Source: an uncultured Rhodospirillaceae bacterium
GTDB taxonomy: Bacteria; Pseudomonadota; Alphaproteobacteria; Rhodospirillales; UBA2165
Length of the DNA stretch: 64,000 nucleotides
Assembly (NCBI GenBank): GCA_964566055.1
Contig: CAZMHI010000022.1
Span: 213-64,212, forward strand
Direction: 5' to 3'
A program made the position numbers and the translations under genes. A model generated the notes under the pieces. That model saw nothing but the letters and a program-made list of their open reading frames with translations. It was not told where the DNA came from and searched no databases. This document shows positions 1 through 64,000 of this stretch, piece after piece. Within the stretch, counting starts at the first letter, position 1. Each line of letters opens with the position of its first letter.

Positions 1-11
1 TCCCCGTTTAT

Positions 12-1127
12 TTATGGCGCGATGGTCGTATCCAGATAAATGTGAACCGGGTCTCCGCCGTCCTCGATTTCGCGACCCAATACCCGCACCGCCTTTTCGG
101 CCTCGCCGATGGGATAGGAATGGGTGCAAAGGACTTGAAGTTCCTGCCAATGGTCTTTCAAAATTTCCACGGCCTTGGCGGTATCGGTCCAGTCAGATGA
201 CAGCACACCGAGCATGGAAATCTCATTAAAAATCAATTTATCGGTATAAAAATCGTTTAAGGCGTTATGAGTTTTGACACCGGCGACAACGAAGGTGCCG
301 CCTTTTCTAATCATGTCAATGCCTTGCACAATCGGCTCGGTCGCACCCGCCGAGACGTCCAAAACGACATCGACTTTGCGGCCCTCGGTCAGCTCCATGA
401 CCCGCTCAACCGGGTCTTCTTCTTGGACATTGATGGTGGCTGTGGCGCCGAATTGACGCGCCAATTCCAGTCTATTCTCATCGGCATTTGTGCCGGTAAC
501 GATAATATTTTCGGCGCCTAATTCCCGGGCAACGACAACGCTCAGCAAGCCGCGCTGGCCTGGGCCTTCGATGACAATGGACTGGCCGGCTTTGAGGTTG
601 GGCTTGGCCGCTGCCCAACGGACGGCATTTGAGAGCGGGTTAAACAGGCTCATGGCATCGGTTGGAATGTCATGCGGCACTTTATGCAGCCGGGATTTCG
701 GGTGAAGATAAAGATGCGAGGCATAGCCACCCCAGAGATGCGGCACCCGGTCAAAGCCCAGGCGGATTCCGTAGCCCATATTCTCATCGCAAAAAATCGG
801 CCGGTCATCCTGACAGGGCGTACAGTCTCCACAGGGGATCGAGGTTTCAACAATAACCCGGTCGCCTTCCTGGACACCCCAGCGCTTGGCGGCATTGGCG
901 CCGATGCGGTCGATCCAACCTAAAATCTCGTGGCCCGGCGTCATCGGCAGGGTGCCATAGACCGTGCCGGCGAAATGACCATCAAACTGGTCGTAATCGG
1001 TGCCGCAAAGACCCGCAGCTTCCATCCGCAGCAGGCCCTCATCTGGCCCGATCTCCGGAATATCAACATCACGGTAGTCAAAATGCCGTTCTTCGGAAAG
1101 GACAGCAGCGTATGCTTTTTCAGCCAT
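12..1127 (-). CDS. Zn-dependent alcohol dehydrogenase (MDR family)
   Basis: 371 aa; GLCGTD and GHE catalytic Zn motifs, structural Zn cluster CGDCTPC-x7-C, Rossmann motif GPGQRG. Confidence 0.9.
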   Translation of the reverse strand: MAEKAYAAVLSEERHFDYRDVDIPEIGPDEGLLRMEAAGLCGTDYDQFDGHFAGTVYGTLPMTPGHEILGWIDRIGANAAKRWGVQEGDRVIVETSIPCGDCTPCQDDRPIFCDENMGYGIRLGFDRVPHLWGGYASHLYLHPKSRLHKVPHDIPTDAMSLFNPLSNAVRWAAAKPNLKAGQSIVIEGPGQRGLLSVVVARELGAENIIVTGTNADENRLELARQFGATATINVQEEDPVERVMELTEGRKVDVVLDVSAGATEPIVQGIDMIRKGGTFVVAGVKTHNALNDFYTDKLIFNEISMLGVLSSDWTDTAKAVEILKDHWQELQVLCTHSYPIGEAEKAVRVLGREIEDGGDPVHIYLDTTIAP

Positions 1128-1395
1128 TATTTATATCCATTTTATTTGTTATTTGAGCCTCATTAACAGTACAGAAAGCATAAAGGACTCACCACAAATA
1201 ACAATAGAGATTACCTCTTTGGAATGTATATTTTGGTTAATTCTGATATACCAAAAATCGCTGTATTCTGCGCTAATTTAGAATTTGTCACGCTTTCCAT
1301 GGGAGAATAATTCGGCTATATTCCGGACTCAAATTGGCCGTCAAACGTCACTGATTTTGCCATTTAATTATACACAGGTATGAGGAACGACTATC

Positions 1396-2805
1396 GTGGG
1401 TGATCATATATTAGACCAGTCAATCCGGGGGATCGCAGCAGCGGTCCGGGAAGGAAAATCCAGCTTTGAGGACGTGATGGGCGAAGCCGTGGCGCGCCAC
1501 GCAAAGCATGATGAAAAATTGCAGGCCTTTAAGTATTTTGATGGCGAGGGTGCCGTTGAAAGCGCCCGTCTGGCTGACGCTATGCTGGCCCGAGGGCATG
1601 ATGTCGGGCCGCTGATGGGGTTGCCGATTTCAGCCAAAGACATTTTCGGTGTTTCCGGCATGCCGACCTTTGGCGGCACCAACCGGGAAATGGATCCGGA
1701 ATGGGCGGTTGATGGTCCGGTCATGCAGGCGCTCCGCCGCTATATGGCGATCCCGACAGGTAAAACCCACACCATTGAATTCGCCTTTGGCGCTGTCGGT
1801 ACGAGTTACCATTATGGCGCGCCGCGCAATCCGTGGGATGCTAAAGAACACCGGGTCAGTGGCGGCTCCAGTGTTGGCGCCGGCGTCAGTTTGGCCGAAG
1901 GCTCGTCCTTGTTGGCGCTTGGTACGGATACCGGCGGCTCGATCCGCATCCCCGCCAGTGTGACCGGTAATGTCGGACTAAAGGTCACCATTGGCCGCTG
2001 GTCGACGGCTGGCATCGTGCCGCTCAGCACGACGTTTGATACACCCGGCTACCTGACGCGCTCGGTTGAAGACGCCATTATCGGTTTCGGTGCGGTTGAT
2101 CCGGACTATGACGATCCGGAAGCACTGTTCAATGATCTTGATGGCATCGATGCCGGAGATTTGCGGCTCGGTGTTTGCGACGAACATTTCTGGGACAATT
2201 GCGCCCCGGGTGTAGCCGAAGGTGTGCAGGGAGCCATCGACGAGTTGGCTAAGAAAGGTGCGCAGATCATTAAAATCCCGCTGGCCGAAGCGGCTGAGGC
2301 GCGCCAATGCCTCTATGATGCTTTCCTATTTGGCGTCGAAGGCTTGTCCCATGTGCGCGAATATTTCCTGGACCGTATGGATTCCATTGATCCAACCATC
2401 GAGCGGCGTCTGAATGCCGGCATCGATATTACCGGCGTCGATTACTATACCAAGATCCGCACCTTGGAGCGTTTGAACGGCGTCGTTTGCGATAAGCTGC
2501 GCCATGTCGATGCGCTGGTGGTGCCGACCGTGCCACATACGCCGCCCACCGTCGAGGAAGTCGCCGACATTGACGACTACTTTGCTGCCAACGGTTTGAT
2601 GACACAAAACACTCAGCCAATTAATATGCTGGCACTTTGTGGCGTCTCCATACCGGTGGCGCTGGATAAAGCGGGGATGCCGGTCGGCTTGCAATTGGTC
2701 GGCGCATCCGGAACCGAGGAACGTATGCTGGCGACAGCGCTGGCCTGTGAGAAACATTTCGGCACTGCCCGCGAACAATTCGGTGTGCCGCCGTTGCTGG
2801 CGTAA
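1396..2805 (+). CDS. Amidase-signature family amidase
   Basis: 469 aa; ISAKD (Lys), SGGSS and GTDTGGSIRIPAS (Ser-cisSer-Lys triad); GTG start after GAGG RBS. Confidence 0.9.
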   Translation: MGDHILDQSIRGIAAAVREGKSSFEDVMGEAVARHAKHDEKLQAFKYFDGEGAVESARLADAMLARGHDVGPLMGLPISAKDIFGVSGMPTFGGTNREMDPEWAVDGPVMQALRRYMAIPTGKTHTIEFAFGAVGTSYHYGAPRNPWDAKEHRVSGGSSVGAGVSLAEGSSLLALGTDTGGSIRIPASVTGNVGLKVTIGRWSTAGIVPLSTTFDTPGYLTRSVEDAIIGFGAVDPDYDDPEALFNDLDGIDAGDLRLGVCDEHFWDNCAPGVAEGVQGAIDELAKKGAQIIKIPLAEAAEARQCLYDAFLFGVEGLSHVREYFLDRMDSIDPTIERRLNAGIDITGVDYYTKIRTLERLNGVVCDKLRHVDALVVPTVPHTPPTVEEVADIDDYFAANGLMTQNTQPINMLALCGVSIPVALDKAGMPVGLQLVGASGTEERMLATALACEKHFGTAREQFGVPPLLA

Positions 2806-2861
2806 GGTTCTTAAAGATGGATGCGCGGATCACGTCCGTGCATGACGGTTGGAGTTAAAAT

Positions 2862-3371
2862 CTACTCAGCCGCAGATTTTTCCAGGCGTTCTTTCGCCGT
2901 TGCCATGATGGCGTTGACGATGCCGGCATAGCCGGTGCAGCGGCAGAGATGGCCGCTCAACATATCGCGGACTTCTGCTTCGCTGGGGTCGGGATTTTTC
3001 TCCAGATATTCGCTCGCCGACATCAGGATACCCGGGGTGCAGTAACCGCATTGCAGCCCGTGATGGGTTTTGAAATTTTGCTGCAGATCGCTTAAAGGGT
3101 CTTCCCTTCCGGTGAGGCTTTCTACTGTATCAACCTTTCGGCCGTCGACTTGCACCGCCAGCGTTAAGCAGGAGCGCTGGGCTTTGCCGTCAATCTGTAC
3201 TGTGCAGGCACCGCAGACACCGTGTTCGCAGCCAACGTGACAGCCGGTCACACCCATGACATTACGCAGGAAATCCGACAGCAGCATACGCGGCTCGGCT
3301 ATGCCGGATTCCGCCATACCGTTCAGGGTGAAGTTAATTTTTTGCACAGCCTCCTGGCTTAGCTTCGGCAT
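2862..3371 (-). CDS. hmfC: Mo-hydroxylase [2Fe-2S] small subunit (HmfC/CoxS-like)
   Basis: GCEHGVCGAC, QCGYC and CRCTGY clusters; third gene of an L-M-S operon. Symbol denotes family only. Confidence 0.8.
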   Translation of the reverse strand: MPKLSQEAVQKINFTLNGMAESGIAEPRMLLSDFLRNVMGVTGCHVGCEHGVCGACTVQIDGKAQRSCLTLAVQVDGRKVDTVESLTGREDPLSDLQQNFKTHHGLQCGYCTPGILMSASEYLEKNPDPSEAEVRDMLSGHLCRCTGYAGIVNAIMATAKERLEKSAAE

Positions 3372-4186
3372 GAAATTGCCTCCTCTATGACGCGGCGGCC
3401 TAATCTCCGCACCAGCTCCCGCCGGTACCGTGCCGTGGCGTGAATGTCATCGCTGCCTTTGAGTTCCCAGGCGAAGGCGTTGAGCTCATCGTCGAGATTT
3501 TCAGCAGCCAAATTTGTCCAGCTTTTAACTGTCGGCTTATCGGCAACGCCGCCGACGCCTAAGCGCACGTCATCACCACTTGCCACAGCGGCGATTGCAG
3601 CAATGGCAAAATCACCCCGGCGCTGAGCCACTTCATCGAAGGCGAAACCTTCACCGGGTTTTTTAAAGGGATAGCGGGCGGCGATAATTAATTCATCATC
3701 GGCCCGGGCGGTGGTCATCATGCCGAGCTGAAACTCAGCCGCTGATAAAACGCGCTCACCTCGAGTCGAGGCCAATACAACTTCGCCACCAAGCGTCGCC
3801 AGACATAGCGGCAATTCGGACGACGGATCGGAGTGTGACAATGAGCCGCAGATGGTGCCCCGGTTGCGGGTCTGAAAATGTCCGAGATGCGGGATCGCCT
3901 GATGCAGCAGGGGTATGCGATCTTCCAGTCCCGGCCAGGACAGGAGTTCCGCTTGGGTCGCCGTGGCGCCAATTTCCAACATGTCACCAGCGTCTTTGAT
4001 ATAAGAAAGCTCGGCTATTTGCGAGATGTCGATCATCACGCTGGGATCAGCCAGCCGTAAATTCATCATCGCCATCAGCGATTGACCGCCGGCAAATATT
4101 TTTGCTTCACCACCTGCTTCGCTTAAAGCGGACAGAGCTTCGGCGGTATTTTCTGCCCTGACGAGATCAAATTTTCTAGGTTTCAT
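3359..4186 (-). CDS. hmfB: Mo-hydroxylase FAD medium subunit (HmfB/CoxM-like)
   Basis: MKPxxF start, AGGQSL FAD motif, QTRNRGTICGSL; abuts large and small subunits. Symbol denotes family only. Confidence 0.8.
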   Translation of the reverse strand: MKPRKFDLVRAENTAEALSALSEAGGEAKIFAGGQSLMAMMNLRLADPSVMIDISQIAELSYIKDAGDMLEIGATATQAELLSWPGLEDRIPLLHQAIPHLGHFQTRNRGTICGSLSHSDPSSELPLCLATLGGEVVLASTRGERVLSAAEFQLGMMTTARADDELIIAARYPFKKPGEGFAFDEVAQRRGDFAIAAIAAVASGDDVRLGVGGVADKPTVKSWTNLAAENLDDELNAFAWELKGSDDIHATARYRRELVRRLGRRVIEEAISCRS

Positions 4187-7177
4187 TTACTTGCCCCCCA
4201 GCCATGCTAAGAGACGTTGCCAGAGCGAAGGTGCTCCCGATCCCATGGTCACCGATCCCGGTGCTTCAACTTGTTTGATCAGCCGGCTGAAGAATTGATT
4301 GACCACAACACGCGCGCCGCCTTCGATTAAGCGGCTGCCGACGGCTGCTACTTTGCCCGAAATCTCAACTGAATAATCATAGCTCACCAGCGTGCCGCCA
4401 TCCTTTGCTTCCAGCCGGACCCGGCCTTCGCCTACGGATGAGCCGAGCGGTCCATCAAGGCCACCCGCCAGGGTCGCTGATTTTGGCTCGTCAAGATCAG
4501 ACAGCTTCACATGCGCCAGGAATTTACCGCGTACCGGTCCGGCACCGAGGCTGACTTCGGCGCGGTAGTCATTTTCGGCCACCTGGTCGAGACCATGACA
4601 ACCCGGGATAACCGCCGCCAGTTTTTCCGGATCAAGCAAAGTATCCCAGACCGTCTGTGGATCAGCCGGTACCATTGAGTTGCCCGTGCCAGTAATAGCG
4701 CTGCTTTTGCCGTCGTCTTTTACGGGTTCAGCTGCTTCTGCCTCCATTTGCTTAGGTGGCGGTTGCTCCTCCTCGCCATGGATCAGGGTGCTAATTTTGG
4801 AGGGGAACAGCGGCACCTGGATGTTATCCAGATCCAAGGCATCGCAAACTGCATTGGCGATACAGACCGGCGTCGACATACAATTGCCATCAGCCAGACC
4901 TTTGGCGCCCAAGGGCGTGTGAGGCGAGGGCGTTTCCATATGCAAGATTATCGGCTCCGGCACTTCGGTCGCGGACGGCACCAGATAATCGGCGAAGGTA
5001 CCTGATTTAAAGCTGCCATCCTCGTCATAGACGAATTCTTCGAAAAGCGCTTCACTGACACCGTGGCTGTAGGAGCCCAAAATCTGACCATGAGCGATCA
5101 GCGGATTGAGGATGGTGCCGGCATCATGTGCGGTGACATAATGATCAATGCGGACCTCACCGGTATCCCGGTCAATCTCGACACCGCAAAAATCGATATT
5201 GAAGCCATAGACCAGCGATGTGTTAATGCGGTCTTTTTCATCTGGCGCGGTCAATTGGCGAGGCGTCCAGACAGCGGATTCACTGAGGCCGCCTTCCATG
5301 CCTTCGGGCAGGCTGCCGGGTGACCAGTGAGCGGTACCGGCAACGCGGTAGAATTTAAGGCAGTTATCTTGATTGTCGCGGGCAAAAATTAAGCCATTGC
5401 CAAACTCAACTTCCTCGACCGGCACATTGAGATTGGGAGCGGCAATATGAGCCAGCTTGTCCCGCATCATCTTGGCTGCCATTTGAGCAGCGACGGCCGG
5501 GCCGCTGGTAAAGCGGGCGGCATAGTTACCGGCGGCGATCGACCATTTATCCTTTTGCGTATCGATTTCCATATTGCAGGTAATTTCTGATGGCTGCAGG
5601 CCAAGTTGCTCGGCGACAATTTGCGCCAACAAAGTCGCATGGCCTTGGCCCATCGGCGGCACATCGGTTGAGCAACTGACGCCGCCAAAGGGATCGACAC
5701 TCACCGTGGCATTGGAATTGGTGCCCTGGGTCGGACTGCGTTTAGCCCGCTCTTCCTTGGTCAGGATGGTGGTGATGTAGCCCATATTCGAGTGCGTCGG
5801 CTCGGTAACCGCTGCGTAGCCGACACCATAAATCCGGCCCTCGGCGCGGGCTTCATCCCGGCGCTTCAAGATCTCATCCAGCCGGCCTTCTTTGACGGCC
5901 ATATCGACGCAAGCCTGGTAATTGCCGGAATCGAAAACCGCACCAGCCGCCGCGTGATAGGGGAAGGCATTTGCTGATACCAGGTTTTTGCGGATCACAT
6001 CCAACGGATCGAGATTTAACTCAATCGCCACCCGGTGCATCACCCGCTCGATGGCATAATACATTTGCGGTCCGCCAAAGCCCCGGACCATGCCGGAGGG
6101 ACTTTTATTGGTCATCACCAGGCGATTACGCACATAAAGATTGGGAATTTCGTATGAGCCCGTGGCCACACCATGCATCCGGTAGAGCGGTCCCGGCATC
6201 GGTGCACGCAAAAAGGCGCCGTAATCGTCCAGCTGGCTGAGGCGGAAGCCGGTCACCTTGCCGTCTTTCATCGCTGCGGCTTCGATCTCTACGACCCGGT
6301 TGGGCGCTGCTGTTGCCGAGGATAAATGTTCGAGCCTATCCTCAACCCATTTAACGGGCTTGCCGGCAATACGGGAGGCCACGGCCATCAGAACGATATA
6401 GGGGAAAATCGCGACTTTAATGCCAAAACCACCACCAGTGTTAGACGGTGTGCGCAAACGCAAGCCCGTGTTCTTTACCCTTAAGGCCCGGCACATCACT
6501 GGATGAACGGTGAACGGCCCTTGGAAATTAGCCAGCACGTCATAGACGTTCTCCGCTGGATGGTAATCCGCCATGACGACATAATTTTCCATCGGCGTGA
6601 TAGAGCTCCGGGGAAAATCAATTTTGAGTTTAACCACACGGTCGCATTCCTCGAAGGCTTTATCGGGATCACCATAATTAAATTCGCGGTCCGACAGGAT
6701 GTTGGAGTCACATTCTTCATGGATGGTTGGCGAGTCATCACTGGCGGCGTATTCAGGATCAACAGCAGGTTCAAGCACATTGTATTCGACTTGGATGTGA
6801 TCAACCGCATCCTCGGCGATATAGCGGTCCATGGCAACGACCAGCACCAGGGCTTCACCGACATAGCGGACCCGGTCAACGGCCAACGGCCATAATTTCA
6901 TTGGCGCTTTAACGATATTTAAAAACGGATCGACATATTCCTGTACATCGGCGCCGGTAATAACGCAAACCACACCCGGCAGGGCTTCCGCTTTGCTGGT
7001 GTCAATTGAGACGATTTCAGCATGGGCGTGGGGGGATCTGAGCATGGCGGCGTGGCGCGTGTCATGGCGGGCCGGGTAATCGTCGGCATAGCGGGCCAAA
7101 CCACGCAACAGGGCTTCGTCTTCGACCCGCTCTATTGGTTTGCCTACGAACTTTTCCGGTACAAATGCTTCGGCCAT
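4187..7177 (-). CDS. hmfA: Xanthine-dehydrogenase-family Mo large subunit with C-terminal CoxG/SRPBCC domain (2-furoyl-CoA dehydrogenase HmfA-like)
   Basis: 996 aa; VRGFGGPQ, PVKWVEDRLEHL, SNMGYITT, WSIAAGNY, DRINTS and MSTPVCIANA match my recollection of the HmfA subfamily; last ~160 aa CoxG-like (VWDTLLDPEKLAAVIPGC). Confidence 0.8.
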   Translation of the reverse strand: MAEAFVPEKFVGKPIERVEDEALLRGLARYADDYPARHDTRHAAMLRSPHAHAEIVSIDTSKAEALPGVVCVITGADVQEYVDPFLNIVKAPMKLWPLAVDRVRYVGEALVLVVAMDRYIAEDAVDHIQVEYNVLEPAVDPEYAASDDSPTIHEECDSNILSDREFNYGDPDKAFEECDRVVKLKIDFPRSSITPMENYVVMADYHPAENVYDVLANFQGPFTVHPVMCRALRVKNTGLRLRTPSNTGGGFGIKVAIFPYIVLMAVASRIAGKPVKWVEDRLEHLSSATAAPNRVVEIEAAAMKDGKVTGFRLSQLDDYGAFLRAPMPGPLYRMHGVATGSYEIPNLYVRNRLVMTNKSPSGMVRGFGGPQMYYAIERVMHRVAIELNLDPLDVIRKNLVSANAFPYHAAAGAVFDSGNYQACVDMAVKEGRLDEILKRRDEARAEGRIYGVGYAAVTEPTHSNMGYITTILTKEERAKRSPTQGTNSNATVSVDPFGGVSCSTDVPPMGQGHATLLAQIVAEQLGLQPSEITCNMEIDTQKDKWSIAAGNYAARFTSGPAVAAQMAAKMMRDKLAHIAAPNLNVPVEEVEFGNGLIFARDNQDNCLKFYRVAGTAHWSPGSLPEGMEGGLSESAVWTPRQLTAPDEKDRINTSLVYGFNIDFCGVEIDRDTGEVRIDHYVTAHDAGTILNPLIAHGQILGSYSHGVSEALFEEFVYDEDGSFKSGTFADYLVPSATEVPEPIILHMETPSPHTPLGAKGLADGNCMSTPVCIANAVCDALDLDNIQVPLFPSKISTLIHGEEEQPPPKQMEAEAAEPVKDDGKSSAITGTGNSMVPADPQTVWDTLLDPEKLAAVIPGCHGLDQVAENDYRAEVSLGAGPVRGKFLAHVKLSDLDEPKSATLAGGLDGPLGSSVGEGRVRLEAKDGGTLVSYDYSVEISGKVAAVGSRLIEGGARVVVNQFFSRLIKQVEAPGSVTMGSGAPSLWQRLLAWLGGK

Positions 7178-7407
7178 AAATTCCTCTCTTTGAGATGCAT
7201 TTTCCGTAATTTGGCGCGGATTTCTGCAGCGCTATGAGTAACGCCAAATTTGCGGCGCTACAAATAATGTTTAGGTCATTCAAATATACCGAATTGATAT
7301 TGGTCACCAGCAACAATTTAGGCCTAGCATTCATCAACTGGTATTGAAAGCGGTATAAAGCGCGTAATCCTGCGTTTTCGGCGCTAATTTAAGTGGGGGT
7401 AAGCATC

Positions 7408-8970
7408 ATGCAGGACCATACTTTTGCAGTTGATCATTCTGTCAGCCCAGCGGCGATTAAGACATCCGAAGTGTTCAATATTGCTGTGCCCTTTATTGAC
7501 CGCCACTTAACCGAAGGGCGCGGCGGCAAGGTCGTCTATTATACCAGCGACGGCAACGTTACCTTTGCCGAATTAGCGGAGCGGGTTAACCGCAGCGGCA
7601 ATTTTTTAAAATCGCTCGGCTTGACGACAGGTGAGCGGGCGCTGATGGTCGTTAAGGATTGCCCGGAGTTTCTCTATCTGTTTTTTGGCGCCATCAAGGC
7701 GGGTATCGTGCCGGTGCCGGTCAATACCATGCTCTACGCGGATGACTATACCTATATGATTGAGGATTCCGGCTGTAAGGCCCTGGTGTATAGCCCTGAA
7801 TATGAAGATACCATGGAGGCTGCCCTGGCTGAGGTGAAAAATCCGCCAGACGTCGTCTTAACATCAGAGGCGGTTTTGATGGCGGACGCCTCGCCGGAAC
7901 TGGAGCCGTATAAATCAGAACCCGAGGATGACTGCTTTTGGCTCTATTCTTCAGGCTCAACCGGCCGGCCCAAAGGCGTTGTGCATGCCCACCGGGCTAT
8001 TCTTTATACCGGCCAGGGTGCGGCTATCGACACCATCGGTCTCAACGAAGAAGATATCTGCTTTTCGGCCAGCAAAATGTTTCACTCCTATGGTTTCGGT
8101 AATGTACTGACTTTTCCGCTTTATCTTGGCTGTTCGGCAGTGTTGACCGACCGCAAAGTTTCGCCGGAAATGACATTTGAAATTATGGCGCAGTTTAAGC
8201 CCACCGTGTTTTTCGGCATCCCGACGCTCTATGCCCAGCAGCTGGAATATATGAACTCTCATGCGGCCGATGCGTCCTCGCTCCGGGTTTGTGTTTCGGC
8301 GGGTGAAGCCTTGCCGGGTGATATCTTTAACCGCTGGAGAGAGGAAACCGGCACGCTTATTTTGGAAGTCTATGGCTCAACCGAAGTGCTCCATGCGGTG
8401 CTCGGCAATACAGCGGCTGCTCACAAGCCGGGCTCCTCCGGGTTGGTGGTCGACCGCTATGAAGTGCGCATTGTCGATGATGACGGCAAGCCCGTCGAGC
8501 AAGGTGAGATTGGTACGGTCCATATCAAAGGCGGCTCTGTCGCCAAATACTACTGGAATAGCCCAGAAAAAACTGCGGCCACCATGCTCGACGATGGCTG
8601 GCTCAGCATGGGTGACAATTCCTACCAGGATGAAGAGGGTTGGTATTTTTTCTGTGGCCGGGGTGACGATATGCTGAAGATCGGCGGGCTCTGGTGCTCG
8701 CCGTTCGAGATTGAAGCCCGGCTGATCGAACATCCGAGCGTGCTCGAAGCCGCCATCGTCGGCCGCAAAGATGAGAACGAGCTGATCAAGCCGGAGGCCT
8801 GGGTCATCTTAAGCGAAGGTGTCGAGGAAAATGAGGCCCTGCTGGACGAGCTCAAAGAGCACTGCCGCTCGGGCCTCGCTCACTACAAATATCCCCGCTG
8901 GTATAACTTCGTCGATGACCTGCCCAAAACCGCCACCGGCAAAATCCAGCGCTTTAAACTGCGGGGATAG
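7408..8970 (+). CDS. Benzoate-CoA ligase family aryl/heteroaryl-CoA ligase
   Basis: WLYSSGSTGRPKGVVH, YGSTE and C-terminal LPKTATGKIQRF; ATG 7408 chosen after a GGGGG RBS (track starts at GTG 7393). Confidence 0.9.
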   Translation: MQDHTFAVDHSVSPAAIKTSEVFNIAVPFIDRHLTEGRGGKVVYYTSDGNVTFAELAERVNRSGNFLKSLGLTTGERALMVVKDCPEFLYLFFGAIKAGIVPVPVNTMLYADDYTYMIEDSGCKALVYSPEYEDTMEAALAEVKNPPDVVLTSEAVLMADASPELEPYKSEPEDDCFWLYSSGSTGRPKGVVHAHRAILYTGQGAAIDTIGLNEEDICFSASKMFHSYGFGNVLTFPLYLGCSAVLTDRKVSPEMTFEIMAQFKPTVFFGIPTLYAQQLEYMNSHAADASSLRVCVSAGEALPGDIFNRWREETGTLILEVYGSTEVLHAVLGNTAAAHKPGSSGLVVDRYEVRIVDDDGKPVEQGEIGTVHIKGGSVAKYYWNSPEKTAATMLDDGWLSMGDNSYQDEEGWYFFCGRGDDMLKIGGLWCSPFEIEARLIEHPSVLEAAIVGRKDENELIKPEAWVILSEGVEENEALLDELKEHCRSGLAHYKYPRWYNFVDDLPKTATGKIQRFKLRG

Positions 8971-9149
8971 GAGGGAGAATATAAACAACTCTGGGCCCTT
9001 AACCGTAGTCCGGTTCATTCACCCCTAACTACATAATACGTAGTGGTTTACTACAGCTTACGCAGTATTTTGCTGAGGTAAATATTCATAGATTGCTCCT
9101 CATTCAGCGGCGGTATTGTCCGCCCATTTACGATAGAGGAGCAATTACC

Positions 9150-9344
9150 ATGACGATAGTAGAGGCAACGACTATTTGGCTGGCCGCAACCCTGGCTGTC
9201 TTGATACAGACCTTGATCCTATACACTGAAAGAAGCAAACAACGCCGGGCGTTATCAAAAATGGATTATCGATTGCTTGACGATATTGGCGTAACTCGTG
9301 CAGCAGCCAATTATGAAACCCGCAAGCCATTTTGGCGGAAATAA
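9150..9344 (+). CDS. DUF1127 (YjiS-like) small protein
   Basis: RRALSKMDYRLLDDIGVTRAAANYETRKPFWR fits the DUF1127 pattern; GAGGA RBS 9 nt before ATG 9150. Confidence 0.85.
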   Translation: MTIVEATTIWLAATLAVLIQTLILYTERSKQRRALSKMDYRLLDDIGVTRAAANYETRKPFWRK

Positions 9345-9350
9345 GTAAAT

Positions 9351-10223
9351 TTAGGTGATTTTTGCACTCACGCTCATTGACAGCTCACCCTCATTATTAA
9401 CCGCCCAAAGCTCGGCTTGGGTGCCGCTGTCATCCAGTTTGCCATGAATGGTGAAGGGGGCATTGTCGAACAGCGGGCCACTGGCGCGGACATCAAAGCC
9501 GGTGATCTCGCGATCAGGCAGATTACGCCGGGCTAAATCCAGCAGCATGGTCGCCGTTAACGGTCCGTGTACCAAAAGAGCCGGGTAGCCTTCCTCGTTG
9601 ATGGTGTAGTCCCGGTCGTAATGGATGCGATGGCCGATAAAGGTGAGCGCCGAATAGCGAAACAATAAAACTGTATCCGGTGTGACGGTCTCGGACCAGA
9701 GCGCGCCGTCAGGCAGAGAGCTTGGCTTAGATTTCGCGGATGAAGTTGGGGCCTCCTTCGGCGCCTCGCCCCGATAGACTACGGTTTGCAGATCGGTTAC
9801 GGCAACACCATCACTGCTGGAGACCTGATGATCAATTTCAACAAATACCAAAGCGCCCGAGCGGCCTTCTTTAATTGTGACATTATTTATGGTTGAGAGC
9901 CGACTGATTTTACTGCCGACTTCGAGAGGTTTTAAGAGCTCAACTTTACTGCCGGCCCACATGCGGCGGGGCAGCGGTACCGGCGGCAGAAAATCTCCGC
10001 GCGCTGGATGGCCATCAACACCGAGTTTGGAGCGCCGCGCCGCTTTATTAAAGAACAGCCAATGCCAGCTTGCTGGAATAGCGTTGCCGAATTGAGGCTC
10101 GTCGTCATCCCGGTCAAGGGTGGCCGACATGCCGGCGATGGTGGTCGGTGAAATAAAATCCTCGATGGTTTCGGTTCTGCCGATCCAGTCTTTGAGATGA
10201 TCTAAATTCTCAGGCATAGTCAC
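9351..10223 (-). CDS. Double hot-dog acyl-CoA hydratase (mesaconyl-C4-CoA/itaconyl-CoA hydratase-like, MaoC family)
   Basis: WIGRTE start, WHWLFF, DGHPARGDFLPPVPLPRRMWAGS, LLFRYSALTF-GHRIHYD, LVHGPL. Confidence 0.85.
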   Translation of the reverse strand: MTMPENLDHLKDWIGRTETIEDFISPTTIAGMSATLDRDDDEPQFGNAIPASWHWLFFNKAARRSKLGVDGHPARGDFLPPVPLPRRMWAGSKVELLKPLEVGSKISRLSTINNVTIKEGRSGALVFVEIDHQVSSSDGVAVTDLQTVVYRGEAPKEAPTSSAKSKPSSLPDGALWSETVTPDTVLLFRYSALTFIGHRIHYDRDYTINEEGYPALLVHGPLTATMLLDLARRNLPDREITGFDVRASGPLFDNAPFTIHGKLDDSGTQAELWAVNNEGELSMSVSAKIT

Positions 10224-10274
10224 TTTCCACTTCTTCGATTTAGCTTAACATACCTGCTTGGCAGTGAGCGCCCA

Positions 10275-10300
10275 AATAACAAAACGGCATAGGTGATTGA
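10275..10300 (+). promoter_or_regulatory. LysR-1 box (T-N11-A) upstream of the thioesterase
   Basis: AATAACAAAACGGCATAGGTGATTGA, 25/26 identical to 13104-13129. Confidence 0.75.
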
Positions 10301-10396
10301 TCTAATCGACATTGGACCGCCGTTCCTGTAAAGGCTAATAAACGCCAAATCTCTTTGACCTAGTGAAGGTCATAATAGCATCGAGGAGTAATCAAC

Positions 10397-10885
10397 ATGA
10401 CATTTGACGCGCCAATTGCCGAGTGGCAGGAGCCGGTACAAGAAGGCTGGGTCGATTACAATGGCCACATGAATATTGCCTATCATACCTTGGTTTTTTT
10501 TAATGCCATCGATCAGTTTTATGAAATGATCGGCCTCGGGAAGCCCTACAAGGAAGCGCATGGCATGACCACCTTCGCCGTCGAAAGCCATGTCAGCTAT
10601 CAGCGCGAAGTAAAACTTGGTGATGAGGTTAAAGTTTCGATTCAGTTGCTGGGGCATGACGAAAAACGGCTGCACTATTTCTGCACAATGTCTCATGCGA
10701 CCGAAGGTTACCCCGTCGCGACCCAGGAATATCTGGTGCTGCATGTTGACCTGGCGACTAAAAAAGTGACGCCTTTCAAGTCGGATCCCGTGGAGAAAAT
10801 GGCTGCGCTGATGGAAGCGCATAAAGACCTGCCGATCCCGCCACAGATTTGCGGCAAAATGAAAATTCCGCCGCCTAAAAACTAG
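10397..10885 (+). CDS. Hot-dog thioesterase (4HBT/YbgC-like)
   Basis: WVDYNGHMN motif and ESHVSYQREV. Confidence 0.85.
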   Translation: MTFDAPIAEWQEPVQEGWVDYNGHMNIAYHTLVFFNAIDQFYEMIGLGKPYKEAHGMTTFAVESHVSYQREVKLGDEVKVSIQLLGHDEKRLHYFCTMSHATEGYPVATQEYLVLHVDLATKKVTPFKSDPVEKMAALMEAHKDLPIPPQICGKMKIPPPKN

Positions 10886-11487
10886 AGTGGCTGAAAACCG
10901 AGATGGGCGCGGAAGCGGTTTTTAATATGTACACCGTCGCGGGATGGCAGAACTTTTTCGACGTTTTCCGCTTTGATCTTAATCTGGGCAAATCGCAGAC
11001 CAGCATCGGTTGATTGCAGCTGTTGGCGGAACGGAGCGATTTCGTCCATTTCGGTAATCACTTCAGTATGGTCAAATTTGCAGGCCTGGGCGAGCTCGGC
11101 CAGGCTGACGCCATGAGCCGTATGGGTTAGCTGCATGCCTGTTTCGCCGTAGCGTTCATTATCCAGTACTGCGATGCTGAGATTTCGCGGTTGTTTGGCG
11201 CCGGTCGTCGCCAGTCCGCCAAGACCCATCAGCATTTCACCATCACCTGTGAGCACCAAAACTGGGCGTTCAGGTTGCGCCAAGGCGAGGCCAAGACCGA
11301 TCGTCGTGGCGCTGCCCATCGCTCCCCAGAGATAATAATTGGCGTCGTTGTCGCCGGCAGCCATGGCGTCATAGGCAGGGGAACCCAAGCCCGTAACGAC
11401 CAGTAGATCACCCCGGTCCTTTAACAATTCGGGCACGACTTTCCGGCGATCAAGCGTTCCTGTGCTTTCTGATGTCACTTCGCCCAT
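10882..11487 (-). CDS. TPP-binding subunit of sulfopyruvate/phosphonopyruvate decarboxylase-like enzyme (ComE-like)
   Basis: GAMGS, GDGEMLM...VLDNERYGETG TPP motif; overlaps the alpha-subunit stop. Confidence 0.8.
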   Translation of the reverse strand: MGEVTSESTGTLDRRKVVPELLKDRGDLLVVTGLGSPAYDAMAAGDNDANYYLWGAMGSATTIGLGLALAQPERPVLVLTGDGEMLMGLGGLATTGAKQPRNLSIAVLDNERYGETGMQLTHTAHGVSLAELAQACKFDHTEVITEMDEIAPFRQQLQSTDAGLRFAQIKIKAENVEKVLPSRDGVHIKNRFRAHLGFQPL

Positions 11488-12014
11488 TCCTTTCTGCCGA
11501 TCATGCGCTGCGAAAACAACACCGCGGCGGCGAGATCGCCATTGAAAACCGTATCAGCGACAGCTGAAACGAGTTCAGCGGCCTCATCTGTTTGCTCGGC
11601 GCGATAGACCATAACATCCATCAGCTCAAAAGCTTGTTCCGTAACACTGGCCATCGGCTTCTGCCAGCCGTTAAACTCGGCCCATTCGCCGCGCATCGTT
11701 ACCAAGGTCAAAAAAGGAAACCGGGCACTCTGAACCAGCGACAGCGTATTAATGCAATTGCCAACGCCGCTTGACTGCATCAGCAGAACACCACGCTCGC
11801 CCCCCAACCAGGCACCGAGCAGCAAGCCGATACCCTCTTCCTCTGTGGTCAGCACGGTGGCTTCTATGCTTGGTTCTGCATTCGCACGTTCGATCAAACG
11901 CGAATGTCCGGTATCGGGCACATAGACAACATGTTTGATATTGGCCGCCAGCAGCGCATCGAAAACCTGATCCGACCAGATATCTATAGTGTCAGGCTGA
12001 TCATTATTCAGCAT
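11475..12014 (-). CDS. PYR-domain subunit of sulfopyruvate/phosphonopyruvate decarboxylase-like enzyme (ComD-like)
   Basis: YVPD, TTEEEG and MQSSGVGNCIN motifs; ATG 12014 chosen from a GGAG RBS. Confidence 0.8.
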   Translation of the reverse strand: MLNNDQPDTIDIWSDQVFDALLAANIKHVVYVPDTGHSRLIERANAEPSIEATVLTTEEEGIGLLLGAWLGGERGVLLMQSSGVGNCINTLSLVQSARFPFLTLVTMRGEWAEFNGWQKPMASVTEQAFELMDVMVYRAEQTDEAAELVSAVADTVFNGDLAAAVLFSQRMIGRKEWAK

Positions 12015-12111
12015 TAAGGGTAACTCCAAGGGCGGCGTCCAAGCCAAAATGTTTCAACCGCTAATAAATCTTGCTTAGACCTATTCTTCAAATATAATTC
12101 TTGTAAATGAG

Positions 12112-12128
12112 TTATGCCAAAACGGTAA
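12112..12128 (-). promoter_or_regulatory. LysR-1 box in the LysR/ComD-like divergent region
   Basis: TTACCGTTTTGGCATAA; same T-N11-A and GGCATA half site. Confidence 0.7.
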
Positions 12129-12156
12129 ATCGATCAATTGCCTGGGAGTTAATACT

Positions 12157-13080
12157 TTGAATTTCCGTCAACTTCGCACCTTGGTGCATATTGGCGAGCT
12201 TGGCAGCCTAAGTAAGGCTGCAGACCGGTTGCATGTCGCTCAACCGGCTTTGAGCCGGCAAATCAGAGCGCTTGAAGAAGAGATAGGCACGCCGCTCTTC
12301 ACCCGCCACGGCCGGGGTATGGTGCTGACCCAAACCGGCGAGCTTCTGGTAGAACGGGCGAATAATATCCTTCGCCAAGTGGAGGAAGCCCGGGCTGACG
12401 CCATATCATCGGGGGGCTGGGTGCGAGGCAATGTGGTGATCGGCATGCCGCCAACCGTTGTTGATATTCTGGCAGGACGTTTGGCCAAGGAATTTGCCGA
12501 TCGGCATCCAGATGTTAAATTGCGGTTTGTCTCTGCCTTCACGAGCTATTTGATCGAAGGGCTGCAGAAAAGAAACATCGATCTGGCTATTCTCTATGAT
12601 CCGAAATCCCATGGCAGCTTGCACATTGAGCCCTTGTTGCAGGAAGAGCTTTTTTTGGTGGCACCGGGTAAGGCAAAATTATCGCTCAAAAAACCCAAAT
12701 CTTTTACCAACCTCTCAGCTGAAACATTATTGCTGCCGGGCGGCCAGCACAGCATACGGCAATTGGTCGAGCACCATGCCAGGGATGCCGAGTGCGAGCT
12801 TAATGTCACCCTGGAAGCAGACTCTTTGAGCTTGCTGAAAAATTTCGTCTCCCTTGAACTGGGCAGCACCATCTTGCCGCTGCCTTCGGTCTACCCCGAA
12901 ATCGAAGCGGGTTCTCTCAGTGCCGCCCCAATCAAGGACCCAACGCCAACGCGCACGCTGGTGCTGGCAACAGCAACAGACCGCGCCGTTTCAAATGCCA
13001 CCCAACGCGCCATCGATATGATCAAGCAGGACGTTGCCGAAATGGTTGAAAAAAATATTTGGGTCGGAGTGCCTCTTTGA
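12157..13080 (+). CDS. LysR-family transcriptional regulator (LysR-1)
   Basis: N-terminal HTH SLSKAADRLHVAQPALSRQIRALEEE; 307 aa; divergent from the ComDE-like operon. Confidence 0.95.
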   Translation: MNFRQLRTLVHIGELGSLSKAADRLHVAQPALSRQIRALEEEIGTPLFTRHGRGMVLTQTGELLVERANNILRQVEEARADAISSGGWVRGNVVIGMPPTVVDILAGRLAKEFADRHPDVKLRFVSAFTSYLIEGLQKRNIDLAILYDPKSHGSLHIEPLLQEELFLVAPGKAKLSLKKPKSFTNLSAETLLLPGGQHSIRQLVEHHARDAECELNVTLEADSLSLLKNFVSLELGSTILPLPSVYPEIEAGSLSAAPIKDPTPTRTLVLATATDRAVSNATQRAIDMIKQDVAEMVEKNIWVGVPL

Positions 13081-13103
13081 GTGTGAGCGGCGGCCTCATC
13101 AGC

Positions 13104-13129
13104 AATAACAAAACGGCATAGTTGATTGA
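13104..13129 (+). promoter_or_regulatory. LysR-1 box upstream of the CocE operon
   Basis: AATAACAAAACGGCATAGTTGATTGA. Confidence 0.75.
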
Positions 13130-13207
13130 AACAAACAACATTTGAAGGAATAGCCCGACAGCATTAATCATAGCGGGCTGAAAAACTGTAAGGGAGAATA
13201 AGGCCTC

Positions 13208-14917
13208 ATGCCATCAAGTAAGCCGGGATCAGAAAAAAAGTATACAATGACGGAAGCACGAGACGTCATGGTGCCGATGCGCGATGGCGTTAATGTCGCC
13301 GTTGATGTCTTCAGGCCGGATGACGGCGGAAAATTTCCAGCCCTGCTGGCCATGTCGCCATACAGCAAGGGCATCCAGTCTATGCCGCTTGCCATTCAAC
13401 CTGACCGGTCGCCGATCCACCACACGCCGACCGAGGCTGGCAATCCGGTCTATTTTGCCGAGCATGGCTATGTCCATATCATCGCCGATGTGCGTGGCAT
13501 TGGCCAATCGGAAGGTGAATATCTCGGCTGGATGTCCGAACAAGAAGCCCAGGATGGACATGATTTGATTGAGTGGGCTGCCGAGCAACCCTGGTGTGAC
13601 GGCAATGTCGGCATGGTCGGCATATCCTATTTCGGCACCATTCAGCTTCCCGTTGCCGCTCAACAGCCGCCTCATCTTAAAGCCATCATGCCGTGGAATG
13701 CGCCGGCTGATTTTTACCGCGAGTCGACCCATCACGGCGGCATTCTGCAGAGTTTCTTTCATTACCTGTATATCCAGCGGATTTGCGCCGACAACTCTAC
13801 CTCGGTGACAGTAAAAGAGAATTCGCCCGAAGAGTTGAAGCGCATCGTCGCTGAGCTTAAAGCTGATCCCCAGATCGCGATCAATCCCGAAATATTCACC
13901 TATGTCGACAGTCCGGGTAAAGCGCCAAACTATTTTGATATTGTCGCCAATCCGCTGGATGGGCCCTATTATTGGGAGCGCTCGCCCCGCACCATGTATG
14001 ACAAGATAAAAATCCCGTCCTGGTGCCGCTCGGGCTGGTGGGCCTACGCCCATATGCATTTGGTTGGCGCTTTCCATAACTACAATGGCATTGATGCGCC
14101 GAAAAAACTTGAGATCGATGCGCCGGTGGTCGAGAAACGCCCGCTGCCGGATGAGTATTGCGAGGAAGTGCTGCGCTGGTACGATTACTGGCTCAAGGGC
14201 ATCGATACCGGCATCATGGATGAGCAGCCGATCCGCTTTTTCGTCAATGGTACCGAAGAATGGCGTTACGAGGATGAATGGCCGCTGGCCCGCACTGAAT
14301 GGTCAAAACTGTATCTCCGGCGCTGGGAGGAACTTTCCTGGGAGCCGGAAGAAGTGGCCGGTAAACCGGACGCTTTTGTTCAGCAACCGCCCGACGAAGT
14401 GTTGGAGTCCAATGTGCTCAAATATGAAACAAATGTCTTCAAAGAGGATATGGAGATCACCGGACCTGCTTCAATTACTCTTTATGCCTCGATTGACCAG
14501 GCAGATACCCATTGGATTGTCTCGCTGCGGGACGTCTACCCGGATGGCAGCCAGCAAGAATTAAGCAAAGGATTTTTGAAGGCCTCGCACCGGGCGGTCG
14601 ATGAAGAGAAATCTAAACCCTATGATATTTTCCACCCTCATCTTGAAGAAGTACCGGTTAAACCCGGCGAAATTTGCGAATATGCCATTTCAATGGCGCC
14701 GCTATCGAACATTTTTCAAGCGGGTCATAAAATTAGGATCGTTATTTCATCGCTCGACCATGCGCGCTCGCGCGACTATGAGTTAGCCCCGGAATCGCTT
14801 GGCCGAACCCATGCGCCGTGGCATATCAGCTGTGCGGATACGGTTCTGCACAAAATATACCATGATGAAGATCATCCCTCACATCTGCTATTGCCGGTTA
14901 TCCCGGCAAAGGCGTAG
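13208..14917 (+). CDS. CocE/NonD family hydrolase (peptidase S15 fold)
   Basis: VPMRDG start, DVRGIGQSEG, WCDGNVGMVGISYFG nucleophile elbow, C-terminal PepX-like domain; no signal peptide. Confidence 0.9.
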   Translation: MPSSKPGSEKKYTMTEARDVMVPMRDGVNVAVDVFRPDDGGKFPALLAMSPYSKGIQSMPLAIQPDRSPIHHTPTEAGNPVYFAEHGYVHIIADVRGIGQSEGEYLGWMSEQEAQDGHDLIEWAAEQPWCDGNVGMVGISYFGTIQLPVAAQQPPHLKAIMPWNAPADFYRESTHHGGILQSFFHYLYIQRICADNSTSVTVKENSPEELKRIVAELKADPQIAINPEIFTYVDSPGKAPNYFDIVANPLDGPYYWERSPRTMYDKIKIPSWCRSGWWAYAHMHLVGAFHNYNGIDAPKKLEIDAPVVEKRPLPDEYCEEVLRWYDYWLKGIDTGIMDEQPIRFFVNGTEEWRYEDEWPLARTEWSKLYLRRWEELSWEPEEVAGKPDAFVQQPPDEVLESNVLKYETNVFKEDMEITGPASITLYASIDQADTHWIVSLRDVYPDGSQQELSKGFLKASHRAVDEEKSKPYDIFHPHLEEVPVKPGEICEYAISMAPLSNIFQAGHKIRIVISSLDHARSRDYELAPESLGRTHAPWHISCADTVLHKIYHDEDHPSHLLLPVIPAKA

Positions 14918-14944
14918 TCTGACGTATAAAAGAAGGAAAAGAGA

Positions 14945-15634
14945 ATGACTGTAAAAATAGATTTGAAACTGCAACTCGCTGGGGAAGGCGAAATTGATTA
15001 TGTGCTCAACAATATCATCATCGGCGGCCTGACCGGTATTGATGTTGAGGCGATCGAAAAGCATCTGGACGAACTGGCAGAAATCGGTGTCACCCGGCCG
15101 AGCGCCATCCCGCTGTTTTTCCGCGCTGCGGCAGACATGGTCAGCACGGCTGATGATATTCAAGTGATCGGTACAGATACCAGCGGCGAGGCCGAGTTTG
15201 TCTTGCTTGGGACCGATGATGGTATGCTGGTCGGTGTCGGCTCAGATCATACCGACCGCAAAGTCGAAGCTTATTCGATCGCGGTGTCCAAGCAAATGTG
15301 CCCCAAAGTAATGGCGCCGGAAGTATGGAAATATGAAGACGTCAAAGATCACTTTGGACAATTGACCATACGTTCCTGGGCCACCGAAGGCGGCGAAAAG
15401 CGGCTTTATCAGGAATGCACGGCGGCTGATTTCCTGGCGCCGGATGTGGCGCTGCCGCAATGCTGCGATGGCGCGACGACATTGCCTGCCGGCACACTTT
15501 ATTACGGCGGCACCGGGGCGGCGATTGGCGGCGTCAAACCAGCCGACCGCTTTGATTATGAGATTGAAGACCCGGTTCTTGGGCGGAAAATAAGTCATGG
15601 CTATGACGTTACTTCGATACCGTTTGTTGTATAA
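14945..15634 (+). CDS. DUF2848 family protein
   Basis: TSGEAEF, VGVGSDHTDRKVEAYSIAVSKQMCPK. Confidence 0.85.
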   Translation: MTVKIDLKLQLAGEGEIDYVLNNIIIGGLTGIDVEAIEKHLDELAEIGVTRPSAIPLFFRAAADMVSTADDIQVIGTDTSGEAEFVLLGTDDGMLVGVGSDHTDRKVEAYSIAVSKQMCPKVMAPEVWKYEDVKDHFGQLTIRSWATEGGEKRLYQECTAADFLAPDVALPQCCDGATTLPAGTLYYGGTGAAIGGVKPADRFDYEIEDPVLGRKISHGYDVTSIPFVV

Positions 15635-15658
15635 TTTAAATACCAAAGGAGAAACGCA

Positions 15659-16045
15659 ATGGATAATACAAAAGTACTGGATGAATTTCACGAAGTCGAT
15701 TTGAGCACGGGCTGGAAAGTGCCTGATGGCTATCCCGAGGGCATTGAAGAACTCATTCTTGCTGGCGGGCTCAACGAAGAGGCCGGCACCGGCAGCCAAA
15801 CCCGCTTGCTGCGTATCAAGGCCGGCGTTTATACCACCGAACCTTTCGTTCATGATTATTGGGAAGAGGTTTATGTCATCTCCGGTGATCTCACAATGGG
15901 CAGCGATCAACAAGGTGAAGGCGGCGAAAGTTTCGGGCCAAACTCCTACGCCTGCCGGCCGCCGCATAACCCGCACGGGCCGTTCAAAACGGAAGGTGGC
16001 TGCATGTTGTATGAAATTCACTATTTCGATGAAGCCAAAGCTTAA
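15659..16045 (+). CDS. Cupin-domain protein (ChrR-like cupin)
   Basis: HDYWEEVYVISG and RPPHNPHGPF cupin motifs; AAGGAG RBS. Confidence 0.85.
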   Translation: MDNTKVLDEFHEVDLSTGWKVPDGYPEGIEELILAGGLNEEAGTGSQTRLLRIKAGVYTTEPFVHDYWEEVYVISGDLTMGSDQQGEGGESFGPNSYACRPPHNPHGPFKTEGGCMLYEIHYFDEAKA

Positions 16046-16076
16046 TTACCAATAACCACCAATTTTAGCATAAATC

Positions 16077-16115
16077 ACCCGCCCTTCGGCCTAATCGCTG
16101 AGGGGCGGGTTTTTT
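16077..16115 (+). terminator. Rho-independent terminator
   Basis: ACCCGCCCTTCGGC-ctaatc-GCTGAGGGGCGGGT stem (G-U pairs) followed by a T run; marks the left edge of the glycan island. Confidence 0.9.
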
Positions 16116-16293
16116 ATTTGAGGTGTTCTCAAAGTATAATTTGGGCTATTTAATTGGCGTGTAAGTAGCATTTTAACCACTCCGTGCTATAAGAGAATTT
16201 AAGATAAGCAAAATAGAGGGTTAGATAATTTTCGAGGACGTCAATTGGGTTAGCCTCTAAAATTACGAGTAGTTTTCCCATATCAGGAGAGAT

Positions 16294-17094
16294 GTGATGG
16301 CTAAAAAAAATGAGGAATTTGCACTTAAAGACCCGGTGACAGGTTCTGTTGTTACCATGGATTATGCCAGCTCGGACGAGCGGTCTGCCCGTGATGAGCT
16401 ACTGAATTCGTTTCGCGACTCTCCGATACCCGATCACTCTGTTTTAGCCAACCTAGGTCTGCATCTCACTTCAAAAACTTTTTCACGGCTGCTTTTTATG
16501 AACGAATTCTACAAAATGGGCCTGGACGTGATGGGGCAGGTTTTTGATTTTGGCACCCGATGGGGTCACAATATGGCAATCTTTATCGCTTGCCGGGGTA
16601 TGTATGAACCTTTCAACAGACACAGAAAAATTGTCGGCTTCGATACGTTTGGCGGATTTCCAACAGTGATTACAGAGGAAGACGGGCAGTCGGAAATGAT
16701 TGATGTTGGAAATATTTCCGTAACAGAGGACTACAAACCTTATCTCGATGAACATCTCAGTTTGTTAGAAAAAAATAATGCATTGCCGCATTTAAAGAAG
16801 TTTGAGCTTATGCAGGGTGATGCCTCGGAAACTATTAAGACCTATTTTGCTGATAATCCCCACGCCTTGGTATCACACGCTTTTTTTGATTTTGACCTCT
16901 ACAAGCCCACGAGAGATTGTTTGGAAGCAGTTTGGGAGCGAGCGCCCAAGGGGGCTGTTTTTGGGTTTGACGAAATAAACGATGAAGATTCTCCAGGTGA
17001 AACCCAGGCGCTTATGGAAATCGTAGGTGTATCCTCGATCAAACTCCAAAAATTTCCCTGGGTAAGTAGAGTTTCTTATTTTGTGAAAGACTAA
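16294..17094 (+). CDS. TylF/MycF-family sugar O-methyltransferase-like protein
   Basis: DFGTRWG SAM motif, GFDTFGGFP, FFDFDLY and FGFDE motifs. Confidence 0.8.
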   Translation: MMAKKNEEFALKDPVTGSVVTMDYASSDERSARDELLNSFRDSPIPDHSVLANLGLHLTSKTFSRLLFMNEFYKMGLDVMGQVFDFGTRWGHNMAIFIACRGMYEPFNRHRKIVGFDTFGGFPTVITEEDGQSEMIDVGNISVTEDYKPYLDEHLSLLEKNNALPHLKKFELMQGDASETIKTYFADNPHALVSHAFFDFDLYKPTRDCLEAVWERAPKGAVFGFDEINDEDSPGETQALMEIVGVSSIKLQKFPWVSRVSYFVKD

Positions 17095-17096
17095 GT

Positions 17097-17888
17097 ATGG
17101 CTGAAGGGTCCTTCAAGAGCGCCACCAATTCTGTTCGAAGAAAAATTCTGACCGCTATTACAAAATCCGGCAAAGGACATATCGGCGGCGCCCTCAGCTG
17201 CACGGACGTACTGTATTATTTATTTAGCGAGCAGATAGTTCATATATCACAGCCTGGTGAAAATACCGCCAGACCGTTGGTTATGAGCAAAGGTCATTCA
17301 ACTACTGCCTTACTGGCGGTCATAGACGAATTGCAAAACACCAGCTCACTTGAGCCTTACAACACCAACGGATCTTTGCGTGGCAACAATCCGTCTGAAC
17401 TCGTTGAAGGGGTTGAGTTTCATACCGGTTCACTGGGACACGGACCGGGTCTTGGAGCCGGCGTAGCACTGGCGAAAAGGTTGAGTGGCGACGACAATGC
17501 CGTCTGCATTCTAATGAGTGACGGAGAATTAAACGAAGGCTCCGTATGGGAAGCTTTTCAGTTCATTTCCAAGCACCAGCTGAATGTTTCGATATTGATC
17601 GATAACAACAATCAAATTTGTGAAGACTTTCTTGAGGATGTGTCTCCGCAGATGGATTTTAAAAGTATATTTGAGGGTCTTGGCTACGAATATTGTGAAC
17701 TGGATGGCCATTCCCCAAGCGACCTGCAAAACCTCCGGCCCTGGATTTTAGAGCGTCAGGCCCCGCGAGTTTGCTGCTTAAAAACGGTAAAGGGAAAAGG
17801 GGTTAGTTTTATGGAAAGCGTTCTCAAATGGCACCACAGCATTCCAGACGACGCCTTGTTCAAACAAGCAATGGAAGAACTGAAATAA
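17097..17888 (+). CDS. Transketolase-like enzyme, N-terminal (TPP-binding) subunit
   Basis: GHIGGALS, SKGH, TGSLGHG, SDGELNEGSVWE...DNN, WHH. Confidence 0.9.
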   Translation: MAEGSFKSATNSVRRKILTAITKSGKGHIGGALSCTDVLYYLFSEQIVHISQPGENTARPLVMSKGHSTTALLAVIDELQNTSSLEPYNTNGSLRGNNPSELVEGVEFHTGSLGHGPGLGAGVALAKRLSGDDNAVCILMSDGELNEGSVWEAFQFISKHQLNVSILIDNNNQICEDFLEDVSPQMDFKSIFEGLGYEYCELDGHSPSDLQNLRPWILERQAPRVCCLKTVKGKGVSFMESVLKWHHSIPDDALFKQAMEELK

Positions 17889-17889
17889 T

Positions 17890-18747
17890 ATGAACGATTT
17901 AAGGGATGCCTTTTTTGAAGCATTCATTGAGCTTTCCGTCTCAAATGAAAAGATTGTCCTGCTGAGCGTTGATATGGGTTCGCAGATCATCCAGAGCAAA
18001 GGTCATTTGCTGGGTGAACGCTACATTAATGTTGGTGTCAGTGAGCAAAATGCCGTTACCTTGGCTGCCGGACTCGCCTCACAAGGCTTTATTCCGTTTG
18101 TTTACGGCATCAGCTCTTTTTTGATAAACCGGCCTCGGGCCCAAATTCGTCATGACGCCATCATCGCCAACAACAATATTAATCTTATCGGGTCCGGGCC
18201 GGGATTGGCTTATGATTTAGACGGCCCCAGTCACCACTGCCTTGACGATATACAATTGATGCGCAGTTTGCCCGGCATAAAAATCTTCTCTCCGTTTGAC
18301 GCCGCGACCGCCGCATTAGCAGCTCAGGATAGTGCCAAATCTAATTGCACGACTTATTGCAGACTTGATAAAGGTTCCTATCCGCCACGATCCGAATCGT
18401 TAAATAATTTAGGGGATTTGTATATTAATCCTGGTGATCCTGAGAACTGGATAATTTCATCAGGTGTGGTTGCTCATAAAATAGACGAGGAAGACGGGCG
18501 CTCCGAAATGATCGTCTTTGCGGTGAAGGAAACAACTGGCAGTCAAATTGCCGATGAAATTCCAGAAAATGCGACCATCTCTATAAACGAGGAAGCTCAT
18601 ACTTCAGGCGGCATTCTCTCTCTGATCGCTGAAGCCAATTTGCTACATAATAAAAACTGGACATTTATTGGACCGAAATTTGAAAATAAATTTGTTCAAG
18701 AGAAATGGCCAAGAGACAAATTATTTGAGCTCTATCGCGAAAATTAG
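17890..18747 (+). CDS. Transketolase-like enzyme, pyrimidine-binding/C-terminal subunit
   Basis: NVGVSEQN, DGPSHH, YCRL; divergent, short C-terminal domain. Confidence 0.85.
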   Translation: MNDLRDAFFEAFIELSVSNEKIVLLSVDMGSQIIQSKGHLLGERYINVGVSEQNAVTLAAGLASQGFIPFVYGISSFLINRPRAQIRHDAIIANNNINLIGSGPGLAYDLDGPSHHCLDDIQLMRSLPGIKIFSPFDAATAALAAQDSAKSNCTTYCRLDKGSYPPRSESLNNLGDLYINPGDPENWIISSGVVAHKIDEEDGRSEMIVFAVKETTGSQIADEIPENATISINEEAHTSGGILSLIAEANLLHNKNWTFIGPKFENKFVQEKWPRDKLFELYREN

Positions 18748-18770
18748 ATCGCCTGTCTCTCCCTAATTAG

Positions 18771-19727
18771 TTACATTTGCTCCCGGTACCACTCGATGGT
18801 ACGGCTGAAGCCTTCGGCCAAACTGGTCGTGGTCTCGAAGCCCAGCTGTCCCCTGGCGCGTGAGCCATCCATCAATCGCACCGGTATGGTTGACGGTTTT
18901 TCAGGATCGAACCGGATATCGGCATCTTCAAATCCATCCACCTCCAAGGCGGTTTGCAAAATACCTTTGATAGATATGCCGGTGCCCGAGCAAATATTTA
19001 ATTCATCATAAAAATCGCACTTCTCGACCGCCAACATCAAGCCATCCAAAAAATCGGATATATAGATCAAATCGCGGACATCTTCGCCAGTACCCCATAC
19101 TTCCAGCGGATTATGCCGCTCCACCACCCGCCGTATCATTGCTGCCGTTACATGGGAAGTGGCAAAATCGAATTTATCATAAGGTCCGTAAATGTTAGAT
19201 GGACGGATGACCAAAGTGGACATGGGTGAGCTAATTTTAGTGGCATAAGTGCGGCAAAGAATTTCGGCATAGCGTTTCATCCAGGCCACCGGATAATAAA
19301 CATCCACCGGATCCGCATCGAACATTTCCTCTTCCGCTACTGGGCGGTCTCCGGTCGGCGGGTAGGCGGCACCGCTGCTGATAAAGACGAACTTTTTGAC
19401 ATCCACTTCATAGGCGGCTTCCAGAAGATGAGCGTTCATGACCACGTTTGGTGTCACATGTACTAAGGGTGTCGTCGCCATAACGGCCGCTCCTGAAGTA
19501 TTGGCGGCACAATGAAAAACATAATCAACACCGTCGACAGCGTTCTGGCAGGCGTTGAGATCACGCAGATCGGCGTTTAGGGTTTCTATATTTTCAGTCG
19601 ATATTTGTAGGGGTTTCTGGTGTATGGTCGCCCTCACCTGGGCACCTTCTTCGAGCAGACGGAGTAGGAGGTTCGTGGCGATAAATCCAGCGCCACCGGT
19701 AACCAAAACTTTTGCACCTTTCAACAT
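18771..19727 (-). CDS. Fcl-like NAD(P)-dependent epimerase/reductase (extended SDR), atypical active site
   Basis: TGGAGFIA, RPSNIYGPYD, SHV; VAWMK in place of YxxxK. Confidence 0.85.
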   Translation of the reverse strand: MLKGAKVLVTGGAGFIATNLLLRLLEEGAQVRATIHQKPLQISTENIETLNADLRDLNACQNAVDGVDYVFHCAANTSGAAVMATTPLVHVTPNVVMNAHLLEAAYEVDVKKFVFISSGAAYPPTGDRPVAEEEMFDADPVDVYYPVAWMKRYAEILCRTYATKISSPMSTLVIRPSNIYGPYDKFDFATSHVTAAMIRRVVERHNPLEVWGTGEDVRDLIYISDFLDGLMLAVEKCDFYDELNICSGTGISIKGILQTALEVDGFEDADIRFDPEKPSTIPVRLMDGSRARGQLGFETTTSLAEGFSRTIEWYREQM

Positions 19728-19728
19728 A

Positions 19729-20721
19729 TTATTCTTCGTGGAAGTAATTTTTACGCCCGCTCCCTTCGCTTTGGTTTTCCAGATACCATTGGTACGTGGC
19801 CTCTAACCCTTGGCGCAGGCTGGTCGACGGCTGGTAGCCAATCCATTCCCGCGCCCGCGATATGTCCATGACACGGCGGGGAAATCCCGCTGGCTTTGAG
19901 GTGTCAAATTCATGGTTAAAATTGATAAATTCATGTAGCGTTTCGACGAGCTCGCTGATCGCATAGCCTTTGCCGCTGCCCAAATTTACGAAACTGCCGC
20001 GAGTGCCGTGATGAAGTGCTAAAATCGTTCCAGCCGCAACATCTGTTGAAAAAGCAAAATCACGAACCGCACTGCCATCGCCCCAAATCAACACCGGGTC
20101 TTCGCCGCTAACGATGCGGTGGATTAAAGTCGGAATGACCATGGCGTTTTCCGGGTCAAAATTATCGCCCGGACCATAGACGTTACAGGGCCGCACAATG
20201 GCAAAATTTATCATACCATATTGCTGACGATAGGCATCAATCTGTAATTCAGCCATGCGCTTCGCCCAGCCGGGAAATTCATCCATCGGCAGGGAATCCC
20301 TGACATCGTCCCTTTCATTGAAATACTCGGCGGCGGCGTAGGCCCCAATTGAGCTGGTATAGACAGCTTTCTTGACGCCATTGATGCGGCAGGCTTCGAG
20401 AAGATTTGTGTTCATCATTAGTAGCGGCACTAGAAAACTCGCAGGTTGAGATCGTGTCACTTCGACCGAGCCTTTAATTCCAGCAATATGAAAAACAAAA
20501 TCAACGTTTTCTGTGAGATTCCGGCACACCGAAAAATCCGTCAAATCAGCAATTACCTGGTTGGCCCGTGGATCGGTTGCCATCTCATCAAGCGATACGC
20601 TGGTGACGTTGGCGCCGAAATCACATAACAATGCCACGACCTGTCTGCCGATCATACCGGTGCCACCGGTAACGATAACTTTTGAGCCGGAGAATTCTGC
20701 CGCTATTGTGGGATCAATCAT
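19729..20721 (-). CDS. Fcl-like NAD(P)-dependent epimerase/reductase (extended SDR), atypical active site
   Basis: TGGTGMIG, RPCNVYGPGDNF; PGWAK in place of YxxxK. Confidence 0.85.
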   Translation of the reverse strand: MIDPTIAAEFSGSKVIVTGGTGMIGRQVVALLCDFGANVTSVSLDEMATDPRANQVIADLTDFSVCRNLTENVDFVFHIAGIKGSVEVTRSQPASFLVPLLMMNTNLLEACRINGVKKAVYTSSIGAYAAAEYFNERDDVRDSLPMDEFPGWAKRMAELQIDAYRQQYGMINFAIVRPCNVYGPGDNFDPENAMVIPTLIHRIVSGEDPVLIWGDGSAVRDFAFSTDVAAGTILALHHGTRGSFVNLGSGKGYAISELVETLHEFINFNHEFDTSKPAGFPRRVMDISRAREWIGYQPSTSLRQGLEATYQWYLENQSEGSGRKNYFHEE

Positions 20722-20728
20722 GTACTCA

Positions 20729-21262
20729 CTAAGCCACGTTTAGACGATCACCAAGCTTTTGGCGTGCCAGAGCAAGAATGCCGATATCTGACAACAAAAC
20801 CGGTTCTCCCGAATTGGCCATCGCCAAATAATCTTCGATACTACATTCGACCAAATCGATAAATTCGCTCTCACTCGGTGTTGCAACTTTTTTTGAGTTC
20901 AACGCAGCAAAGCCGATAATTGAATATGAATGGCGATCTACACTGAGACCAAAGTTGCCAAGGGGAATTAGTTTTCCTGGCTCATAGCCGGTTTCTTCAA
21001 GTAATTCGCGCCGCATTGCCTGTTCTGGTTTTTCATTTTCTTCCATAAAACCGGCTGGGAATTCGATGGTTTTGCAGCCCCGCGCGGGACGAAACTGCTT
21101 AACCAATACGATCTTTTCATCTTCGGTCAACAGCAGCGCGACCACGCCATCATTGCTGTCGATGCGATAAAAAGGTTGCGAACCGATCCCCCAAGCCGGT
21201 TCAGAAGACACTTCGGTGATGCTGAACCAATCGGTGTGAAAAACGGTTTTATCTTCGCTCAT
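20729..21262 (-). CDS. Nudix hydrolase (NDP-sugar pyrophosphatase-like)
   Basis: Nudix box GFMEENEKPEQAMRRELLEETGY; QFRP and EFPAG. Confidence 0.9.
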   Translation of the reverse strand: MSEDKTVFHTDWFSITEVSSEPAWGIGSQPFYRIDSNDGVVALLLTEDEKIVLVKQFRPARGCKTIEFPAGFMEENEKPEQAMRRELLEETGYEPGKLIPLGNFGLSVDRHSYSIIGFAALNSKKVATPSESEFIDLVECSIEDYLAMANSGEPVLLSDIGILALARQKLGDRLNVA

Positions 21263-22230
21263 TAAGCTCTCTGTTGTAAACGTTGACGATGATAGTTCAG
21301 CAAATCTTCGAGCGTTTGTTCAAGCGGGTATTCGGGCTGCCATCCGGACTGCTCGCGAAATTTTGTATTCTCGGGAATCTGCAATGTTACATCCGCCGGA
21401 CGTAACAGTTCAGGATCGACCGCATGTTCTATTGGCACCTTGGCATACGATTTTAGGATGTCGAGCATCTCACCAATCGTCAGTGTCCGATTGCCGCCAA
21501 TATTGTAAACTTCACCCGGTGTACAATGTTCTAATAACGCCCAATAAGCGCGGACTGCATCACGGACATCAGCATAAGTGCGGATACTTTCCAGATTACC
21601 TACCTTAATCGGATTTTCGACAAGTCCGAGCTCGACTTCGGCAATTTGTTTGGCAAAGGCACTTTCGGCGAAGAAATCTCCCCGCCTGGGGCCGGAATGG
21701 GTAAACATCCGCGTCCGGATAATCTTCATGCCATAGGAAATGTGGTACTGTTTACCCAACATATCCTGTCCGACTTTAGAAACCGCATAGGGGCTGGCAG
21801 GATTTAGCGGCGTATTTTCCGTTATCGGAATCATGCTTTCATCAACTTGGCCGTAGACTTCAGCTGAACTGCATATATGGATCATTGGATCGATACCGAC
21901 ATTCCGAATGGCATCGAGCAAATTTACTGTGCCAATAACATTTACCGTAAAGGTATCGCCGGGACTCTCGTAACTGATTGGCACAAAACTTTGCGCTGCA
22001 AGATGAAAAATGCGATCAGGTCGAATATGGTCAATGACTTCAATCATTGAGGAGAGGTCTCTAAGCTCACCCTGAACCAGTTCTATATTGTCAATTCTTC
22101 CGCGAATGTTATCTAATGGGCTGCGCCAGCGAACCAATCCATAGACATCAACATTCGGATGGGTATCAATGACGTAATCGGCCATGTGGCTGCCCACCAT
22201 GCCGGTAATACCAGTAATTAGAAGTTTCAT
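21262..22230 (-). CDS. gmd: GDP-mannose 4,6-dehydratase
   Basis: GITGMVG, HLAAQSFV, SSAEVYG, PYAVSK, GNLESIRTYADVRDAVRAYW, LLRPADV. Confidence 0.8.
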   Translation of the reverse strand: MKLLITGITGMVGSHMADYVIDTHPNVDVYGLVRWRSPLDNIRGRIDNIELVQGELRDLSSMIEVIDHIRPDRIFHLAAQSFVPISYESPGDTFTVNVIGTVNLLDAIRNVGIDPMIHICSSAEVYGQVDESMIPITENTPLNPASPYAVSKVGQDMLGKQYHISYGMKIIRTRMFTHSGPRRGDFFAESAFAKQIAEVELGLVENPIKVGNLESIRTYADVRDAVRAYWALLEHCTPGEVYNIGGNRTLTIGEMLDILKSYAKVPIEHAVDPELLRPADVTLQIPENTKFREQSGWQPEYPLEQTLEDLLNYHRQRLQQRA

Positions 22231-22246
22231 TTAATTCTGCTTTTTT

Positions 22247-23314
22247 CTAAAAAGGTCCACGGAAATGTTTATAAGTGTCGGTCATCGGTTTTTTCTCCGG
22301 CAGATCAATGCCATGGAGCTCTGCGCCGGTAACAGTTTTACAAATTGCGTCACAAAGGTCATGTAAATCCGGATAATATAAATCCTCTAATGTTTTGGCG
22401 GTCGGGCACGGTGCTGGCGCCATCCCCAGAGTAACAACCGGCGCCTGTAAAGCCGAGGGCGCCGTTTCACATACGAGCCGGCAAATTTCTGCTGCCACAC
22501 CATAAGCTTGCCAGCTGGTATCGGCAATGAGCAATCTGCCAGTTCTGAGAACACTATCAATAATCATTTCAGAATCCGGGCTGGTCGCGCAATTTAGATC
22601 GATCACATCACATTTGATGCCGGCTGTAGCCAGATGATCGGCTGCCCGTTCGGCTTCCAGAACCATTATGGATGTCGCCACCACGGTGATATCATCTCCT
22701 CGCCGCAAATGTCGTGAGCCAAGAGGATTTTCGGCTTTCGAAATTTGCTCCCGGTCGACCTTAAAATCCAGCTCATACAGCAGCCGGTGTTCGAAGCTGA
22801 TAACCGGGCCAGCGAATTCGTTGGTAGCATATGGATAGGCACCCAAAATAGCAGATGAATCCGAGGGCATAATAACCGTCAATCCGGGAATATGGGCAAA
22901 CAGAGATTGCAAGCTTTGGGTATGCTGGGCACCCTGGCCCCAACTTCGCCCAACAACCGCCCTGATGAGCATTGGCACTTTAAACAGACCGCCAAACATA
23001 TAACGATATTTAGCCACCAAATTAATAATCTGATTGGTGGCCAGCAGCATAAAATCGGCGCGAATATGGGTCATGATCGGATACATACCGTTCAAAGCTG
23101 CGCCGACAGAAATGCCGGTAACGGCTTCTTCGGCGAGCGGCGTATCCAAAACGCGTCCGCCGCCATACTTTTCAGCCAGTCCGAGGGTCGTGCCGAATAT
23201 ACCTTTATGGTCATCGACGCCTTGGCCAATGATGAAGGCATCATCATTGCCGGCCATGGCGCCATCCATGCACTCAAACAAAGCTTCCCGGTATTTAACA
23301 ATTTCTGTAGTCAT
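22247..23314 (-). CDS. Pyruvate-dehydrogenase E1 beta-like subunit (glycan-cluster type)
   Basis: GQGV, DTPLAE, GQGAQHTQS; ATG 23314 lies 2 nt after the alpha stop. Confidence 0.9.
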   Translation of the reverse strand: MTTEIVKYREALFECMDGAMAGNDDAFIIGQGVDDHKGIFGTTLGLAEKYGGGRVLDTPLAEEAVTGISVGAALNGMYPIMTHIRADFMLLATNQIINLVAKYRYMFGGLFKVPMLIRAVVGRSWGQGAQHTQSLQSLFAHIPGLTVIMPSDSSAILGAYPYATNEFAGPVISFEHRLLYELDFKVDREQISKAENPLGSRHLRRGDDITVVATSIMVLEAERAADHLATAGIKCDVIDLNCATSPDSEMIIDSVLRTGRLLIADTSWQAYGVAAEICRLVCETAPSALQAPVVTLGMAPAPCPTAKTLEDLYYPDLHDLCDAICKTVTGAELHGIDLPEKKPMTDTYKHFRGPF

Positions 23315-23316
23315 TA

Positions 23317-24246
23317 CTAAACAACATCCGTCAATAAAATGGCTTGCCCCGGCCATTCGCTTTTTTCAGCAAAGTCGACTGCCGCATCGATTGCTTGGCT
23401 GATTTCAGCTTCCAACAATGCTACGGTTTCGGTATCGCGAATAAGCGGATCATTAATACTCCATTTCTCAAATTCCTCCCGGCTGCGATAACCGGCTTCA
23501 AAATCATCGCCCGGCCCTACATGTTCTCGGGCCCGCATGGTTTTAATCTCAAGATATTGAGGCCCGCCGCCACCCCGGACCTTCGCCGTCAGCTCAGACA
23601 TTGCTTCATATATCTTCATAAAATCCAAGCCGTCTTCAAGGCGCTGGGTCGGAATCTTATAGGTGTCCAATAATTCCAGCCGATTAAACTTCTGCCGTGA
23701 CTCAATTGGCGAATGTGCAGCGAACCCGTTATCTTCACAAACCAGGATTAACGGCAAGTTGTGGAGTGAGGCAAAGTTGAGACTTTCATGGGCAACACCT
23801 TCTTCAAGCGCGCCATCACCAAAAAACGCCACATTGACCTGATCGCTTTGCCGGTGTTTGGCGGCAAAAGCTGCACCGACCGCATGAGGGATTGAACTGG
23901 CGACCACTGCGGAGGAACCCATCATACCAACCTCCGGTGCGGCCAGATGCATTGAGCCGGCTTTGCCTTCGGAAACACCGGTAACTTTACCGTAAAGTTC
24001 CGCGAACATGAGGGCCAGATCGCCTCCCTTGGCAATATAAACGGCGTGGCTCCGATAAGTGCCAAAAACCCAATCTTCTTGGCGCAAGGCGTGGCAGACA
24101 CCAACCGCGACGGCCTCCTGGCCAATAGACAAATGAACAGGGCTTTGAATTTTATCGAAAGGATAGAGCTCAATTATGCGTTCTTCGACCCGGCGAATAG
24201 TTAAAGCGTCATGAAAAAGGCGAGTATACAGATCCTGCGAGGGCAT
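23317..24246 (-). CDS. Pyruvate-dehydrogenase E1 alpha-like subunit (glycan-cluster type)
   Basis: GQEA, YRSH, GSMH, FFGDGALEEG...EDN TPP motif. Confidence 0.9.
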   Translation of the reverse strand: MPSQDLYTRLFHDALTIRRVEERIIELYPFDKIQSPVHLSIGQEAVAVGVCHALRQEDWVFGTYRSHAVYIAKGGDLALMFAELYGKVTGVSEGKAGSMHLAAPEVGMMGSSAVVASSIPHAVGAAFAAKHRQSDQVNVAFFGDGALEEGVAHESLNFASLHNLPLILVCEDNGFAAHSPIESRQKFNRLELLDTYKIPTQRLEDGLDFMKIYEAMSELTAKVRGGGGPQYLEIKTMRAREHVGPGDDFEAGYRSREEFEKWSINDPLIRDTETVALLEAEISQAIDAAVDFAEKSEWPGQAILLTDVV

Positions 24247-25220
24247 TAATGTACTTTCCCTGTGTCAGCTGAATTATTGAGAAACCACTTATAGGTTTTT
24301 TGCAAACCTTCTTCGATTGTCATATTTGCTGTCCAGCCAATTTTCTCCATCCGCGTTCGATCCAAAAGTTTCCGTGGCGCGCCATCCGGTTTGGATCGAT
24401 CAAATTTCAACTGTCCGTCAAAACCGACAACTTTGCAAATGGCTTCGGCCAGCCCCCGAACCGATAATTCCTGGCCCGATCCGATGTTGATGGGAATGGC
24501 ATCGGAGTAGTTCTTCAACAAAAAAACGACCGCATCAGCCAGATCGTCAACATACATAAATTCCCGCTTCACTTTGCCGGAACCCCACACTTCAAGCGCC
24601 TTAGCATTTTCTACTTTAGCTTTATGAGCTTTGCCCAAAAGAGCAGGGATAACGTGACTGGTTTCGGGATCGTAGTCGTCACCCGGACCGTACAGATTGT
24701 TCGGTTGGGCGGCAATAAAGTCACTACCGTATTGTTCCCGGTAGGCTTGGCATAGTTTAATGGCAGCGATTTTAGCCACAGCATGCCACTCATTGGTGGG
24801 TTCCAGAGGGCCGGTCAAAAGTGCCTCTTCGACCATCGGCTGCGCAGATTCTCTGGGATAAATGCAAGCCGAGCCGATAAATAATAGTTTCTCAACATTA
24901 TGGAGGTGAGCCGCCTGAATGATGTTGCTGGCGATCATTAAATTGTTGTAGAGGAAATCAACCGGGTAATTAATGTTGGACATAATGCCGCCGACAGTCG
25001 CTGCAGCAACAACAATCGCTTGAGGTTTGGCATCGCCGACCCACTGCCCAACGTCAAATTGATTCCTAAGGTCCAAATCTGACCGTGCGATAGTTTGGAC
25101 TTCACACCTTTCAGGTGACAGCCGACGCACAACTGCAGAACCAACCATACCGTTGTGGCCAGCAACCCACACACGTTTGCCCAGCAACGAATAAAGAGGA
25201 GATTTATTCGAATCGTTCAT
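24246..25220 (-). CDS. fcl: GDP-L-fucose synthase-like epimerase with catalytic Tyr replaced by His
   Basis: AGHNGMVGSA, AATVGGI, GSACIYP, LEPTNEWHAVAK, PNNLYGP, SHVIPAL, REFMYVDD; ATG 25220 chosen. Confidence 0.9.
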   Translation of the reverse strand: MNDSNKSPLYSLLGKRVWVAGHNGMVGSAVVRRLSPERCEVQTIARSDLDLRNQFDVGQWVGDAKPQAIVVAAATVGGIMSNINYPVDFLYNNLMIASNIIQAAHLHNVEKLLFIGSACIYPRESAQPMVEEALLTGPLEPTNEWHAVAKIAAIKLCQAYREQYGSDFIAAQPNNLYGPGDDYDPETSHVIPALLGKAHKAKVENAKALEVWGSGKVKREFMYVDDLADAVVFLLKNYSDAIPINIGSGQELSVRGLAEAICKVVGFDGQLKFDRSKPDGAPRKLLDRTRMEKIGWTANMTIEEGLQKTYKWFLNNSADTGKVH

Positions 25221-25301
25221 TACCGTGACTATAAAGTAAAATTGAAAACAAAAGTTTAATTTCACGCTGCTACAGCGATGTTCGAAATTTAAAAAATCTG
25301 C

Positions 25302-26288
25302 TCATTGTTCCATCGATTGGGCCAAAAGTTTTTGCTGTTGCCGCAATAATTGCTGAGTTTTCATATTGATAATTTGCGGTGTCATTTTCTCTAAATGAGC
25401 CTCGGCCTGGCGGAGCGCCTTTAGGTAGGTTTCATCTTTAATCTCAGATTCGGCGGAAAAAGCCAATTGATGAACGTGCAGCTGGTCCGGCGGCAATTCA
25501 TCTTCGGCTTCCTGCTGAAATTCCTCGATTTTGTCGTTCAAAAATTCGAAAGCCTGACTTTGCGCCAATTTGTTATCGCTGTGTAAATAGCCAATTAGTT
25601 GTTTTGCGGTTTCTACCCGCTCAGCCAGTAAAAGGTGAAAAAACTGGGTCCAGAATGGAAGGTCCCACAACCGGTGTGTTGTTCCTTTTTTTCCATCCAT
25701 AGGGAATAACTTGATCGGAACACAGTATTTTCGATCCACCATCTCGGCGATCTGCTGTAGCCATTTATCGCCAAACCAATAGGGAAAATGGGGCACAATA
25801 AAATGCCCAACAAGGTTTACCCATTGAGCGGTTGTGACCATCGTGGTGATGCCGCCTTCTGGCATAATTGGATCAGGCAAATATCCTACGGCGACGCGGT
25901 CGGTTGGCAAATTGTGGAACCATTCAAGCATTACAACGTCCCAACCGGGGGTCATCAATTCATAGTCATCGGGAAAGCCAAAATAGAGGCCAGCATTTGA
26001 ACTGTTCCGCCATAGTTCAGTAAATGCATCGCCATGGGTAATGGGTCTGGAACTGACATGCCAATGGACCTTAAAACCGATCGACTTATCCCAACCGGAG
26101 GCGATCAAATCATGGGTTTTACTGTCATCGTCATCCACATAAATCCAAAGATCAATGTGATCTTTATTAACCGCTTGGTTATCGAGAGAACTGATCGCGC
26201 GTTTCACCTTTTCAGGCCGCCCGCGGGTCAGCATAAGGATGTTAATATGATCTGGATCGTCAATGGGTATAGGTTCAATATCAGTCAT
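25302..26288 (-). CDS. Putative GT-A fold (GT2-like) glycosyltransferase
   Basis: ILMLTRGRP, YVDDDD and FPDDY acidic motifs. Confidence 0.6.
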   Translation of the reverse strand: MTDIEPIPIDDPDHINILMLTRGRPEKVKRAISSLDNQAVNKDHIDLWIYVDDDDSKTHDLIASGWDKSIGFKVHWHVSSRPITHGDAFTELWRNSSNAGLYFGFPDDYELMTPGWDVVMLEWFHNLPTDRVAVGYLPDPIMPEGGITTMVTTAQWVNLVGHFIVPHFPYWFGDKWLQQIAEMVDRKYCVPIKLFPMDGKKGTTHRLWDLPFWTQFFHLLLAERVETAKQLIGYLHSDNKLAQSQAFEFLNDKIEEFQQEAEDELPPDQLHVHQLAFSAESEIKDETYLKALRQAEAHLEKMTPQIINMKTQQLLRQQQKLLAQSMEQ

Positions 26289-26344
26289 CAGGAAACTTAA
26301 ATTTCATTACAGCGGATGTAGATTACTAACTTAGCAAAGTAAGT

Positions 26345-28405
26345 TTACCACACGCCTACCCCTTCTGATTTATCATCATGTGCATCATGCAGGTTTCCAT
26401 CTGCACTTTCAAATGGCGCTTGATCACTGGCATACCATTGGGCCGGCCAAAGTATGTCATCGTTTTTTCTACCATATACAACACGTTCCAAGGCGAAGAG
26501 GTTCAGATCACCTTCGTAGTCGATTGGTTCAATGTATAAAATCTGACTTAGATCACGAATTGCCACCGGTTCTACAGTGACCACATGTTCCATAAATTCA
26601 GGGACATTGTAGCGAAATTGCCATTGTTGAATGGGAGGTGCCTCGGCGCTAGGCATACGCAACCATTGATATCGAACGACTTCCGAAAGCAAATCCAGAT
26701 CTATGGTAACGCTTCGGGCATTTAAAAAAGCGCAAAGCAATTCTTCCATTTCTTGGAAGAAGCGGTCTTTTTCTGCAGCAAAACTAAGGAAAGAGCAATC
26801 TTCAGTGAACCAGTAAAGTTCGCCGTAACCTTCATATTCCACGCCCCAACCGGCGCCGTTGTAAATATCCTCCAGGCGCATTTCATAATAATCCATTTCT
26901 TCCGAGACCAGGGAGGAAGGCATGAGGGCTGGCGCCTCATCAACCAGGAACCGGACAAAATCGGTAAAAGGAATATCCAGATGCCGGCGTAAGAAAAACA
27001 AGATGTAGGAACTTGCGCCGAGGCTATGGAGAGCCATCATCAACCAGGCAAATTTCCAGGTACGCCGCCATTGATCATGGGGCATGGAGGCAGTTTCGAC
27101 AACGATTGGTACGTTTTCCATCACTTTATCGGAACTAATAGTGGCACAATGGATGGGTTTGATATCTGATTTTCGCAGTTTTATGCCAAATTGAGCCTGA
27201 TAGTCCGGGTCACCCATATCGGTATTGGGAAAGGCTTCAAGCCAATACAAATACAGCGATCTCAGTTCCGAATTCAGCACGTCTTCCACCCCGGCAATAA
27301 AACTATCGTAAGTTTCTCCTGGTAAGCCTACGATCATTTCAGTCCAGGTGGGAATTCCAGATTGGGCGAATTTGCTCTGCAGTGAGCGATAGGTATCCAT
27401 TTTGATGTTGCCGCGCTTAATATTGGCAAGAACTGTCTTACTATTACTTTGGCGCGAAAGATTTACACCTTTGTCGAGGCCGTGATCGAATAGTAATTTC
27501 CCAGTATCAAATACATTGGTATCGGTGTTTTTGCCATAACAGACTCTAAAACGTTGTGGATAGCCATAGCGTTTTTTAGCATCGGCAAAAGCCTGCGCCA
27601 GTTCAATATCCCGCCGGTGCATACCAAAATTTGAATCGGCGCCAAAAACGTAGCCAATTTTATTCTGACCAATCCACTCGATTTCCTGCTTCGACCGTTC
27701 CAAGCTGTGATATTTGAAACGCCGACCGATGTCACCTTTACCCCAGTAGCAAAAGGTGCATTGAAACGGACAGCCACGATTTGATTCTAAGATGGCTTGA
27801 AAAGAAAACTGCGGATTTTCGCTGATTAAATTATCAAACAATCCTCCGACATAGGGCGAGGGCATATTGTCCAGGTCTCGCTCGAAAGGATATTCTCCTT
27901 CGTTGACCATGATGCTTTCACCATCACGCCAGCTTACCTGTGGAATGTCTGCAAATTCCCGGGAGGAAAGATTGCGAACCAAAATGTCGCCGAAAGGCAA
28001 TTCGCCCTCGCCTCTTACACAGACATCAATAAACGGATGTTCTATCATAAACTCAGTCGGATCATGCGGTACACTACCACCGCCAAAAATGATCAGACAA
28101 TTCGGATAGCGTGCCTTAATTTCACGGGCGACGTGAAGCGATAAATTGGCGCTCCAGGAATAAAGAGAAAATGCTGCCACATCGGGTTCATCAATTTGGG
28201 CTAATATATTTTCCGGTAAATCTGCTTTGAACAGGTAGGGCGCAAACTCGTAACCTTCACGAATGGCTGGAATTTCGCGTGCATAGGCATGAAGGCAGCC
28301 TGACACCAACGGCAGATAAGCGCCGTTGTCATGTACTAGATTGTATTCGTTCAGGTAGACGCGTGCTCTGGACCGAGATTCTAATTCGGACGACTTAATA
28401 TCCAT
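26345..28405 (-). CDS. Cobalamin-binding radical SAM protein
   Basis: N-terminal B12-binding-type domain (FSLYSW...IIFGGGSV), RGCPFQCTFCYWG CxxxCxxC, ADSNFG, EMIVGLPGET. Confidence 0.9.
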   Translation of the reverse strand: MDIKSSELESRSRARVYLNEYNLVHDNGAYLPLVSGCLHAYAREIPAIREGYEFAPYLFKADLPENILAQIDEPDVAAFSLYSWSANLSLHVAREIKARYPNCLIIFGGGSVPHDPTEFMIEHPFIDVCVRGEGELPFGDILVRNLSSREFADIPQVSWRDGESIMVNEGEYPFERDLDNMPSPYVGGLFDNLISENPQFSFQAILESNRGCPFQCTFCYWGKGDIGRRFKYHSLERSKQEIEWIGQNKIGYVFGADSNFGMHRRDIELAQAFADAKKRYGYPQRFRVCYGKNTDTNVFDTGKLLFDHGLDKGVNLSRQSNSKTVLANIKRGNIKMDTYRSLQSKFAQSGIPTWTEMIVGLPGETYDSFIAGVEDVLNSELRSLYLYWLEAFPNTDMGDPDYQAQFGIKLRKSDIKPIHCATISSDKVMENVPIVVETASMPHDQWRRTWKFAWLMMALHSLGASSYILFFLRRHLDIPFTDFVRFLVDEAPALMPSSLVSEEMDYYEMRLEDIYNGAGWGVEYEGYGELYWFTEDCSFLSFAAEKDRFFQEMEELLCAFLNARSVTIDLDLLSEVVRYQWLRMPSAEAPPIQQWQFRYNVPEFMEHVVTVEPVAIRDLSQILYIEPIDYEGDLNLFALERVVYGRKNDDILWPAQWYASDQAPFESADGNLHDAHDDKSEGVGVW

Positions 28406-28700
28406 TGATCAGCCTTCTCTCAACTCACCATATTCCGACTACACCGTTCATCGTCTCTATCTTATAGGACGGACTTTGGAAAATCATACCATAAAGAAGA
28501 ATAAAAATTGGTTACTCAATGGCGATGAATTTCTCAACGTGAAGAAAAGTCATCTAATCAGGAAAACAGTTGCTATTCATTGTAGATATCTAGCTATATT
28601 ATTCTTCATGCCGGATTGTGGCAATTTGGCCAATTTAGCAGGAACGGAGAATAATCTGTGGATATTAGTAAATTTAATCTGGAGCCATGCAACAAGATAA

Positions 28701-30881
28701 ATGAAATATATGCTCTCGCCGTCATTAAGCCGTCCGATGACGAGTGATTTTCGCCCTGGGTTCCGTTTCCGACCGAGTATCTCCGATATTGAACAAAGTT
28801 ATAATGCGGCCCGTGACGCTCTTTTGGCCGGTAATTACGAATTGGCCGCCAAACTTGCCAGAGATGAAGACGACCTGGAAATACTAGGTTGTGCCCTGAT
28901 CGGTTGTGGCGCTGTGGGCCGGGGACTAAATTTTCTTGATCAATCGGCTCCTAGCCATGACGACACCGCCCTCTTCCAAGCTTTTGCAAATTGGTGTTTG
29001 GGTAACGTGGAGCAAGCAATTCAAAAGCTGAACGATCTGGCAGCAGGCGACTATGCGGTAAAAGCGCGGAAGTTTATTAAACTGATTTCCAAGGAGCAGA
29101 CCAAAGTAGTCATCTTTTACCCGCCTGAATTTTCGCCACCGCCAACGGACCGATCAATTCCTGGACTCGAGCTTCGAGAATTGTATTCAGGTAATTTCGA
29201 TCCCACCCAATCCTTACATGAGATATTAGATGAGGATTTTGATCCTGAAGTAATTATTTCTTTGGGGCTGTTCGGCGAAAAACTACCGCGCCAATTGAGT
29301 GCGTTCGAATGCCGGTTCGTGATGCTGGCAGTGGATTTTGACATCTACTTTGCCAGTCAAGCTGAAGAATTGATGCGAGCAGACGTTATTTTGTCCGCCT
29401 GCAGCTACGAACATCATTGTCTAACTGAAATGTATAGCGGGCGCGTGGCGGCTTTTCCAGGCCTATCCTTTGACACAGAAACCGGCTACGAAGGTACCGG
29501 ATGGCACACCGACAAAGATATTGATATATTTTTTTCCGGTCGGGCTTTCTATCGTCATGCACTGGAAAAAGCGCGTATCCTGTTTCGCATTGCCACAATC
29601 GATGACCCTGAATTGAACATCCTAATTCACCACGGCTATATGGATGCAGATAATTATCGAAGAAATATGGAGCGGGCCAGGATCATTCCGATTATTCATC
29701 GCTTTCCGTTTACCATTACCCAGGGGCGCTTTGTATCGGCGGTACGATTTGGAAGTACTGTAATTACTGACGAAGGAATTTTGCCGGAAGTTTGTCTCGA
29801 TTTAACCGCTGGTGTTTCGCGAAAATTTAATCAGGAGCATATTGAAGAAAATCTTGAGGATATTCTAAGAAACAACGAGGCAATTCGCGAATATGCGTTG
29901 CAAAATAAAAAAGAAATTGCAAAAGAGCTAGACGATATGTTTTGGGCTCCTCCCCAACGCGAGGAGAGATTAATCAAATTTGCTTTGTTTCAAGCAGTAT
30001 TAGCCGACGATCAAGGTTCCAATCAAATTGAACCTCCGCATTCTGACTCTACGGTACCAATTGCTACCGAGCACCGTCAGGCGGAAATTTCCTTCGCTGC
30101 ATTCCTGGACCAACCTCTCGATGTTGAAATCCGCCGCCAAACGCTGCTCGATTTTGAAGCTGGTCTCGCATCGAAATCATATTCCCTCGCTTTGAGATTT
30201 AATTTTGCTCGATTTTTGTGGATAGATGGCGATCGGCAGTCATCTCTGGCCCAGTTCGAGATCGCAGCGAATTTATGCGATGATGGTGAGTTCGATCCCT
30301 TGCGTGATAGTTTGCATTCGCATTTGCTTCAACCACTAGGCGACATGATGCCGTACCAGGAATTTTACGTGCGCTCGGTCACGGATATTCTTGGTGGGGA
30401 CAATAATTACGCTGGTGCGCGTGCGGTAATTGCTTCTACGATTGCGACCTACCAAGCAGTGGATAAACTTCAAAAAGATCTGTTTGAAGATGGTATTGAG
30501 AGACTTCATCAGGCATTGCATTTTTTTGACGATAATTTTATTGCTTTGAGGCTTTTGACCAAAGCTTATGCGGCGGCAGGTTGGCCACCCGACGATATTG
30601 CCGCAGCCTTTCACAGGACGCTCAAGCTGTACCCACCATTTATTACTGAATTGCTGCCAATTGGTTTACTGGCTGAACGAAATTTTGGCCGGGATCTAAA
30701 TGCTTTAGAGTGGGTGAAGAAATGGGCTTATTTCATGGTACGTGTCAACTGGGGTGATGCCAATGCGCACGCCATTCCGGCTCAAACCTGGGAACATGCC
30801 CAATATTATTTTCACAGGCTACCGGTCAGGTTGCGCAATCAACTTGCTGACAAATTTCCAGACAAGGTACATATCAAATAG
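28701..30881 (+). CDS. Large hypothetical protein with glycosyltransferase-like (GT-B/CgeB-like) core and TPR-like helical ends
   Basis: 726 aa; DIDIFFSG...Y..NMERARI central segment; helical repeats at both ends; weak similarity only. Confidence 0.5.
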   Translation: MKYMLSPSLSRPMTSDFRPGFRFRPSISDIEQSYNAARDALLAGNYELAAKLARDEDDLEILGCALIGCGAVGRGLNFLDQSAPSHDDTALFQAFANWCLGNVEQAIQKLNDLAAGDYAVKARKFIKLISKEQTKVVIFYPPEFSPPPTDRSIPGLELRELYSGNFDPTQSLHEILDEDFDPEVIISLGLFGEKLPRQLSAFECRFVMLAVDFDIYFASQAEELMRADVILSACSYEHHCLTEMYSGRVAAFPGLSFDTETGYEGTGWHTDKDIDIFFSGRAFYRHALEKARILFRIATIDDPELNILIHHGYMDADNYRRNMERARIIPIIHRFPFTITQGRFVSAVRFGSTVITDEGILPEVCLDLTAGVSRKFNQEHIEENLEDILRNNEAIREYALQNKKEIAKELDDMFWAPPQREERLIKFALFQAVLADDQGSNQIEPPHSDSTVPIATEHRQAEISFAAFLDQPLDVEIRRQTLLDFEAGLASKSYSLALRFNFARFLWIDGDRQSSLAQFEIAANLCDDGEFDPLRDSLHSHLLQPLGDMMPYQEFYVRSVTDILGGDNNYAGARAVIASTIATYQAVDKLQKDLFEDGIERLHQALHFFDDNFIALRLLTKAYAAAGWPPDDIAAAFHRTLKLYPPFITELLPIGLLAERNFGRDLNALEWVKKWAYFMVRVNWGDANAHAIPAQTWEHAQYYFHRLPVRLRNQLADKFPDKVHIK

Positions 30882-30912
30882 TGAACTAAAATCCTAAACC
30901 TGCTCTCAATTA

Positions 30913-31623
30913 CTACCGGCTGAGTCGTGAGGTCAGATTTTCCCACACTCGATCTATAGCCAGACCGCTAAAGAACAACTCGGTGCATTTTTCGGTTTCT
31001 CCAGGCGTCAAATAGCGGACCTTGCCGAGCGGCATCGCCTGCAATTGGACGGCAGCGGATATCTGCAGATAAACCGCCATTATTGTAGCACCTTTGATGT
31101 CCGGCCCGGCGACCGAGCAGCCGTGACCACGCATTAAAATAATGCTGCTCTCGCCCAAGCTTTTGGCTAGATCCCGGCCATGCTCCATATTGCGGACCAG
31201 CATATCGGTATCGCCGAAATTGTCATGAATATCCCAGATCGGAATGTCACGGCCAATTGCGGCTGCAGTATGAATAATCGGTTGCAGTTGAGTGCCGGTA
31301 ACGCCAAACGGAATAACCGACAGCGAATGATTGTGAACCACGGATTGAACTTCGGGCCGGGCTTCCAGGATTGCGCCATGGATAAATCGCTCGCCGTAAG
31401 GTGTTAAAGTTGAACCATCGACATTATTACCCTCAAGATCAAACTCCATCAAATCGTCCCGGCAAACAATCTCCGGCGCACGAGAACAGGAAATGAAAAA
31501 ATGGTTAGGGTTATCCGGATTGCGGACACTTATGTGGCCAAAAGAATCAACCACATTTTCATTGGCAAGAATGTGATTGGCAACCACCAGTTCGTCCTGC
31601 AGGGCTTCAAGTTTGGCGTTCAT
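30913..31623 (-). CDS. Class II aldolase/adducin-fold protein, HMPD 4-decarboxylase-like
   Basis: DSFGHIS.R, ERFIHG, VHNHS and MRGHG metal ligands; layout resembles my recollection of M. loti mlr6791. Confidence 0.85.
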   Translation of the reverse strand: MNAKLEALQDELVVANHILANENVVDSFGHISVRNPDNPNHFFISCSRAPEIVCRDDLMEFDLEGNNVDGSTLTPYGERFIHGAILEARPEVQSVVHNHSLSVIPFGVTGTQLQPIIHTAAAIGRDIPIWDIHDNFGDTDMLVRNMEHGRDLAKSLGESSIILMRGHGCSVAGPDIKGATIMAVYLQISAAVQLQAMPLGKVRYLTPGETEKCTELFFSGLAIDRVWENLTSRLSR

Positions 31624-31660
31624 TCGAAAAAATCTTTCCCCGGTTCATATTCATTTCAAT

Positions 31661-31678
31661 CATTTAGAAATCTAAGTA
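31661..31678. promoter_or_regulatory. MarR operator candidate 1
   Basis: CATTTAGAAATCTAAGTA, near-palindrome of consensus TACTTAGA-WW-TCTAAGTA. Confidence 0.7.
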
Positions 31679-31793
31679 TATTTAAGAAATTAGTCTATAC
31701 TGAAAGCCATGTAGTTTGGCATTTACGGTAAGATAGTTTAAAGATTAGAGAATATTATTTTATTAATTCATTTAAGCAGATTGGTTAGTTTAA

Positions 31794-32264
31794 ATGCCGC
31801 CAAAAAAGAAAGCTAACGGCAGTTTACCGCCGTCAAAGAGCGTGGGTTTTCTCATTCGGGATACCATGCTGCACATGCAGATCGTGTTACGAGCTCTTTT
31901 GCAGGAGCATAACCTCTCTACCGCCCAATGGTATCAGCTTCGCGTGTTGTGGGAGGAAGAGGGCATCAGTCAACGTGAGCTGAGTCAACGCGTCTGCACC
32001 ACCGAGCCAACGACCCAAAGTGCCTTATTGCGCCTGGAGCAGCAGGGCATTGTCAAACGGGTGCGCAGTAAAACCGACCGCCGCGCAAATCATATCTTTT
32101 TGACCAGAAAAGGCCGTGCGCTGGAGCCAAAATTGATCCCCTATGCGATGACCGTCAATGACGTGGCAGCAAAGGGCATAAGCAAAAAAGAGATCAAAGA
32201 ATTCACCAAAATCATCAATAAAATCCGCGCAAATATAATAGATGAAATTGGTTCTACGGATTAA
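31794..32264 (+). CDS. MarR-family regulator
   Basis: 156 aa; GISQRELSQR...RLEQQGIVKRVRSKTDRR winged HTH. Confidence 0.95.
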   Translation: MPPKKKANGSLPPSKSVGFLIRDTMLHMQIVLRALLQEHNLSTAQWYQLRVLWEEEGISQRELSQRVCTTEPTTQSALLRLEQQGIVKRVRSKTDRRANHIFLTRKGRALEPKLIPYAMTVNDVAAKGISKKEIKEFTKIINKIRANIIDEIGSTD

Positions 32265-32405
32265 CCTCGCTATTTCCGCTATTAACGCTCTCGAGAATGT
32301 ATTGAGGCCTGAAGCGCAGTAACTGGCGGAAAAAATGACCAAATCCCATTTGATGGTTGCGCCCTGCACACCCTCGGCGGAGTGGCTTGATCCCAATTTT
32401 AAGAC

Positions 32406-34739
32406 TTAATTGTTGGCATCCTGTATGGCCTGCCAGATGGCAAACGGTGTCGCCGGCATTTTAATATCAGTGATGCCATAGGCTTTTAAAGCATCTACCA
32501 CAGCGCTTATGAAAACCGCCGGCGCTGAAGTTGTTCCGCCTTCACCTCCCGCTTTGATGCCCAACGGATTGGTTGGCGACGGCACTTCGTTGAGCTCGAC
32601 TTTAAAGGCAGGCAGGTCGCCAGCGCGGAGCATGCCGTAATCCATCAAAGAGCCGGTTAGCGTCTGACCATTTTCCGGATCGAGCACGCAGGCCTCAACC
32701 ATGGCTTGACCCAAGCCTTGCACAATTGCGCCATGAGTTTGGCCATGCACGATCAGCGGATTAATTGCCCGGCCAACATCATCAATGGCTGCGTAGCGAA
32801 CGAGATCAACCTCGCCGGTTTCGGGATCAATCTCAACTTCACAGATATGGCAACCATTGGGCACGACGGGCGTATGCATCTCGTTGCTGCGCACGACATT
32901 TAAGCCGCCTTGAAGGTCTTCCGGTAATTCAGTGGCATCAGCTTTGCCTGCCAGTTCATAAAGGCTGATAGAGCGATCTGTACCTTTGACGGTAAAATCA
33001 CCATCACCAAATTCGATGTCGGCAACCGCAGCTTCCAAGACATGGCTGGCAATATTTTTAGCTTTTTCGATCAGCTCATCGCAGGCCATGACAATGACCG
33101 TGCCGGCCATGCGCATAGAACGGCCCGAGTGTGAGCCGCCGCCGACTTTAACAATATCGGTATCACCTATCACGATCTGTATTTCATCAACGGGCAAGCC
33201 CAGCCACTCTGCAGCGACTTGAGCAAAGCTGGTTTCATGGCCCTGGCCGGACGGTTGGGTGCCGATAACCAAATCGACGCGGCCATCTGGAATGACATGC
33301 AACTCGGCTTGCTCAACCGGCGTGCCGATGGAGGATTCAACATAATTGGCGAAACCAACTCCGAGCAATTTGCCGCGCCTCTTAGCTTCTGCCCGCCGCT
33401 CTTCCCGGTTATCCCAATCGGCAAGCTTCTTAGCCATCTCAACGCTTTTGTGATAATCGCCGCTGTCATAATTGAGCCCGATGGGATTTGTGTAGGGCAT
33501 CTCGTCTTCACGCAGAAGATTGAGATTCTTTAGCTCCTGCACATCCATGCCGGTCTGCTCCGCTGCCAGTTCAACCAATCGTTCAATGGCGAAGGTCACT
33601 TCCGGGCGGCCCGAGCTGCGATAGGCTTGAGTGGGCACGGTATTGGTAAAAACCGCCCGTGAACGAATACAACCAACGGGTATACGATAAGAGCCGCTGA
33701 TGAGTTGCGAGCCTTTACCGAGCGGAGAGAAGGAAACGGCCCTGGCGCCGACATTGCTGATATTATCGGCCCGCATAGCCAAAAACCTGCCTTTTTTATC
33801 GAGCGCCAGTTCGACCGAGGTGTAGAGATCGCGGCCCTGATAATCGCTGATAAAAGCTTCGCTGCGGTCACAGGTATATTTCACGGGTCGGCCGATTTTC
33901 TTGGAGGCCCAGGCGACCAGACCAAACTCGACATAGACCCGGTTGCGGGTGCCGAAATTGCCGCCAACATCATGGGATAGAATACGAACATCGTCCGGCT
34001 CGACGTTTAAGACCACAGCGAGCTCCCGTTTTTGCCGGACCGCACCACCGCTGCCGGCATAAATCGTATATCTGCCCGTCGTGCTATCATAGGAGCCCAA
34101 GGCAGAGCGTGGTTCTATCGGCACGCCGGTTACGCGGTCAATATGAAATTGTGTCGAGATAATATGATCAGCCTTGGCAAAGGCTTGGTCGGTGCCGCTG
34201 ACATCGCCGAAAGTGGTATCAATACAGACATTGGCGGGCAGCTCATCCCAGACAGCTGGTCCCTCAACATTGGCCGCTTTTAAGCCATCCGCATTATGAG
34301 GCAGGGTCTCATAATCAACGAAAACCTCTTCTGCGGCGTCCATGGCTTGCGCTTCGGTTTCGGCGACCACCAGGGCGACCGCCTCGCCAACATGGCGGAC
34401 CTTGTCGGTCGGCAACAATACATGCGGACCGATAAAAACCTCACCGCCATCAGGTGCCCCCAGTTTGAGATCGTTGTCGGTCTTCGGTAGCGGAGAGTGC
34501 GGAATGCTGGTGAGGTGATCCACTGCACAATCCTCGCCCCTAAAAACACCAAGCACGCCCGGCATATTGTGCGCCGCACCGGTGTCGATTGAAATTATTC
34601 GCGCATGGGGATAGGGCGAACGCACCACCACCGCATAGGCCTGGTTCGGCAGATTAAAGTCATCGGTAAACTGGCCTTTGCCGGTCAGCAGGCGCTGATC
34701 TTCCTTGCGGCGAACCGGCTGGCCAATGTGTTTAGTCAT
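32406..34739 (-). CDS. Xanthine-dehydrogenase-family Mo large subunit (CoxL form-II-like), orphan
   Basis: IGQPVRRKED, DVGGNFG, AYRSSGRPE, QGHET, IKAGGEGG; 8-nt overlap with the upstream UbiD gene. Confidence 0.9.
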   Translation of the reverse strand: MTKHIGQPVRRKEDQRLLTGKGQFTDDFNLPNQAYAVVVRSPYPHARIISIDTGAAHNMPGVLGVFRGEDCAVDHLTSIPHSPLPKTDNDLKLGAPDGGEVFIGPHVLLPTDKVRHVGEAVALVVAETEAQAMDAAEEVFVDYETLPHNADGLKAANVEGPAVWDELPANVCIDTTFGDVSGTDQAFAKADHIISTQFHIDRVTGVPIEPRSALGSYDSTTGRYTIYAGSGGAVRQKRELAVVLNVEPDDVRILSHDVGGNFGTRNRVYVEFGLVAWASKKIGRPVKYTCDRSEAFISDYQGRDLYTSVELALDKKGRFLAMRADNISNVGARAVSFSPLGKGSQLISGSYRIPVGCIRSRAVFTNTVPTQAYRSSGRPEVTFAIERLVELAAEQTGMDVQELKNLNLLREDEMPYTNPIGLNYDSGDYHKSVEMAKKLADWDNREERRAEAKRRGKLLGVGFANYVESSIGTPVEQAELHVIPDGRVDLVIGTQPSGQGHETSFAQVAAEWLGLPVDEIQIVIGDTDIVKVGGGSHSGRSMRMAGTVIVMACDELIEKAKNIASHVLEAAVADIEFGDGDFTVKGTDRSISLYELAGKADATELPEDLQGGLNVVRSNEMHTPVVPNGCHICEVEIDPETGEVDLVRYAAIDDVGRAINPLIVHGQTHGAIVQGLGQAMVEACVLDPENGQTLTGSLMDYGMLRAGDLPAFKVELNEVPSPTNPLGIKAGGEGGTTSAPAVFISAVVDALKAYGITDIKMPATPFAIWQAIQDANN

Positions 34740-36375
34740 CTAAAACATCGCGGACGGGGGTGTTGGGTTTAATACCGCTGCGTTTCATTTGATCCGAACG
34801 TTGACCATTTGTGAGGTAATCGCCCTCGGCAGCCCGCTTTGCAATCTCGTCCCAATGATCCGACCAATCACCCAGGCTATAGCCATGCCAGGGTGGCTCC
34901 GGCGTCAAGGGAGGCAGGCCTAATTTTTCCCAGAGCACTTTGGCATTTTCCATATATTCGCGCTTGGGCAGAGCCAGCGGCGGCATATCGCCTTTTAACG
35001 TGGCATCGATCAGCATGGTAGAATCTTCAGGTTTATCTTTATTCTTAGGACCATGTCCGCGATCACGATGGGGCAGGATGACGACATCTTCGCCCGGATC
35101 GGCGCGATAGGCCATCGACCAAAACACGGCATCAGCATTGTCCGGATCGATATCTTCATTAAGGGCGATGACATATTTACCGGTATCGGCCCGGAGTGTT
35201 GCCGCCCCTTGCATGGCGCGGAAAATTTCGGTTCGTGGCACGCCGCGCTCCATGACGATAAAAATCACCCGCCGGATATTTGTCAGCGGCTCGTGCATGA
35301 CGACTTTTTTGATGCCTTTAATGCCGAGGGTTTTCTGCAGATGTTCAAGATACATCGGCTCATAAGCAACTTTTTTAATCACGCTGGATTCGCTGGGCGT
35401 CACCTGCGAGATGATCGAGCTGAAGACGGCATTTTCCTTGCGGGTGATCACGGTGACATCGAAGATCATGTTGAAGTCTTCCAGCGCGATATGGCCGTGC
35501 GATTCACCAAAGGGTGCTTCCGGTTCCAGATATTCGGTATCGATCAAGCCTTCGATGATGATTTCCGCATCTGCCGGCACCATTAGATCAATGCTCTTAC
35601 ATTTCACCGTCCGGATTGGCTCTCCCGCCAAGCCGCCAGCAATCGATAATTCATCGACATCGCGGGGCATTTTTTGCGGGCCCAGATAAGCCACTGCTGG
35701 CGGGCAGCCAAGCACCACTGCACATGGCATTTTATCACCCTTGGCTTTATATTTCTCCCAATGGGGATAGCCACCGGCGCCGCCGTGACGGGTCGACATG
35801 CGCACCGCCATGCGCGTCGGTGATTTGAGACCACCGCGATAGGTACCCATGTTTTGAATGCCGTTTTCAGGGTCCTTGGTGACAAAATTACCGGCTGTCA
35901 GGTAAGGCGCGCTATCAAAGCCAGGAGAAGAAATCGGTACGGGCAGCGCATCCAGGCCCTTACCTTCACCATCGATATCACTGCCTTCAAGCACCACTTC
36001 CTGGCACGGCGCGGTATCGACTTCGACGGGTTCTATCGGATTGGCGACAGCGTTTTGCCAGGCGGGGCCGATTTGATCCAATGGCACGTTCATGCCGATA
36101 CTGTAGATTTGGCTATTAGCCGCAAGGGCGCCAACAATAACCGGCATGTCAAATTTACGGCCCTTGGAGTCGACTATATTTGTGAACAGGAAAGCTTTAC
36201 GGTCACCTTCCGGGATGCCGCCCCGGAATTGCCAGCGCACCAAAGCATGCAGTTCCGTGTCTTTATTTACCTCGGCGTCAATGCGGTGGAGCAGGCCGGC
36301 TTTATCCAAGGCAGCTATATGTGTCTGCAAATCTGCGTAGCCAGATTTTGAGCCGGTGGCGGCGTCATCCATCAT
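34732..36375 (-). CDS. UbiD-family (prFMN) (de)carboxylase, paralogue 1
   Basis: NMGTYR (Arg), EAPFGE (two Glu), EDIDP, IDAT. Confidence 0.9.
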   Translation of the reverse strand: MMDDAATGSKSGYADLQTHIAALDKAGLLHRIDAEVNKDTELHALVRWQFRGGIPEGDRKAFLFTNIVDSKGRKFDMPVIVGALAANSQIYSIGMNVPLDQIGPAWQNAVANPIEPVEVDTAPCQEVVLEGSDIDGEGKGLDALPVPISSPGFDSAPYLTAGNFVTKDPENGIQNMGTYRGGLKSPTRMAVRMSTRHGGAGGYPHWEKYKAKGDKMPCAVVLGCPPAVAYLGPQKMPRDVDELSIAGGLAGEPIRTVKCKSIDLMVPADAEIIIEGLIDTEYLEPEAPFGESHGHIALEDFNMIFDVTVITRKENAVFSSIISQVTPSESSVIKKVAYEPMYLEHLQKTLGIKGIKKVVMHEPLTNIRRVIFIVMERGVPRTEIFRAMQGAATLRADTGKYVIALNEDIDPDNADAVFWSMAYRADPGEDVVILPHRDRGHGPKNKDKPEDSTMLIDATLKGDMPPLALPKREYMENAKVLWEKLGLPPLTPEPPWHGYSLGDWSDHWDEIAKRAAEGDYLTNGQRSDQMKRSGIKPNTPVRDVLDD

Positions 36376-36385
36376 CAATTCCTTA

Positions 36386-36403
36386 CCATAAGAAATCTAA
36401 GTA
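36386..36403. promoter_or_regulatory. MarR operator candidate 2
   Basis: CCATAAGAAATCTAAGTA; shares AGAAATCTAAGTAT with site 1; 10 nt upstream of the UbiD-1 start. Confidence 0.7.
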
Positions 36404-36489
36404 TTTTACTGATACATCCTTTAATACTCCTAGACAATGCGATCTTGAGATGGCTTGATAATAAAAAAATTAAATGGGATGCAGGATCT

Positions 36490-38556
36490 ATGGAAACTGA
36501 AATGCTGGCGATGGCCATCAAGGCGGCGCTTATTTTAAGCGATCCGGTCAGGCTTGGATTTCTGGCTTTTGGCGTTTTCCTAGGACTTATTCTGGGTGTT
36601 ATCCCCGGTCTTGGCGGCCTCGTCGGCCTGTCTTTGTTACTGCCGTTTACTTTCAATATGGATCCCTTTTCAGCCCTTGCTCTGATGATGGGGCTGGCTT
36701 CGGTTACGGTAACGTCCGACACCATCCCGGCAGTATTATTTGGTGTACCCGGCACAGTGGGATCGGCAGCAACCATCTTGGATGGCAATCCGATGGCTAA
36801 AAAAGGCCAGGCCAGCCGGGCCTTTGGTGCGGCCTTTACCGCCTCCGTTATTGGCGGCCTGATTGGGGCGGCGATATTGGCCGTGAGCGTGCCGGTTCTG
36901 CGCCCCGTGATGTTGTTTATCGGCACGCCGGAATTACTGGCGATCTGTGTGCTCGGTTTATCATTGGTGGCGACCTTAAGCGGCGGCGCACCGTTAAAAG
37001 GATTGGCAGCTGCTTGTATTGGCTTGATGGTGGCGACCATTGGCGAGGAAGCGCAAACCGGTGAAGTACGTTGGGCGGGCGACTCGTTGTATCTCGTAGA
37101 AGGTCTGCCGATTGTCCCCTTAGCGCTCGGCCTATTTGCACTGCCGGAACTGGCCTCAATGGCGATTGACCGCTCCAGCATTGCTGCCGGCACCGATGGT
37201 CTGCCTAAGAAAGAAAAACGCTGGGCCCAATTGGAAGGCGTCAAAGACGTTTTCAAAAGCTGGTTCTTAGTTGTTCGTTGTTCGGCCATCGGCTCAACCC
37301 TCGGCGCGGTGCCGGGTATTGGCGCTTCGGTCATTGATTGGATTGCCTATGGCCATGCCTCCCGGAGCGAAAAAGGCGCTGCCGAAACTTTCGGTAAAGG
37401 CGATGTTCGGGGCGTGATAGCGTCGGAAAGTTCCAACAACGCCAAAGAAGGCGGGGCGCTGATCCCAACCGTGGCTTTTGGTGTGCCGGGCTCGGCCTCA
37501 ATGACGTTGTTGTTGGGCGCCTTTTTGATCCACGGCATTACGCCTGGGCCAAAAATGCTGACCTCGCAGTTGGATATCACTTACACCCTGGTGTGGTCCG
37601 TGGCGCTGGCGAATATTCTAGGTGCCGGCATCTGCTTTGTGTTTGCCAATCAACTGGCGCGTATTGCCCTGATCCGGAGCGGCATTCTGGTGCCGGTTGT
37701 ATTGGCGGTGACGTTTATCGGCGCCTTCCAAGGCTCCCGAGATTGGGGCGATATCTACGCCTTGCTGATATTCGGCGCTATTGGCTGGATTATGAAGCAA
37801 AAAGGCTGGCCGCGCCCGCCGCTGGTGCTGGGTTTTGTGCTGGGCGGCTTGGTTGAGAATTATATGTTTATCTCGGTTAGCCGCTATGGCGCGGATTGGC
37901 TGCTGCGACCGGTTGTCATGATCATCTTCGCCATCACGATTTTTGGCCTCGCCCGGCCTTATCTGAAAGCCTATTTCGACACTCGCAAATCTGAAAAAGT
38001 TGTCTCTTCTGCTGGTGTCAGTTTCGGCTTCCGGCCCGAGAATTTTAGCGCGGACAGTTTGGTTGCCTTGATTGTGCTTGGCGGGTTTTTGGTCACGCTT
38101 TATTTGTCTTTCGGCTGGGAGTTGGCGGCTAAACTTGTGCCCCAGGTGATTGGCTGGGCAGGCGTGATCTTTATTGGTTTATTCCTATTGCTGTCGCTTT
38201 TCATATTGCGTCCGGACAATGGCCGCGCCCGGCAAAATCTCGATATCAGCTCAGACCATACCGGCCTAACCGAGCGCCTGGTCTATCAGCGGGCGGGGGT
38301 TTATTTCGGCTGGTGTCTGGCTTATCTCGGGGCGGCAACTGTTATTGGTCTGATCCCGGCCCTGTTCTTTTTCATGGCCGGATATTTACGTTTTGTCGGG
38401 CGGGAAAGCTGGCGTATGACACTGGGCGTCGCCGTGCCGGCCTGGATATTCTGTTATGTATTATTTCACCAGATACTTCTGGTGCCTTGGCCGGAAACGG
38501 TGATCGGCCAGATGTTCCCGGCCCTGAGAAGTATTCGACCCTTGGCTTTGTTCTAG
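36490..38556 (+). CDS. tctA: Tripartite tricarboxylate transporter permease, TctA fused to a TctB-like domain
   Basis: GVIPGLGG, PAVLFGVPGT, ESSNNAKEGGALIPT; about 150 extra C-terminal aa with four TM segments; ATG 36490 chosen. Confidence 0.9.
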   Translation: METEMLAMAIKAALILSDPVRLGFLAFGVFLGLILGVIPGLGGLVGLSLLLPFTFNMDPFSALALMMGLASVTVTSDTIPAVLFGVPGTVGSAATILDGNPMAKKGQASRAFGAAFTASVIGGLIGAAILAVSVPVLRPVMLFIGTPELLAICVLGLSLVATLSGGAPLKGLAAACIGLMVATIGEEAQTGEVRWAGDSLYLVEGLPIVPLALGLFALPELASMAIDRSSIAAGTDGLPKKEKRWAQLEGVKDVFKSWFLVVRCSAIGSTLGAVPGIGASVIDWIAYGHASRSEKGAAETFGKGDVRGVIASESSNNAKEGGALIPTVAFGVPGSASMTLLLGAFLIHGITPGPKMLTSQLDITYTLVWSVALANILGAGICFVFANQLARIALIRSGILVPVVLAVTFIGAFQGSRDWGDIYALLIFGAIGWIMKQKGWPRPPLVLGFVLGGLVENYMFISVSRYGADWLLRPVVMIIFAITIFGLARPYLKAYFDTRKSEKVVSSAGVSFGFRPENFSADSLVALIVLGGFLVTLYLSFGWELAAKLVPQVIGWAGVIFIGLFLLLSLFILRPDNGRARQNLDISSDHTGLTERLVYQRAGVYFGWCLAYLGAATVIGLIPALFFFMAGYLRFVGRESWRMTLGVAVPAWIFCYVLFHQILLVPWPETVIGQMFPALRSIRPLALF

Positions 38557-38565
38557 GCAAAAAAT

Positions 38566-38599
38566 AAGGGCGATCCCGCGTATTCCCGGGACCGCCCTT
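38566..38599. terminator. Bidirectional terminator between convergent transporter genes
   Basis: AAGGGCGATCCCG-N8-CGGGACCGCCCTT, flanked by an A run and a T run. Confidence 0.85.
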
Positions 38600-38622
38600 G
38601 ATTTTTATTAATGTAAAAAGCG

Positions 38623-39705
38623 CTATTTCTTCTTTTTCTTCTTACAATTGACTTGGCATTTGCCCGGTTTTTGTGCCCAGGCAGCTTTCGCTTCTTTCAC
38701 CACATCTGGTGAAGCCTTCAATATGTTCATGACAATTTGCTGGACTACTTCACCGGTTTTAGGCTGGATCAGTGCCCGGCGTTTTTTGGCATCTGCCAAC
38801 AATCCAGGATCTTTAACGGTTTTATTGAAAGCGCCGCGCAGAGCCGCAATACGGTCAGCCGGTACACCCGGAGGCGTGGCGATGGAACGGCCAATGGCAG
38901 AACCGCCGGAGACAAACTTTAGAACAGCTTGAGCTTTAGGATCGGATGTCAGTTCCTGCATCAACGGCAGATTAGGCAGCTCTTTCTCTCTAGCCAAACC
39001 AACCTGGACCAGCGGTGTCAACTCACCTTTGCTGATACGGTCGGCATGACGAATGCGCCAGCTTATCCAGGCACTTGACTGAATATCGACTTCACCGCGC
39101 TCAAGCGCCAGGGTCAATGGTGCAGAACCTTTGTAGCCGCAGATTAATTTGTATTTGAGGCCCAGAAAATACTTCTGCATTGCCGGCATGATAAAGCTTT
39201 GCGAGTTGCGGCCCGTGCAGCCAACCACGACTTCGGTACTTTTTATCGCTTTGATCGATTTAGCCGGCGCACCTGCGCGCGCCATGACAACCGGATTAAC
39301 CGGCACGACGCTGCCAAGCGAGGTGAATTTAGTGGGGTCATATTTCACCCGCTTTGGATTAAGCAAAGAGGCCGTTGCATAGGCATCGAAAGGCCAGAGC
39401 AGGAAGGTGCCGTCTTTGGCGCCAGAGCGATAGCTGTAATTGGTGCCTTTGGTGCCGCCACCGCCGCCCATATTTTGAACGATAATGCTTGGCTTGCCGG
39501 GGATATATTTACCCATATGGCCGGCAAATAAACGCGCATAGGCATCGTATGAGCCGCCTGGAGGATAGGGTACCAGGAAGGTGACAGTTTTGCCTTTGTA
39601 AAATTCGGCTGGTGATTGAGCCGCCGCGGGCTGGATCGAGAATGCTCCGGCAATGGACAAAGCGGCAATTGCGGACGCTGTCAGTAATTTTGACTTCAAC
39701 ATCAT
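38623..39705 (-). CDS. Bug/TctC-family periplasmic solute-binding protein
   Basis: Sec signal, VPYPPGGSYD, QNMGGGGG, GYKGS...ALERGEVD. Confidence 0.9.
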   Translation of the reverse strand: MMLKSKLLTASAIAALSIAGAFSIQPAAAQSPAEFYKGKTVTFLVPYPPGGSYDAYARLFAGHMGKYIPGKPSIIVQNMGGGGGTKGTNYSYRSGAKDGTFLLWPFDAYATASLLNPKRVKYDPTKFTSLGSVVPVNPVVMARAGAPAKSIKAIKSTEVVVGCTGRNSQSFIMPAMQKYFLGLKYKLICGYKGSAPLTLALERGEVDIQSSAWISWRIRHADRISKGELTPLVQVGLAREKELPNLPLMQELTSDPKAQAVLKFVSGGSAIGRSIATPPGVPADRIAALRGAFNKTVKDPGLLADAKKRRALIQPKTGEVVQQIVMNILKASPDVVKEAKAAWAQKPGKCQVNCKKKKKK

Positions 39706-39725
39706 TTCTTCTCCCTGTTAAAAAA

Positions 39726-39783
39726 TAGTTTGATTTCTAAGCTTATTAGTCAGCTTAGTGTTTGATAGAAAGAAATTAAAGTA
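39726..39783. promoter_or_regulatory. MarR operator candidates 3 and 4
   Basis: TAGTTTGATTTCTAAGCT (39726-39743) and TAGAAAGAAATTAAAGTA (39766-39783). Confidence 0.6.
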
Positions 39784-39829
39784 ATATTTTAAGGCCAACA
39801 ATAAATTGATTTTAGGGGAGAACAAGGCC

Positions 39830-41629
39830 TTGGATAAGACATCAGATTACGCATCAATGAAATACCCGGAAACACCGGTTAATTTGCCGGCTAATAAGGC
39901 GACGGCGGAATATGGCTCGGACGTCATGGCTGATGTCATCTCCGATATGGGTTTCAAGCATATTTTTGTGCTACCCGGTTCGAGTTTTCGCGGTCTGCAC
40001 GATTCATTGGTTAATCATATCCGCAATCAAAATCCAGAAATGATCATGTGTAATCATGAATCCATCGTCGTTTCGATGGCGCATGGCTATGCCAAGGCCT
40101 CAGGTGAAACAGCAACTTGTGTGGTACATGATCTGGTTGGCCTGATGTGTGCCTCGGTCAGCGTTTTTGATGCCTGGATCGACCGGGTACCGTTGCTGAT
40201 ATTTGGTGGTAGCGGTCCACAAGACCCCGCCCGCCGCCGTCCCATCGATTGGACCCATACGGCAAGCATGCAATGTGATCTGATCAAGCCGTTTGCCAAG
40301 TGGACGGCCGAGCCGGTAACCCTGCAAGCGACAATCGACACCATGCTCCGGGCCAATACAATCGCCTCTTCCAAACCCCAAGGACCCGCCTACGTATCGC
40401 TTGATTTGGGCATTCAGGAACAAGATAACCTTGACGATCTCGTGGTGCCGGATGCGGCGCTGGAACGCTTTCAACCGCCGGCGCCCATGGCGGCGAATGC
40501 CGAAGCCATTGAAAGTGCTATTGATATGTTGTTGGCAGCCGAAAAGCCGTTAATTGTTGGTGGGCGCTTTGGCCGTGATGTCGGGGTCACTGCGATACTT
40601 GCTGAATTGGTCGAGCTTTCAGGTGCAGCCTATATCGAGGACCGCGCCGTTGTCTGCATGCCGACCTACCATCCGCAAAATCTGAACGGCGATAATGAGT
40701 TACGCAAAACCGCTGATCTGGTTTTGGCCATTGATTGCGTTGATACCACAACCGTAATGGCCGCTCATAATAAAGATGTGCGGGGCCGTGAGGGTCAGAA
40801 AGTCATCGAGATGACGCTCGAAAATCTTTATCCAAGCTCCTGGTCCAATGCCGGTGGTCCGCAAGCAGCCGTTGATCTGGTGCTTGAGTGTGAGCCGCTT
40901 TACGGTATGAGCCAATTGACCGAAGCCTTAAAATCGCGCCTCAATGGTCAGGACGATCAGCTCAAAAAAATCGCTGCACGTAAGGAAGCCATAGCCAAAG
41001 CACATACCGAATTACGCCAAGCTCAAAAAGACGCCCAGCAGGAAGATTGGGATGCTGTGCCGATCAGTACGGGCCGCCTGACCCATGAGCTTTATCAGGC
41101 GGTCAAAGACAAGCCTTGGGTGCTGCCGGTGCGCAATCATCGCAGTTTTCCGGAAGGTCTCTGGGAGTTTACGGAATCCGGCCAGTATCTTGGCGCCGAT
41201 GGCGGCGGTGGAGTTGGCTATGGTCCGGGTGCTGCAGTTGGCGCCGCTTTGGCCTACCGGGAACAAGGCAAATTGCCAGTCGCCATTATGGGCGATGGTG
41301 ATTTCCAAATGGGCAGCGGCGCGATTTGGACGGCGGTGCATTATAAAATTCCGCTGCTGCTGGTCATCAATAACAATAATTCCTGGGGCAATGATGAATT
41401 CCATCAGAGAAATATTGCCCGCAATCGCAATCGGCCGGTAGAAAATGCCTGGATTGGCCAGCGCATGACTGAACCGGCAACGGATTATGCAGCCATTGTG
41501 CGGGGCTATGGCGGCTGGGCCGAAGGTCCGGTCGAGGACCCGGAGGATTTAGCCGAGGTCTTTAAACGCGCGGTTGCCGAAGTGGAAAAAGGCAATGTTG
41601 CTGTCGTTGATGTCAGGACAGCTTTGTAG
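39830..41629 (+). CDS. TPP-dependent enzyme (acetolactate synthase/benzoylformate decarboxylase superfamily)
   Basis: PGSSFRGLHDS, NHE, GDGD...INNN; TTG 39830 chosen after a GGGGAG RBS. Confidence 0.9.
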   Translation: MDKTSDYASMKYPETPVNLPANKATAEYGSDVMADVISDMGFKHIFVLPGSSFRGLHDSLVNHIRNQNPEMIMCNHESIVVSMAHGYAKASGETATCVVHDLVGLMCASVSVFDAWIDRVPLLIFGGSGPQDPARRRPIDWTHTASMQCDLIKPFAKWTAEPVTLQATIDTMLRANTIASSKPQGPAYVSLDLGIQEQDNLDDLVVPDAALERFQPPAPMAANAEAIESAIDMLLAAEKPLIVGGRFGRDVGVTAILAELVELSGAAYIEDRAVVCMPTYHPQNLNGDNELRKTADLVLAIDCVDTTTVMAAHNKDVRGREGQKVIEMTLENLYPSSWSNAGGPQAAVDLVLECEPLYGMSQLTEALKSRLNGQDDQLKKIAARKEAIAKAHTELRQAQKDAQQEDWDAVPISTGRLTHELYQAVKDKPWVLPVRNHRSFPEGLWEFTESGQYLGADGGGGVGYGPGAAVGAALAYREQGKLPVAIMGDGDFQMGSGAIWTAVHYKIPLLLVINNNNSWGNDEFHQRNIARNRNRPVENAWIGQRMTEPATDYAAIVRGYGGWAEGPVEDPEDLAEVFKRAVAEVEKGNVAVVDVRTAL

Positions 41630-43264
41630 ATGGCAGCTAACCAATATCACGACATTCATCAGCATATCGAGGCTTTGCGCGAAGCGGGCTTGTTGTATGA
41701 GGTCGACCGCGAGATCAATAAAGATACTGAAATGCATCCTTTGGTGCGTTGGCAGTATCGCGGCGGCATCGCCGAGGAAGAGCGCAAGGCTTGGCTCTTT
41801 ACCAATGTCGTCGACAGCAAGGGCCGAAAATTCGATATGCCGGTATTGGTCTGTGGCCTGGCGGGCAGCCCGGCAATATATGAAATCGGTATTGGTTGCA
41901 GCCTGGAAGAAGTAAACGCCAAATGGTCAGCGGCGATTAAGTCTCCGCTCAAACCCAACATTGTCGAGAGCAAAGCGGCACCTTGCCACGAGTTGGTTTA
42001 TGAAGGCAAAGATTTGCAGAGCGGTAAAGGGCTCGATGATCTGCCGATCCCGATCTCAACGCCGGGCTGGGACAATGCACCGTATTCCTCGTCATCCCAT
42101 TACATCACCAAGGACCCTGAGACCGGCATCCAAAATATGGGCAATTACCGGGGTCAGGTCAAAGCGCCGGACCGCTTCGGTATGAACACCTCGACAGAAC
42201 TGCGCACCGGCGGCCATATCAACTGGCTGGCCTGGAAAGAGCGGGGCGAGAAAATGCCCTGCGCCGTGGTCATCGGCTGTGCGCCCGTAGTTTCTTATGC
42301 TTCGGTGCAGAAAGTCCCGGAAGGCATCGATGAGTTGGAAGTCGCCGGCGCACTTGTCGGACGGCCGCTTGATCTGGTCAAAGCCAAAACCGTCGACCTA
42401 CTCGTGCCGGCAGATGCGGAAGTTGTCATCGAGGGCTTTATCGATACGGAATATCTCGAACCGGAAGCGCCGTTCGGTGAATCCCATGGTCATGTTAATT
42501 TGCAGGAATATAACGGCTATATGGATGTCACGGCGATCACCCGCCGGAAAAAGGCGGCGATTTCATCCTGGGTCAGCCAAGTTGCACCCAGCGAATCCTC
42601 CGTCATCCGGCGTTTTGCATACGAGTCACGAAATGCCTCTTATCTCAGAGATACGCTGGGCATTAAAAGCGTAGTTACCGTAAAAGCACATGAACCCTTA
42701 ACCTCGCTACACCGGGTTCATGCCATCATTTTTAAAAAAGACACGCCCCGCACCGAGATTTGGCGCGCCATGTATGGCCTGGCAGCGTTCCGCCAATCCG
42801 AGGGCAAATGGATCATTGCTGTCGATAAAGATATCGATGGTGAGAATGCCGATGCACTATTTTGGGCCATGGCCTATCGCTGCAAACCCCAGCACGATAT
42901 GGAAATCATCAAGCACCAAGACGGCGGCCATGGACCGCGTGATCTAGCCGATCCGGAAGATGCCTCCGTGCTGATTGACGCCACGCTTAAAGGCACTTTT
43001 CCGCCGGTGTCATTACCCAAGCAGGAGTTCATGGAACGCGCTGCCGAGATTTGGGATGAGCTCGGCCTGCCCAAGCTAAAACGCGAGTCTCCCTGGTATG
43101 GCTATGATCTCGGTGAATGGACGGAAGAGTTTGAACATATGGCCGACCTCGCCGTCAAAAGTGAATACTGGCAGACCGGCAAAGTGATCGCCCAACGGCG
43201 GCGCAATGATGTCGACATGAACACCGAAGTTCGAACTTTAGCTGATGAGGAAGAAAACGAATAG
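41630..43264 (+). CDS. UbiD-family (prFMN) (de)carboxylase, paralogue 2
   Basis: NMGNYR, EAPFGESHGH, KDID, IDAT; clearly paralogous to 34732-36375. Confidence 0.9.
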   Translation: MAANQYHDIHQHIEALREAGLLYEVDREINKDTEMHPLVRWQYRGGIAEEERKAWLFTNVVDSKGRKFDMPVLVCGLAGSPAIYEIGIGCSLEEVNAKWSAAIKSPLKPNIVESKAAPCHELVYEGKDLQSGKGLDDLPIPISTPGWDNAPYSSSSHYITKDPETGIQNMGNYRGQVKAPDRFGMNTSTELRTGGHINWLAWKERGEKMPCAVVIGCAPVVSYASVQKVPEGIDELEVAGALVGRPLDLVKAKTVDLLVPADAEVVIEGFIDTEYLEPEAPFGESHGHVNLQEYNGYMDVTAITRRKKAAISSWVSQVAPSESSVIRRFAYESRNASYLRDTLGIKSVVTVKAHEPLTSLHRVHAIIFKKDTPRTEIWRAMYGLAAFRQSEGKWIIAVDKDIDGENADALFWAMAYRCKPQHDMEIIKHQDGGHGPRDLADPEDASVLIDATLKGTFPPVSLPKQEFMERAAEIWDELGLPKLKRESPWYGYDLGEWTEEFEHMADLAVKSEYWQTGKVIAQRRRNDVDMNTEVRTLADEEENE

Positions 43265-43362
43265 TCAACATTTGGGACGAAAAGCTGATCAATTATCTGC
43301 TCACGCTGTCCACGGAGCCCGGGCGCAAAAACTCCAACGGAAGAAATACATCTGGCTTAGTT

Positions 43363-44136
43363 TCACCTAATCTTCCTATTTCGATCCTCAGGTGGCACGT
43401 CTAACTCTATAGCGGCAATCTTTTCATCGATATCTTCTTTATATTTGGCTCGTAGATCCTCGTTGTTCCATTTGCGGATGCCGTAATCGACCGAGAGATT
43501 AGCAAATTTGGAGCCGGTTTTACCAAAGGTATCAAGGGCATGGGGATACCATTTGTCGACGGCGGCTTGTATTTCCGTTTTGCCGGCCCCGGCCAGCTTT
43601 TGATACTCCTCATTCAGCGAGAGATCACGAGCGCGCCGGGCGCCAAAAGAGGCGTGAAATTTTTCCTCATGGACCATGCTCGTCATTTCCCGGGCCAGTG
43701 GTGCATAAGAGCAATTCAGCATGGCGTGGAGATGATACCAGGCAACCAAATCCATACAGAAACAAAAACCAACCACATCGACCCAGCTTTCAAACGGCAC
43801 ATTAAACGCATCAATTGGATGATTTCCCATGCGCAGTTCCAATAGCTGATCCGCCATGGCTGCACCGTCAGGCCCGAACGAGCGCAACAGACGGCTATCG
43901 ATAAATCCCTGATGAGCTTCATCGGCAGCGATCTGGGCTTGAATGAAACGGTCTTCGGCGGTCGGTCCCTGATTGATCCAGGGCTGATGCTGCTCGACGG
44001 AAGCAAACTCAGTGGAGGCCAGGGCGTAGATTATTTTGAGCAGAGTTTCGCGGTATTCATCGGGCATCTGCTCGACGGTTTCGACCTTCTGCATACCCTT
44101 CATTTCGCCCCATTCGACGCCCCGTGATACCCGCAT
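43363..44136 (-). CDS. Ferritin-like PaaA/BoxB-related protein (aryl-CoA epoxidase catalytic-subunit fold), stand-alone
   Basis: MPDEYRETL (PaaA-like), TEFASVEQ (BoxB-like), DEAHQG, MD, EEKFH, W..KWYP; ATG 44136 after an AGGGAG RBS. Confidence 0.8.
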   Translation of the reverse strand: MRVSRGVEWGEMKGMQKVETVEQMPDEYRETLLKIIYALASTEFASVEQHQPWINQGPTAEDRFIQAQIAADEAHQGFIDSRLLRSFGPDGAAMADQLLELRMGNHPIDAFNVPFESWVDVVGFCFCMDLVAWYHLHAMLNCSYAPLAREMTSMVHEEKFHASFGARRARDLSLNEEYQKLAGAGKTEIQAAVDKWYPHALDTFGKTGSKFANLSVDYGIRKWNNEDLRAKYKEDIDEKIAAIELDVPPEDRNRKIR

Positions 44137-44171
44137 AGTAGAACTCCCTATCAAATTGTTACTTTGAGAAA

Positions 44172-44199
44172 AGTATAACTATTTGATAATCGTTATCAA
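44172..44199 (-). promoter_or_regulatory. Sigma70 promoter overlapped by a Fur-box-like palindrome
   Basis: Minus strand TTGATA-16nt-TATACT; TGATAAT-C-GTTATCA at 44184-44198 matches the 7-1-7 Fur consensus at 13 of 14 positions. Confidence 0.7.
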
Positions 44200-44220
44200 C
44201 GTGCAGTTTGGTATCTGATT

Positions 44221-46203
44221 TTAGGGCTGGTTTTCCGAAACAGCGTTTGCCGTTTCCGACCGCCGATACGCCAGCACATGCCAGGCCAGGAAAGCAAAGG
44301 CGACCGCCGTGGCACTCCAATGGATGAACGGATCGGTAAAGATGATCAACAGTCCCAATATTAAACGGATGGCAATTTCCCATGCTGGCAACCGGCGCTG
44401 GTCAAAGCCGATCACCGCGCTCGAGACAAGATAAATCACGACGAGCAGGCGCGATATAATGGATAAAAACGGCAACCATTCAAATTGTGTCCCCGATTCC
44501 TCAACCAGCAGAATGACCGGATAGAAGGCAAAGACAAAGGGTACGACGAACTTCACCAGGCCAATGCGCATGGCATAAACCGCCGTCATCATCGGCGGCC
44601 CACCGGCGATTGACGCCGCCGCATAGGCCGCAATCGCCACCGGCGGTGTGATCGATGAGGCAACGCTGTAATAAAGCACAAATAGATGGGCGACCAACAC
44701 GGGTATACCCAACTTGATAATCGCCGGACCCAGAATAAGGATCACCGTGAGGTAAGCGGGCAATGTCGGAATTCCCATGCTCAGCATAAGTGCCGCCATG
44801 GCAGCTATCATCAAGGTGATCACGAGGCTGGTTCCTGTTCCTTCACCAACCAGCAAGGTGAAATCATTTGGCAATCCGGTTGCTGCCAGTACAGCAACAA
44901 TGATGCCGACCACGGCCACCGACATCAGCAACTCGCCGAATTGCCGGCCGCCATTGGCGAATGCGTTTAATATTAGGAGGGGTTTTTTCCTCACTTCCGG
45001 ATTGAGAAAGCTGAGCGGAATGAGAACCGTCAAAGCGATATTGCCGGCACCTGCGGGAGAAAACCCGTACAGCAGGGCCATCACGACCGTGGCAATCGGC
45101 ACGAACACCAGAATCAGATTATAGTAATCCTGTCGATGAACGGTAAGATCGGCGTCGGTGTCGGATAAATCCTGAACTGCTTCAATGCCGAGCCGCCTCG
45201 ATTCAAAAACCACACTGGCAAACAGACTGGCGTAGTAGGCAAGGGCCGGAATGAGCGCGGCGATAATGATGTGCAAGTAAGGAATTTCGGTGATATCGGC
45301 CATCACCAGCGCCGCTGCGCCCATAACCGGCGGCATGATCTGACCTGCGCTCGACGCCGTCGCTTCAACACCGCCGGCAAAGGCCCGATGAAATCCCCGC
45401 CGTATAATCATCGGTATGGTGATCACACCGGTAGCCACAACATTGGTCACAGCGCCGCCCGACATGGTGCCAAACATGGCCGACGAAACGATGGCCGCGT
45501 GGGCCGGGCCGCCCCTGAGCCGGCGGGTGAAATGAAAGGCTATTTTAATCAGCGAATGAGCACCGCCGGTGCGTTCAAGCATGGCGCCTAAAAGAACGAA
45601 AGGAAAAGCAGTGAATATAAGTATGGCTGTAATACCGCCGACCACGCCCTCGCCGAGATTGAACCATAAATCTTCTGCTGAACTGCTCAATATATCAAAC
45701 GGCGCCGTCTTAAAAATTCCCGGCCAAAAAGGCCCCGTGAAATAATAAAACAGGGTGACCATACCGACGATCGCCAGCGCCGCGCCCCAGACACGCCAGC
45801 AAAGTATAATGAATGCAGCTGAAGCTGCGAGCGCTATGGCGGCGTGGGAGCCATCGAAGATGACCATCGAGTCCACCATTTCCAGCATGTCGACAGAAAA
45901 CCGCCACAAGGCAAAAATAATTACTGCGAGGATAAAGAGATCGAGCGCCAGGCCCGTAACTTTCAGGTTGGGACGGCTCTTCGCCCAGCCAACCGCAAAG
46001 GAAAATTTCAAGGTAACAACGAGCACAGCCGCTCCGAGCATCAGTGGACGGACAATTTCAGGCTGGAACGGACCCATCCTTGGCACAATCCAATAGCTCG
46101 GATAGGAATTTATTAGCCCGACAAAGGCGACAACTAAACTTACGAGGTAAATCGAGTTTTGCCGCCAGTCTGCTTTTTCACCAGCCTGCGTGTCATTGTT
46201 CAT
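44221..46203 (-). CDS. TRAP transporter fused 4TM/12TM permease (TAXI type)
   Basis: GGPAHAAIVSSAMFGTMSG, EATASSAGQIMPPVMG, SITPPVA. Confidence 0.95.
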   Translation of the reverse strand: MNNDTQAGEKADWRQNSIYLVSLVVAFVGLINSYPSYWIVPRMGPFQPEIVRPLMLGAAVLVVTLKFSFAVGWAKSRPNLKVTGLALDLFILAVIIFALWRFSVDMLEMVDSMVIFDGSHAAIALAASAAFIILCWRVWGAALAIVGMVTLFYYFTGPFWPGIFKTAPFDILSSSAEDLWFNLGEGVVGGITAILIFTAFPFVLLGAMLERTGGAHSLIKIAFHFTRRLRGGPAHAAIVSSAMFGTMSGGAVTNVVATGVITIPMIIRRGFHRAFAGGVEATASSAGQIMPPVMGAAALVMADITEIPYLHIIIAALIPALAYYASLFASVVFESRRLGIEAVQDLSDTDADLTVHRQDYYNLILVFVPIATVVMALLYGFSPAGAGNIALTVLIPLSFLNPEVRKKPLLILNAFANGGRQFGELLMSVAVVGIIVAVLAATGLPNDFTLLVGEGTGTSLVITLMIAAMAALMLSMGIPTLPAYLTVILILGPAIIKLGIPVLVAHLFVLYYSVASSITPPVAIAAYAAASIAGGPPMMTAVYAMRIGLVKFVVPFVFAFYPVILLVEESGTQFEWLPFLSIISRLLVVIYLVSSAVIGFDQRRLPAWEIAIRLILGLLIIFTDPFIHWSATAVAFAFLAWHVLAYRRSETANAVSENQP

Positions 46204-46230
46204 ATTTATTGGTCTATTCTATATTAAATA

Positions 46231-46264
46231 TCAGGGCTGGCCCGGCCAAACGCGCCAGCCCTGA
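46231..46264 (-). terminator. Intercistronic hairpin between TAXI SBP and permease
   Basis: TCAGGGCTGGC-N12-GCCAGCCCTGA, 11-bp perfect stem followed by an AT-rich tract. Confidence 0.75.
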
Positions 46265-46282
46265 TCAAGTGTTGATTGGAAG

Positions 46283-47299
46283 TTAAGGAAGGAGATGGGC
46301 CGGAACTTTGAAGCCGACTTCCTTATAATATTTCGCCGCACCCGGATGTAGCTTCACGTTTACACCAGCTAAAGGATTAGACTTGCTGAGTGTCTTCAAA
46401 ACAGAGGCGCTTTTATGGATTTCATCCAGATTTGCCCACATTGCTTTGAGCATTTTGTAGATGAGATCACTATCCAAATTCTTGCGCACCAGAATAAAGC
46501 TGTTTGCAGCTGTCGTCCGGGCATCATCACCGACCTGATTATTGTAGGTGCCGGCTGGAATGGTGGCGTTTTCATTGATCAGTTGCTCGATCATAACTTT
46601 CTGCCATTTTTTGCTGTCGGCTGCTTTGCCTGCTCCGAGCAGGACAAACTTTTTCTTAGCCCCAATTTGGTTGATAACGGCGGAACCTATGGCTGTTGGC
46701 CGCAGAAACACATCAATTTGACCATCGAGCATTGCTTGCATGCCCTGCCCCCAGGGAAGCCGGATAACCTCAAAATCTTTTTTCGGCGTATAACCTGTCG
46801 CAACAGTCAAATAGGAACTGGATTGGGTGTAAAAGCCACCTGCAGGGGGACCCATATAGACGCGTTTGCCTTTGATGTCGGCCAGGGTTTTGATGCCGGA
46901 ATCTTCCCAGGCGATGATGTGAATGGCACTGGCTGGAAATCCGAATATCGCAGCCATTGAATTGTAGGCTTTATTGGCTTTCTTTTTCAGTTTTTTATAC
47001 ATGCGCTGGCCGTTTTTGAGCCATGGCGAAATCTGGGGGACGAAATGAATCATCTCCAAGTCACCCGTGCCAAATTTAAGCACTGACCGCGTCAAAGTTT
47101 GGCCGGTATTAATTTGCAGTGAGACGCCGGTTTCTCGTGGAAGAATTTTTCCGAGAACAGTCAGCAAAATTGCCGGTGAACCAGATGGGCTGGTCGCATC
47201 AACCCGCAGTATTTTGGATTGCGCATTGGCGCTTGAAGCCGCCAGGCTCAGGCCGAGAGCGACGATAAGACTAAGTGACAAAATTCTATAGGATTTCAT
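46283..47299 (-). CDS. TAXI-family TRAP solute-binding protein
   Basis: Sec signal, GIKTLADIKGKRVYMG, AMLDGQID, LHPGAAKYYKE. Confidence 0.9.
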   Translation of the reverse strand: MKSYRILSLSLIVALGLSLAASSANAQSKILRVDATSPSGSPAILLTVLGKILPRETGVSLQINTGQTLTRSVLKFGTGDLEMIHFVPQISPWLKNGQRMYKKLKKKANKAYNSMAAIFGFPASAIHIIAWEDSGIKTLADIKGKRVYMGPPAGGFYTQSSSYLTVATGYTPKKDFEVIRLPWGQGMQAMLDGQIDVFLRPTAIGSAVINQIGAKKKFVLLGAGKAADSKKWQKVMIEQLINENATIPAGTYNNQVGDDARTTAANSFILVRKNLDSDLIYKMLKAMWANLDEIHKSASVLKTLSKSNPLAGVNVKLHPGAAKYYKEVGFKVPAHLLP

Positions 47300-47494
47300 T
47301 TTATTTCCTCCCAGTAATGGTTTTGTATGACTTTACTGTCATTTTGCTAGCTAGCATAGCAATTTAAAGTTCAAATAGGTTAGCTCTTCGTTGAAGGAGA
47401 GCTGGCTTCCACCTCCGGCAATTTTTAACTCACCGTTGAAGAATAGATTAGATAATCTTATACCATCGCAGCTAATTCAAAATTGGCCTTAGGG

Positions 47495-47515
47495 TATAAC
47501 TTAGATTGATAGCCT
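47495..47515 (+). promoter_or_regulatory. LysR-2 box upstream of the TAXI operon
   Basis: TATAA-CTTAGAT-TGATAGCCT. Confidence 0.75.
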
Positions 47516-47521
47516 CAAAAC

Positions 47522-47635
47522 TTATGCCGAGGCCGAGCTTTTTAATATTGCTCTAAATCCCTGAAAAGCATGGTTGGGCAGGCTTGGGCGGCGTCTGGCG
47601 ATGCCGCCTTCAAATTTTCAAAAAGTGCCAAAATG
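47522..47635 (-). pseudogene. 3-prime remnant of a LysR paralogue of LysR-2
   Basis: Translates HFGTF*KFEGGIARRRPSLPNHAFQGFRAILKSSASA*; 28/37 identical to the LysR-2 C-terminus; Trp codon replaced by TGA at 47618-47620. Confidence 0.85.
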
Positions 47636-47681
47636 TACATGATGGTCAAGAAAAACGGCAAATTATCATATTTCCGATCAA

Positions 47682-48764
47682 CTAAAGCCGACCGCCAATT
47701 TCAGGAGAATCTGCAGCATAACGGTAGGCGCGGAAGACCCAGTTGCCGTTGGCCTTCGGAGTGTCGCCGCTGGCTGGGCCACAGGGGCCGAAGTGAGGCG
47801 AAATATATTCCCAGACAATATCGCCGTTAGGGGTAACTTCGAAAATTCGCCCCCATAGACCTTCGCATATCAAGGTATTGCCGCTCCACAGACGTTGGGC
47901 GCCGCTAATGTGATGACTAAAAAACGTCCAAGGAGGATCGCCCTCATAACGCCAGGCTTCTTCGCCGGTCTCAGGGTTAAACTCGATCACCCGCGAGCAA
48001 TGGGTTGGACTTTCCCCAAATTGTCCGTTGGCGAATAGCATAATGTTGCCGTTATCCAGCATCTTAGCGTCGTGCTGTCCTCCCCAGCCGTAGTCGTTCC
48101 TTTCCCAGCGGACTTTCTTGGTCTTGCGATCGATGATGAAGATCCAGCTGTTGCGGCGGAAACTGATTAAATAGTCGCCGTTGGCTAAAGGAAACAACGA
48201 GTTGGCATGACAGAACTCATCGCGGGGACCGAGGGGATGAATCGGATAATTCTCGATCTCCATCTCATCCTGAGCATGCCATTCCCAGACGGTTTCACCT
48301 GTCATATTGACTTCGCGGATATAGTCGCCCAAGACACCGCCATCGGACATCTCGGAACCGGGAATCCCTCCCTGCAATCGGGCGATCGAGTCAGGACGAA
48401 ATCGTTCAAAGCCAAGATAGACGGTATTGCCGTTGGGCAAGCGGTGGAAATCGTGATGTTGAGCAGGGGCGTCGCCTTGCCAAACAATGTTACCATCCCA
48501 ATCAAATTCGTGGATAATGCGCATCCCTTCACGGCTGGATGCAGTCTCCAAGTCAGCCTTCAACACCGTCAATAGATTGCCATTGGGCAAGAGCTTGCCA
48601 TACCCGGTTCGTAAATCCGTCACATCCCATTCATGAACCACCTCACCTCTCATATCGATCAAATAAGTGGTGTGGTTGTCTGCGTGGACCGGTGTGAAAA
48701 TGGTGTAACCAGGCGTTGCCTGAGCAACATCATGTTCGAGAAGGCCGAATTTGTGATAACGCAT
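47682..48764 (-). CDS. Arylsulfotransferase (ASST)-like beta-propeller, no signal peptide, paralogue 1
   Basis: QHHD, CHANS, SFRR, GQHD, FANG, SGAQRL.SGNTLICEG. Confidence 0.85.
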   Translation of the reverse strand: MRYHKFGLLEHDVAQATPGYTIFTPVHADNHTTYLIDMRGEVVHEWDVTDLRTGYGKLLPNGNLLTVLKADLETASSREGMRIIHEFDWDGNIVWQGDAPAQHHDFHRLPNGNTVYLGFERFRPDSIARLQGGIPGSEMSDGGVLGDYIREVNMTGETVWEWHAQDEMEIENYPIHPLGPRDEFCHANSLFPLANGDYLISFRRNSWIFIIDRKTKKVRWERNDYGWGGQHDAKMLDNGNIMLFANGQFGESPTHCSRVIEFNPETGEEAWRYEGDPPWTFFSHHISGAQRLWSGNTLICEGLWGRIFEVTPNGDIVWEYISPHFGPCGPASGDTPKANGNWVFRAYRYAADSPEIGGRL

Positions 48765-48893
48765 GAAGGGGTGCCTCTGAGATTATATACCGTTTTTCCA
48801 GCACAATGATAATGGTGTTAAACTTCAACACCAAATTCGAAATTAGTCTAACGTCGCCGTTTGTTAACAGCTATCCGATTATGAGTCGATGGA

Positions 48894-49799
48894 TTAGGCA
48901 TTGCCCGATCTGGGATCAGTCATGCTGCGCAATTTGTCGCCCATAAGATTGATCGACAAGATTGTTAGGAACATCCAGGCCGACGGAACAAACGTGACAT
49001 GCGGGCTGAACGCAAGTTCTGAAAAACCATCCGCAATCATTTTCCCCCAGCTTGGGGTTGGTGGTGGCAAACCAACACCGAGGAACGCCAGTGCTCCTTC
49101 AATGATAATAACCCGCGACATACCGAGTAGCATCAAAGCCAGCACGGGAATGATCACGTTTGGCAGTAATTCCCTGAAAAGAATTCGAATGTGAGACGCG
49201 CCTTGAGCACGCGCGGCGGTTACAAACTCCCGGTTGCGGTATTGAATGGTAACGGCTCTGGAAATCCGAATATCATTCACCATACCGAAAAATCCCAACA
49301 CCAGGATGATATTTAACAAATTGGCATCCAGAACGAACAATACAGCCATGACCGCGACGATATTAGGAAAGGCCAGAAGAGAATCGACGTAGATGCCGAC
49401 AGCAGCATCCGTGCGTCCACCGAAGTAGCCAGCCGACATGCCAAATACCAAGCCAAAAATCAAACTGATGACAGGTGCCGTATAAGCAATGGTCAGCGAA
49501 ATCTGTCCGCCATAAATTATGCGCGACAGCAGATCGCGACCAATAGTATCAGTGCCAAGCCAATGATCTCCACTGAAAGGGCCTAAGTATTTTTTGTCTA
49601 AGTCTGACTTCATTGGATCAGCTATCGGCAGGAAATCTGCGAATATGGCGCTAAAGGTGATAAGCAAAATCCAGCTAAGACTTAGCCAGAAAACCAGACC
49701 AAACTTTTGCGAGGCTACTTCACCTGCCTCGGACTCGTTGTCCGCCAATTCATATTTAGGGTAGAAAAGCCGGCGGAATATAGTCAATACCGCACTCAT
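48894..49799 (-). CDS. Dpp/Opp-type ABC permease (DppC-like)
   Basis: WLGTDTIGRDLLSRIIYG, EFVTAARAQGAS, LAFLG.G..PP.PSWG. Confidence 0.95.
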   Translation of the reverse strand: MSAVLTIFRRLFYPKYELADNESEAGEVASQKFGLVFWLSLSWILLITFSAIFADFLPIADPMKSDLDKKYLGPFSGDHWLGTDTIGRDLLSRIIYGGQISLTIAYTAPVISLIFGLVFGMSAGYFGGRTDAAVGIYVDSLLAFPNIVAVMAVLFVLDANLLNIILVLGFFGMVNDIRISRAVTIQYRNREFVTAARAQGASHIRILFRELLPNVIIPVLALMLLGMSRVIIIEGALAFLGVGLPPPTPSWGKMIADGFSELAFSPHVTFVPSAWMFLTILSINLMGDKLRSMTDPRSGNA

Positions 49800-50761
49800 T
49801 TACCGCCTCCCATCCGAACCCGCGGATCCAAAACGGTGTACATCAAATCGATGAAAAGATTAATCACCACATAGGCCAATGCTAAGAAGGCAACACCGCC
49901 CTGCAGGATCATGGCATCACGCCCATCAATGGAATCGATCAGTAATTTTCCGATGCCAGGAAGGGCAAATATCGTCTCCAAAATAACCGCGCCACTGATC
50001 AGGTTTCCGAGTTGCAAGCCAACAATCGTAATCAAGGTGAACGAAGATGGACGCATGGCGTGATGAAACAAAATATAGGCCGGAGACATGCCTTTTGCCT
50101 TGGCCAGAGAGATATAATCTTCCTGCAGGGTCGCCACCATATCCACCCGCAGCACCCGCATCAATATGGGAACTTCCAGCAGACCAACAACAGTGGCGGG
50201 GAGGACAAAAAACTTTAAGTTGGCGAGCGGGTCATCCATAAAAGGTATATACCCTGCGGCGGGCAGCCATTTCAGCGTGACGGCGAAAATAAAGACAAAG
50301 ACGATGGCAATGACAAATGGCGGCGCGGCGACGATAGCAAAAACAATCGCACTTAACGCCCGGTCAACCCCTCGGTTGACCCGGTAGGCAGCCCACACAC
50401 CAAGCGGAATGGCGATCAGCAAAGCGAGGGTCTGTGACAATATGAGGAGTTCCAGGGTTACCGGTAGACGAGAAACAATTTGATCCCAAACCGGAAAATT
50501 ATTGATCAATGATATGCCAAAATCACCTTGGACCAGATTGCCGAGCCAAATAAAATATCGCACGACAACGGGTTTATCGAGGCCAAGCTCGATTGTCAGT
50601 TCTTTGCGCATTTCTGCGATTTGATCGGCCTCGGCTTCATCATCTTGCAGCAGCGTATCTACTACATCACCCGGCAGAACATTCATCAGCATAAAGCTGG
50701 CAAATGTGACAACAAAAAAAACCGGAACCAGACGTAAAAGCCGGCCACGAATATATTTCAA
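49796..50761 (-). CDS. Dpp/Opp-type ABC permease (DppB-like)
   Basis: LPGD, GDFGISL, EDYISLAKAKGMS, ETIFALPGIG; TTG 50761 after a GGAGG RBS. Confidence 0.95.
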   Translation of the reverse strand: MKYIRGRLLRLVPVFFVVTFASFMLMNVLPGDVVDTLLQDDEAEADQIAEMRKELTIELGLDKPVVVRYFIWLGNLVQGDFGISLINNFPVWDQIVSRLPVTLELLILSQTLALLIAIPLGVWAAYRVNRGVDRALSAIVFAIVAAPPFVIAIVFVFIFAVTLKWLPAAGYIPFMDDPLANLKFFVLPATVVGLLEVPILMRVLRVDMVATLQEDYISLAKAKGMSPAYILFHHAMRPSSFTLITIVGLQLGNLISGAVILETIFALPGIGKLLIDSIDGRDAMILQGGVAFLALAYVVINLFIDLMYTVLDPRVRMGGGK

Positions 50762-50799
50762 CGAATCCTCCAAATACTAATTGAGCAACCCAAGCAAAA

Positions 50800-50837
50800 T
50801 TGAGGACACAATATAATCTTATATACTGTGTCCTCAA
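50800..50837. other. Intercistronic stem-loop (SBP to permease)
   Basis: TTGAGGACACA-ATATA-atct-TATAT-ac-TGTGTCCTCAA; 11-bp perfect outer stem. Confidence 0.75.
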
Positions 50838-50946
50838 AATTTTAACACCTAAGCCAATTACTTTAAACCAACTCGGTGGTTCTAAGTTTGAAAGTCGTGT
50901 GATGTAGGAATAATTTACACAACTTTCCTAGAGTAGTCGGCGCACT

Positions 50947-52506
50947 CTATTTTTTTATCCAGGCGCGGTGAGCTTTGTAGCCGTTACTCATGGGCTTCTG
51001 CATGCCGCCAACGCGATTGTTGAAGCCGAAGCTAATGACGGCGGTACGGAATGGATAATAGCGAACTTGGTCGACCAGTATTTTCTGGTAGTCGCAACTC
51101 GCCTTCATCCGCGCCGCATGACCTTTCGCACTCAGCAGCTTGTCGATCGCAGCATCGATCGCCGGGTCTTTTACATTGTAGAAGTTAGATTTACTTTTGG
51201 AATGGAAGTTAATGGCAACGACACTTGGATCGACATTGTTGCCAAAGTTGGTCCACCAAATATCGTATTTTCCACTCGTGATACCACGGTTATAGGACGG
51301 TCCTCGCGGCCCGACCTTGATAGCAACGTCAACACCGACGGCTTTCCATTGAGCCTGGAGCGACTGTGCAATAACAGATATCGTATTGATCGAGATGATA
51401 TTGAGGGTGATCTTCACCGGCTTGCCATACTCGGCCAACAGCTTTTTGGCCTTTGCCGGGCTGTATTCTGGCCACTCCATTTTCACATCTTTACAATACC
51501 AAGGATGATCCGAAGGATACATCTGGGTCGGCACCTCGGTCTCGACGCGGGTTCCGATCATGGTTATGGCCTTGCGGTCGAGGGCATGAAGCAGCGCTTT
51601 ACGTACCCGGATGTCGTTCATCGGCGCTTTCGAACTGTTGAAGCCGATGCCCCGGGGCGCAATATTTGAGACGCCGTCGAGTATCGTCGTGTTGGGGGTC
51701 TCGACCCTATCGCGCTCCGTCGTTGGCACCAGCATAACGTCGGTCTGGCCAGCCTTGAGGGCATTGAATGCATTGGTCCGGTTCGGAATGATCTGAAAGA
51801 CGATTTCGTCCAGATGCTGCGCTTTGGGGTTCCAATAATTAGGATTACGCACCATGGTGATCCTATCACCGGGTTTCCATGATTTTACCATGTAAGGACC
51901 CTGGCCGATCGAGGTTTGACCGAAGGTGCGTTTCTTCGAATTGGCGGCGACCCATCCCGGTTCTTGGACATACCAGGTAATGATCGGCATGGAGAGGATC
52001 GACTTGAAGCCCGGACTGGCCTGGCGGAAGTGAAAATCGAAGGTGTATTTATCAACCACCTCGACCCGGTCCATTGCCGGCCCCATAATACGGCGGAAAC
52101 GGCCCGCCACTTTGCTTGAGAGAAAGCGGTCAAAATGAGCCTTGTAGGCTTGGGAGGTAACTTCAACGCCGTTGGAAAATTTCATGCCCTGACGCAATTT
52201 AATCCGCCAGCGCTTGAAGTCGTCGCTGGGATCGGCCGACAACGCGGCTTGGGGAATAAACTCATTGGTATCCGCATCCCGATCGAACAGGTTGTCGTGG
52301 ATCGCGGCCAACGGATTGTTCCGGGTGTTGTTGTTGACGGGGACCCGGACCGAGTCGAAACTCTTGATATCGGTGCCGCTGTGGACGACGAGCCTGCCGC
52401 CGGTACCCGCCGGATGGTGGGCCAATACGGTTCCGGCGGACGAAAGTCCAACCAATCCAGCCGTCAGGGTAAATACAGATAGTAATTTTAAGGTTTTGTG
52501 TCGCAT
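50947..52506 (-). CDS. Dpp/Opp-type ABC solute-binding protein (family 5)
   Basis: Sec signal, LRQGMKFSNG, GQGPY...W.PG, RNPNYW. Confidence 0.9.
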   Translation of the reverse strand: MRHKTLKLLSVFTLTAGLVGLSSAGTVLAHHPAGTGGRLVVHSGTDIKSFDSVRVPVNNNTRNNPLAAIHDNLFDRDADTNEFIPQAALSADPSDDFKRWRIKLRQGMKFSNGVEVTSQAYKAHFDRFLSSKVAGRFRRIMGPAMDRVEVVDKYTFDFHFRQASPGFKSILSMPIITWYVQEPGWVAANSKKRTFGQTSIGQGPYMVKSWKPGDRITMVRNPNYWNPKAQHLDEIVFQIIPNRTNAFNALKAGQTDVMLVPTTERDRVETPNTTILDGVSNIAPRGIGFNSSKAPMNDIRVRKALLHALDRKAITMIGTRVETEVPTQMYPSDHPWYCKDVKMEWPEYSPAKAKKLLAEYGKPVKITLNIISINTISVIAQSLQAQWKAVGVDVAIKVGPRGPSYNRGITSGKYDIWWTNFGNNVDPSVVAINFHSKSKSNFYNVKDPAIDAAIDKLLSAKGHAARMKASCDYQKILVDQVRYYPFRTAVISFGFNNRVGGMQKPMSNGYKAHRAWIKK

Positions 52507-52569
52507 TTTATCTCTCCTTTGAAAACAAGACGGAAGCCTGATGATATGCAGTAGAGACTGTTGTGTTCG

Positions 52570-52698
52570 TCATTGGCCTAGCACTTCTTTCAAAGTTGCC
52601 AGACAAGTAGTGTTGTCGGTTTCTTTGCCGATCGTAGTGCGAATGAAGTTATCATATCCCGGATCAGCTTAGGCGTTAATCTGTACGCCTTTGTCTAT
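52570..52698 (-). pseudogene. C-terminal remnant of a HisC-family (class I/II) aminotransferase
   Basis: Translates IDKGVQINA*ADPGYDNFIRTTIGKETDNTTCLATLKEVLGQ*, matching the HisC C-terminal pattern G-x-x-x...PG...IR.TIG...N...L..L; internal TAA at 52669-52671; absent from the ORF track. Confidence 0.7.
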
Positions 52699-52755
52699 GG
52701 AGAAAATAGTAGATAAATTTACACCTTTTCAGCCAATTCAAAATTGGCCGAAGGG

Positions 52756-52776
52756 TATAACTCAGGTTAATAGCCT
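52756..52776 (+). promoter_or_regulatory. LysR-2 box upstream of the ABC operon
   Basis: TATAA-CTCAGGT-TAATAGCCT. Confidence 0.75.
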
Positions 52777-52783
52777 TGTACTT

Positions 52784-53674
52784 CTATTCGCTGACCGAGC
52801 TTTTCAATATGGCTCGAAATCCCTGAAATGCTGGACCAGGCGGGCTTGAGCGACGCCTGGCGATGCCGCCTTCAAAATCCCAAAATGTACCTTCATGTGT
52901 TATTTGGGTTAAACCAAATGCCTCAATTTCAGATCGGCTGTTCTCAGCAAATGTGGAAAGATAATCAGTGGACTGGGCAATGGTAATGGCCCCTAAATAA
53001 CTGGTTTCAACGGCCACATTAGGAGGAGGGAGGCTGTTGGCGGCAAAATAGGCGCCAATCGTGCTCCCGCTGGCCCGATCATCAGCCAAAACAATCCAAG
53101 GATATTGACTAAGATCCTCGGCGCTGACCGTTTTTTTTATCGCGAGCGGGTGTCCCACTCGACCAAAAACCGTGTGGCGTAACTTCAGGAGAGGCTCTTT
53201 AACGATGTCAGCGTGATCGGGAAAATCAAGGCCGCCGCAAATCATATCCAAATCACCATCGAGTAGTTGTTGGATGCTGGCATCGAACCCCGGCCCGGTT
53301 ACAGTGACCCGAACATCTGGAAATTGCTGGTGAAATTCATTGATCACGGGCGGCAGGATTGACAGCAACCAAACGGGACCGGCAGCAATGCGAAGGCGAC
53401 CACTTATGCCACTATTATGATCAGCCAATTCGGCAAGTGCATGCTGGTATTCCAGGGTCATCAGTTTAACTCGGCGGGCCAGAATTTGACCCTCAGGTGT
53501 TAAAACGACCCCGGTAGGTAAACGATTAAAAAGTGTGACGCCAAGAAGGTCTTCCAGCTGTTTTAAGCTGCGCGTTACAGCAGGTTGAGTTATGCCAATT
53601 GATTTCGCGGCCGCAGAAAGGGTTCCGGCATTGGCCACTTCGGAGAAATAGTATAGGAGCTTTGAATGTCTCAT
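52784..53674 (-). CDS. LysR-family transcriptional regulator (LysR-2)
   Basis: TLSAAAKSIGITQPAVTRSLKQLED HTH; 296 aa. Confidence 0.95.
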   Translation of the reverse strand: MRHSKLLYYFSEVANAGTLSAAAKSIGITQPAVTRSLKQLEDLLGVTLFNRLPTGVVLTPEGQILARRVKLMTLEYQHALAELADHNSGISGRLRIAAGPVWLLSILPPVINEFHQQFPDVRVTVTGPGFDASIQQLLDGDLDMICGGLDFPDHADIVKEPLLKLRHTVFGRVGHPLAIKKTVSAEDLSQYPWIVLADDRASGSTIGAYFAANSLPPPNVAVETSYLGAITIAQSTDYLSTFAENSRSEIEAFGLTQITHEGTFWDFEGGIARRRSSPPGPAFQGFRAILKSSVSE

Positions 53675-53687
53675 TGTCTGCCACTAA

Positions 53688-53781
53688 CCCCAATCCCGTC
53701 CTATAAATAGAACTGATAGCCTCCGGTCAAGTTCTCATATTACAGATCAGACGTTGATATCTAGAATATAAGGCATCCAAA
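53688..53781 (+). repeat. 94-bp inverted repeat, copy 1 (LysR-2 divergent promoter)
   Basis: 87/94 identical, ungapped, to the reverse complement of 60392-60485. Confidence 0.95.
53702..53722 (+). promoter_or_regulatory. LysR-2 box (autoregulatory/TPP operon)
   Basis: TATAA-ATAGAAC-TGATAGCCT. Confidence 0.75.
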
Positions 53782-53855
53782 GCCCGGTTGAGAAGCGCAA
53801 GTATCGTTTTGTTCCACGACTGGTAAAAAAATAAATGTAAGAGGAAGAAGTTGTC

Positions 53856-55487
53856 ATGGGAATATTGACTTCAGGTGCCGGGGCGGTAGTCAAATCAATT
53901 AAAAATCACGGTGTCGATACGGTTTTCGCCTTGCCGGGAGCCCAGCTTGATCCGCTGTTTGACGCTTTTCATGCGGAACGCGAAACCCTCAGGGTCATTC
54001 ATACACGCCATGAACAGGGCGCCGCCTATATGGCGCTCGGCTATGCCCAATCGACGGGCCGCGAGGCAGTGTGTGCGGTTGTACCCGGACCGGGTGTGCT
54101 TAACGCCGGGGCGGGGCTCCTGTCGGCCTACGGCAATGGTGCGAAAGTCTTATGCATCGGCGGCCAGATTCCCAGTAAAGCCATCGACCAGGGTATCGGC
54201 CTGCTCCATGAAATGTATGATCAAAAAGGAACCATGGCGGCGACAACAAAATGGCAAAGCCGCATTGACAACCCTGGTGATGCACCGGCTGTTATAGGTG
54301 AGGCATTTCAGCAAATGAACACAGGCCGCCAACGACCGGTCTTTGTCGAAATGGCGCCCGACATAATGGCTGCCGAGGCAGAGCTCGATATTCCGGCGGC
54401 AAACCGGGACTATGAGATGCTTGAGCCCGATCCGGATTTGGTCGAGCAGGCGGCAGCCCTAATGGGCAACGCAGAAAATCCGGCGATCTTCGTTGGCGGT
54501 GGTATCTTCGGCGCTGAGCAGGAATTGCTGGATCTGGCAGAGACCCTCCAGGCGCCGGTTTTCATGACTGCCGCCGGCCGGGGCGCCGTTGATGACAGGC
54601 ATTATCTGGCCCAAAACATGATTGCCGCAGGCCGGCAGTGGCCCAAGATTGACGCCGCTTTGGTCGTCGGCACAAAGTTCCTGCTGCCAATTTCCCAATG
54701 GGGCTGGGACGATGAAATAAAGCTGGTGCGGATCGACCCTGACCCGGATCAATCAATTAGCAAATGGATTCCAGACGTACACCTAGTGGCTCATGGCAAG
54801 CCCAGCCTGGCGGCCATTGCAGACCGGGTCTCCCGGCATAATAGATCGCGGGACTCGCGGGAAACGGAATGGCGCGACCTCCAGCAGGCTGCCGACAACG
54901 ATCTCGCCGAGACCTTGCCGGGCCTGTACGCTTATGGCAACGCCCTGCGCGAGGAGCTACCGGAAGATGGTATCGTTTGTTTTGGGGTCACTCAAATGGG
55001 CTTTTACAGTTGGTTCGGCTTTCCCACCTATCACCCGCGAACCAATCTTCAAGCCGGCGTCCAAGGCACCTTGGGGTTCAGTTTCCCGACCACTTTAGGC
55101 GTTAAGGTAGCGCATCCCGACAAAAAGGTCGTTTGCGTCACCGGTGATGGGGGCTTCATGTTTGCCAGCAACGAACTCTCCACGGCCATCCGCCACGGCA
55201 TCAACACGGTCACGCTGGTGTTCAACAACGGCGGCTTCGGCAATGTTAAGAAAAATCAGTCAGTGGATTATGGTGGGCGGCTGATCGGTTGGGATTTGGC
55301 CAACCCGGATTTTGTTAAATTTGCCGAATCCTTTGGCGCCATGGGGCTCCGCGCCTCTTCGCCTGAAGAGCTTCGGGTCGCTTTACAAAAAGCGTTTGCC
55401 GCTGATGGACCGGTAATCATCGAGGTGCCGTTCGAGGATCTACCTGACTGGCGCCCGCTACAACACGCCTACCGGATGCGCGGTTAA
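53856..55487 (+). CDS. TPP-dependent enzyme (acetolactate synthase-like, probable 2-oxoacid decarboxylase)
   Basis: ALPGAQL, TRHEQGA, QGTLG, TGDGGFMF...FNN. Confidence 0.9.
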   Translation: MGILTSGAGAVVKSIKNHGVDTVFALPGAQLDPLFDAFHAERETLRVIHTRHEQGAAYMALGYAQSTGREAVCAVVPGPGVLNAGAGLLSAYGNGAKVLCIGGQIPSKAIDQGIGLLHEMYDQKGTMAATTKWQSRIDNPGDAPAVIGEAFQQMNTGRQRPVFVEMAPDIMAAEAELDIPAANRDYEMLEPDPDLVEQAAALMGNAENPAIFVGGGIFGAEQELLDLAETLQAPVFMTAAGRGAVDDRHYLAQNMIAAGRQWPKIDAALVVGTKFLLPISQWGWDDEIKLVRIDPDPDQSISKWIPDVHLVAHGKPSLAAIADRVSRHNRSRDSRETEWRDLQQAADNDLAETLPGLYAYGNALREELPEDGIVCFGVTQMGFYSWFGFPTYHPRTNLQAGVQGTLGFSFPTTLGVKVAHPDKKVVCVTGDGGFMFASNELSTAIRHGINTVTLVFNNGGFGNVKKNQSVDYGGRLIGWDLANPDFVKFAESFGAMGLRASSPEELRVALQKAFAADGPVIIEVPFEDLPDWRPLQHAYRMRG

Positions 55488-55491
55488 GTTC

Positions 55492-56550
55492 ATGAGAATA
55501 TTGCAAACTGGAGTCACCCTGCACAACCAAGACCAGGCAACAGAAGGTCTTACTCTGTTCTCACCTCTTTGGGGACGCGAAACCTATCTCATCGACATGG
55601 CGGGTGAAGTCGTACATCAATGGGAATTGCCGGGAGCGCCGGCCGGGTATGCCCGATTACTGCCCAACGGCAATCTGTTTTACGCCGCTAAATCTGAAGG
55701 TGGCCCGAGTTTCCCCGGCGGTGCCCAGGGTGGGCTAATGCGCGAGGTGGATTGGAACGGCAACGTTATCAACGAAATTAGCGATCCAATGCAGCACCAT
55801 GATGCTAGACGTTTGGAAAACGGCAACACATTATATGCTGGCTGGGAAGACATGCCTGAAGACCGCGCCGCCTTGGTGACCGGCGGTATACCTGAATCTT
55901 TCCCCGAAGGCGGCCTGTATAATGATTACGCCAGAGAGGTAGACCCCGACGGTAATACGGTTTGGCAGTGGTCTGCGCACAGCATGGAGCTCGAAAAATA
56001 TCCGATCAATCCGATGACTGGTCTCAAGGTATTTGCCTGGCTCAACGCCACCTTTCCCATGCCCAATGGTGATGTCATGGTCAGCTTGCGGCACATTAAT
56101 ACTGTCGCCATCATCGACCGGGACAGCAAAGAAATTAAATGGGAAATGACCGATTTCGGTTGGGGCGGCCAGCATGATTGTCAGCTTCTCGACAACGGCA
56201 ATATAATTCTTTTTGCCAACGGCACGAAAACCTATGAAGGTCAGCAGCATTCCCGCATCATCGAGATTGACCCGGAAACCAAGGAAGAGGTCTGGGTCTA
56301 TAAAAGTAATCCGGTCAACCACTTCTATTCCCATCACATCAGCGGCCAGGAACGGCTTGCCTCCGGCAACACACTCATTTGCGAAGGGCTTTGGGGACGT
56401 ATATTTGAAGTTACCCCGTCGGGCGAGATCGTCTGGGAGTACATCTCACCTTATTTCGGAAAAACGTTTACCGGCGACGACACAAACTGGGTCTTCCGCG
56501 CCTTCCGGTATGCAAAGGACTCCGCAGAGATAGCTGGCAGAATTGGTTAA
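55492..56550 (+). CDS. Arylsulfotransferase (ASST)-like beta-propeller, no signal peptide, paralogue 2
   Basis: QHHD, AWLNA, SLRH, GQHD, FANG, SGQERL.SGNTLICEG. Confidence 0.85.
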   Translation: MRILQTGVTLHNQDQATEGLTLFSPLWGRETYLIDMAGEVVHQWELPGAPAGYARLLPNGNLFYAAKSEGGPSFPGGAQGGLMREVDWNGNVINEISDPMQHHDARRLENGNTLYAGWEDMPEDRAALVTGGIPESFPEGGLYNDYAREVDPDGNTVWQWSAHSMELEKYPINPMTGLKVFAWLNATFPMPNGDVMVSLRHINTVAIIDRDSKEIKWEMTDFGWGGQHDCQLLDNGNIILFANGTKTYEGQQHSRIIEIDPETKEEVWVYKSNPVNHFYSHHISGQERLASGNTLICEGLWGRIFEVTPSGEIVWEYISPYFGKTFTGDDTNWVFRAFRYAKDSAEIAGRIG

Positions 56551-56631
56551 CCTAACGCTCTCCTTTAATTACAGTAACTCTAAAACTAGCGTAGAATTAT
56601 TCGGGAACGTAAATTTCTTAACGAGGATGTC

Positions 56632-58131
56632 ATGAAAATCACCTTTGCCAAACCAGGATTGCCCGCAACGGGAGTTGTTGTTGTCAGCGCCGGTGCCGGC
56701 AGCAAGCTGTCCGCCTCGACAGTTAAACTTGACAAAAAATCCGGTGGGGCGCTTAGCCGGGCCATTCGTGCCAGTGATTTCGAGGGTAAGAAGGACCAGT
56801 CACTGACTGTCATGGCGCTGGCTGGCACCAAATTGGACGAGGTAATGATTGTCGGCCTTGGCAAGGCAGGTGACGTCACTGAACTGGAGATGCAACGCCT
56901 TGGCGGGCGTATTTACGCCGGTACCAAGCAGGCAAAAAAAGGCAGCGTCACGGTAGCCGTTGATGCTATCACTGAGGCCAAAATGAGTGCCGCCGAGATG
57001 GCGGTAGAAATCGCCTTCGGTGCGACCCTTCGCTCCTACCGTTTTGACAAATATAAAACCAAGCAGAAGCCGGCAGACAAACCAAAAATTAAAACTCTAA
57101 CCATACAGTGCGCCGGCTTTGCCAAAGCCCGGAAAAAATACGCTGGCCTCGCCAAGGTTGCTGAAGGAGTATTTTTGACCCGTGATCTGGTTTCAGAACC
57201 GGGCAATGTGATTTATCCCGAAAGCTTGGCAAAGCAGGCAAAGACGCTCGAAAAATTGGGTGTCAAAGTGCAAATTCTGGGTGAGTCGCAGATGAAGAAG
57301 CTCGGCATGGGGGCTTTGCTCGGAGTTGGCCAGGGCAGTGCCCGCGAATCTAAGCTGGTTGTTATGCAATGGCTGGGCGGCCCGAAAGGAAGAGGCAAAG
57401 CGGCTCAGCCGCTGGCCTTTGTCGGCAAAGGCGTCACCTTCGATACCGGAGGTATTTCACTTAAACCCAGGGAAGGTCTGGACATCTTGAAAATCGATAT
57501 GGCCGGATCCGGCGTCGTCATCGGCCTGATGAAGGCCTTGGCGGGGCGTAAAGCCAAGGTCAATGCGGTCGGCGTCATTGGCTGCGTGGAAAACATGCCG
57601 GGCGGCAATGCCCAGCGCCCGGGCGATATCGTCACCTCCATGTCCGGCCAAACCATCGAGGTCATTGACACCGATGCCGAGGGGCGCCTGGTGCTGGCCG
57701 ATGCGCTCTATTACGCCCAAACACGGTTCAAACCGAAACTCATGGTCAACCTGGCGACGCTGACCGGCGCGATCATGGTGGCGCTGGCCCATCACCATGC
57801 CGGCCTGTTCTCCAACAACGATCAATTGGCGGACCGCCTGACCAAAGCCAGTAATGAGGTTGATGAACGTCTGTGGCGGATGCCGCTCAGCAAAGATTAT
57901 GACAAAATGATCGATTCCAAAGTCGCCGACATGAAAAACCTCGCCGGCCGCCTCGGCGGCGCCATCACGGCGGCGCAATTCCTGCAACGCCATGTGGGCA
58001 AGACGCCCTGGGCGCATATCGACATTTCCGGCGTCTGGACGGAAACCGACAAGCCCACCGTGCCCGAAGGCGCCACCGGCTACGGCGTCCGCCTGCTCGA
58101 CCGGCTGGTGAGAAACCATTACGAAGGGTAG
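56632..58131 (+). CDS. pepA: M17 leucyl aminopeptidase paralogue
   Basis: VGKGVTFDTGG, KP, KIDM, DTDAEGRLVLAD, LATLTGA, WAHIDI. Confidence 0.9.
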   Translation: MKITFAKPGLPATGVVVVSAGAGSKLSASTVKLDKKSGGALSRAIRASDFEGKKDQSLTVMALAGTKLDEVMIVGLGKAGDVTELEMQRLGGRIYAGTKQAKKGSVTVAVDAITEAKMSAAEMAVEIAFGATLRSYRFDKYKTKQKPADKPKIKTLTIQCAGFAKARKKYAGLAKVAEGVFLTRDLVSEPGNVIYPESLAKQAKTLEKLGVKVQILGESQMKKLGMGALLGVGQGSARESKLVVMQWLGGPKGRGKAAQPLAFVGKGVTFDTGGISLKPREGLDILKIDMAGSGVVIGLMKALAGRKAKVNAVGVIGCVENMPGGNAQRPGDIVTSMSGQTIEVIDTDAEGRLVLADALYYAQTRFKPKLMVNLATLTGAIMVALAHHHAGLFSNNDQLADRLTKASNEVDERLWRMPLSKDYDKMIDSKVADMKNLAGRLGGAITAAQFLQRHVGKTPWAHIDISGVWTETDKPTVPEGATGYGVRLLDRLVRNHYEG

Positions 58132-58138
58132 GGCAGAC

Positions 58139-59164
58139 ATGTCAGCAGAATTAACCACGATTGAACCGACAATAGATTTCTCCGCCATAGGAGAGCACAA
58201 AGGTTTTTTGAATCTACCGCACTCCATTCACCGGTCTGGTTCACATAACATACCAATACCTGTGGTGAGTTTTAAAAATGGGACAGGCCCGACTGTCTTG
58301 CTCACCGCCGGCACCCATGGCGACGAATATGAGGGCCAGGTCACCCTGACCAAACTGGTCAAGGAAATCACGCCGGACCGGGTCACTGGACAGATCATCA
58401 TCGTGCCCATGACCAACTTTCCTGCTGCCAAAGCCGGCCTCCGAACATCGCCCATCGATGATTTAAATTTAAACCGAGAGTTCCCCGGCGATCCATTTGG
58501 AACCCCAACCCGCCAAATCGCTCACTACGTTGAAACTGTTTTAATGGAGATGGCGGACTACGCCTTCGACATCCATTCCGGTGGATCATCGTCGCATTAT
58601 CTTACGACAATTTTGTTTCAAGGTAGCAAAACTGACGAAAAAAAGCAGGCCGAGCTAACCAAAATGGTGGAGGCAATCGGCGCCCCTTATGCTCTTGAAT
58701 TGCCATCGGGTGGCGTTAAGGGCAGCCGAGCTTCCATGTCTGCTGCTGCACGCCAGGGCACCATCGGCATCAGTGCCGAATTTGGCGGTTCTGGGACAGT
58801 AACGCCAGAAAGTCTTGAAAGCTGTGAAGTTGGTGTACGGCGTTATTTAAGCCATTTGGGCGTATGGACCCCCGAGACACCGCCATCAGTCGCCAAACCA
58901 GGAGGCACAGAATTTTTTGATGGGACCATAAAAAATCTTGATGTTCATGCCGAACTGAGTGGTTTGTTCGAACCGGTCGCCAAACTTGGTGACCGGGTAG
59001 AGATTGGCCAGACGGCTGGATTTCTCCATCACCCGGACACGCCCTGGCAAGTTGCCGAGGAAATAAAGTTTGAAGCCACGGGCGTGGTCATGTCCAAGCG
59101 AATTCCCGGATTAGTCGAACGTGGAGATGGCTTGTTCAAACTCGGGGCACCGGTCGCAACTTAA
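58139..59164 (+). CDS. Succinylglutamate desuccinylase/aspartoacylase family deacylase (DoeB-like)
   Basis: AGTHGDEYEG, NLNREFPG, DIHSGG, AEFGG. Confidence 0.9.
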   Translation: MSAELTTIEPTIDFSAIGEHKGFLNLPHSIHRSGSHNIPIPVVSFKNGTGPTVLLTAGTHGDEYEGQVTLTKLVKEITPDRVTGQIIIVPMTNFPAAKAGLRTSPIDDLNLNREFPGDPFGTPTRQIAHYVETVLMEMADYAFDIHSGGSSSHYLTTILFQGSKTDEKKQAELTKMVEAIGAPYALELPSGGVKGSRASMSAAARQGTIGISAEFGGSGTVTPESLESCEVGVRRYLSHLGVWTPETPPSVAKPGGTEFFDGTIKNLDVHAELSGLFEPVAKLGDRVEIGQTAGFLHHPDTPWQVAEEIKFEATGVVMSKRIPGLVERGDGLFKLGAPVAT

Positions 59165-59229
59165 ATCCAGGCGTAGGATTAAAGTCCTTAATGATTTCAC
59201 GCTAGGGCCTCAAAGTCGCCGTCAAAAAA

Positions 59230-60360
59230 TCAGGTGGATATTTTGGCTAACGTTTCCAAGAACCTGTCATTCTGTTCCGGACGGCCCGTCGTGACGCGGA
59301 GGGATCCGTCGGATGAAATGCCTAAGGAACTTTTTACAAAAATGCCTGTTTCCCTGAGTTGGTTCTGTACGGCGACAGCCTGATCCATTTGATCAAAATA
59401 GATACAGGTAAAATTACCGCCTGATTTGAAGAATCTGAAGCCTCGCGCCGCCAGTCCCTTTTCGACCCGGCTTTTCTCGCGCTTGATCGCCTCCAAATAG
59501 GTCGCCTTGTGATCCTGGTCCCGCCACGCAGCGAGAGCAGCTTTTTGGGCCAATAGTCCGACATTGAATACCGTGTCGGCGCTGGCAAAACGGCCGGCGA
59601 ATTCCGGGGAATAACAGATGCCATAGCCAACCCTCATGGCGGCCAATCCGTATGCTTTGGAAAACGTACGAAGAATTACATATGGCCGTCCAGCCGCCTC
59701 TAGAATTTTCCAGCAGTCTGGAAAATCGTTGTAGCTGCTGCCGAATTCACCATAGGCCTCGTCGATAACAAAAAGCGACTCGTCGGACGAAGCCTCGGCG
59801 ATTGCCGTCAATTCATCGGCTGTAAAATAGGTGCCCGTGGGATTGTTGGGACCACAAAGATAAATTAGACGCGGTTTCTGCTTAACGGCGCGGCAAAAAA
59901 CCTCGGCATCGTATGTCAGATCGTCTCCATAGGGCACACGGACAACGTCTCCCCCGGCCACCCGGGTTAGAATTTCCACGATTGGGAAACTTGGCTGCAA
60001 GGTGACGACTTTATCGCCGGACCGAATACAAAGGTCGATGATCGTTCTCAATATCGCTTCCGAGCCATTACCGAACAGTAACCGGCCACCGTCAACATCA
60101 AGGCCGGCGCTGAGCTCTTCGCGCAAAATTGTATTGGTATTGTCGGGATACAAGTTGACGCTTGCCACCGCTTCGCTGATTGCTTCAATAGCCTTTGGGC
60201 TCGGGCCATATAGATTTTCATTACTGCCCAGTCTGAGCACTTCGATTTCCGGGTTTAACCGGGCAACTTCATCATATTTGATACCGGTTTTATAGGGTGG
60301 CAGATCGGTAATTTCGGGCCTGAAGAATGCCATTGGATCTATTTGGGATAGATTGCTCAT
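59230..60360 (-). CDS. HisC-family PLP aminotransferase (possibly aromatic amino acid aminotransferase)
   Basis: LGSNEN..GPSP, YPD, NGSE, PNNPTG, DEAYGEF, RTFSKAYGLAAMRVGY. Confidence 0.9.
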   Translation of the reverse strand: MSNLSQIDPMAFFRPEITDLPPYKTGIKYDEVARLNPEIEVLRLGSNENLYGPSPKAIEAISEAVASVNLYPDNTNTILREELSAGLDVDGGRLLFGNGSEAILRTIIDLCIRSGDKVVTLQPSFPIVEILTRVAGGDVVRVPYGDDLTYDAEVFCRAVKQKPRLIYLCGPNNPTGTYFTADELTAIAEASSDESLFVIDEAYGEFGSSYNDFPDCWKILEAAGRPYVILRTFSKAYGLAAMRVGYGICYSPEFAGRFASADTVFNVGLLAQKAALAAWRDQDHKATYLEAIKREKSRVEKGLAARGFRFFKSGGNFTCIYFDQMDQAVAVQNQLRETGIFVKSSLGISSDGSLRVTTGRPEQNDRFLETLAKIST

Positions 60361-60391
60361 TGTTGTCCCTCCGCGGTTAGGTAACCGAGTT

Positions 60392-60485
60392 TTTGGATGT
60401 CTTTTATTCTAAATATCAACATCAGATCTGTAATATGAGAACTTGACCGGAGGCTATCAGTTCTACTTATAGGAAGGGATTGGGG
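60392..60485 (-). repeat. 94-bp inverted repeat, copy 2 (promoter of the aminotransferase)
   Basis: 87/94 identical to 53688-53781 in opposite orientation; contains the LysR-2 box. Confidence 0.95.
60451..60471 (-). promoter_or_regulatory. LysR-2 box upstream of the aminotransferase
   Basis: TATAA-GTAGAAC-TGATAGCCT on the minus strand. Confidence 0.75.
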
Positions 60486-60496
60486 TACCGGAAGAC

Positions 60497-62011
60497 CTAC
60501 CCGCCAACCATCTTGCGGACTTCGAATTTCTGCACTTTGCCCATGGCGTTGCGGGGCAGATCGTCGACAAACAGCACTTCTTTGGGATGTTTGAAGCGGG
60601 CGAGGTTGTCCTGAAAGCGCTTGAGGAAATCTACTTCGGAAAGGCTTATGCCTTCCTTCAAGATCACCACGGCAAGCGGTATTTCCCCCCATTTATCATC
60701 CGGCTTACCGACGACGACACCATCTTCAACATCCGTCATTTCGTGAATAAAGGCTTCAACTTCGGCGGGGTAAATGTTTTCACCACCGGAGATGATCATG
60801 TCTTTCTTGCGGTCGTTGACCCAGAGATCACCGTCCTCATCAAGATAGCCAACATCACCGGTTAAAAACCAGCCATCTTTGATCGAGTCCCTGGTGGCAT
60901 CAGGGTTGTTCCAATATTCGATAAAGATATTACCGCCCTTCACCGCAATCTCACCCGACTGGCCTTGCGGCAGTTCATTGCCCTGATCATCGACAATCTT
61001 CATTTCCGAATGCAGCCCAGCCTTTCCCGCCGAGCCCGGTTTGGCAAAAGCACTTTCCGGGTTTTGGTATATGACAATCGGGCCGGTTTCAGTTGAGCCA
61101 TACACTTGAGGGGCTGGCACACCCCGGCTCTGTAAAGCTTCAATTTGTGGTAACGGCACCATGGAAGAGCCGATAGCAACACTCCTGAGGCTTGAGATAT
61201 CGGCCTCCGGCCATTCAGGAACCGAGAAAATAGCTTGTAAGGCCGCCGGCACCAATACGGCCAGATCAGGGCGGCCCTCGACAATCGCCTTCAAAGTCGC
61301 TTGCGGCTCGAACTTCCTGTGCAGGGTGACCGTGGCGCCGGCGTAAAAGGCCGGGGTGGTCTGAATGTTGAGACCACCCACATGGAACATCGGCAAGACG
61401 GTTAGAATATGATCGTTCATGCTCATCTGCGAATAATGCACGCTGTTATAGGCATGGACTTGCATATTTTCCTGGGTCAGCACCGCACCCTTGGGACGCC
61501 CGGTGGTACCGGAGGTGTAGACCAGCATAAACGGCAGATCCAGGGTCACATCCGGATTACTATCGTCACCATCGGATGCTGACAGTTCGGCTGCCAAATC
61601 ACGCCACTCGGGGTCCTCAAAATCATTGGCAACCAACGTGCACTCCGGAATATCGTCCCGGATCGTATCGGCATTGCCGCGAAACTCTTCATCAGAGATC
61701 AGCACTTTAGCGCCGGAATCCTGCAACATGAAGAGATGCTCAGGCGCTGTCAGACGCCAGTTGAGCGGTGAGAAAATAGCCCCTAAGCGTGCGCAGGCAA
61801 AAAAAGTACAGAGCAGGCTCGGTGTGTTCGCGCCCAGGAACGCGACGCGGTCACCGGGCAGGACACCAAAGTTGTGCTTCAGGGTCCGTGCGTAAACATG
61901 AATCTGGTGATCAAATTCACTGTAGGTAATGTCCTGACCTTCAAACCGGATAGCGGTTTTACCTGGCGAAAAATCAGCATTCTTAGAAACCCAGAAGGAT
62001 AGGTCGTTCAT
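60497..62011 (-). CDS. Acyl-CoA synthetase (long-chain/aromatic acid CoA ligase family)
   Basis: YTSGTTGRPKG, YGSTE, TGD, DRKKDMIISGGENIYPAE, LPRNAMGKV. Confidence 0.9.
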   Translation of the reverse strand: MNDLSFWVSKNADFSPGKTAIRFEGQDITYSEFDHQIHVYARTLKHNFGVLPGDRVAFLGANTPSLLCTFFACARLGAIFSPLNWRLTAPEHLFMLQDSGAKVLISDEEFRGNADTIRDDIPECTLVANDFEDPEWRDLAAELSASDGDDSNPDVTLDLPFMLVYTSGTTGRPKGAVLTQENMQVHAYNSVHYSQMSMNDHILTVLPMFHVGGLNIQTTPAFYAGATVTLHRKFEPQATLKAIVEGRPDLAVLVPAALQAIFSVPEWPEADISSLRSVAIGSSMVPLPQIEALQSRGVPAPQVYGSTETGPIVIYQNPESAFAKPGSAGKAGLHSEMKIVDDQGNELPQGQSGEIAVKGGNIFIEYWNNPDATRDSIKDGWFLTGDVGYLDEDGDLWVNDRKKDMIISGGENIYPAEVEAFIHEMTDVEDGVVVGKPDDKWGEIPLAVVILKEGISLSEVDFLKRFQDNLARFKHPKEVLFVDDLPRNAMGKVQKFEVRKMVGG

Positions 62012-63387
62012 TAACTCCCCCCAATATTCGAATAGGTAATAGTATCACCGGACTGATCTGAAACAGTAACTTCTGTACCTGTCTTGTACCAGCCATCAGC
62101 GGTCCAAGCCGCCGCATTGGCTTTTGAATTTGCCAGATAACCGGCAATCACCGACGGCCCTCTAATTTGCAGTTCGCTGGCTTCATCATCAGCGACCCGG
62201 GCTTCAACACCGGGAAGTGCCGTAAAAGTATGATCATCCCCAGCTATCAGAACAGCCAGCGTGTCGCTTTGACCCCAGATAAGAAATTTATGGTCGGCTC
62301 GGGAAATCTCCAGCCAGCCATGGTCTGTTTGTGTCACGGCGTGCGTGGCATTGGCGGCATCAAACGTTACTGCCACCCCGGCGGCAAAAGCGCTCATCAC
62401 CAAAGCCAGGCTCATACTGCCTACCGGCAGAGCTGATAGATCAAGTTGAGCGTCCGGCGTCAATTTCAGGTGCGATACGATATTGCGGGCGGTGCTCAGC
62501 ATATTTTGATGAGTGAGAATACCGGCTTTGACTTGCTCGTTTTCAACCATACTGGCTGTCAGCAAAATGGGATCTGCGGCAGCTTGGACATACTTTGGCC
62601 GGTCGGGCAGATCTGTCTCAATCAGGTCACTATAAGCAACTGCACCGTCTGGTGTCTCTCCTGCCGTACTTTCACAAACCACGACATGAGATTTACAATG
62701 GCCCACTATTTCACCGACCTCAAAACCACTCAAGGAAGGATCTAGCGGCAGCAAAACAGCCCCAATTTGAGCGCTGGCAAAAATGCTGATGATAAGTTCC
62801 GGACCCATCGGCAACAAAGCGCCGACAACATCGCCGCGCCCAACTCCGGCCTTAGCCAAACCAGCAGCCATCCGGTCCGCAAGCTGACCCAATTGTTTGT
62901 AGGAAACCGTCTCAGCCGCAGAAACAATCGCCGGTCCATCTTGATTTGCCGCCACCAGTAAATCGCCAGGGGTCTCATCGGACCACAAACCATCCTCAAT
63001 ATATTTTTTGACTTGCGAGGACGCGAAATGCATGGCGAGACGTAGCGCTACAGCGTCGTCACTCATTTCAAACTTTTCTTCCGGATCCTGATAGCGGTCT
63101 TCCCGGTAGCGCAAGCCGCCACCGAGGCGGTAGAGTTTGCGGTATTGGTTGAGACGGAATACGCGGCGCTCGGTGATATTGCGGATGAAGGTAACCTGTT
63201 CAACAGCCAAGCCGGTTTTGACGGCAATTTCTGGATCGTTGAGCCCGGTAGCTTCCCGCTGTTCAAGCCAAGCCTTGTGATCAAGATTGCGGATCGGATC
63301 ACCCCGGCGGGTTTGTTTGTTGAGGCTGAGATCGAAAATCAACTCACCATAGGTGTCGATCATTTGTTCTGAGACGCCGTAGGGCAT
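62011..63387 (-). CDS. HTH-like domain fused to a degenerate, truncated adenylation (AMP-binding) domain
   Basis: GLNDPEIAVKTGLAVEQV HTH-like segment; ANL N-lobe features (SY..L...ADR.A.GL...GVGRGD.V); P-loop degenerate; ends after GWYKTG. Confidence 0.7.
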   Translation of the reverse strand: MPYGVSEQMIDTYGELIFDLSLNKQTRRGDPIRNLDHKAWLEQREATGLNDPEIAVKTGLAVEQVTFIRNITERRVFRLNQYRKLYRLGGGLRYREDRYQDPEEKFEMSDDAVALRLAMHFASSQVKKYIEDGLWSDETPGDLLVAANQDGPAIVSAAETVSYKQLGQLADRMAAGLAKAGVGRGDVVGALLPMGPELIISIFASAQIGAVLLPLDPSLSGFEVGEIVGHCKSHVVVCESTAGETPDGAVAYSDLIETDLPDRPKYVQAAADPILLTASMVENEQVKAGILTHQNMLSTARNIVSHLKLTPDAQLDLSALPVGSMSLALVMSAFAAGVAVTFDAANATHAVTQTDHGWLEISRADHKFLIWGQSDTLAVLIAGDDHTFTALPGVEARVADDEASELQIRGPSVIAGYLANSKANAAAWTADGWYKTGTEVTVSDQSGDTITYSNIGGS

Positions 63388-63389
63388 GC

Positions 63390-64000
63390 TTAAGAGCCTC
63401 CCTTTTGAGCGGCTTCTCGGGCAGCGGCGCCCCGGCGGATCGGATCAACGCCTTCGCTTTGCGTGGCGATCGGGCAAACCCGCATACACTCAAAGCATTG
63501 CGCATTGGTATCAACACCGGCTGTCGCTTTGTAGAAAAAAGACTGAGCCTCAGCGCCATAGAGCGTTTCCTCACGGGAGAGCTGATCATCGGCCTCAAAA
63601 GCGCGCTCCATCATGGTCGGCATGTTTTCATATTGCTGGCAGAGCTCGGCGCAGCGATACATATCAAAATTCATTTCAGCGACGCTGCCGTCCTCATTCA
63701 ACTCACCGCTCAGACATTGCACTGGGCAATATTTTTGACAAGGTGTTTGGCCGGACTCATTATAAAGCTTCACACAGGATGGCGCCGGGCACGGATTTTC
63801 CTTCATCGGCTCATCCGCCGGCAGGGGCATTTCGGTATAGACCGAGCCGTAATAGAGCATGCCGAATTCCGGGTGCAGCAGGATATCTCCGGCCAGTGAC
63901 CGCGCGCCGGTACCAGCCAGCTCAGCATGCAATTTCAGACTTTGCATCGGCATTCTGGCGCCGAATTCCGGGTCCACATGAGGCGGGCAGTAAATCGAGC
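63390..64000 (-). CDS. QueG/reductive-dehalogenase-like 4Fe-4S protein, 5-prime end outside window
   Basis: SLKLHAELAGTG...LLHPEFG..Y.GSV.TE.PL, C-x4-C-x11-CxxxCP and C-x3-C...CxxCxxxCP; frame stays open to the window edge (SIYCPPHV...). Confidence 0.7.
   Translation of the reverse strand, partial: SIYCPPHVDPEFGARMPMQSLKLHAELAGTGARSLAGDILLHPEFGMLYYGSVYTEMPLPADEPMKENPCPAPSCVKLYNESGQTPCQKYCPVQCLSGELNEDGSVAEMNFDMYRCAELCQQYENMPTMMERAFEADDQLSREETLYGAEAQSFFYKATAGVDTNAQCFECMRVCPIATQSEGVDPIRRGAAAREAAQKGGS

Follow-up and report, generated by a model that had tools for sequence, protein, structure and literature searches.

The low-GC block at 16.1-30.9 kb of the window (the whole 64,000-nucleotide stretch analysed, from a marine Rhodospirillaceae-type bacterium) was acquired horizontally, and it belongs to a widespread, uncharacterised cassette family that combines a GDP-sugar dehydratase, an E1 alpha/beta pair devoid of E2 and a split transketolase. 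It seems reasonably probable that the island is a GDP-sugar tailoring cassette, in which branching by the E1 pair would be followed by a second, transketolase-catalysed C-C step. Its product is probably a surface sugar, either branched at carbon or extended in its chain, with a structure that would be new to the literature, where no published description of the cassette or of its sugar was found.

The island and its genes

The GC content is 44-50% at 16-32 kb, compared with 52-57% in the flanks. The left edge of the island carries a strong terminator-like hairpin (Table 1), and DNA homology with a genome of the same genus that lacks the island (G007) stops at position 16115, while homology with contig C86 of another genome (G003) stops at 16045. 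Two further assemblies (L095 and contig C79 of G003) carry the same genes at the same site, and within the genus the island is patchy (4 of 12 genomes). On the basis of the shared site, the patchy distribution and the low GC, the island is real.

All genes named in the first-pass annotation are in place. The minus-strand genes from L to D form one apparent operon with L as the first gene (gaps of at most 56 nt, or overlaps), and A, B, C and M are read from the plus strand. Genes for a kinase, phosphatase, nucleotidyltransferase or flippase/polymerase are absent from 16.1-30.9 kb, and none of the genes there is confirmed as a glycosyltransferase.

Table 1. Features of the island, with positions in the window and the best supporting match.
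Feature	Position	Strand	Assignment	Match or detail
Hairpin	16077..16110	+	Terminator-like, left island edge	14-bp stem, 10 GC pairs, then T run
A	16294..17094	+	CalS11-like NDP-sugar O-methyltransferase, TylF superfamily	PDB 3TOS/4GF5, E 4e-45
B	17097..17888	+	Split transketolase N-terminal (diphosphate-binding) subunit	Transketolase_N 56.8 bits
C	17890..18747	+	Split transketolase pyrimidine-binding subunit, short form	Transket_pyr 89 bits
D	18771..19727	-	Fcl-like extended SDR, catalytic Tyr shifted (Y-x6-K)	Epimerase family
E	19729..20721	-	Fcl-like extended SDR	Fcl model 169 bits
F	20729..21262	-	Nudix hydrolase, NudK/YffH/NudE-like	NUDIX 67.5 bits; weak NudE/YffH/NudK matches
G	21262..22230	-	GDP-sugar 4,6-dehydratase, GDP-heptose dehydratase type	PDB 7US5
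H	22247..23356	-	E1 beta subunit	Transket_pyr + Transketolase_C
I	23317..24246	-	E1 alpha subunit, ThDP-binding, sugar-linked clade	E1_dh 173.7 bits
J	24246..25265	-	GDP-fucose-synthase derivative, catalytic Tyr to His	Fcl model
K	25302..26288	-	Possibly GT-A-type glycosyltransferase with coiled-coil tail	Via contig C1 paralogue
L	26345..28405	-	Cobalamin-dependent radical SAM enzyme, KedN5-like	B12-binding + Radical_SAM
M	28701..30881	+	TPR-repeat protein, poorly modelled central alpha/beta domain, 726 aa	Predicted model

The dehydratase and the E1 pair across genomes

Relatives of the E1 alpha subunit were found at 509 places in many phyla, in a collection with one genome per species, and 48 long loci, each of at least 16 kb, were fetched via E1 alpha from Pseudomonadota, Nitrospirota, Cyanobacteriota, Verrucomicrobiota, Chloroflexota, Bacillota and others. 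Both E1 genes are present in all 48, and the clustering with a dehydratase seen in the window holds in 46, so the dehydratase and the E1 alpha/beta genes are a conserved triad; the association greatly exceeds what chance would give, as many unrelated genomes carry the same genes side by side.

The E1 pair is separate from the housekeeping enzymes, as had been supposed. In the E1 alpha tree, I falls in a sugar-linked clade (65 rows, SH-aLRT 90) that excludes its six own-genome paralogues. It scores 252 bits on the PDH E1-alpha model TIGR03182 (cut-off 394) and lies below both PDH E1-alpha equivalog cut-offs, while H reaches 240 bits (cut-off 321) on the subfamily model for PDH E1-beta. The relatives of H are 355-359 aa long with alignments beginning at residues 9-15, and its true start is probably the Met at 23314. 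The reported lack of a nearby partner also stood, as no E2 or E3 gene was found on the window's 64-kb contig or in any gene family that recurs in the related loci. Other contigs of the host carry all its five E2 genes; four have their own adjacent E1 alpha/beta pair (four of the six further E1 pairs adjoin an E2), and the contig of the fifth (C5) holds no E1 alpha/beta relative. That I and H are instead a component of a 2-oxo-acid or acetoin dehydrogenase, with E2/E3 elsewhere and a merely coincidental position, is thus very improbable: the ordinary E1 domain architecture, the clear similarity to PDH E1 models and the existence of five E2 genes would agree with it, but the scores below cut-off, the separate clade, the E2 genes already paired and a dehydratase adjacency conserved across many phyla argue against it. 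C2 branching of a GDP-4-keto sugar is, by contrast, the predicted role that this genomic context supports well.

Among solved structures, G is closest to 7US5, a GDP-D-glycero-D-manno-heptose 4,6-dehydratase (E 4.2e-78), followed by Rmd 2PK3 and the Gmds. It scores 165 bits on the gmd model TIGR01472 (cut-off 415), and the previous name Gmd was given up in favour of the heptose enzyme. The motifs CSS[SA]EVYG and ASPYAVSK, intact in G, are kept across 51 members of its family. That the pathway is GDP-linked was borne out, since the best solved relatives of G are GDP-sugar enzymes without exception and J derives from GDP-fucose synthase. HddA-like kinase genes are present in 41 of the 48 long loci and HddC/GmhB-like genes in 35, and because most relatives carry such genes the family substrate is probably GDP-heptose (GDP-D-glycero-alpha-D-manno-heptose). 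These kinases score 122-151 bits against an HddA equivalog cut-off of 600, so that a different sugar phosphate could be their substrate. For the window's own island both GDP-heptose and GDP-mannose are possible starting sugars: the relationship of G and the route encoded by most relatives suggest heptose, whose supply genes the host carries on contig C56, while a ManC-type gene on contig C69 makes GDP-mannose available, and heptose genes are missing in cis throughout the subclade that bears J (window, L003, L007, L095).

The three Fcl-like SDRs differ in their catalytic residues. Compared with E. coli GMER, D (148 bits on the Fcl model) has Val for Tyr136 and Ala for Cys109 and retains His179, and the motif xY[FY]xxxWMKR is conserved in 26 members of its family. 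In E the equivalents of all three residues are missing and no Tyr is conserved in its family motif, D.[FYI][PA]G[WIL]AKR, so this protein is without every known catalytic residue of its family. J, which probably starts at Met16, scores 468 bits on the Fcl model (cut-off 500); its NEWHAVAK aligns to NEAYAIAK of 7LL6, and its epimerase dyad (Cys and His) is kept. The Tyr-to-His change is also found in all three E1-linked relatives of J among the fetched loci (L003, L007, L008), while the host's canonical Fcl on contig C6 keeps the Tyr. A homologue of the Nudix gene F occurs in 19 of the 48 long loci.

The transketolase pair and the stage at which it may act

The best solved match of B is the N-chain of a split transketolase (6YAK, E 2.6e-35) and its motifs GH.GG, SKGH, TGSLGHG, DGE.NEG and WHH are retained, with a score of 149 bits on the transketolase equivalog (cut-off 488). 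C matches 6YAJ (E 8.6e-23) and retains the EQN glutamate and the DGPSHH histidine; our reading of the alignment is that one phosphate-binding His equivalent is lost and the Arg/Lys positions are retained. Transket_pyr covers only residues 3-165 of C, no Transketolase_C domain match was found in it, and its relatives (285-292 aa) likewise have Transket_pyr alone. A full-length Tkt is encoded separately on contig C74 of the host, in agreement with the earlier view that this pair is not the housekeeping enzyme. The preceding gene, A, had been labelled TylF; it does belong to that superfamily of methyltransferases, with sub-threshold Methyltransf_24/TylF matches in Pfam, but specifically resembles CalS11, a TDP-rhamnose 3'-O-methyltransferase, and would thus be an O-methyltransferase acting on a nucleotide sugar.

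Across its relatives the A-B-C trio retains 47-96% identity. Homologues of A (62-96% identity) lie immediately 5' of B-type transketolase pairs in L095, L096, L097 and L112, and in L111 a 264-aa gene occupies this position. The trio is linked to E1 alpha/beta and the dehydratase in five of six contexts (the window, L095, L096, L097 and L111), also adjoining SDRs in the four relatives with differing gene orders; in the sixth, the phage-like contig L112, it stands without E1 or dehydratase. A second transketolase subfamily, in Nitrospirales and on IMG/VR contigs, lies directly 3' of dehydratase-E1 alpha-E1 beta or of a Nudix gene, so the linkage to the cassette is conserved for two subfamilies; no kinase or nucleotidyltransferase gene was found near it on the IMG/VR contigs. 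L113 has no E1 pair; its two transketolase pairs come directly after genes for a nucleotidyltransferase and an SDR.

A second ligase of the thiamine type occurs in about half of the long loci, as a transketolase pair (17 of 48) or as another E1 pair (11 of 48). The two were never observed together, compared with 3.9 expected co-occurrences (P 0.004 if the 48 loci are independent, a value that ignores relatedness, as Reyranella loci prevail in one class and those of Nitrospirales in the other). This mutual exclusion suggests that they are alternative forms of the same second step.

A somewhat unlikely alternative is that B/C acts at the sugar-phosphate stage, making a ketose phosphate precursor (sedoheptulose-7-phosphate or an unusual heptulose or octulose phosphate) that would then be isomerised, phosphorylated at C1, dephosphorylated and GDP-activated, so that the E1 pair alone would act on the GDP-sugar and leave one branch, not two. 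The logic would parallel that of lincomycin biosynthesis, in which LmbR/N/P/K/O form the route to the GDP-octose. In four B-type relatives (L096, L097, L111, L112) the transketolase pair is followed by a gene for a conserved SIS-like protein, about 180 aa long, that bears the GmhA-like motif GHGGNLAIADHA (GHGGN..ADH; Pfam SIS matches sub-threshold, E 0.012-0.047). Its presence allows such a role and fits it at least as well as a nucleotide-sugar role, though isomerisation of a glycolyl (ketol) branch would be an equally possible function. The frequent kinase and HddC/GmhB-like genes, the low kinase scores that would permit another sugar phosphate, and the canonical transketolase catalytic residues kept in B and C point the same way. 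On the other hand, the window's island and L095 are without the SIS-like gene, kinase and nucleotidyltransferase, a housekeeping Tkt is already in the genome, and the kinase is equally common in loci lacking the transketolase pair. The transketolase pairs of Nitrospirales, IMG/VR and L113 are surrounded by tailoring genes (dehydratase, SDR, AKR, methyltransferase), several of them lacking any kinase gene up to 10 kb away, and exclusivity with a second E1 pair would not be expected of a precursor-supply enzyme.

Proposed pathway, other readings and known systems

What is observed is the identity of the genes, their catalytic motifs, the conservation of their linkage and their separation from the housekeeping enzymes; from this we infer the steps, their order and the product of the preferred tailoring cassette as follows. 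G would oxidise and dehydrate the GDP-sugar (the heptose in the family; here that heptose or GDP-mannose) to a GDP-4-keto-6-deoxy intermediate, which J, with its epimerase dyad kept and its reductase Tyr replaced, would epimerise at C3/C5, leaving the 4-ketone intact. The stand-alone E1 pair would decarboxylate pyruvate and attack the keto group with the hydroxyethyl-ThDP carbanion, so that the sugar would gain a C-acetyl branch and a tertiary alcohol, and D may reduce a ketone, probably that of the branch, via its shifted Tyr. B/C would carry out the second ThDP-dependent C-C step, most likely adding a glycolaldehyde unit to a GDP-sugar ketone; both C2 additions would then fall successively on one sugar. 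O-methylation of the nucleotide sugar by A would follow, and the product would be moved onto a surface glycoconjugate, which in the Nitrospirales and Terasakiella relatives is probably flagellin.

It is improbable that the modules A-B-C, D to J, K and L/M form a mosaic without cooperation on one product, which might give two different modified sugars or leave L/M with an unrelated function. Such a mosaic would account for the trio of L112 and for K, of which the related cassettes yielded no homologue. K has no family or PDB match and a predicted model with pLDDT 49.6; its paralogue on contig C1 (tblastn E 1e-10) passes Pfam Glycos_transf_2 (25.9 bits, cut-off 23.3), which lends weak support for K to the glycosyltransferase-like label of the first-pass annotation. 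For M that label found no support: it has no Pfam, NCBIfam or PDB match and five homologues only, and its model (pLDDT 63) matches TPR proteins alone; a paralogue on contig C2 adjoins GT2 and Glyco_trans_1_2 genes. In a related MAG, orthologues of L (74% identity) and M are neighbours at a site apart from the sugar cassette, so the pathway role of both is uncertain, and the window is the only locus seen in which a B12 radical SAM gene accompanies a transketolase pair. Against the mosaic, L through D are packed like one transcription unit, A-B-C is linked to E1 and dehydratase in most contexts, and a single low-GC signature runs across the whole block.

The reading of the first-pass annotation is unlikely as a whole: Gmd acting on GDP-mannose, addition of an acetyl unit by E1 and a glycolyl unit by the transketolase, reduction, O-methylation by A and C-methylation by L, to a caryophyllose-like higher branched sugar. 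The availability of GDP-mannose, the descent of J from a true Fcl, whose substrate is GDP-4-keto-6-deoxymannose, the absence of heptose genes in cis in the J-bearing subclade, the gene spacing that puts L in one transcript with the sugar genes, and B12 radical SAM genes integral to 19 of the 48 related cassettes all favour it. However, the family of G is nearer the GDP-heptose dehydratase and linked to heptose genes, and the reading presumes action of both ligases on one molecule. C-methylation by L is doubtful given the independent L/M pair; L scores 249.5 bits on the KedN5 subfamily model (cut-off 700) and shares only 31-36% identity with radical SAM enzymes of the cassette type; these accompany a transketolase pair in 0 of 17 loci. 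The likeness to caryophyllose does not match the published proposal of a single ligation by a YerE-type enzyme, with a long (C6) keto acid and a CDP-sugar (PMC9306805).

Precedents for the preferred reading have been published. The E1 pairs of the aKADH2 type attach C2 branches derived from pyruvate to keto sugars, at C3 or C4, and the locking of I/H to a 4,6-dehydratase is the arrangement expected for such branching at a 4-keto group (PMC12247030); for the second step, split transketolases have been proposed to form the hydroxyacetyl branches of miharamycin and amipurimycin (PMC12247030).

Layout and borders of the island

All the genes named in the first-pass annotation were found again by ORF listing and profile searches of the window, and their positions are collected in the table below, together with those of a small protein from related loci that is discussed further on (C numbers denote contigs, of the host genome unless another genome is prefixed, and L numbers denote related loci from other genomes or contigs). 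The genes from L through K, J, I, H, G, F and E to D are separated by gaps of at most 56 nt or overlap, and therefore make up one apparent transcription unit. A promoter scan gave matches that were no commoner than in shuffled sequence.

Positions of the island genes in the window and of the ~180-aa SIS-like genes in related loci
Feature	Sequence	Coordinates	Strand	Arrangement
A, methyltransferase	window	16294-17094	+	2 nt before B
B, transketolase (TK-N)	window	17097-17888	+	1 nt before C
C, transketolase (TK-pyr)	window	17890-18747	+	end of A-B-C trio
D, Fcl-like SDR	window	18771-19727	-	
E, Fcl-like SDR	window	19729-20721	-	
F, Nudix	window	20729-21262	-	
G, dehydratase	window	21262-22230	-	adjoins E1 pair
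H, E1 beta	window	22247-23356	-	
I, E1 alpha	window	23317-24246	-	overlaps/abuts H
J, Fcl-like SDR	window	24246-25265	-	
K, possible GT	window	25302-26288	-	
L, B12 radical SAM	window	26345-28405	-	
M, TPR protein	window	28701-30881	+	divergent from L
SIS-like protein	L096	3800-4339		
SIS-like protein	L097	11379-11933		
SIS-like protein	L111	10645-11217		
SIS-like protein	L112	10652-11197		

The island is real and mobile. Its GC content is 44-50%, against 52-57% in the flanks, and the identical gene set lies at the identical site (after a DUF2848 gene and a 128-aa gene) in the assembly GCA_018672875.1 (L095) and on contig C79 of the same-genus genome G003; the E1 alpha gene is present in 4 of the 12 genomes of the genus. 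A strong terminator-like hairpin (16077-16110) closes the gene upstream of the island, and DNA-level homology with the island-less same-genus genome G007 ends at 16115. Directly after this terminator at 16.1 kb G007 and contig G003:C86 diverge from the window but hold other genes there, so that only the left junction is defined and neither of them qualifies as a clean empty site.

The site behind the 128-aa gene and the terminator (window 15659-16115, compared with the relatives L108 and L110) is a variable hotspot. In G007 the gene products at this site start like ATPase activators of 2-hydroxyacyl-CoA dehydratases (first residues read by eye), and G003:C86 has a UbiD-like gene and TTT-transporter-like genes; since G003 holds both versions of the hotspot, this MAG may mix strains. 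On the other side lies a class II aldolase gene (30913-31623, minus strand), which has a paralogue of 87% identity on contig C52 and is probably part of the adjacent MarR/UbiD catabolic cluster and not of the sugar island.

Enzymes encoded by the island

The product of I matches E1_dh (PF00676, 173.7 bits), that of H matches PF02779 (Transket_pyr) and PF02780 (Transketolase_C), and both remain below the PDH E1 equivalog cut-offs, with 252 bits on TIGR03182 (cut-off 394) and 165 bits on TIGR03181 (cut-off 411) for I, and 240 bits (cut-off 321) and 226 bits (cut-off 454) for H. As had been claimed from the sequence, the pair stands without E2/E3, which are absent from the 64-kb contig C22 (no PF00198 match there); the five E2 genes of the genome lie on C5, C13, C24 (two) and C55, and E2 is likewise absent from the gene tables of the related loci examined and from the recurrent families of 77 related loci. 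The genome has six further E1 alpha/beta pairs, four of them beside an E2 (C13, C24 twice, C55) and two on C40 without one. A maximum-likelihood tree of E1 alpha places the window protein with 64 sugar-linked relatives in a single clade (SH-aLRT 90), which leaves out all six paralogues of the same genome. On these profile scores and this tree, we regard the E1 pair as not housekeeping. The first-pass annotation had named, as the outcome that would speak against it, ligases that group with housekeeping enzymes and do not co-occur with gmd/fcl; what was found is a separate clade and a dehydratase in 46 of 48 loci. The two tandem pairs on C40 (1791-5874), a contig with no E2, have long branches in the E1 alpha tree.

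The designation of G as Gmd is not supported, since G reaches 165 bits on the gmd equivalog TIGR01472 (cut-off 415), is nearer to a heptose enzyme, and a closer Gmd candidate is present on C6. Its best solved relative is the Campylobacter jejuni GDP-D-glycero-D-manno-heptose 4,6-dehydratase 7US5 (E about 4e-78, 266 bits), followed in the PDB by the GDP-4-keto-6-deoxymannose reductase Rmd, with Gmds ranking later; the catalytic S/T-x-E and YxxxK motifs are present. In 41 of 46 relatives heptose genes are linked to the cassette, and the enzymes that the cassette kinase, phosphatase and guanylyltransferase resemble most are those of the GDP-D-glycero-alpha-D-manno-heptose route, with scores below the equivalog cut-offs. 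These three enzymes, together with the nearest structure of G, suggest that GDP-heptose is the likely substrate of the family. The window island itself has no sugar-activation genes in cis. Elsewhere in the genome there are HddA-, HddC- and GmhB-like genes on C56, where the heptose genes lie outside the island, and a SIS_2 (GmhA-type) gene on C7, as well as a canonical gmd-fcl pair on C6 and a ManC-type gene on C69, so that both GDP-heptose and GDP-mannose should be available to the island.

The probable source of GDP-heptose in this genome is a second glycan cluster on C56 (12893-21943), outside the window. Besides an HddA-like kinase and an HddC-like nucleotidyltransferase, it encodes a 496-aa B12 radical SAM protein, a D-2-hydroxyacid dehydrogenase, a DegT aminotransferase and two SDRs. 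It also has a second split transketolase pair, whose subunits (272 and 317 aa) share 31% and 26% identity with B and C; the gene of the GmhB-like phosphatase is at 8717-9391, and the contig ends with a K paralogue and a GT28-like gene.

Three Fcl-like SDRs had been reported, and the resemblance is there, close in J and distant in D and E, while none of the three attains the Fcl/GMER score or has the expected tyrosine. J scores 468 bits on the Fcl model (cut-off 500) and has its SDR tyrosine replaced by histidine (NEWHAVAK aligned with NEAYAIAK), with the Cys and His of the epimerase dyad retained. The same replacement occurs in three E1-linked J relatives (L003, L007, L008), and the canonical Fcl of the genome has the tyrosine; the recurrence supports an epimerase that leaves the 4-ketone for the ligase. 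In the J-bearing subclade (window, L003, L007, L008, L095) neither heptose genes nor RmlC are in cis, and J may be a functional stand-in for the RmlC-type 3,5-epimerase; the ancestry of J fits GDP-4-keto-6-deoxymannose. D and E score 148 and 169 bits on the Fcl model and both lack the aligned Tyr and Cys. D has Val at the Tyr position, and its family has an invariant Tyr seven residues ahead of the Lys; E has no equivalents of the Fcl Tyr, Cys and His.

The methyltransferase A had been called TylF, a name which the Pfam TylF match does not sustain on its own (non-significant, E 0.11); the class is nevertheless upheld by a match over residues 26-256 to CalS11 (3TOS/4GF5, E 4e-45), the TDP-rhamnose 3'-O-methyltransferase of calicheamicin biosynthesis, which argues for A as an O-methyltransferase acting on a nucleotide sugar. 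B and C match the split transketolase chains 6YAK and 6YAJ of Carboxydothermus hydrogenoformans and retain the ThDP/Mg motif, the active-site His and the cofactor Glu (GH.GG, SKGH, TGSLGHG, SDGELNEG...N, WHH, EQN, DGPSHH), and C is short (285 aa) and without a Transketolase_C match. On the transketolase equivalog (cut-off 488) B reaches 149 bits and C 89 bits, and the housekeeping candidate of the genome is a full-length Tkt on C74 (668-aa frame, 462 bits on PF00456); the earlier description as a split N/C pair is confirmed, and the pair is not the housekeeping transketolase.

Of the genes described as GT-like, K finds some backing and M does not. K has no PDB match, its model has a pLDDT of 49.6, hhalign of its family against a GT2 of the same genome was non-significant (probability 0.13), and none of the related cassettes has a counterpart; its paralogue on C1 (tblastn E 1e-10) passes Pfam Glycos_transf_2, which weakly suggests a GT-A-type transferase. 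M is a TPR-repeat protein with five homologues found, no match by phmmer against the PDB, and an AlphaFold model from six sequences (pLDDT 63, below 50 in the central domain) for which Foldseek returned only TPR proteins. On C2 (51350-55685) GT2 (346 aa) and Glyco_trans_1_2 (386 aa) genes come after an M paralogue (707 aa, 29% identity), which gives the M family a second locus with a link to glycosyltransferases. L combines a B12-binding with a radical SAM domain, and reaches 249.5 bits on NF033712 (KedN5, cut-off 700) over residues 31-408 only. It is 31-36% identical to radical SAM enzymes integral to other cassettes and about equally similar to paralogues of its own genome, and in the MAG of L007, which has a J-to-D cassette, a 74%-identical L lies beside a 52%-identical M on a different contig with unrelated gene neighbours. 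L and M may therefore be a separate unit, and it is only the operon packing in this genome that ties L to the sugar.

Related cassettes and the proposed pathway

Proteins 57-92% identical to I occur in many metagenomes and many phyla, and 509 stretches encoding an E1 alpha relative came out of a pattern scan that took one genome for each of 185,579 species. The best 80 of the 509 were fetched with 10-kb flanks, and their hosts include Reyranella, Enhydrobacter, Azospirillum, Terasakiella, many Nitrospirales, cyanobacteria, Verrucomicrobiota, Omnitrophota, Marinimicrobia and Chloroflexota. Gene contents were counted on the 48 loci of at least 16 kb: all 48 have E1 alpha and E1 beta, and the most frequent companions are a G-like dehydratase of at least 45% identity (46), an HddA-like GHMP kinase (41), HddC- and/or GmhB-like genes, often fused (35), an aldo-keto reductase (34), a 323-aa methyltransferase (34) and an RmlC-like epimerase (28). 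Less frequent are the A-like methyltransferase (20), the Nudix and the B12 radical SAM genes (19 each), the split transketolase pair (17) and a second E1 alpha/beta pair (11).

The cassette begins directly behind flgJ-flgN-flgK-flgL-fliW in ten Nitrospirales loci, and in Terasakiella sp. A23 it adjoins fliF, flgE and flgD, which points to flagellin glycosylation in those hosts. The two flagellin genes of the genome studied here are on C35 and C47, away from the island, so that a flagellar linkage was rejected for it and holds for the relatives only. Most of the cassette is also borne by three IMG/VR contigs classed as viral (L114, L115 and L116; 46-101 kb), none of which has a kinase or nucleotidyltransferase match within 10 kb; the order in L114 is G-like dehydratase, E1 alpha, E1 beta, TK-N, TK-C and 323-aa methyltransferase, with an AKR, an A-like methyltransferase and an E-like SDR further on.

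The window B belongs to a subfamily of its own, whose closest relatives (50-91% identity) stand in trios of an A-like methyltransferase, TK-N and a short TK-pyr. Four of the five B-type trios examined adjoin E1 alpha/beta, a G-like dehydratase and SDRs, and in most cases also a nucleotidyltransferase and a kinase, with gene orders that vary; the fifth is on the phage-like contig L112, with two GT61 genes and no E1 pair. In L112 (Logan SRR12983653_317) the stretch 8213-14161 has the trio, a 181-aa SIS-like protein and then two Glyco_transf_61 genes, with neither an E1 pair nor a dehydratase within 9 kb; its phage-like features are HNH_3, LexA_DNA_bind, DUF932, RNase_T and a 2214-aa InPase protein.

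A transketolase pair and a second E1 pair were together in none of the 48 long loci, with 3.9 expected (P 0.004 under an independence of loci that these loci do not have). The second E1 alpha copies form a well-supported subclade of their own, and of the 11 loci with a second E1 pair 10 also have a classical SDR. Of the 17 loci with a transketolase pair, 15 have the A-like methyltransferase and 15 an aldo-keto reductase, and all 19 B12 radical SAM genes are in loci outside these 17. The nearest metagenomic relative of the window cassette (L003/L005) has an ALS-type ThDP enzyme besides the E1 and transketolase pairs, and a Desulfuromonadaceae locus has two transketolase pairs directly behind a nucleotidyltransferase and an SDR, with no E1 pair. 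With the counts of second ligases, these loci make several ThDP ligases per cassette a recurrent design.

In the pathway we propose, G would make a GDP-4-keto-6-deoxy sugar, J would epimerise this product with no reduction, and I/H would attach a C2 unit from pyruvate to the ketone in the manner of aKADH2 enzymes (PMC12247030); D would reduce a ketone, A would O-methylate the nucleotide sugar, and B/C would carry out a second C-C step. For this last step two options are live. B/C may move a glycolaldehyde unit onto a ketone of the GDP-sugar, a transfer proposed for the miharamycin/amipurimycin transketolases and never shown (PMC12247030), and in keeping with it the transketolase pairs have tailoring genes as neighbours, a kinase is missing within 10 kb in some cassettes, and the transketolase pair and the second E1 pair are mutually exclusive. 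Alternatively, B/C may form an unusual ketose phosphate precursor, as suggested by a small GmhA-like protein of ~180 aa (motif GHGGNLAIADHAA(V/I)DxTR; Pfam SIS matches sub-threshold, E 0.012-0.047) encoded directly behind the transketolase in four B-type relatives; however, this protein could equally isomerise a ketol branch, and it has no homologue in the window or in the rest of the genome.

Overall, the gene observations of the first-pass annotation stand, and its interpretation finds partial support, with the two successive C2 additions to one GDP-linked sugar as a putative element of it. A broader reading, which we put forward tentatively and consider rather doubtful as a whole, is that two or more ThDP ligases per cassette (the combinations found being E1+transketolase, E1+E1, E1+ALS+transketolase and transketolase+transketolase) act in turn on one GDP-4-keto sugar to give multiply branched or extended C9-C11 higher sugars, in a large GDP-heptose-based family whose sugars would go onto flagellin, the target suggested in Nitrospirales and Terasakiella, or onto other parts of the cell surface. 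If true, this would be a new class of bacterial monosaccharides, with the first transketolase to use a nucleotide-sugar ketone as acceptor.

Comparison with known systems

The closest parallels to I/H in gene context are the aKADH2 pairs of the aldgamycin (AlmDI/DII), avilamycin (AviB1/B2), paulomycin, trioxacarcin, kosinostatin and kibdelomycin (KbDH-alpha/beta) pathways (PMC12247030). In both, a two-gene ThDP E1 without E2/E3 lies in a nucleotide-sugar cluster beside a 4,6-dehydratase, and the chemistry expected is the same, a pyruvate-derived acetyl anion adding to the sugar ketone to give a tertiary alcohol, after which the branch ketone is modified. The likeness described here is one of gene context. 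The known cases belong to secondary metabolism of Actinomycetota, have a single ligase and, according to the first-pass annotation, use dTDP-hexoses, whereas the window family is linked to GDP and occurs in many phyla; most of its members appear to use a heptose, some have flagellar neighbours, and often there is a second ThDP ligase.

YerE (yersiniose A), ErwE (erwiniose) and the enzymes proposed for caryophyllose and gastriose (PMC9306805) share with the chemistry proposed for the family a ThDP-dependent C-C ligation at the 4-keto group of an NDP-deoxy-keto sugar for a surface polysaccharide, with NAD(P)H-dependent reduction of the branch afterwards. Unlike I/H, they are single-chain enzymes of the decarboxylase (ALS-like) superfamily acting on CDP-3,6-dideoxy-4-keto sugars, and their longer branches come from longer keto acids and not from repeated C2 additions (PMC9306805); the window has no ALS-like gene, while L003 has one besides its E1 and transketolase pairs. 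What the first-pass annotation had given as known agrees with PMC9306805 and PMC12247030, except that branching of the aldgarose type is at C3. Its caryophyllose-like product must be dropped in biosynthetic terms, since caryophyllose and erwiniose are each explained by one YerE-type ligation of a long keto acid to a CDP-sugar in the published scheme (PMC9306805). Erwiniose and caryophyllose, for this reason, and also bradyrhizose were rejected as direct product matches; no host among the best 80 of the 509 E1 alpha loci is an organism named for these three sugars in the publications compared.

The miharamycin/amipurimycin transketolases resemble B/C in being split into N and C chains inside a sugar-tailoring cluster, with a C2 ketol transfer to a keto sugar proposed (PMC12247030); their function in forming the hydroxyacetyl branch is still unproven (PMC12247030, section 2.3), and split-transketolase activity on ketones has never been demonstrated (PMC12247030). 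B/C differ from them as a distinct subfamily with a short C lacking Transketolase_C and with a CalS11-like methyltransferase always ahead. A bioinformatic survey (Krug et al. 2024), as cited in PMC12247030, counts ~120 aKADH2 clusters and 13 split transketolases, the latter all in Streptomycetes. In the full-text literature we found nothing on an E1/transketolase pair in a GDP-sugar, heptose or flagellin cluster, and the ~120-cluster survey may include some of the E1 pairs described here.

The GDP-6-deoxy-heptose pathways of C. jejuni and Y. pseudotuberculosis provide the best solved relative of G (7US5), and the related cassettes have HddA/GmhB/HddC-like genes, RmlC-like epimerases and Fcl-like SDRs in common with them. 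These pathways only epimerise and reduce the 4-keto intermediate and have no ThDP enzyme, whereas the window places ThDP ligases after the dehydratase, and in its Fcl-like proteins the catalytic Tyr is lost or shifted. The gmd-fcl-gmm module of colanic acid/GDP-fucose is also a GDP-linked cluster of dehydratase, Fcl-type and Nudix genes, but G is below the gmd cut-off, J has no reductase Tyr and the Nudix is of the NudK/YffH type and not Gmm; the canonical gmd-fcl pair sits elsewhere in the genome (C6).

To our knowledge, ThDP branching of nucleotide sugars has so far been known only from the YerE type of enterobacterial O-antigens and from actinomycete antibiotic pathways. The family would extend it to surface or flagellar glycosylation, to two-ligase pathways and to sugars activated with GDP, which are probably heptoses; it would also bring it into many phyla, with the nitrifying Nitrospirales, the cyanobacteria and marine Rhodospirillales among the carriers. 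It would also supply new biocatalysts that form tertiary alcohols, split transketolases among them, and natural Fcl-fold proteins with a lost or moved SDR tyrosine, and the sugar could be sought in the cultivable carriers Terasakiella sp. A23, Reyranella soli, Enhydrobacter aerosaccus and Azospirillum oleiclasticum. By analogy with the systems compared here, the kind of chemistry expected, ThDP-dependent sugar branching by a stand-alone E1 pair, is known, and the variant appears undescribed: it is GDP-linked and probably heptose-based, occurs across many phyla, in some cases with a flagellar association, and goes together with a second ThDP ligase.

Follow-up and report, generated by a model that had tools for sequence, protein, structure and literature searches.

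A duplicated GDP-L-fucose synthase encoded in the window, i.e. the whole stretch of 64,000 nucleotides analysed here, appears to have taken on the role of a separate C3/C5 epimerase that works on a GDP-4-keto-6-deoxy sugar without reducing it. From comparison of sequences and gene neighbourhoods we put the probability of this reading at about 0.65. The protein, named Fcl-H, carries a histidine in place of the catalytic tyrosine, and this exchange is shared by a whole clade of relatives. In a GDP-fucose synthase two epimerisations and a reduction take place in one active site, so that other enzymes normally have no access to the epimerised 4-keto intermediate. To our knowledge, this intermediate is otherwise reached in GDP-sugar pathways only via separate cupin epimerases. 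Since the ketone of the epimerised sugar is the acceptor that a thiamine enzyme requires, an uncoupled epimerase would fit well upstream of the E1-type thiamine enzyme encoded next to Fcl-H.

A clade of GDP-L-fucose synthase paralogues with histidine at the tyrosine position

The Fcl-H open reading frame (minus strand, 24246-25220) reads ...LEPTNEWHAVAK... in translation. An alternative GTG start at 25265 would yield 339 amino acids, of which the 15 extra residues are missing from homologues; the ATG at 25220 agrees with the N-termini of homologues. Fcl-H matches SDR families only, and a match to the cupin family PF00908 is absent. It covers the extended SDR family Epimerase completely (Pfam PF01370, 196.2 bits, positions 2-240 of 240, above the gathering score), and among solved structures it comes closest to GDP-L-fucose synthases (PDB 7LL6, 380 bits; E. 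coli GMER, 324 bits). With the equivalog model GDPFucSynFcl (NCBIfam NF047922) it scores 468.7 bits over positions 2-306 of 308 and does not reach the cut-off of 500. As the ordinary Tyr-containing Fcl of the same genome (498.4 bits) likewise stays just below this value, the shortfall alone is weak evidence.

In GMER/GFS enzymes, a Ser/Tyr/Lys triad is responsible for C4 reduction, and a Cys/His dyad for C3/C5 epimerisation (PMC7949155, PMC12362431). An alignment of Fcl-H with E. coli GMER (PDB 1BWS/1E6U) pairs His146 with Tyr136, Ser117 with Ser107, Cys119 with Cys109, Lys150 with Lys140 and His189 with His179. The triad is thus incomplete, Ser117 and Lys150 being kept and Tyr being replaced by His146, and the dyad is present, with Cys119 and His189 invariant. 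This bears out two observations of the first-pass annotation, namely a CAT codon for His at 24783-24785 where Tyr is expected, and an intact epimerase pair formed by the Cys of 'GSACIYP' and the His of 'SHV'. The Rossmann motif for NADP(H) binding, VWVAGHNGMVGS, is conserved at the sequence level in the His clade together with RSDLDL. Full conservation of the glycine-rich loop and of the RSDLDL arginine makes it probable that the enzyme continues to bind NADP(H). For mere epimerisation the bound cofactor would be unnecessary, which probably counts against an epimerase-only reading. An AlphaFold2 model of Fcl-H, computed from a 20-sequence alignment, has a mean pLDDT of 79 but drops under 50 in the active-site loop (residues 118-142), where it is too unreliable to lend geometric support.

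Among 5.8 billion proteins searched, 120 relatives were retrieved. In all of the 12 nearest 90%-identity clusters (P0002-P0013; 66-100% identity) the position is occupied by His, within the motif NE[WP]H-A-x-[AS]-K. These clusters comprise 87 member sequences, drawn from ENA, JGI, NCBI and Logan. The remoter sequences of the tree (Tyr group; at most 65% identity) have Tyr without exception (108/108). In a maximum-likelihood tree the His clade is monophyletic, with an SH-aLRT support of 100 and a long stem of 0.32 substitutions per site. Only seven positions cleanly split the His clade from the Tyr group (I115, H146, A153, D182, M222, R275 and R288), and the clade-specific changes include G153A, N182D and L222M. 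Across the His clade, the counterparts of the GMER residues Ser107, Lys140, Cys109 and His179 do not vary, and the nucleotide-binding loop is conserved. The His codon is CAT in the window as well as in loci L015 and L017, and CAC in L001 and L004, and the flanking codons show many synonymous differences across the clade. The use of both His codons, the flanking synonymous differences and the clade-wide occurrence of His together indicate that the residue is maintained by selection. Its strict retention, without drift to Phe, Asn or other residues, suggests a positive role for His146.

These data also bear on a trivial explanation, according to which His would be a sequencing or assembly artefact, or Fcl-H a decaying, non-functional copy. 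A single TAT-to-CAT transition would be enough for an artefact, and exactly such a private variant occurs in an unrelated metagenome-assembled genome (MAG), L036, where a His-containing Fcl is located between gmd and a fucosyltransferase-like gene. This locus was considered as a counter-example and rejected as a private variant or an error, for Tyr is present in all 11 other members examined of its 17-member 90%-identity cluster. The lone His among Tyr relatives shows what noise looks like, in contrast to the His clade, where His recurs in independent samples, in 87 sequences of 12 clusters, with both codons and with many synonymous differences nearby. Decay, in turn, is hard to reconcile with an intact open reading frame, as few as seven clade-distinguishing positions and the conservation of all other catalytic positions. 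We therefore regard an artefact or a decaying copy as very improbable. The first-pass annotation had left room for a single-base error (TAT to CAT), which is now excluded by the number of sequences and clusters and by the use of both CAT and CAC. It had also called for a check of homologues, and this gave His in 12 of 12 clusters, including syntenic cassettes.

In the wider family, Tyr is present in 139 of 150 Fcl representatives (50% identity). The same survey contains four representatives with Phe and an intact dyad. One of these, P0302, stands just after an SDR gene and a gene for a DegT aminotransferase, an enzyme that also requires a 4-ketone; its nearest relative is 52% identical, and the Phe variant is a lead only.

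The genome (4.48 Mb, 110 contigs) possesses an ordinary Fcl with the motif NEWYAIAK on another contig, beside a true gmd (606.8 bits; cut-off 415). The gene pair typical of the fucose context is accordingly formed by gmd and the Tyr copy on that contig, and not by Fcl-H. Of 401 genomes of the order, four encode Fcl-H (at least 67% identity); these four belong to the window's genus, and each has a Tyr Fcl as well. Public relatives of Fcl-H come from marine Rhodospirillaceae/Rhodospirillales MAGs.

The Fcl-H cassette and its cupin-containing sisters

Fcl-H is part of a cassette of genes for thiamine enzymes, a GDP-sugar dehydratase and atypical SDRs (Table 1). Its stop codon overlaps the start of the E1alpha gene (TAATG), an arrangement indicative of translational coupling. 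No E2 or E3 gene was found among the cassette open reading frames checked.

Table 1. Fcl-H, its active-site residues and neighbouring genes in the window
Feature	Positions	Strand	Remarks
Divergent sub-module: 266-aa methyltransferase-like protein and split transketolase pair (N and pyrimidine-binding halves)	16294..18747	+	
SDR_V, Fcl-like SDR	18771..19727	-	Val at Tyr position (YYPVAWMKR)
SDR_P, Fcl-like SDR	19729..20721	-	Pro at Tyr position (FPGWAKR); most conserved cassette marker
Nudix hydrolase	20729..21262	-	Pfam NUDIX; travels with cassette; conserved in L001 and L004
GDP-sugar 4,6-dehydratase, WcbK/DdahA type	21262..22230	-	Best PDB match 7US5, 266 bits
E1beta-type subunit	22247..23356	-	Transket_pyr and Transketolase_C
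E1alpha-type thiamine-diphosphate subunit	23317..24246	-	Pfam E1_dh, 173.7 bits; GDG...EDN cofactor motif present
Fcl-H, GDP-L-fucose synthase paralogue, catalytic Tyr replaced by His	24246..25220	-	324 aa from ATG; full-length
His189 of Fcl-H (epimerisation acid)	24654..24656	-	GMER H179
Lys150 of Fcl-H (triad Lys)	24771..24773	-	GMER K140
His146 codon of Fcl-H (CAT)	24783..24785	-	Plus-strand bases ATG; position of E. coli GMER Tyr136
Ser117-Ala118-Cys119 of Fcl-H (triad Ser and epimerisation base Cys)	24864..24872	-	GMER S107/C109; alignment-invariant
328-aa protein directly upstream of Fcl-H	25302..26288	-	No family match
B12-binding radical SAM enzyme (KedN5-like C-methyltransferase family)	26345..28405	-	Heads the operon

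The dehydratase is the likely source of the 4-keto sugar. Its best solved relative, PDB 7US5, is the GDP-D-glycero-D-manno-heptose 4,6-dehydratase of C. jejuni, with which it has the motifs ICSS(A/S)EVYG and THSGPRR in common. With the gmd model it reaches only 165 bits, the cut-off being 415. An assignment as an Rmd-type reductase was considered and rejected, as the motifs are shared with 7US5 and not with 2PK3 (Rmd). For the 328-aa neighbour of Fcl-H, Pfam and NCBIfam searches gave no match and no named homologue family could be assigned. An 88%-identical copy adjoins Fcl-H in L015, and only 29 related clusters were found, all but one unnamed. The trio of methyltransferase-like protein and split transketolase recurs in L144, L146 and many metagenome loci.

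The gene order Fcl-H, E1alpha, E1beta, dehydratase, Nudix, SDR_P, SDR_V is common to all three subclades of the His clade, with complete examples in the window, L001 (74% identity) and L004/L016 (68%) and partial ones in L015 and L017. When we searched more widely, with E1alpha against 401 genomes of the class and with SDR_P against 401 genomes of the phylum, the cassette turned up in other families and classes without Fcl-H; in nine other genomes, the regions around the matches contained no Fcl-H. Five of these nine cassettes (L137, L138, L143, L144 and L146) encode a cupin. L139 and L140, each read over 20 kb, have neither cupin nor Fcl-H.

A metagenome scan anchored on SDR_P gave at least 525 confirmed relatives, of which the best 80 were examined. 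Among the 45 loci of at least 8 kb from these best 80 matches, the cupin is present in 40 and Fcl-H in none, five have neither, and in one an ordinary Tyr Fcl lies at the edge of the contig. What recurs in the 45 loci is a core of SDR_P, cupin, SDR_V and GHMP kinase genes, accompanied by the dehydratase and by the E1 and/or transketolase pair. Since some cassettes do without both cupin and Fcl-H, the epimerase step appears to be optional.

In the sister cassettes the cupin gene lies between or beside SDR_P and SDR_V. The cupin belongs to PF00908 (RmlC fold), and its best solved relatives, 7ANG, 7M14 and 8DB5, are GDP-4-keto-heptose 3,5- and 3-epimerases of C. jejuni, which epimerise and cannot reduce. 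In Fcl-H cassettes, SDR_P directly adjoins SDR_V without an intervening cupin, and the GHMP kinase (HddA-like) is absent. The cassette cupin was found nowhere in the window's genome and two of the other three Fcl-H genomes (G000, G300 and G182); G330, the last of the four, contains no more than an RmlC-like gene of 27% identity on a different contig. In the loci and genomes compared, Fcl-H and the cupin epimerase are thus mutually exclusive. As the cupin occurs in sister cassettes and is missing from those with Fcl-H, it is reasonable to propose that Fcl-H fills the slot of a non-reducing epimerase. Most likely, the His paralogue replaced the cupin by non-orthologous displacement.

In the distant locus L147, an ordinary Tyr Fcl stands beside a 48%-identical E1 pair, in divergent orientation. 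The generalisation that every E1-linked Fcl has lost Tyr was therefore rejected; proximity to E1 alone does not demand the loss. Several cassettes carry an aldo-keto reductase gene or have one next to them.

Proposed pathway and competing assignments

What an Fcl without its Tyr would do can be judged from the characterised enzymes. GFS epimerises without NADPH and releases a doubly epimerised keto sugar (PMC12362431). In the human Y143F variant, hydride transfer becomes rate-limiting, with about 3% residual activity, and epimerisation is little affected (PMC12362431). Taken together, these properties imply that a Tyr-replaced fcl duplicate would yield the epimerised GDP-4-keto-6-deoxy sugar and not GDP-fucose.

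In the proposed sequence of events, the cassette 4,6-dehydratase would convert GDP-mannose, or possibly GDP-D-glycero-D-manno-heptose, into a GDP-4-keto-6-deoxy sugar. Fcl-H would then invert C3 and C5 through enolates, with Cys119 as base and His189 as acid, while Ser117, Lys150 and His146 would polarise the C4 carbonyl. With the Tyr proton donor lost, hydride transfer from NADPH would be suppressed and the epimerised 4-keto sugar could leave the enzyme. The translationally coupled E1alpha/E1beta pair would add an acyl or hydroxyalkyl unit to this acceptor, presumably at C4, and the two unusual SDRs, the radical SAM methylase and the transketolase pair might be involved in further processing. 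The comparisons above establish the residue pattern and its conservation, the paralogy, the synteny and the mutual exclusion with a cupin epimerase; from these we infer that reduction is lost, which sugar is involved, how the steps follow one another and where the branch is attached. The specific downstream step, branching at C4 catalysed by E1, we hold with somewhat less than even odds.

For the sugar itself, both a hexose and a heptose come into question. As the dehydratase most resembles an enzyme that acts on GDP-heptose, the product may differ from GDP-4-keto-6-deoxy-L-galactose, and the substrate of Fcl-H may be a heptose instead of a mannose-derived sugar. The lack of the HddA-like kinase in His cassettes hints at a hexose.

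Two other assignments credit Fcl-H with more than epimerisation. It could still be a bifunctional epimerase/reductase, in which His146 serves as proton donor, directly or via water, so that GDP-L-fucose or 6-deoxy-L-heptose would be made for the same glycan while the thiamine enzymes act elsewhere. His is a competent general acid in lactate and malate dehydrogenases. Ser117, Lys150 and the NADP-binding motifs are fully conserved, His is strictly kept, and the GDPFucSynFcl score is near that of the ordinary copy. Moreover, the roughly 3% of activity left in human Y143F gives GDP-fucose as the only product (PMC12362431), and some C4 reduction by Fcl-H may persist. Yet gmd and a Tyr fcl are already available in the genome, and reduction by Fcl-H would consume the one ketone that the cassette generates. 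The same slot is held by a non-reducing cupin in most metagenome cassettes (40/45 from the best 80 of at least 525 matches). Tyr is, in addition, invariant in the 108 Tyr-group homologues and present in 139 of 150 family representatives; its near-universal occurrence indicates that elsewhere His cannot take the place of Tyr as a neutral change. A bifunctional Fcl-H is therefore unlikely in our view.

Still less probable is a gain of different chemistry with His146 as its key residue, for instance reduction of the exocyclic carbonyl of a newly attached acyl branch (YerF/Pau7-like) after epimerisation, or a keto-isomerase activity. Such a role would account for the strict conservation of His and the retained cofactor site, and the shorter side chain might make room for a C4 branch. 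The other two SDRs of the cassette also lack the canonical Tyr, which leaves no obvious branch reductase within the window. On the other hand, cupin cassettes manage without any Fcl-H, and the aldo-keto reductase of several cassettes could reduce the branch, as Pau7 does (PMC4753412). In a pure branch reductase, furthermore, the Cys/His dyad would be idle, and yet it is invariant. The assignment of Fcl-H as a non-reducing epimerase is in line with the core idea of the first-pass annotation, according to which the reducing Tyr is lost, the dyad is kept and the 4-keto sugar is passed on to thiamine enzymes. This idea gains comparative support from the cupin displacement and from the gmd/Tyr-fcl pair elsewhere in the genome.

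Relation to known enzymes and pathways

Fcl-H resembles the GDP-L-fucose synthases (Fcl/GMER/GFS; 1E6U/1BWS, 7LL6, human 4BKP) in fold and length, with about 55-60% identity to bacterial members, as well as in the Ser, Lys, Cys and His residues, the glycine-rich NADP loop and the GDP-sugar family. It differs from them in the clade-wide exchange of Tyr for His, in the coupling to a thiamine E1 pair instead of a place next to gmd, and in the co-existence of an ordinary Fcl in the same genome. In the literature searched, the coverage of which was incomplete, we found neither a clade of GDP-fucose synthases lacking Tyr with an intact dyad nor a stand-alone SDR-type GDP-4-keto-6-deoxymannose 3,5-epimerase. 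The same searches, equally incomplete in coverage, revealed no pathway to GDP-linked acyl-branched sugars and no GDP-linked thiamine branching.

If our reading is correct, a single exchange in the active site would give nucleotide-sugar metabolism a new branch point. The natural variant would be a ready probe of the role of the Tyr and a biocatalyst for GDP-4-keto-6-deoxy-L-sugars. Fcl-H also draws attention to a large, unstudied family of cassettes in which a GDP-sugar dehydratase and an epimerase are combined with thiamine enzymes and atypical SDRs. Their probable products are branched surface sugars, made by many environmental bacteria. Going further, we tentatively suggest, at a confidence that falls short of an even chance, that Fcl-H is the first case of a GDP-fucose synthase that is naturally 'epimerase-only'. 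The Tyr-to-His exchange would have allowed a duplicate of the housekeeping fcl to replace a cupin epimerase, maybe along with a switch from heptose to hexose. The uncharacterised cassette (at least 525 metagenome matches) would then produce the first GDP-linked acyl-branched sugars by means of E1-type and transketolase-type thiamine enzymes.

The proposed division of labour has a counterpart in C. jejuni, where GDP-4-keto-6-deoxy chemistry is split between the epimerase-only cupins DdahB/MlghB and the Fcl-like, reductase-only enzymes DdahC/MlghC (PMC7949155). In the latter the triad is kept, the Cys/His dyad is gone, and reduction is the sole activity (PMC7949155). Fcl-H represents their mirror image, since it has lost the Tyr, kept the dyad and taken the place of the cupin. 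The closest solved relatives of both the cassette dehydratase and the sister-cassette cupin are heptose-modification enzymes of C. jejuni. RmlC-type cupin 3,5-epimerases would share with Fcl-H the proposed non-redox C3/C5 inversion of an NDP-4-keto-6-deoxy sugar, and they occupy the same position in the cassette. Their fold, however, is unrelated (cupin versus Rossmann SDR) and their catalytic pair is His/Tyr instead of Cys/His, so that they are analogues and not homologues. Another precedent for an SDR fold that has lost reduction and kept an epimerase role is provided by the redox-inactive ketoreductase (KR0) domains of modular polyketide synthases. These domains act on other substrates with other catalytic residues, and NADPH binding is generally lost in them, whereas that of Fcl-H is apparently kept.

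For the putative branching step, thiamine enzymes acting on 4-keto sugars offer a model. YerE and ErwE add an acyl branch to the 4-keto group of CDP-4-keto-3,6-dideoxyglucose (PMC9306805), and the E1-like pairs AviB1/B2 and Pau11/12 branch 4-keto NDP-sugars with acyl units in antibiotic sugars (PMC4753412). In all of these systems, i.e. YerE/ErwE/MMAR_2332 for CDP-sugars, and AviB1/AviB2 and Pau11/Pau12 for avilamycin and paulomycin, the 4-keto sugar is the acceptor for a thiamine-bound acyl anion. The cassette E1alpha/beta pair lacks E2/E3 partners among the open reading frames checked, which is also the architecture of AviB1/B2. The aldo-keto reductases beside several cassettes are reminiscent of Pau7.

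Composition and spread of the sugar-thiamine cassette

The cassette is widespread, being found in metagenome loci L149-L227 as well as at L137, L138, L143, L144 and L146 from other genomes. Its sugar genes encode a DdahA-like GDP-sugar 4,6-dehydratase, a DdahB-like cupin epimerase, the Fcl-like short-chain dehydrogenases SDR_P and SDR_V, and an HddA-like GHMP kinase. The same cassette holds thiamine genes, i.e. E1alpha/beta and/or a split transketolase pair, and frequently a Nudix protein, an aldo-keto reductase, a methyltransferase-like 266-aa protein and a B12 radical SAM enzyme. Altogether, the cassette looks like a 6-deoxyheptose-type pathway combined with thiamine-dependent C-C chemistry.

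At the YxxxK position SDR_P and SDR_V have Pro and Val, respectively, and no Tyr. The motifs of this Tyr-less pair, the invariant G-W-A-K-R and W-M-K-R-Y, are kept across classes. Orthologues of the pair occur at L138, L143, L144 and L146 and in 80 metagenome loci, which are the best 80 of at least 525 metagenome relatives of SDR_P alone.

Features of the cassettes and related loci
Feature	Location	Strand	Remark
SDR_P + SDR_V	window 18771-20721	-	Fcl-like SDRs of window cassette
328-aa protein	window 25302-26288	-	directly upstream of Fcl-H
Aldo-keto reductase gene	L001:8818-9900		cassette edge
Aldo-keto reductase gene	L137:15079-16053		cassette edge
Aldo-keto reductase gene	L139:4209-5354		cassette edge
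Second sugar cluster	G000 (window's genome) contig C56, about 14400-21950
Tyr-type Fcl operon	L147:5028-8045		genome G1002
P0302 (Fcl homologue)	L141:5837-6808		Tyr to Phe; NCBI GCA_964534385.1, contig CAZHOA010000008.1
Ordinary Fcl	L036:2279-3214		variant MAG copy

Genes adjoining the cassette

Several cassettes, many metagenome loci among them, are flanked by an aldo-keto reductase gene; none adjoins the cassette of the window. These reductases recall Pau7, an aldo-keto reductase of the paulomycose pathway whose target is the C4-acetyl branch of this sugar (PMC4753412).

The 328-aa protein encoded next to Fcl-H, the window's GDP-L-fucose synthase paralogue with His146 for the catalytic Tyr, gave no match in Pfam or NCBIfam. 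Its copy at L015, another Fcl-H locus, is 88% identical and likewise lies directly upstream of Fcl-H. The family is small (29 clusters, mostly metagenomic), and weak relatives are also present in two cupin-type cassettes (L162, L171).

Related sugar loci and other Fcl variants

The second sugar cluster of the window's genome encodes a split transketolase pair, a 2-hydroxyacid dehydrogenase-like protein, two SDRs, a DegT-type aminotransferase, an HddC-like nucleotidyltransferase and an HddA-like GHMP kinase, the last sharing 46% identity with the cassette kinase of other genomes.

The L147 locus is built differently. Its operon combines a Tyr-type Fcl, a PhyH-like dioxygenase, a classical SDR and an MBOAT acyltransferase; divergent from it are an SDR_P-like gene and E1alpha/beta genes that are only distantly related to those of the cassette. 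The locus may link fucose and thiamine chemistry.

In P0302 the motif reads EPTNEPFAIAK and the Cys/His dyad is intact. Genes for a GHMP kinase, a nucleotidyltransferase, a DegT aminotransferase and an SDR directly precede it. As a lead only, since P0302 is one isolated sequence lacking close relatives, the same logic as for Fcl-H could apply, with a partner enzyme consuming the 4-ketone. The L036 Fcl combines a catalytic Tyr-to-His change with a His-to-Tyr change elsewhere in the protein; both are absent from all 11 near-identical relatives read, and this variant is probably either a rare allele or an artefact of assembly or consensus calling.

Follow-up and report, generated by a model that had tools for sequence, protein, structure and literature searches.

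A marine UbiD gene cluster with a shared operator-like motif: a candidate arm of a regulon for the catabolism of carboxylated aromatic compounds

What does a bacterium gain from encoding, side by side, two UbiD-type decarboxylases, an aldolase-fold decarboxylase, a ThDP-dependent enzyme, the large subunit of a molybdenum hydroxylase (MoL) and a TTT importer, and do these proteins serve one route or several? The question is raised by contig C22 of a marine Rhodospirillaceae-type bacterium, of which we analysed a stretch of 64,000 nucleotides (the window). All eight genes named in a preliminary description of this DNA were found at the positions given there, each confirmed by Pfam, and they form three divergent units whose divergent intergenic regions all exist (Table 1). 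We lean towards the view that MarR controls a catabolic regulon directed at aromatic or N-heteroaromatic compounds bearing carboxyl groups, and that this stretch makes up one of its arms. The likeliest reading of its chemistry is that separate decarboxylases break down imported (hetero)aromatic carboxylates.

Table 1. Features of the cluster, with positions counted from the first nucleotide of the window
Feature	Position	Strand	Remarks
Class II aldolase-fold decarboxylase	30913..31623	-	236 aa; Pfam Aldolase_II 93 bits
Operator-like motif TTAGAAATCTAAG, perfect	31664..31676	+	Aldolase/MarR divergent region
MarR-family regulator	31794..32264	+	156 aa; Pfam MarR
Xanthine-oxidase-family Mo large subunit (MoL)	32406..34739	-	777 aa; Pfam hammerhead + MoCoBD_1 + MoCoBD_2
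UbiD1	34732..36375 (ORF list: TTG 36378)	-	548 aa listed; Pfam UbiD_N/UbiD/UbiD_C
Operator-like motif TAAGAAATCTAAG, 1 mismatch	36389..36401	+	Between UbiD1 and TctAB
Fused TctA-TctB permease	36445..38556	+	Pfam TctA 413 bits then TctB 35 bits
Hairpin, likely terminator	38566..38599		Strong, 13 pairs, 9 GC; between convergent TctAB and TctC-like genes
TctC-like periplasmic binding protein	38623..39705	-	360 aa; Pfam TctC 36 bits (cut-off 27)
Operator-like motif TTAGAAATCAAAC, 2 mismatches	39728..39740	-	Between TctC-like and ThDP genes
ThDP-dependent enzyme	39806..41629	+	Pfam TPP_enzyme_N/C
UbiD2	41630..43264	+	544 aa; Pfam UbiD_N/UbiD/UbiD_C

Two of the gene pairs are tightly joined: MoL and UbiD1 share 8 nt where the one begins and the other ends, and UbiD2 begins at the base directly after the ThDP stop. 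The ATG at 36375, which is preceded by an AAGGAA ribosome-binding site, is likely the true start of UbiD1, and the ThDP gene probably starts at 39830, because its called product has 599 aa. The start of TctAB is uncertain; its orthologue in L016 has 675 aa and is 75% identical.

The proposal that the genes behave as one system is borne out by an operator motif of 13 nt, TTAGAAATCTAAG, which occurs in all three divergent promoter regions. Every match in the window (3/3) lies inside one of these three regions, whereas 1.1 matches are expected per whole 64 kb. The TTAGAAATCAAAC site overlaps a palindrome (39737-39758, 7-bp arms) and lies 22 nt upstream of a -35-like TTGATA. The motif recurs on contig C52, at five sites between the genes of a second UbiD cluster, and genome-wide 7 of the 14 matches with at most one mismatch belong to these two clusters (C22 and C52), every one of the seven being intergenic. 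The C52 cluster holds a MarR paralogue 93% and an aldolase paralogue 87% identical to those of the window, together with three further UbiDs, TctAB, a TctC-like protein, a ThDP enzyme and bicupins. The common motif and the MarR and aldolase paralogues point to a single regulon covering the C22 and C52 clusters, in which MarR would act as a repressor. Another genome of the genus (L109/L021) has a MarR orthologue (73%) with a perfect motif adjacent to it.

It might nevertheless be argued that the locus consists of independent modules (UbiD1-MoL, ThDP-UbiD2 and the aldolase) which act on different imported acids and have only a regulator in common, so that there is no single pathway. The modules are indeed found apart from each other in other genomes, and the 21 UbiDs, 24 Mo large subunits and 17 paralogues of TctAB that the genome encodes are combined in many ways. 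However, the common operator, the coupling of stop and start codons inside each pair and the maintenance of a four-gene core (UbiD1-MoL / ThDP-UbiD2) across genera all speak against such independence, which we regard as quite improbable. A further genus of the family (L016/L108, L107) shows synteny of this core at 62-78% identity, and in related genera it is often accompanied by fused TctAB and a TctC-like protein. Co-conservation does not extend to the aldolase and MarR, which are unlinked to the core outside the genus. In a census of neighbours at 89 loci, TctAB and the TctC-like protein were the most frequent (33 each), followed by SDR (31), ThDP (27), FMN_dh and MoL (19 each) and Amidohydro_2 (15); an AMP-ligase occurred at only 12. 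This census agrees with free acids and not with CoA esters. Some loci that carry a UbiD orthologue of the same clade as UbiD1 (clade A, 70-74% identity) have no Mo subunit, so the coupling of UbiD and Mo enzyme is not universal.

UbiD1 and UbiD2 are 53% identical. Both are members of a large uncharacterised UbiD branch whose proteins have ~545 residues and a C-terminal tail that is conserved; in the tree of this branch UbiD1 belongs to clade A and UbiD2 to clade B. The catalytic Arg and two Glu, described earlier as kept in both proteins, are retained in 154/154 members of the three clades; equivalents of N168, R173, E233, E277 and E282 are invariant among these, and the motifs NMG(T/N)YRG and EAPFGESHGH are present. 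We take R173, E277 and E282 of A. niger Fdc1 to be the catalytic residues, and N168 and E233 to be the metal/phosphate ligands. As had been supposed, the two proteins fit no characterised class, since all NCBIfam equivalogs score far under their cut-offs. PpcA (TIGR02723, cut-off 565 bits, scores 121 and 110) and PpcB (TIGR02724, cut-off 469 bits, scores 93 and 84) were both rejected as identities. For both UbiDs the nearest solved structure is HmfF, at E ~1e-40 (2e-38 to 2e-41; bit scores 130-145), and in the alignment its substrate-binding His and Arg are not retained in UbiD1 or UbiD2. The distal-carboxylate binders reported for PtHmfF are, we assume, H296, R304 and R331; the clade has Ser in place of the first and Tyr or Met in place of the second, and keeps only the third, as Arg or Lys. 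The window contains no UbiX, as stated before, and the single UbiX of the genome is encoded on contig C4 (C4:33606-34145, the one TIGR00421 match above cut-off).

The preliminary description also raised the possibility of a heteromer like PpcA/PpcB; as an obligate hetero-oligomer of this kind, UbiD1 and UbiD2 would make up one composite (de)carboxylase. Such an assembly would be in line with the finding that at 35 or more of the 89 loci a clade A gene has a clade B neighbour, frequently together with one of clade C, and that the same conserved tail is common to all clades. However, every clade can also be found by itself between complete flanks (clade A in rhizobia, B at 17 loci and C at 20), UbiD1 and UbiD2 stand in different divergent operons of the window, every catalytic residue is kept in all clades, and the PpcA and PpcB models reach at most 121 and 93 bits, far from the cut-offs given above. 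An obligate heteromer thus seems highly unlikely. PpcABCD of Thauera aromatica resembles the locus in having two UbiD-family paralogues in one system, but the window lacks PpcC and PpcD; it is an importer-linked catabolic cluster, and the organism has many genes for oxygen-dependent enzymes. No small subunit like PpcC/PpcD or VdcD would fit into the cluster, as its only gaps are of 66-141 bp.

The Mo-hydroxylase proposed earlier is indeed represented by an XOR-family large subunit, but this stands alone: no gene for a [2Fe-2S] (S; Fer2) or FAD (M) subunit adjoins it in the window, L014 or L016. The rhizobial MoL orthologue does have adjacent S and M subunits. Contig C63 carries a CoxS-CoxM-XdhC-MobA-like operon without an L gene, whose S and M proteins are the best match (63% and 47%) to these rhizobial partners, and we consider them candidate FeS/FAD partners of MoL in trans. 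PDB matches of MoL include CoxL, 6-hydroxypseudooxynicotine dehydrogenase and quinoline 2-oxidoreductase, and its best NCBIfam model, glyceraldehyde dehydrogenase alpha, scores 549 bits, below the cut-off. The catalytic Glu near the C-terminus is retained (GGEGG aligned to the Glu of GIGES in CoxL). In the segment YAGSGGAVRQK, however, Gly replaces the Gln that contacts Mo=O in nearly all members of the family (Q240 in CoxL), as it does in all its orthologues (four), whereas the Gln is kept in 18/18 other L subunits of the loci and 7DQX has His. Because of this Gly, the chemistry of MoL may be atypical. Identity with CoxL of aerobic CO dehydrogenase was rejected: the loop VAYRCSFR is absent, MoL reading TQAYRSSGRPEV (QAYRSSGRPE) there, and none of the CODH models of NCBIfam reaches its cut-off.

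The ThDP enzyme is a member of an uncharacterised family (best NCBIfam model PRK08327, 253 bits against a cut-off of 456), all named equivalogs scoring far under their cut-offs. Benzoylformate decarboxylase, 2-hydroxyacyl-CoA lyase and acetolactate synthase were rejected as identities (141/493, 119/600 and 114/538 bits against cut-offs). What such an enzyme would do in a route of aromatic decarboxylation is not readily apparent. Since relatives pair an FMN-dependent 2-hydroxyacid dehydrogenase with the ThDP enzyme, it may handle a 2-oxoacid side chain or fragment, a reading that was not considered before. It would be tempting to go further and propose side-chain shortening, in which the ThDP enzyme turns an aryl-2-oxoacid into an aldehyde, the Mo enzyme oxidises this to an aryl carboxylate and UbiD decarboxylates the product, a route resembling the mandelate pathway extended by prFMN decarboxylation. 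FMN_dh, which would make the aryl-2-oxoacid in relatives, adjoins the ThDP gene in 19 loci; the partial-length PDB matches of the ThDP enzyme are to benzoylformate decarboxylase, benzaldehyde lyase and 2-hydroxyacyl-CoA lyase; the best model of MoL is glyceraldehyde dehydrogenase alpha; and one divergent promoter region is common to the four genes in G087. However, the family scores are all below cut-offs, FMN_dh is absent from the window, loci with FMN_dh and ThDP mostly have no Mo subunit, and two or three UbiDs and the HMPD-decarboxylase-like enzyme would be left unexplained, so we consider this route unlikely.

The likeness of the aldolase to HMPD decarboxylase, pointed out earlier, proved to be real. 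Its match to 2Z7B has an E value of 2.8e-49 and 39% identity over 222 aligned residues, the next-best PDB match being only 1e-15, and its metal-ligand His residues (H-x-H and a later His; HNH and GHG) align with those of 2Z7B, which is Mlr6791, the HMPD decarboxylase of the vitamin B6 degradation pathway in Mesorhizobium loti. Unlike the M. loti gene, that of the window stands in association with MarR and with clusters of UbiDs. There is also a weak NCBIfam match to PhtC, 3,4-dihydroxyphthalate decarboxylase. The TTT importer is likewise genuine, with TctA, TctB and TctC parts all present and the first two fused in one ORF. The TctC-like protein bears a signal peptide ending AAAQ/S and is divergent, with weak PDB matches to BugD (1.5e-13) and a terephthalate-binding protein (1e-11).

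In the reading that we favour, that of separate decarboxylases, the free acid would be imported by the periplasmic TctC-like protein and the fused TctAB permease. The two prFMN UbiDs (clades A and B) would work in the cytoplasm as separate enzymes, each removing a carboxyl that differs from the other's in its position or in the intermediate that bears it, with their cofactor supplied by the genome's single UbiX. MoL, translationally coupled to UbiD1, would borrow FeS/FAD subunits from elsewhere (the CoxS-CoxM-XdhC operon of C63 being the candidate) and either hydroxylate the ring or oxidise an aldehyde, while the ThDP enzyme, coupled to UbiD2, would decarboxylate a 2-oxoacid group or fragment. 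The HMPD-decarboxylase-like enzyme may strip a carboxyl adjoining a ring hydroxyl, and the bicupin dioxygenases of the C52 sister cluster, under the same operator, would probably cleave the ring. What the analysis establishes is the identity of the genes, their conservation, the common motif and the intact catalytic residues; the substrate class, the order of steps, the trans-acting subunits and repression by MarR are inferred. All three decarboxylase types might conceivably act on one polycarboxylate.

Several known systems share parts of this scheme. We take the hmf system to be HmfF/HmfG with HmfABC, in the furan catabolism of Cupriavidus basilensis HMF14 (PtHmfF structures 6H6V/6H6X), and to contain a UbiD decarboxylase, a Mo hydroxylase, a binding protein, furoyl-CoA ligase and a hydrolase. 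The likeness lies in its combination of a prFMN UbiD, which in hmf acts on a heteroaromatic dicarboxylate, with a Mo hydroxylase of the XOR family and a binding protein of Bug/TctC type. However, the window UbiDs match HmfF distantly and are ~100 residues longer, with the conserved tail; furoyl-CoA ligase and hydrolase are absent from the window, and nothing in hmf corresponds to its ThDP enzyme or its second UbiD. In the lumazine/pterin cluster I of Cupriavidus sp. LA-1 (LuDH, DHLI, XCDC, UbiX), a Mo hydroxylase of three subunits works together with a divergent UbiD (and UbiX) to degrade an N-heteroaromatic, and the carboxylate that UbiD removes is formed earlier in the pathway; an amidohydrolase-type isomerase pair, pterin deaminase and purine/pyrimidine permeases belong to the same cluster (PMC12391406). 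It resembles the window in bringing Mo hydroxylase and UbiD together. Compared by gene content, however, that cluster encodes only one UbiD and lacks both a TTT system and a ThDP enzyme, and neither the DHLI isomerase pair nor pterin deaminase nor nucleobase permeases are among the window's genes.

The core of the gene set recurs among many sea and soil bacteria, culturable rhizobia included. On rhizobial plasmids, homologues of UbiD1, MoL, ThDP, TctC and TctAB are clustered again: in Neorhizobium petrolearium/Sinorhizobium, CoxM-CoxS-CoxG-SBP-MoL (62%) is divergent from UbiD-A (60%)-MoL'-GntR-UbiX...TctC-ThDP...TctAB. This plasmid form is a simpler version of the system, with UbiX and CoxS/CoxM.

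The cluster that holds the two UbiDs comprises eight genes in three divergent pairs of units, and the ORF list and Pfam matches agree on this point with the preliminary description (see table). The simplest interpretation is a regulon under MarR control that serves aromatic or N-heteroaromatic carboxylates imported in free rather than CoA-bound form. In this regulon the paralogous UbiDs would act as separate decarboxylases, and a Mo hydroxylase, the ThDP enzyme and a decarboxylase for ortho-hydroxy acids would work beside them. The cluster has the same GC content as the rest of the contig, and is flanked by a low-GC sugar island upstream and by a ferritin-like gene and a TAXI-TRAP/LysR unit downstream. 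A strong hairpin separates the convergent TctAB permease and TctC-like genes; the other gaps measure just 66-141 bp, which leaves no room for unannotated small partner subunits. The TctC-like binding protein carries a signal peptide, and its weak matches to BugD and terephthalate-binding proteins are uninformative on the ligand.

Locations and content of the features discussed (C, contigs of the genome itself; L, fetched loci)
Feature	Location	Strand	Content
Cluster	window 30913-43264		three divergent pairs
Pair 1		-/+	class II aldolase-fold gene (-); MarR (+)
Pair 2		-/+	UbiD1 then MoL, the Mo-hydroxylase large subunit (-; 8-nt stop/start overlap); fused TctA-TctB permease (+)
Pair 3		-/+	TctC-like binding protein (-); ThDP enzyme then UbiD2 on the next base (+)
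UbiD1	window 34732-36375	-	clade A
UbiD2	window 41630-43264	+	clade B
Palindrome	window 39737-39758		CTAAGCTTATTAGTCAGCTTAG, 7-bp arms
Upstream Mo hydroxylase	window 2862-7177	-	CoxS (169 aa), CoxM (275 aa), large subunit (996 aa)
Sister cluster	C52:3500-33000 (L105, L106)		motif sites before a divergent UbiD pair, the aldolase paralog, the bicupin operon, a UbiD/ThDP divergent pair and an OCD-led operon
Candidate partner operon	C63:9780-13789 (L111)		CoxS, CoxM, XdhC, 544-aa protein with MobA-like nucleotidyl transferase domain
Mo/UbiD pair	C26:53810-57800		partner-less Mo large subunit, UbiD
Mo/UbiD pair	C4:65766-72100		partner-less Mo large subunit, UbiD
Marine contig	L014:15-4768		AllH/AllF/AllG-like and carbamate kinase-like genes

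UbiD enzymes are sought after as reversible (de)carboxylases, although their known substrate classes number only a handful, and a large branch without a characterized member matters in this family. UbiD1 and UbiD2, which share 53% identity, belong to such a branch: no NCBIfam equivalog came near its cut-off for either protein, and full-text literature searches turned up neither a paper on the clade or on such a set of genes nor a characterized member. The nearest solved structures to both are the HmfF furandicarboxylate decarboxylases 6H6X/6H6V (E 2e-38 to 2e-41). Alignment to HmfF bears out the earlier observation that both keep the catalytic Arg and both Glu residues, and adds the Asn/Glu metal ligands. 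Although these residues are kept, H296 and R304, which we take to be the distal-carboxylate ligands of HmfF, are replaced by Ser and Tyr, so that UbiD1 and UbiD2 are not HmfF; judged from the alignment, they are HmfF-like in fold and probably also in mechanism. An AlphaFold model of UbiD2 built on 20 aligned sequences was poor (mean pLDDT 58, below 50 in the C-terminal half) and was set aside.

Members of the branch are ~545 residues long and share the signatures EPEAPFGESHGH and SQVAPSESS as well as a conserved C-terminal tail that extends up to about residue 530. Used alone as a query, the tail matched 453 clusters at 50% identity, and in full-length matches it forms the C-terminus of proteins of ~530-555 residues. 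In a tree built from 162 members at 89 loci, three clades separate at supports of 98-100: A (with UbiD1), B (with UbiD2) and C. The clades differ at sixteen fixed positions, several of them charged residues at 186-193, near the position presumed to be equivalent to the metal-ligand H191 of Fdc1, which fits different substrates. The most common layouts are A-B (12 loci), A-B-C (11), B-A-C (6) and B-C (4), besides many loci with a single clade. These single-clade loci, together with the retention of every catalytic position by every member of all three clades, disfavor an obligate form of the UbiD1-UbiD2 heteromer that had been entertained.

The gene combination recurs beyond the genus. In another genus of the same family, the order MoL-UbiD1 / TctAB / TctC-like / ThDP-UbiD2 is found again at 62-77% identity (loci L016/L108), and in a further relative (L107, genome G087) the MoL-UbiD1 and ThDP-UbiD2 pairs face each other directly, without a transporter in between. 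A census of neighbors at all 89 loci fetched with UbiD2 found fused TctAB permeases at 33, the same divergent TctC-like protein at 33, SDR at 31, the ThDP family at 27 (a second ThDP enzyme at 11), TetR at 19, FMN-dependent 2-hydroxyacid dehydrogenases at 19, Mo large subunits at 19, amidohydrolase_2 at 15, and CoxM and CoxS at 15 each; CoA ligases occur near branch UbiDs at only 12 of the 89. The branch turns up often in metagenome-assembled genomes from the ocean and from soil. In an order-level sample just 14 of 151 genomes have it, and it is thus a patchy accessory trait. Homologous clusters also lie on plasmids of Neorhizobium petrolearium OS53, Sinorhizobium meliloti LMB1 and S. fredii strains, where a CoxM-CoxS-CoxG-SBP-MoL unit (MoL 62% identical to that of the window) is divergent from a clade A UbiD (60%), followed by a second MoL, GntR, UbiX, TctC, ThDP and TctAB, with MarR nearby. 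Such UbiX-bearing clusters in culturable rhizobia make the question testable, as do a defined operator and the duplicated MarR regulators. At locus L103 (ena:ERZ28763718 ctg125547), an ECF sigma pair and IS/transposase genes are interspersed among four branch UbiD genes, which suggests that a UbiD array was recently rearranged. On one marine contig (L014), AllH/AllF/AllG-like genes and a carbamate kinase-like gene adjoin the MoL-UbiD1 orthologs and give a weak hint of a link to the breakdown of N-rich heterocycles.

The aldolase and MarR genes were expected to be conserved together with this core, which did not hold, as their linkage is found only within the genus of the window. An alternative reading is a looser set of independent modules, which we consider quite improbable. 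The best evidence that aldolase and MarR do belong with the UbiD/TTT/ThDP genes is a sister cluster on contig C52, where the same functional mix and the same operator are found. Its MarR and aldolase are 93% and 87% identical to those of the window. The three UbiDs encoded there all belong to other subfamilies, and they are joined by one ThDP enzyme, another class II aldolase, a TctC-like protein and a fused TctAB. Also present are three bicupins resembling gentisate dioxygenases, TauD, a P450, OCD-family proteins, a PhtD-like binding-fold protein and two 2-hydroxyacyl-CoA-dehydratase D-components (HGD-D) with an EutA-like ATPase that ends in a His-rich tail. This content suggests that ring cleavage is encoded there. 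The operator is the 13-mer TTAGAAATCTAAG, an imperfect palindrome with three matches at no more than two mismatches in the window, where 1.1 would be expected in the whole 64 kb; each divergent intergenic region of the cluster has a single one of them. At no more than one mismatch, the genome holds 14 matches, two in the cluster of the window and five, all intergenic, in that of C52; MarR is predicted to bind these sites. A fourth site near 31683 was rejected, having about six mismatches. Upstream of the ThDP-UbiD2 unit, a terminator scan picked out the palindrome CTAAGCTTATTAGTCAGCTTAG, which shares bases with the third operator-like site and is more likely a protein-binding site than a terminator. 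The dipicolinate (dip) cluster, which has a monooxygenase and a GntR regulator, was rejected as unrelated.

The likeness of the aldolase-fold protein to the HMPD decarboxylase of Mesorhizobium loti vitamin B6 degradation was upheld, 2Z7B being matched far better than any aldolase (E 2.8e-49, 39% identity); a weaker NCBIfam match is to 3,4-dihydroxyphthalate decarboxylase. HMPD decarboxylase and 3,4-dihydroxyphthalate decarboxylase both remove a carboxyl group next to a ring hydroxyl from a dicarboxylate substrate. Homologs of the ThDP enzyme form a large family with automatic names alone ('acetolactate synthase-like'), and the enzyme itself partially matches benzoylformate decarboxylase, benzaldehyde lyase and 2-hydroxyacyl-CoA lyase. 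In relatives it is often paired with the FMN 2-hydroxyacid dehydrogenase, which points to a 2-oxoacid substrate. Side-chain shortening, in which the ThDP enzyme would be followed by Mo-dependent aldehyde oxidation and then by UbiD, has to be weighed here, and we regard it as unlikely.

Paralog counts set the genome apart within its order: it has 21 UbiD-domain genes but one UbiX, together with 24 large subunits of the XOR family and 17 TctAB fusion permeases; at first look, most genomes of the order have 1-6 UbiD candidates. These counts suggest that the organism specializes in aromatic matter rich in carboxyl groups, a trait of relevance to how refractory dissolved organic carbon is turned over. 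By our own count, a Mo large subunit is found less than 5 kb from six of the 21 UbiD genes, against a rough expectation of ~1.4, and the association is therefore a theme of this genome.

The closest structures to MoL are CoxL, 6-hydroxypseudooxynicotine dehydrogenase and quinoline 2-oxidoreductase. It keeps the catalytic Glu, and a CO dehydrogenase was rejected since the active-site loop is absent. At the position of the Mo=O-contacting Gln, which nearly all family members have, MoL and its four orthologs have Gly, whereas the remaining 18 large subunits of the loci all lack this feature; Gln is not absolutely required there, as 7DQX has His. MoL in the window has no FeS or FAD neighbor, while its rhizobial ortholog has both. 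The genome encodes 19 small and 17 medium subunits for its large ones, and the CoxS and CoxM of an operon on contig C63 (27.6 kb, with no Mo large subunit) are the best match, at 63% and 47%, to the partners of the rhizobial ortholog. From this similarity we infer that the operon supplies the missing subunits of MoL, and orphan large subunits in general may share it as a module for electron transfer and cofactor insertion.

We speculate, while assigning it a low probability, that the tailed branch marks a widespread, undescribed route by which marine and soil Alphaproteobacteria consume polycarboxylated (hetero)aromatics, including decarboxylative hydroxylation by UbiD1 and MoL with small and medium subunits provided in trans. 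In this two-enzyme reaction, UbiD1 would leave a ring C-H adjacent to nitrogen after decarboxylation, and the atypical MoL, docked onto a shared electron-transfer module encoded elsewhere, would then hydroxylate that position. Candidate substrates would be pyridine, pyrrole or benzene polycarboxylates and breakdown products of cofactors or pigments, and Mo hydroxylases, the new ThDP family, FMN 2-hydroxyacid dehydrogenases and TTT importers would be mix-and-match partners.

Other Mo hydroxylases of the genome deserve mention. About 25 kb upstream of the cluster lies a complete set, identified by tblastn similarity alone, with an unusually long large subunit. On C26 and C4, the large subunits paired with a UbiD of a different subfamily are 42-43% identical to MoL, and the second MoL, located after UbiD in the rhizobial clusters, has its closest relative (49%) in that of C26.
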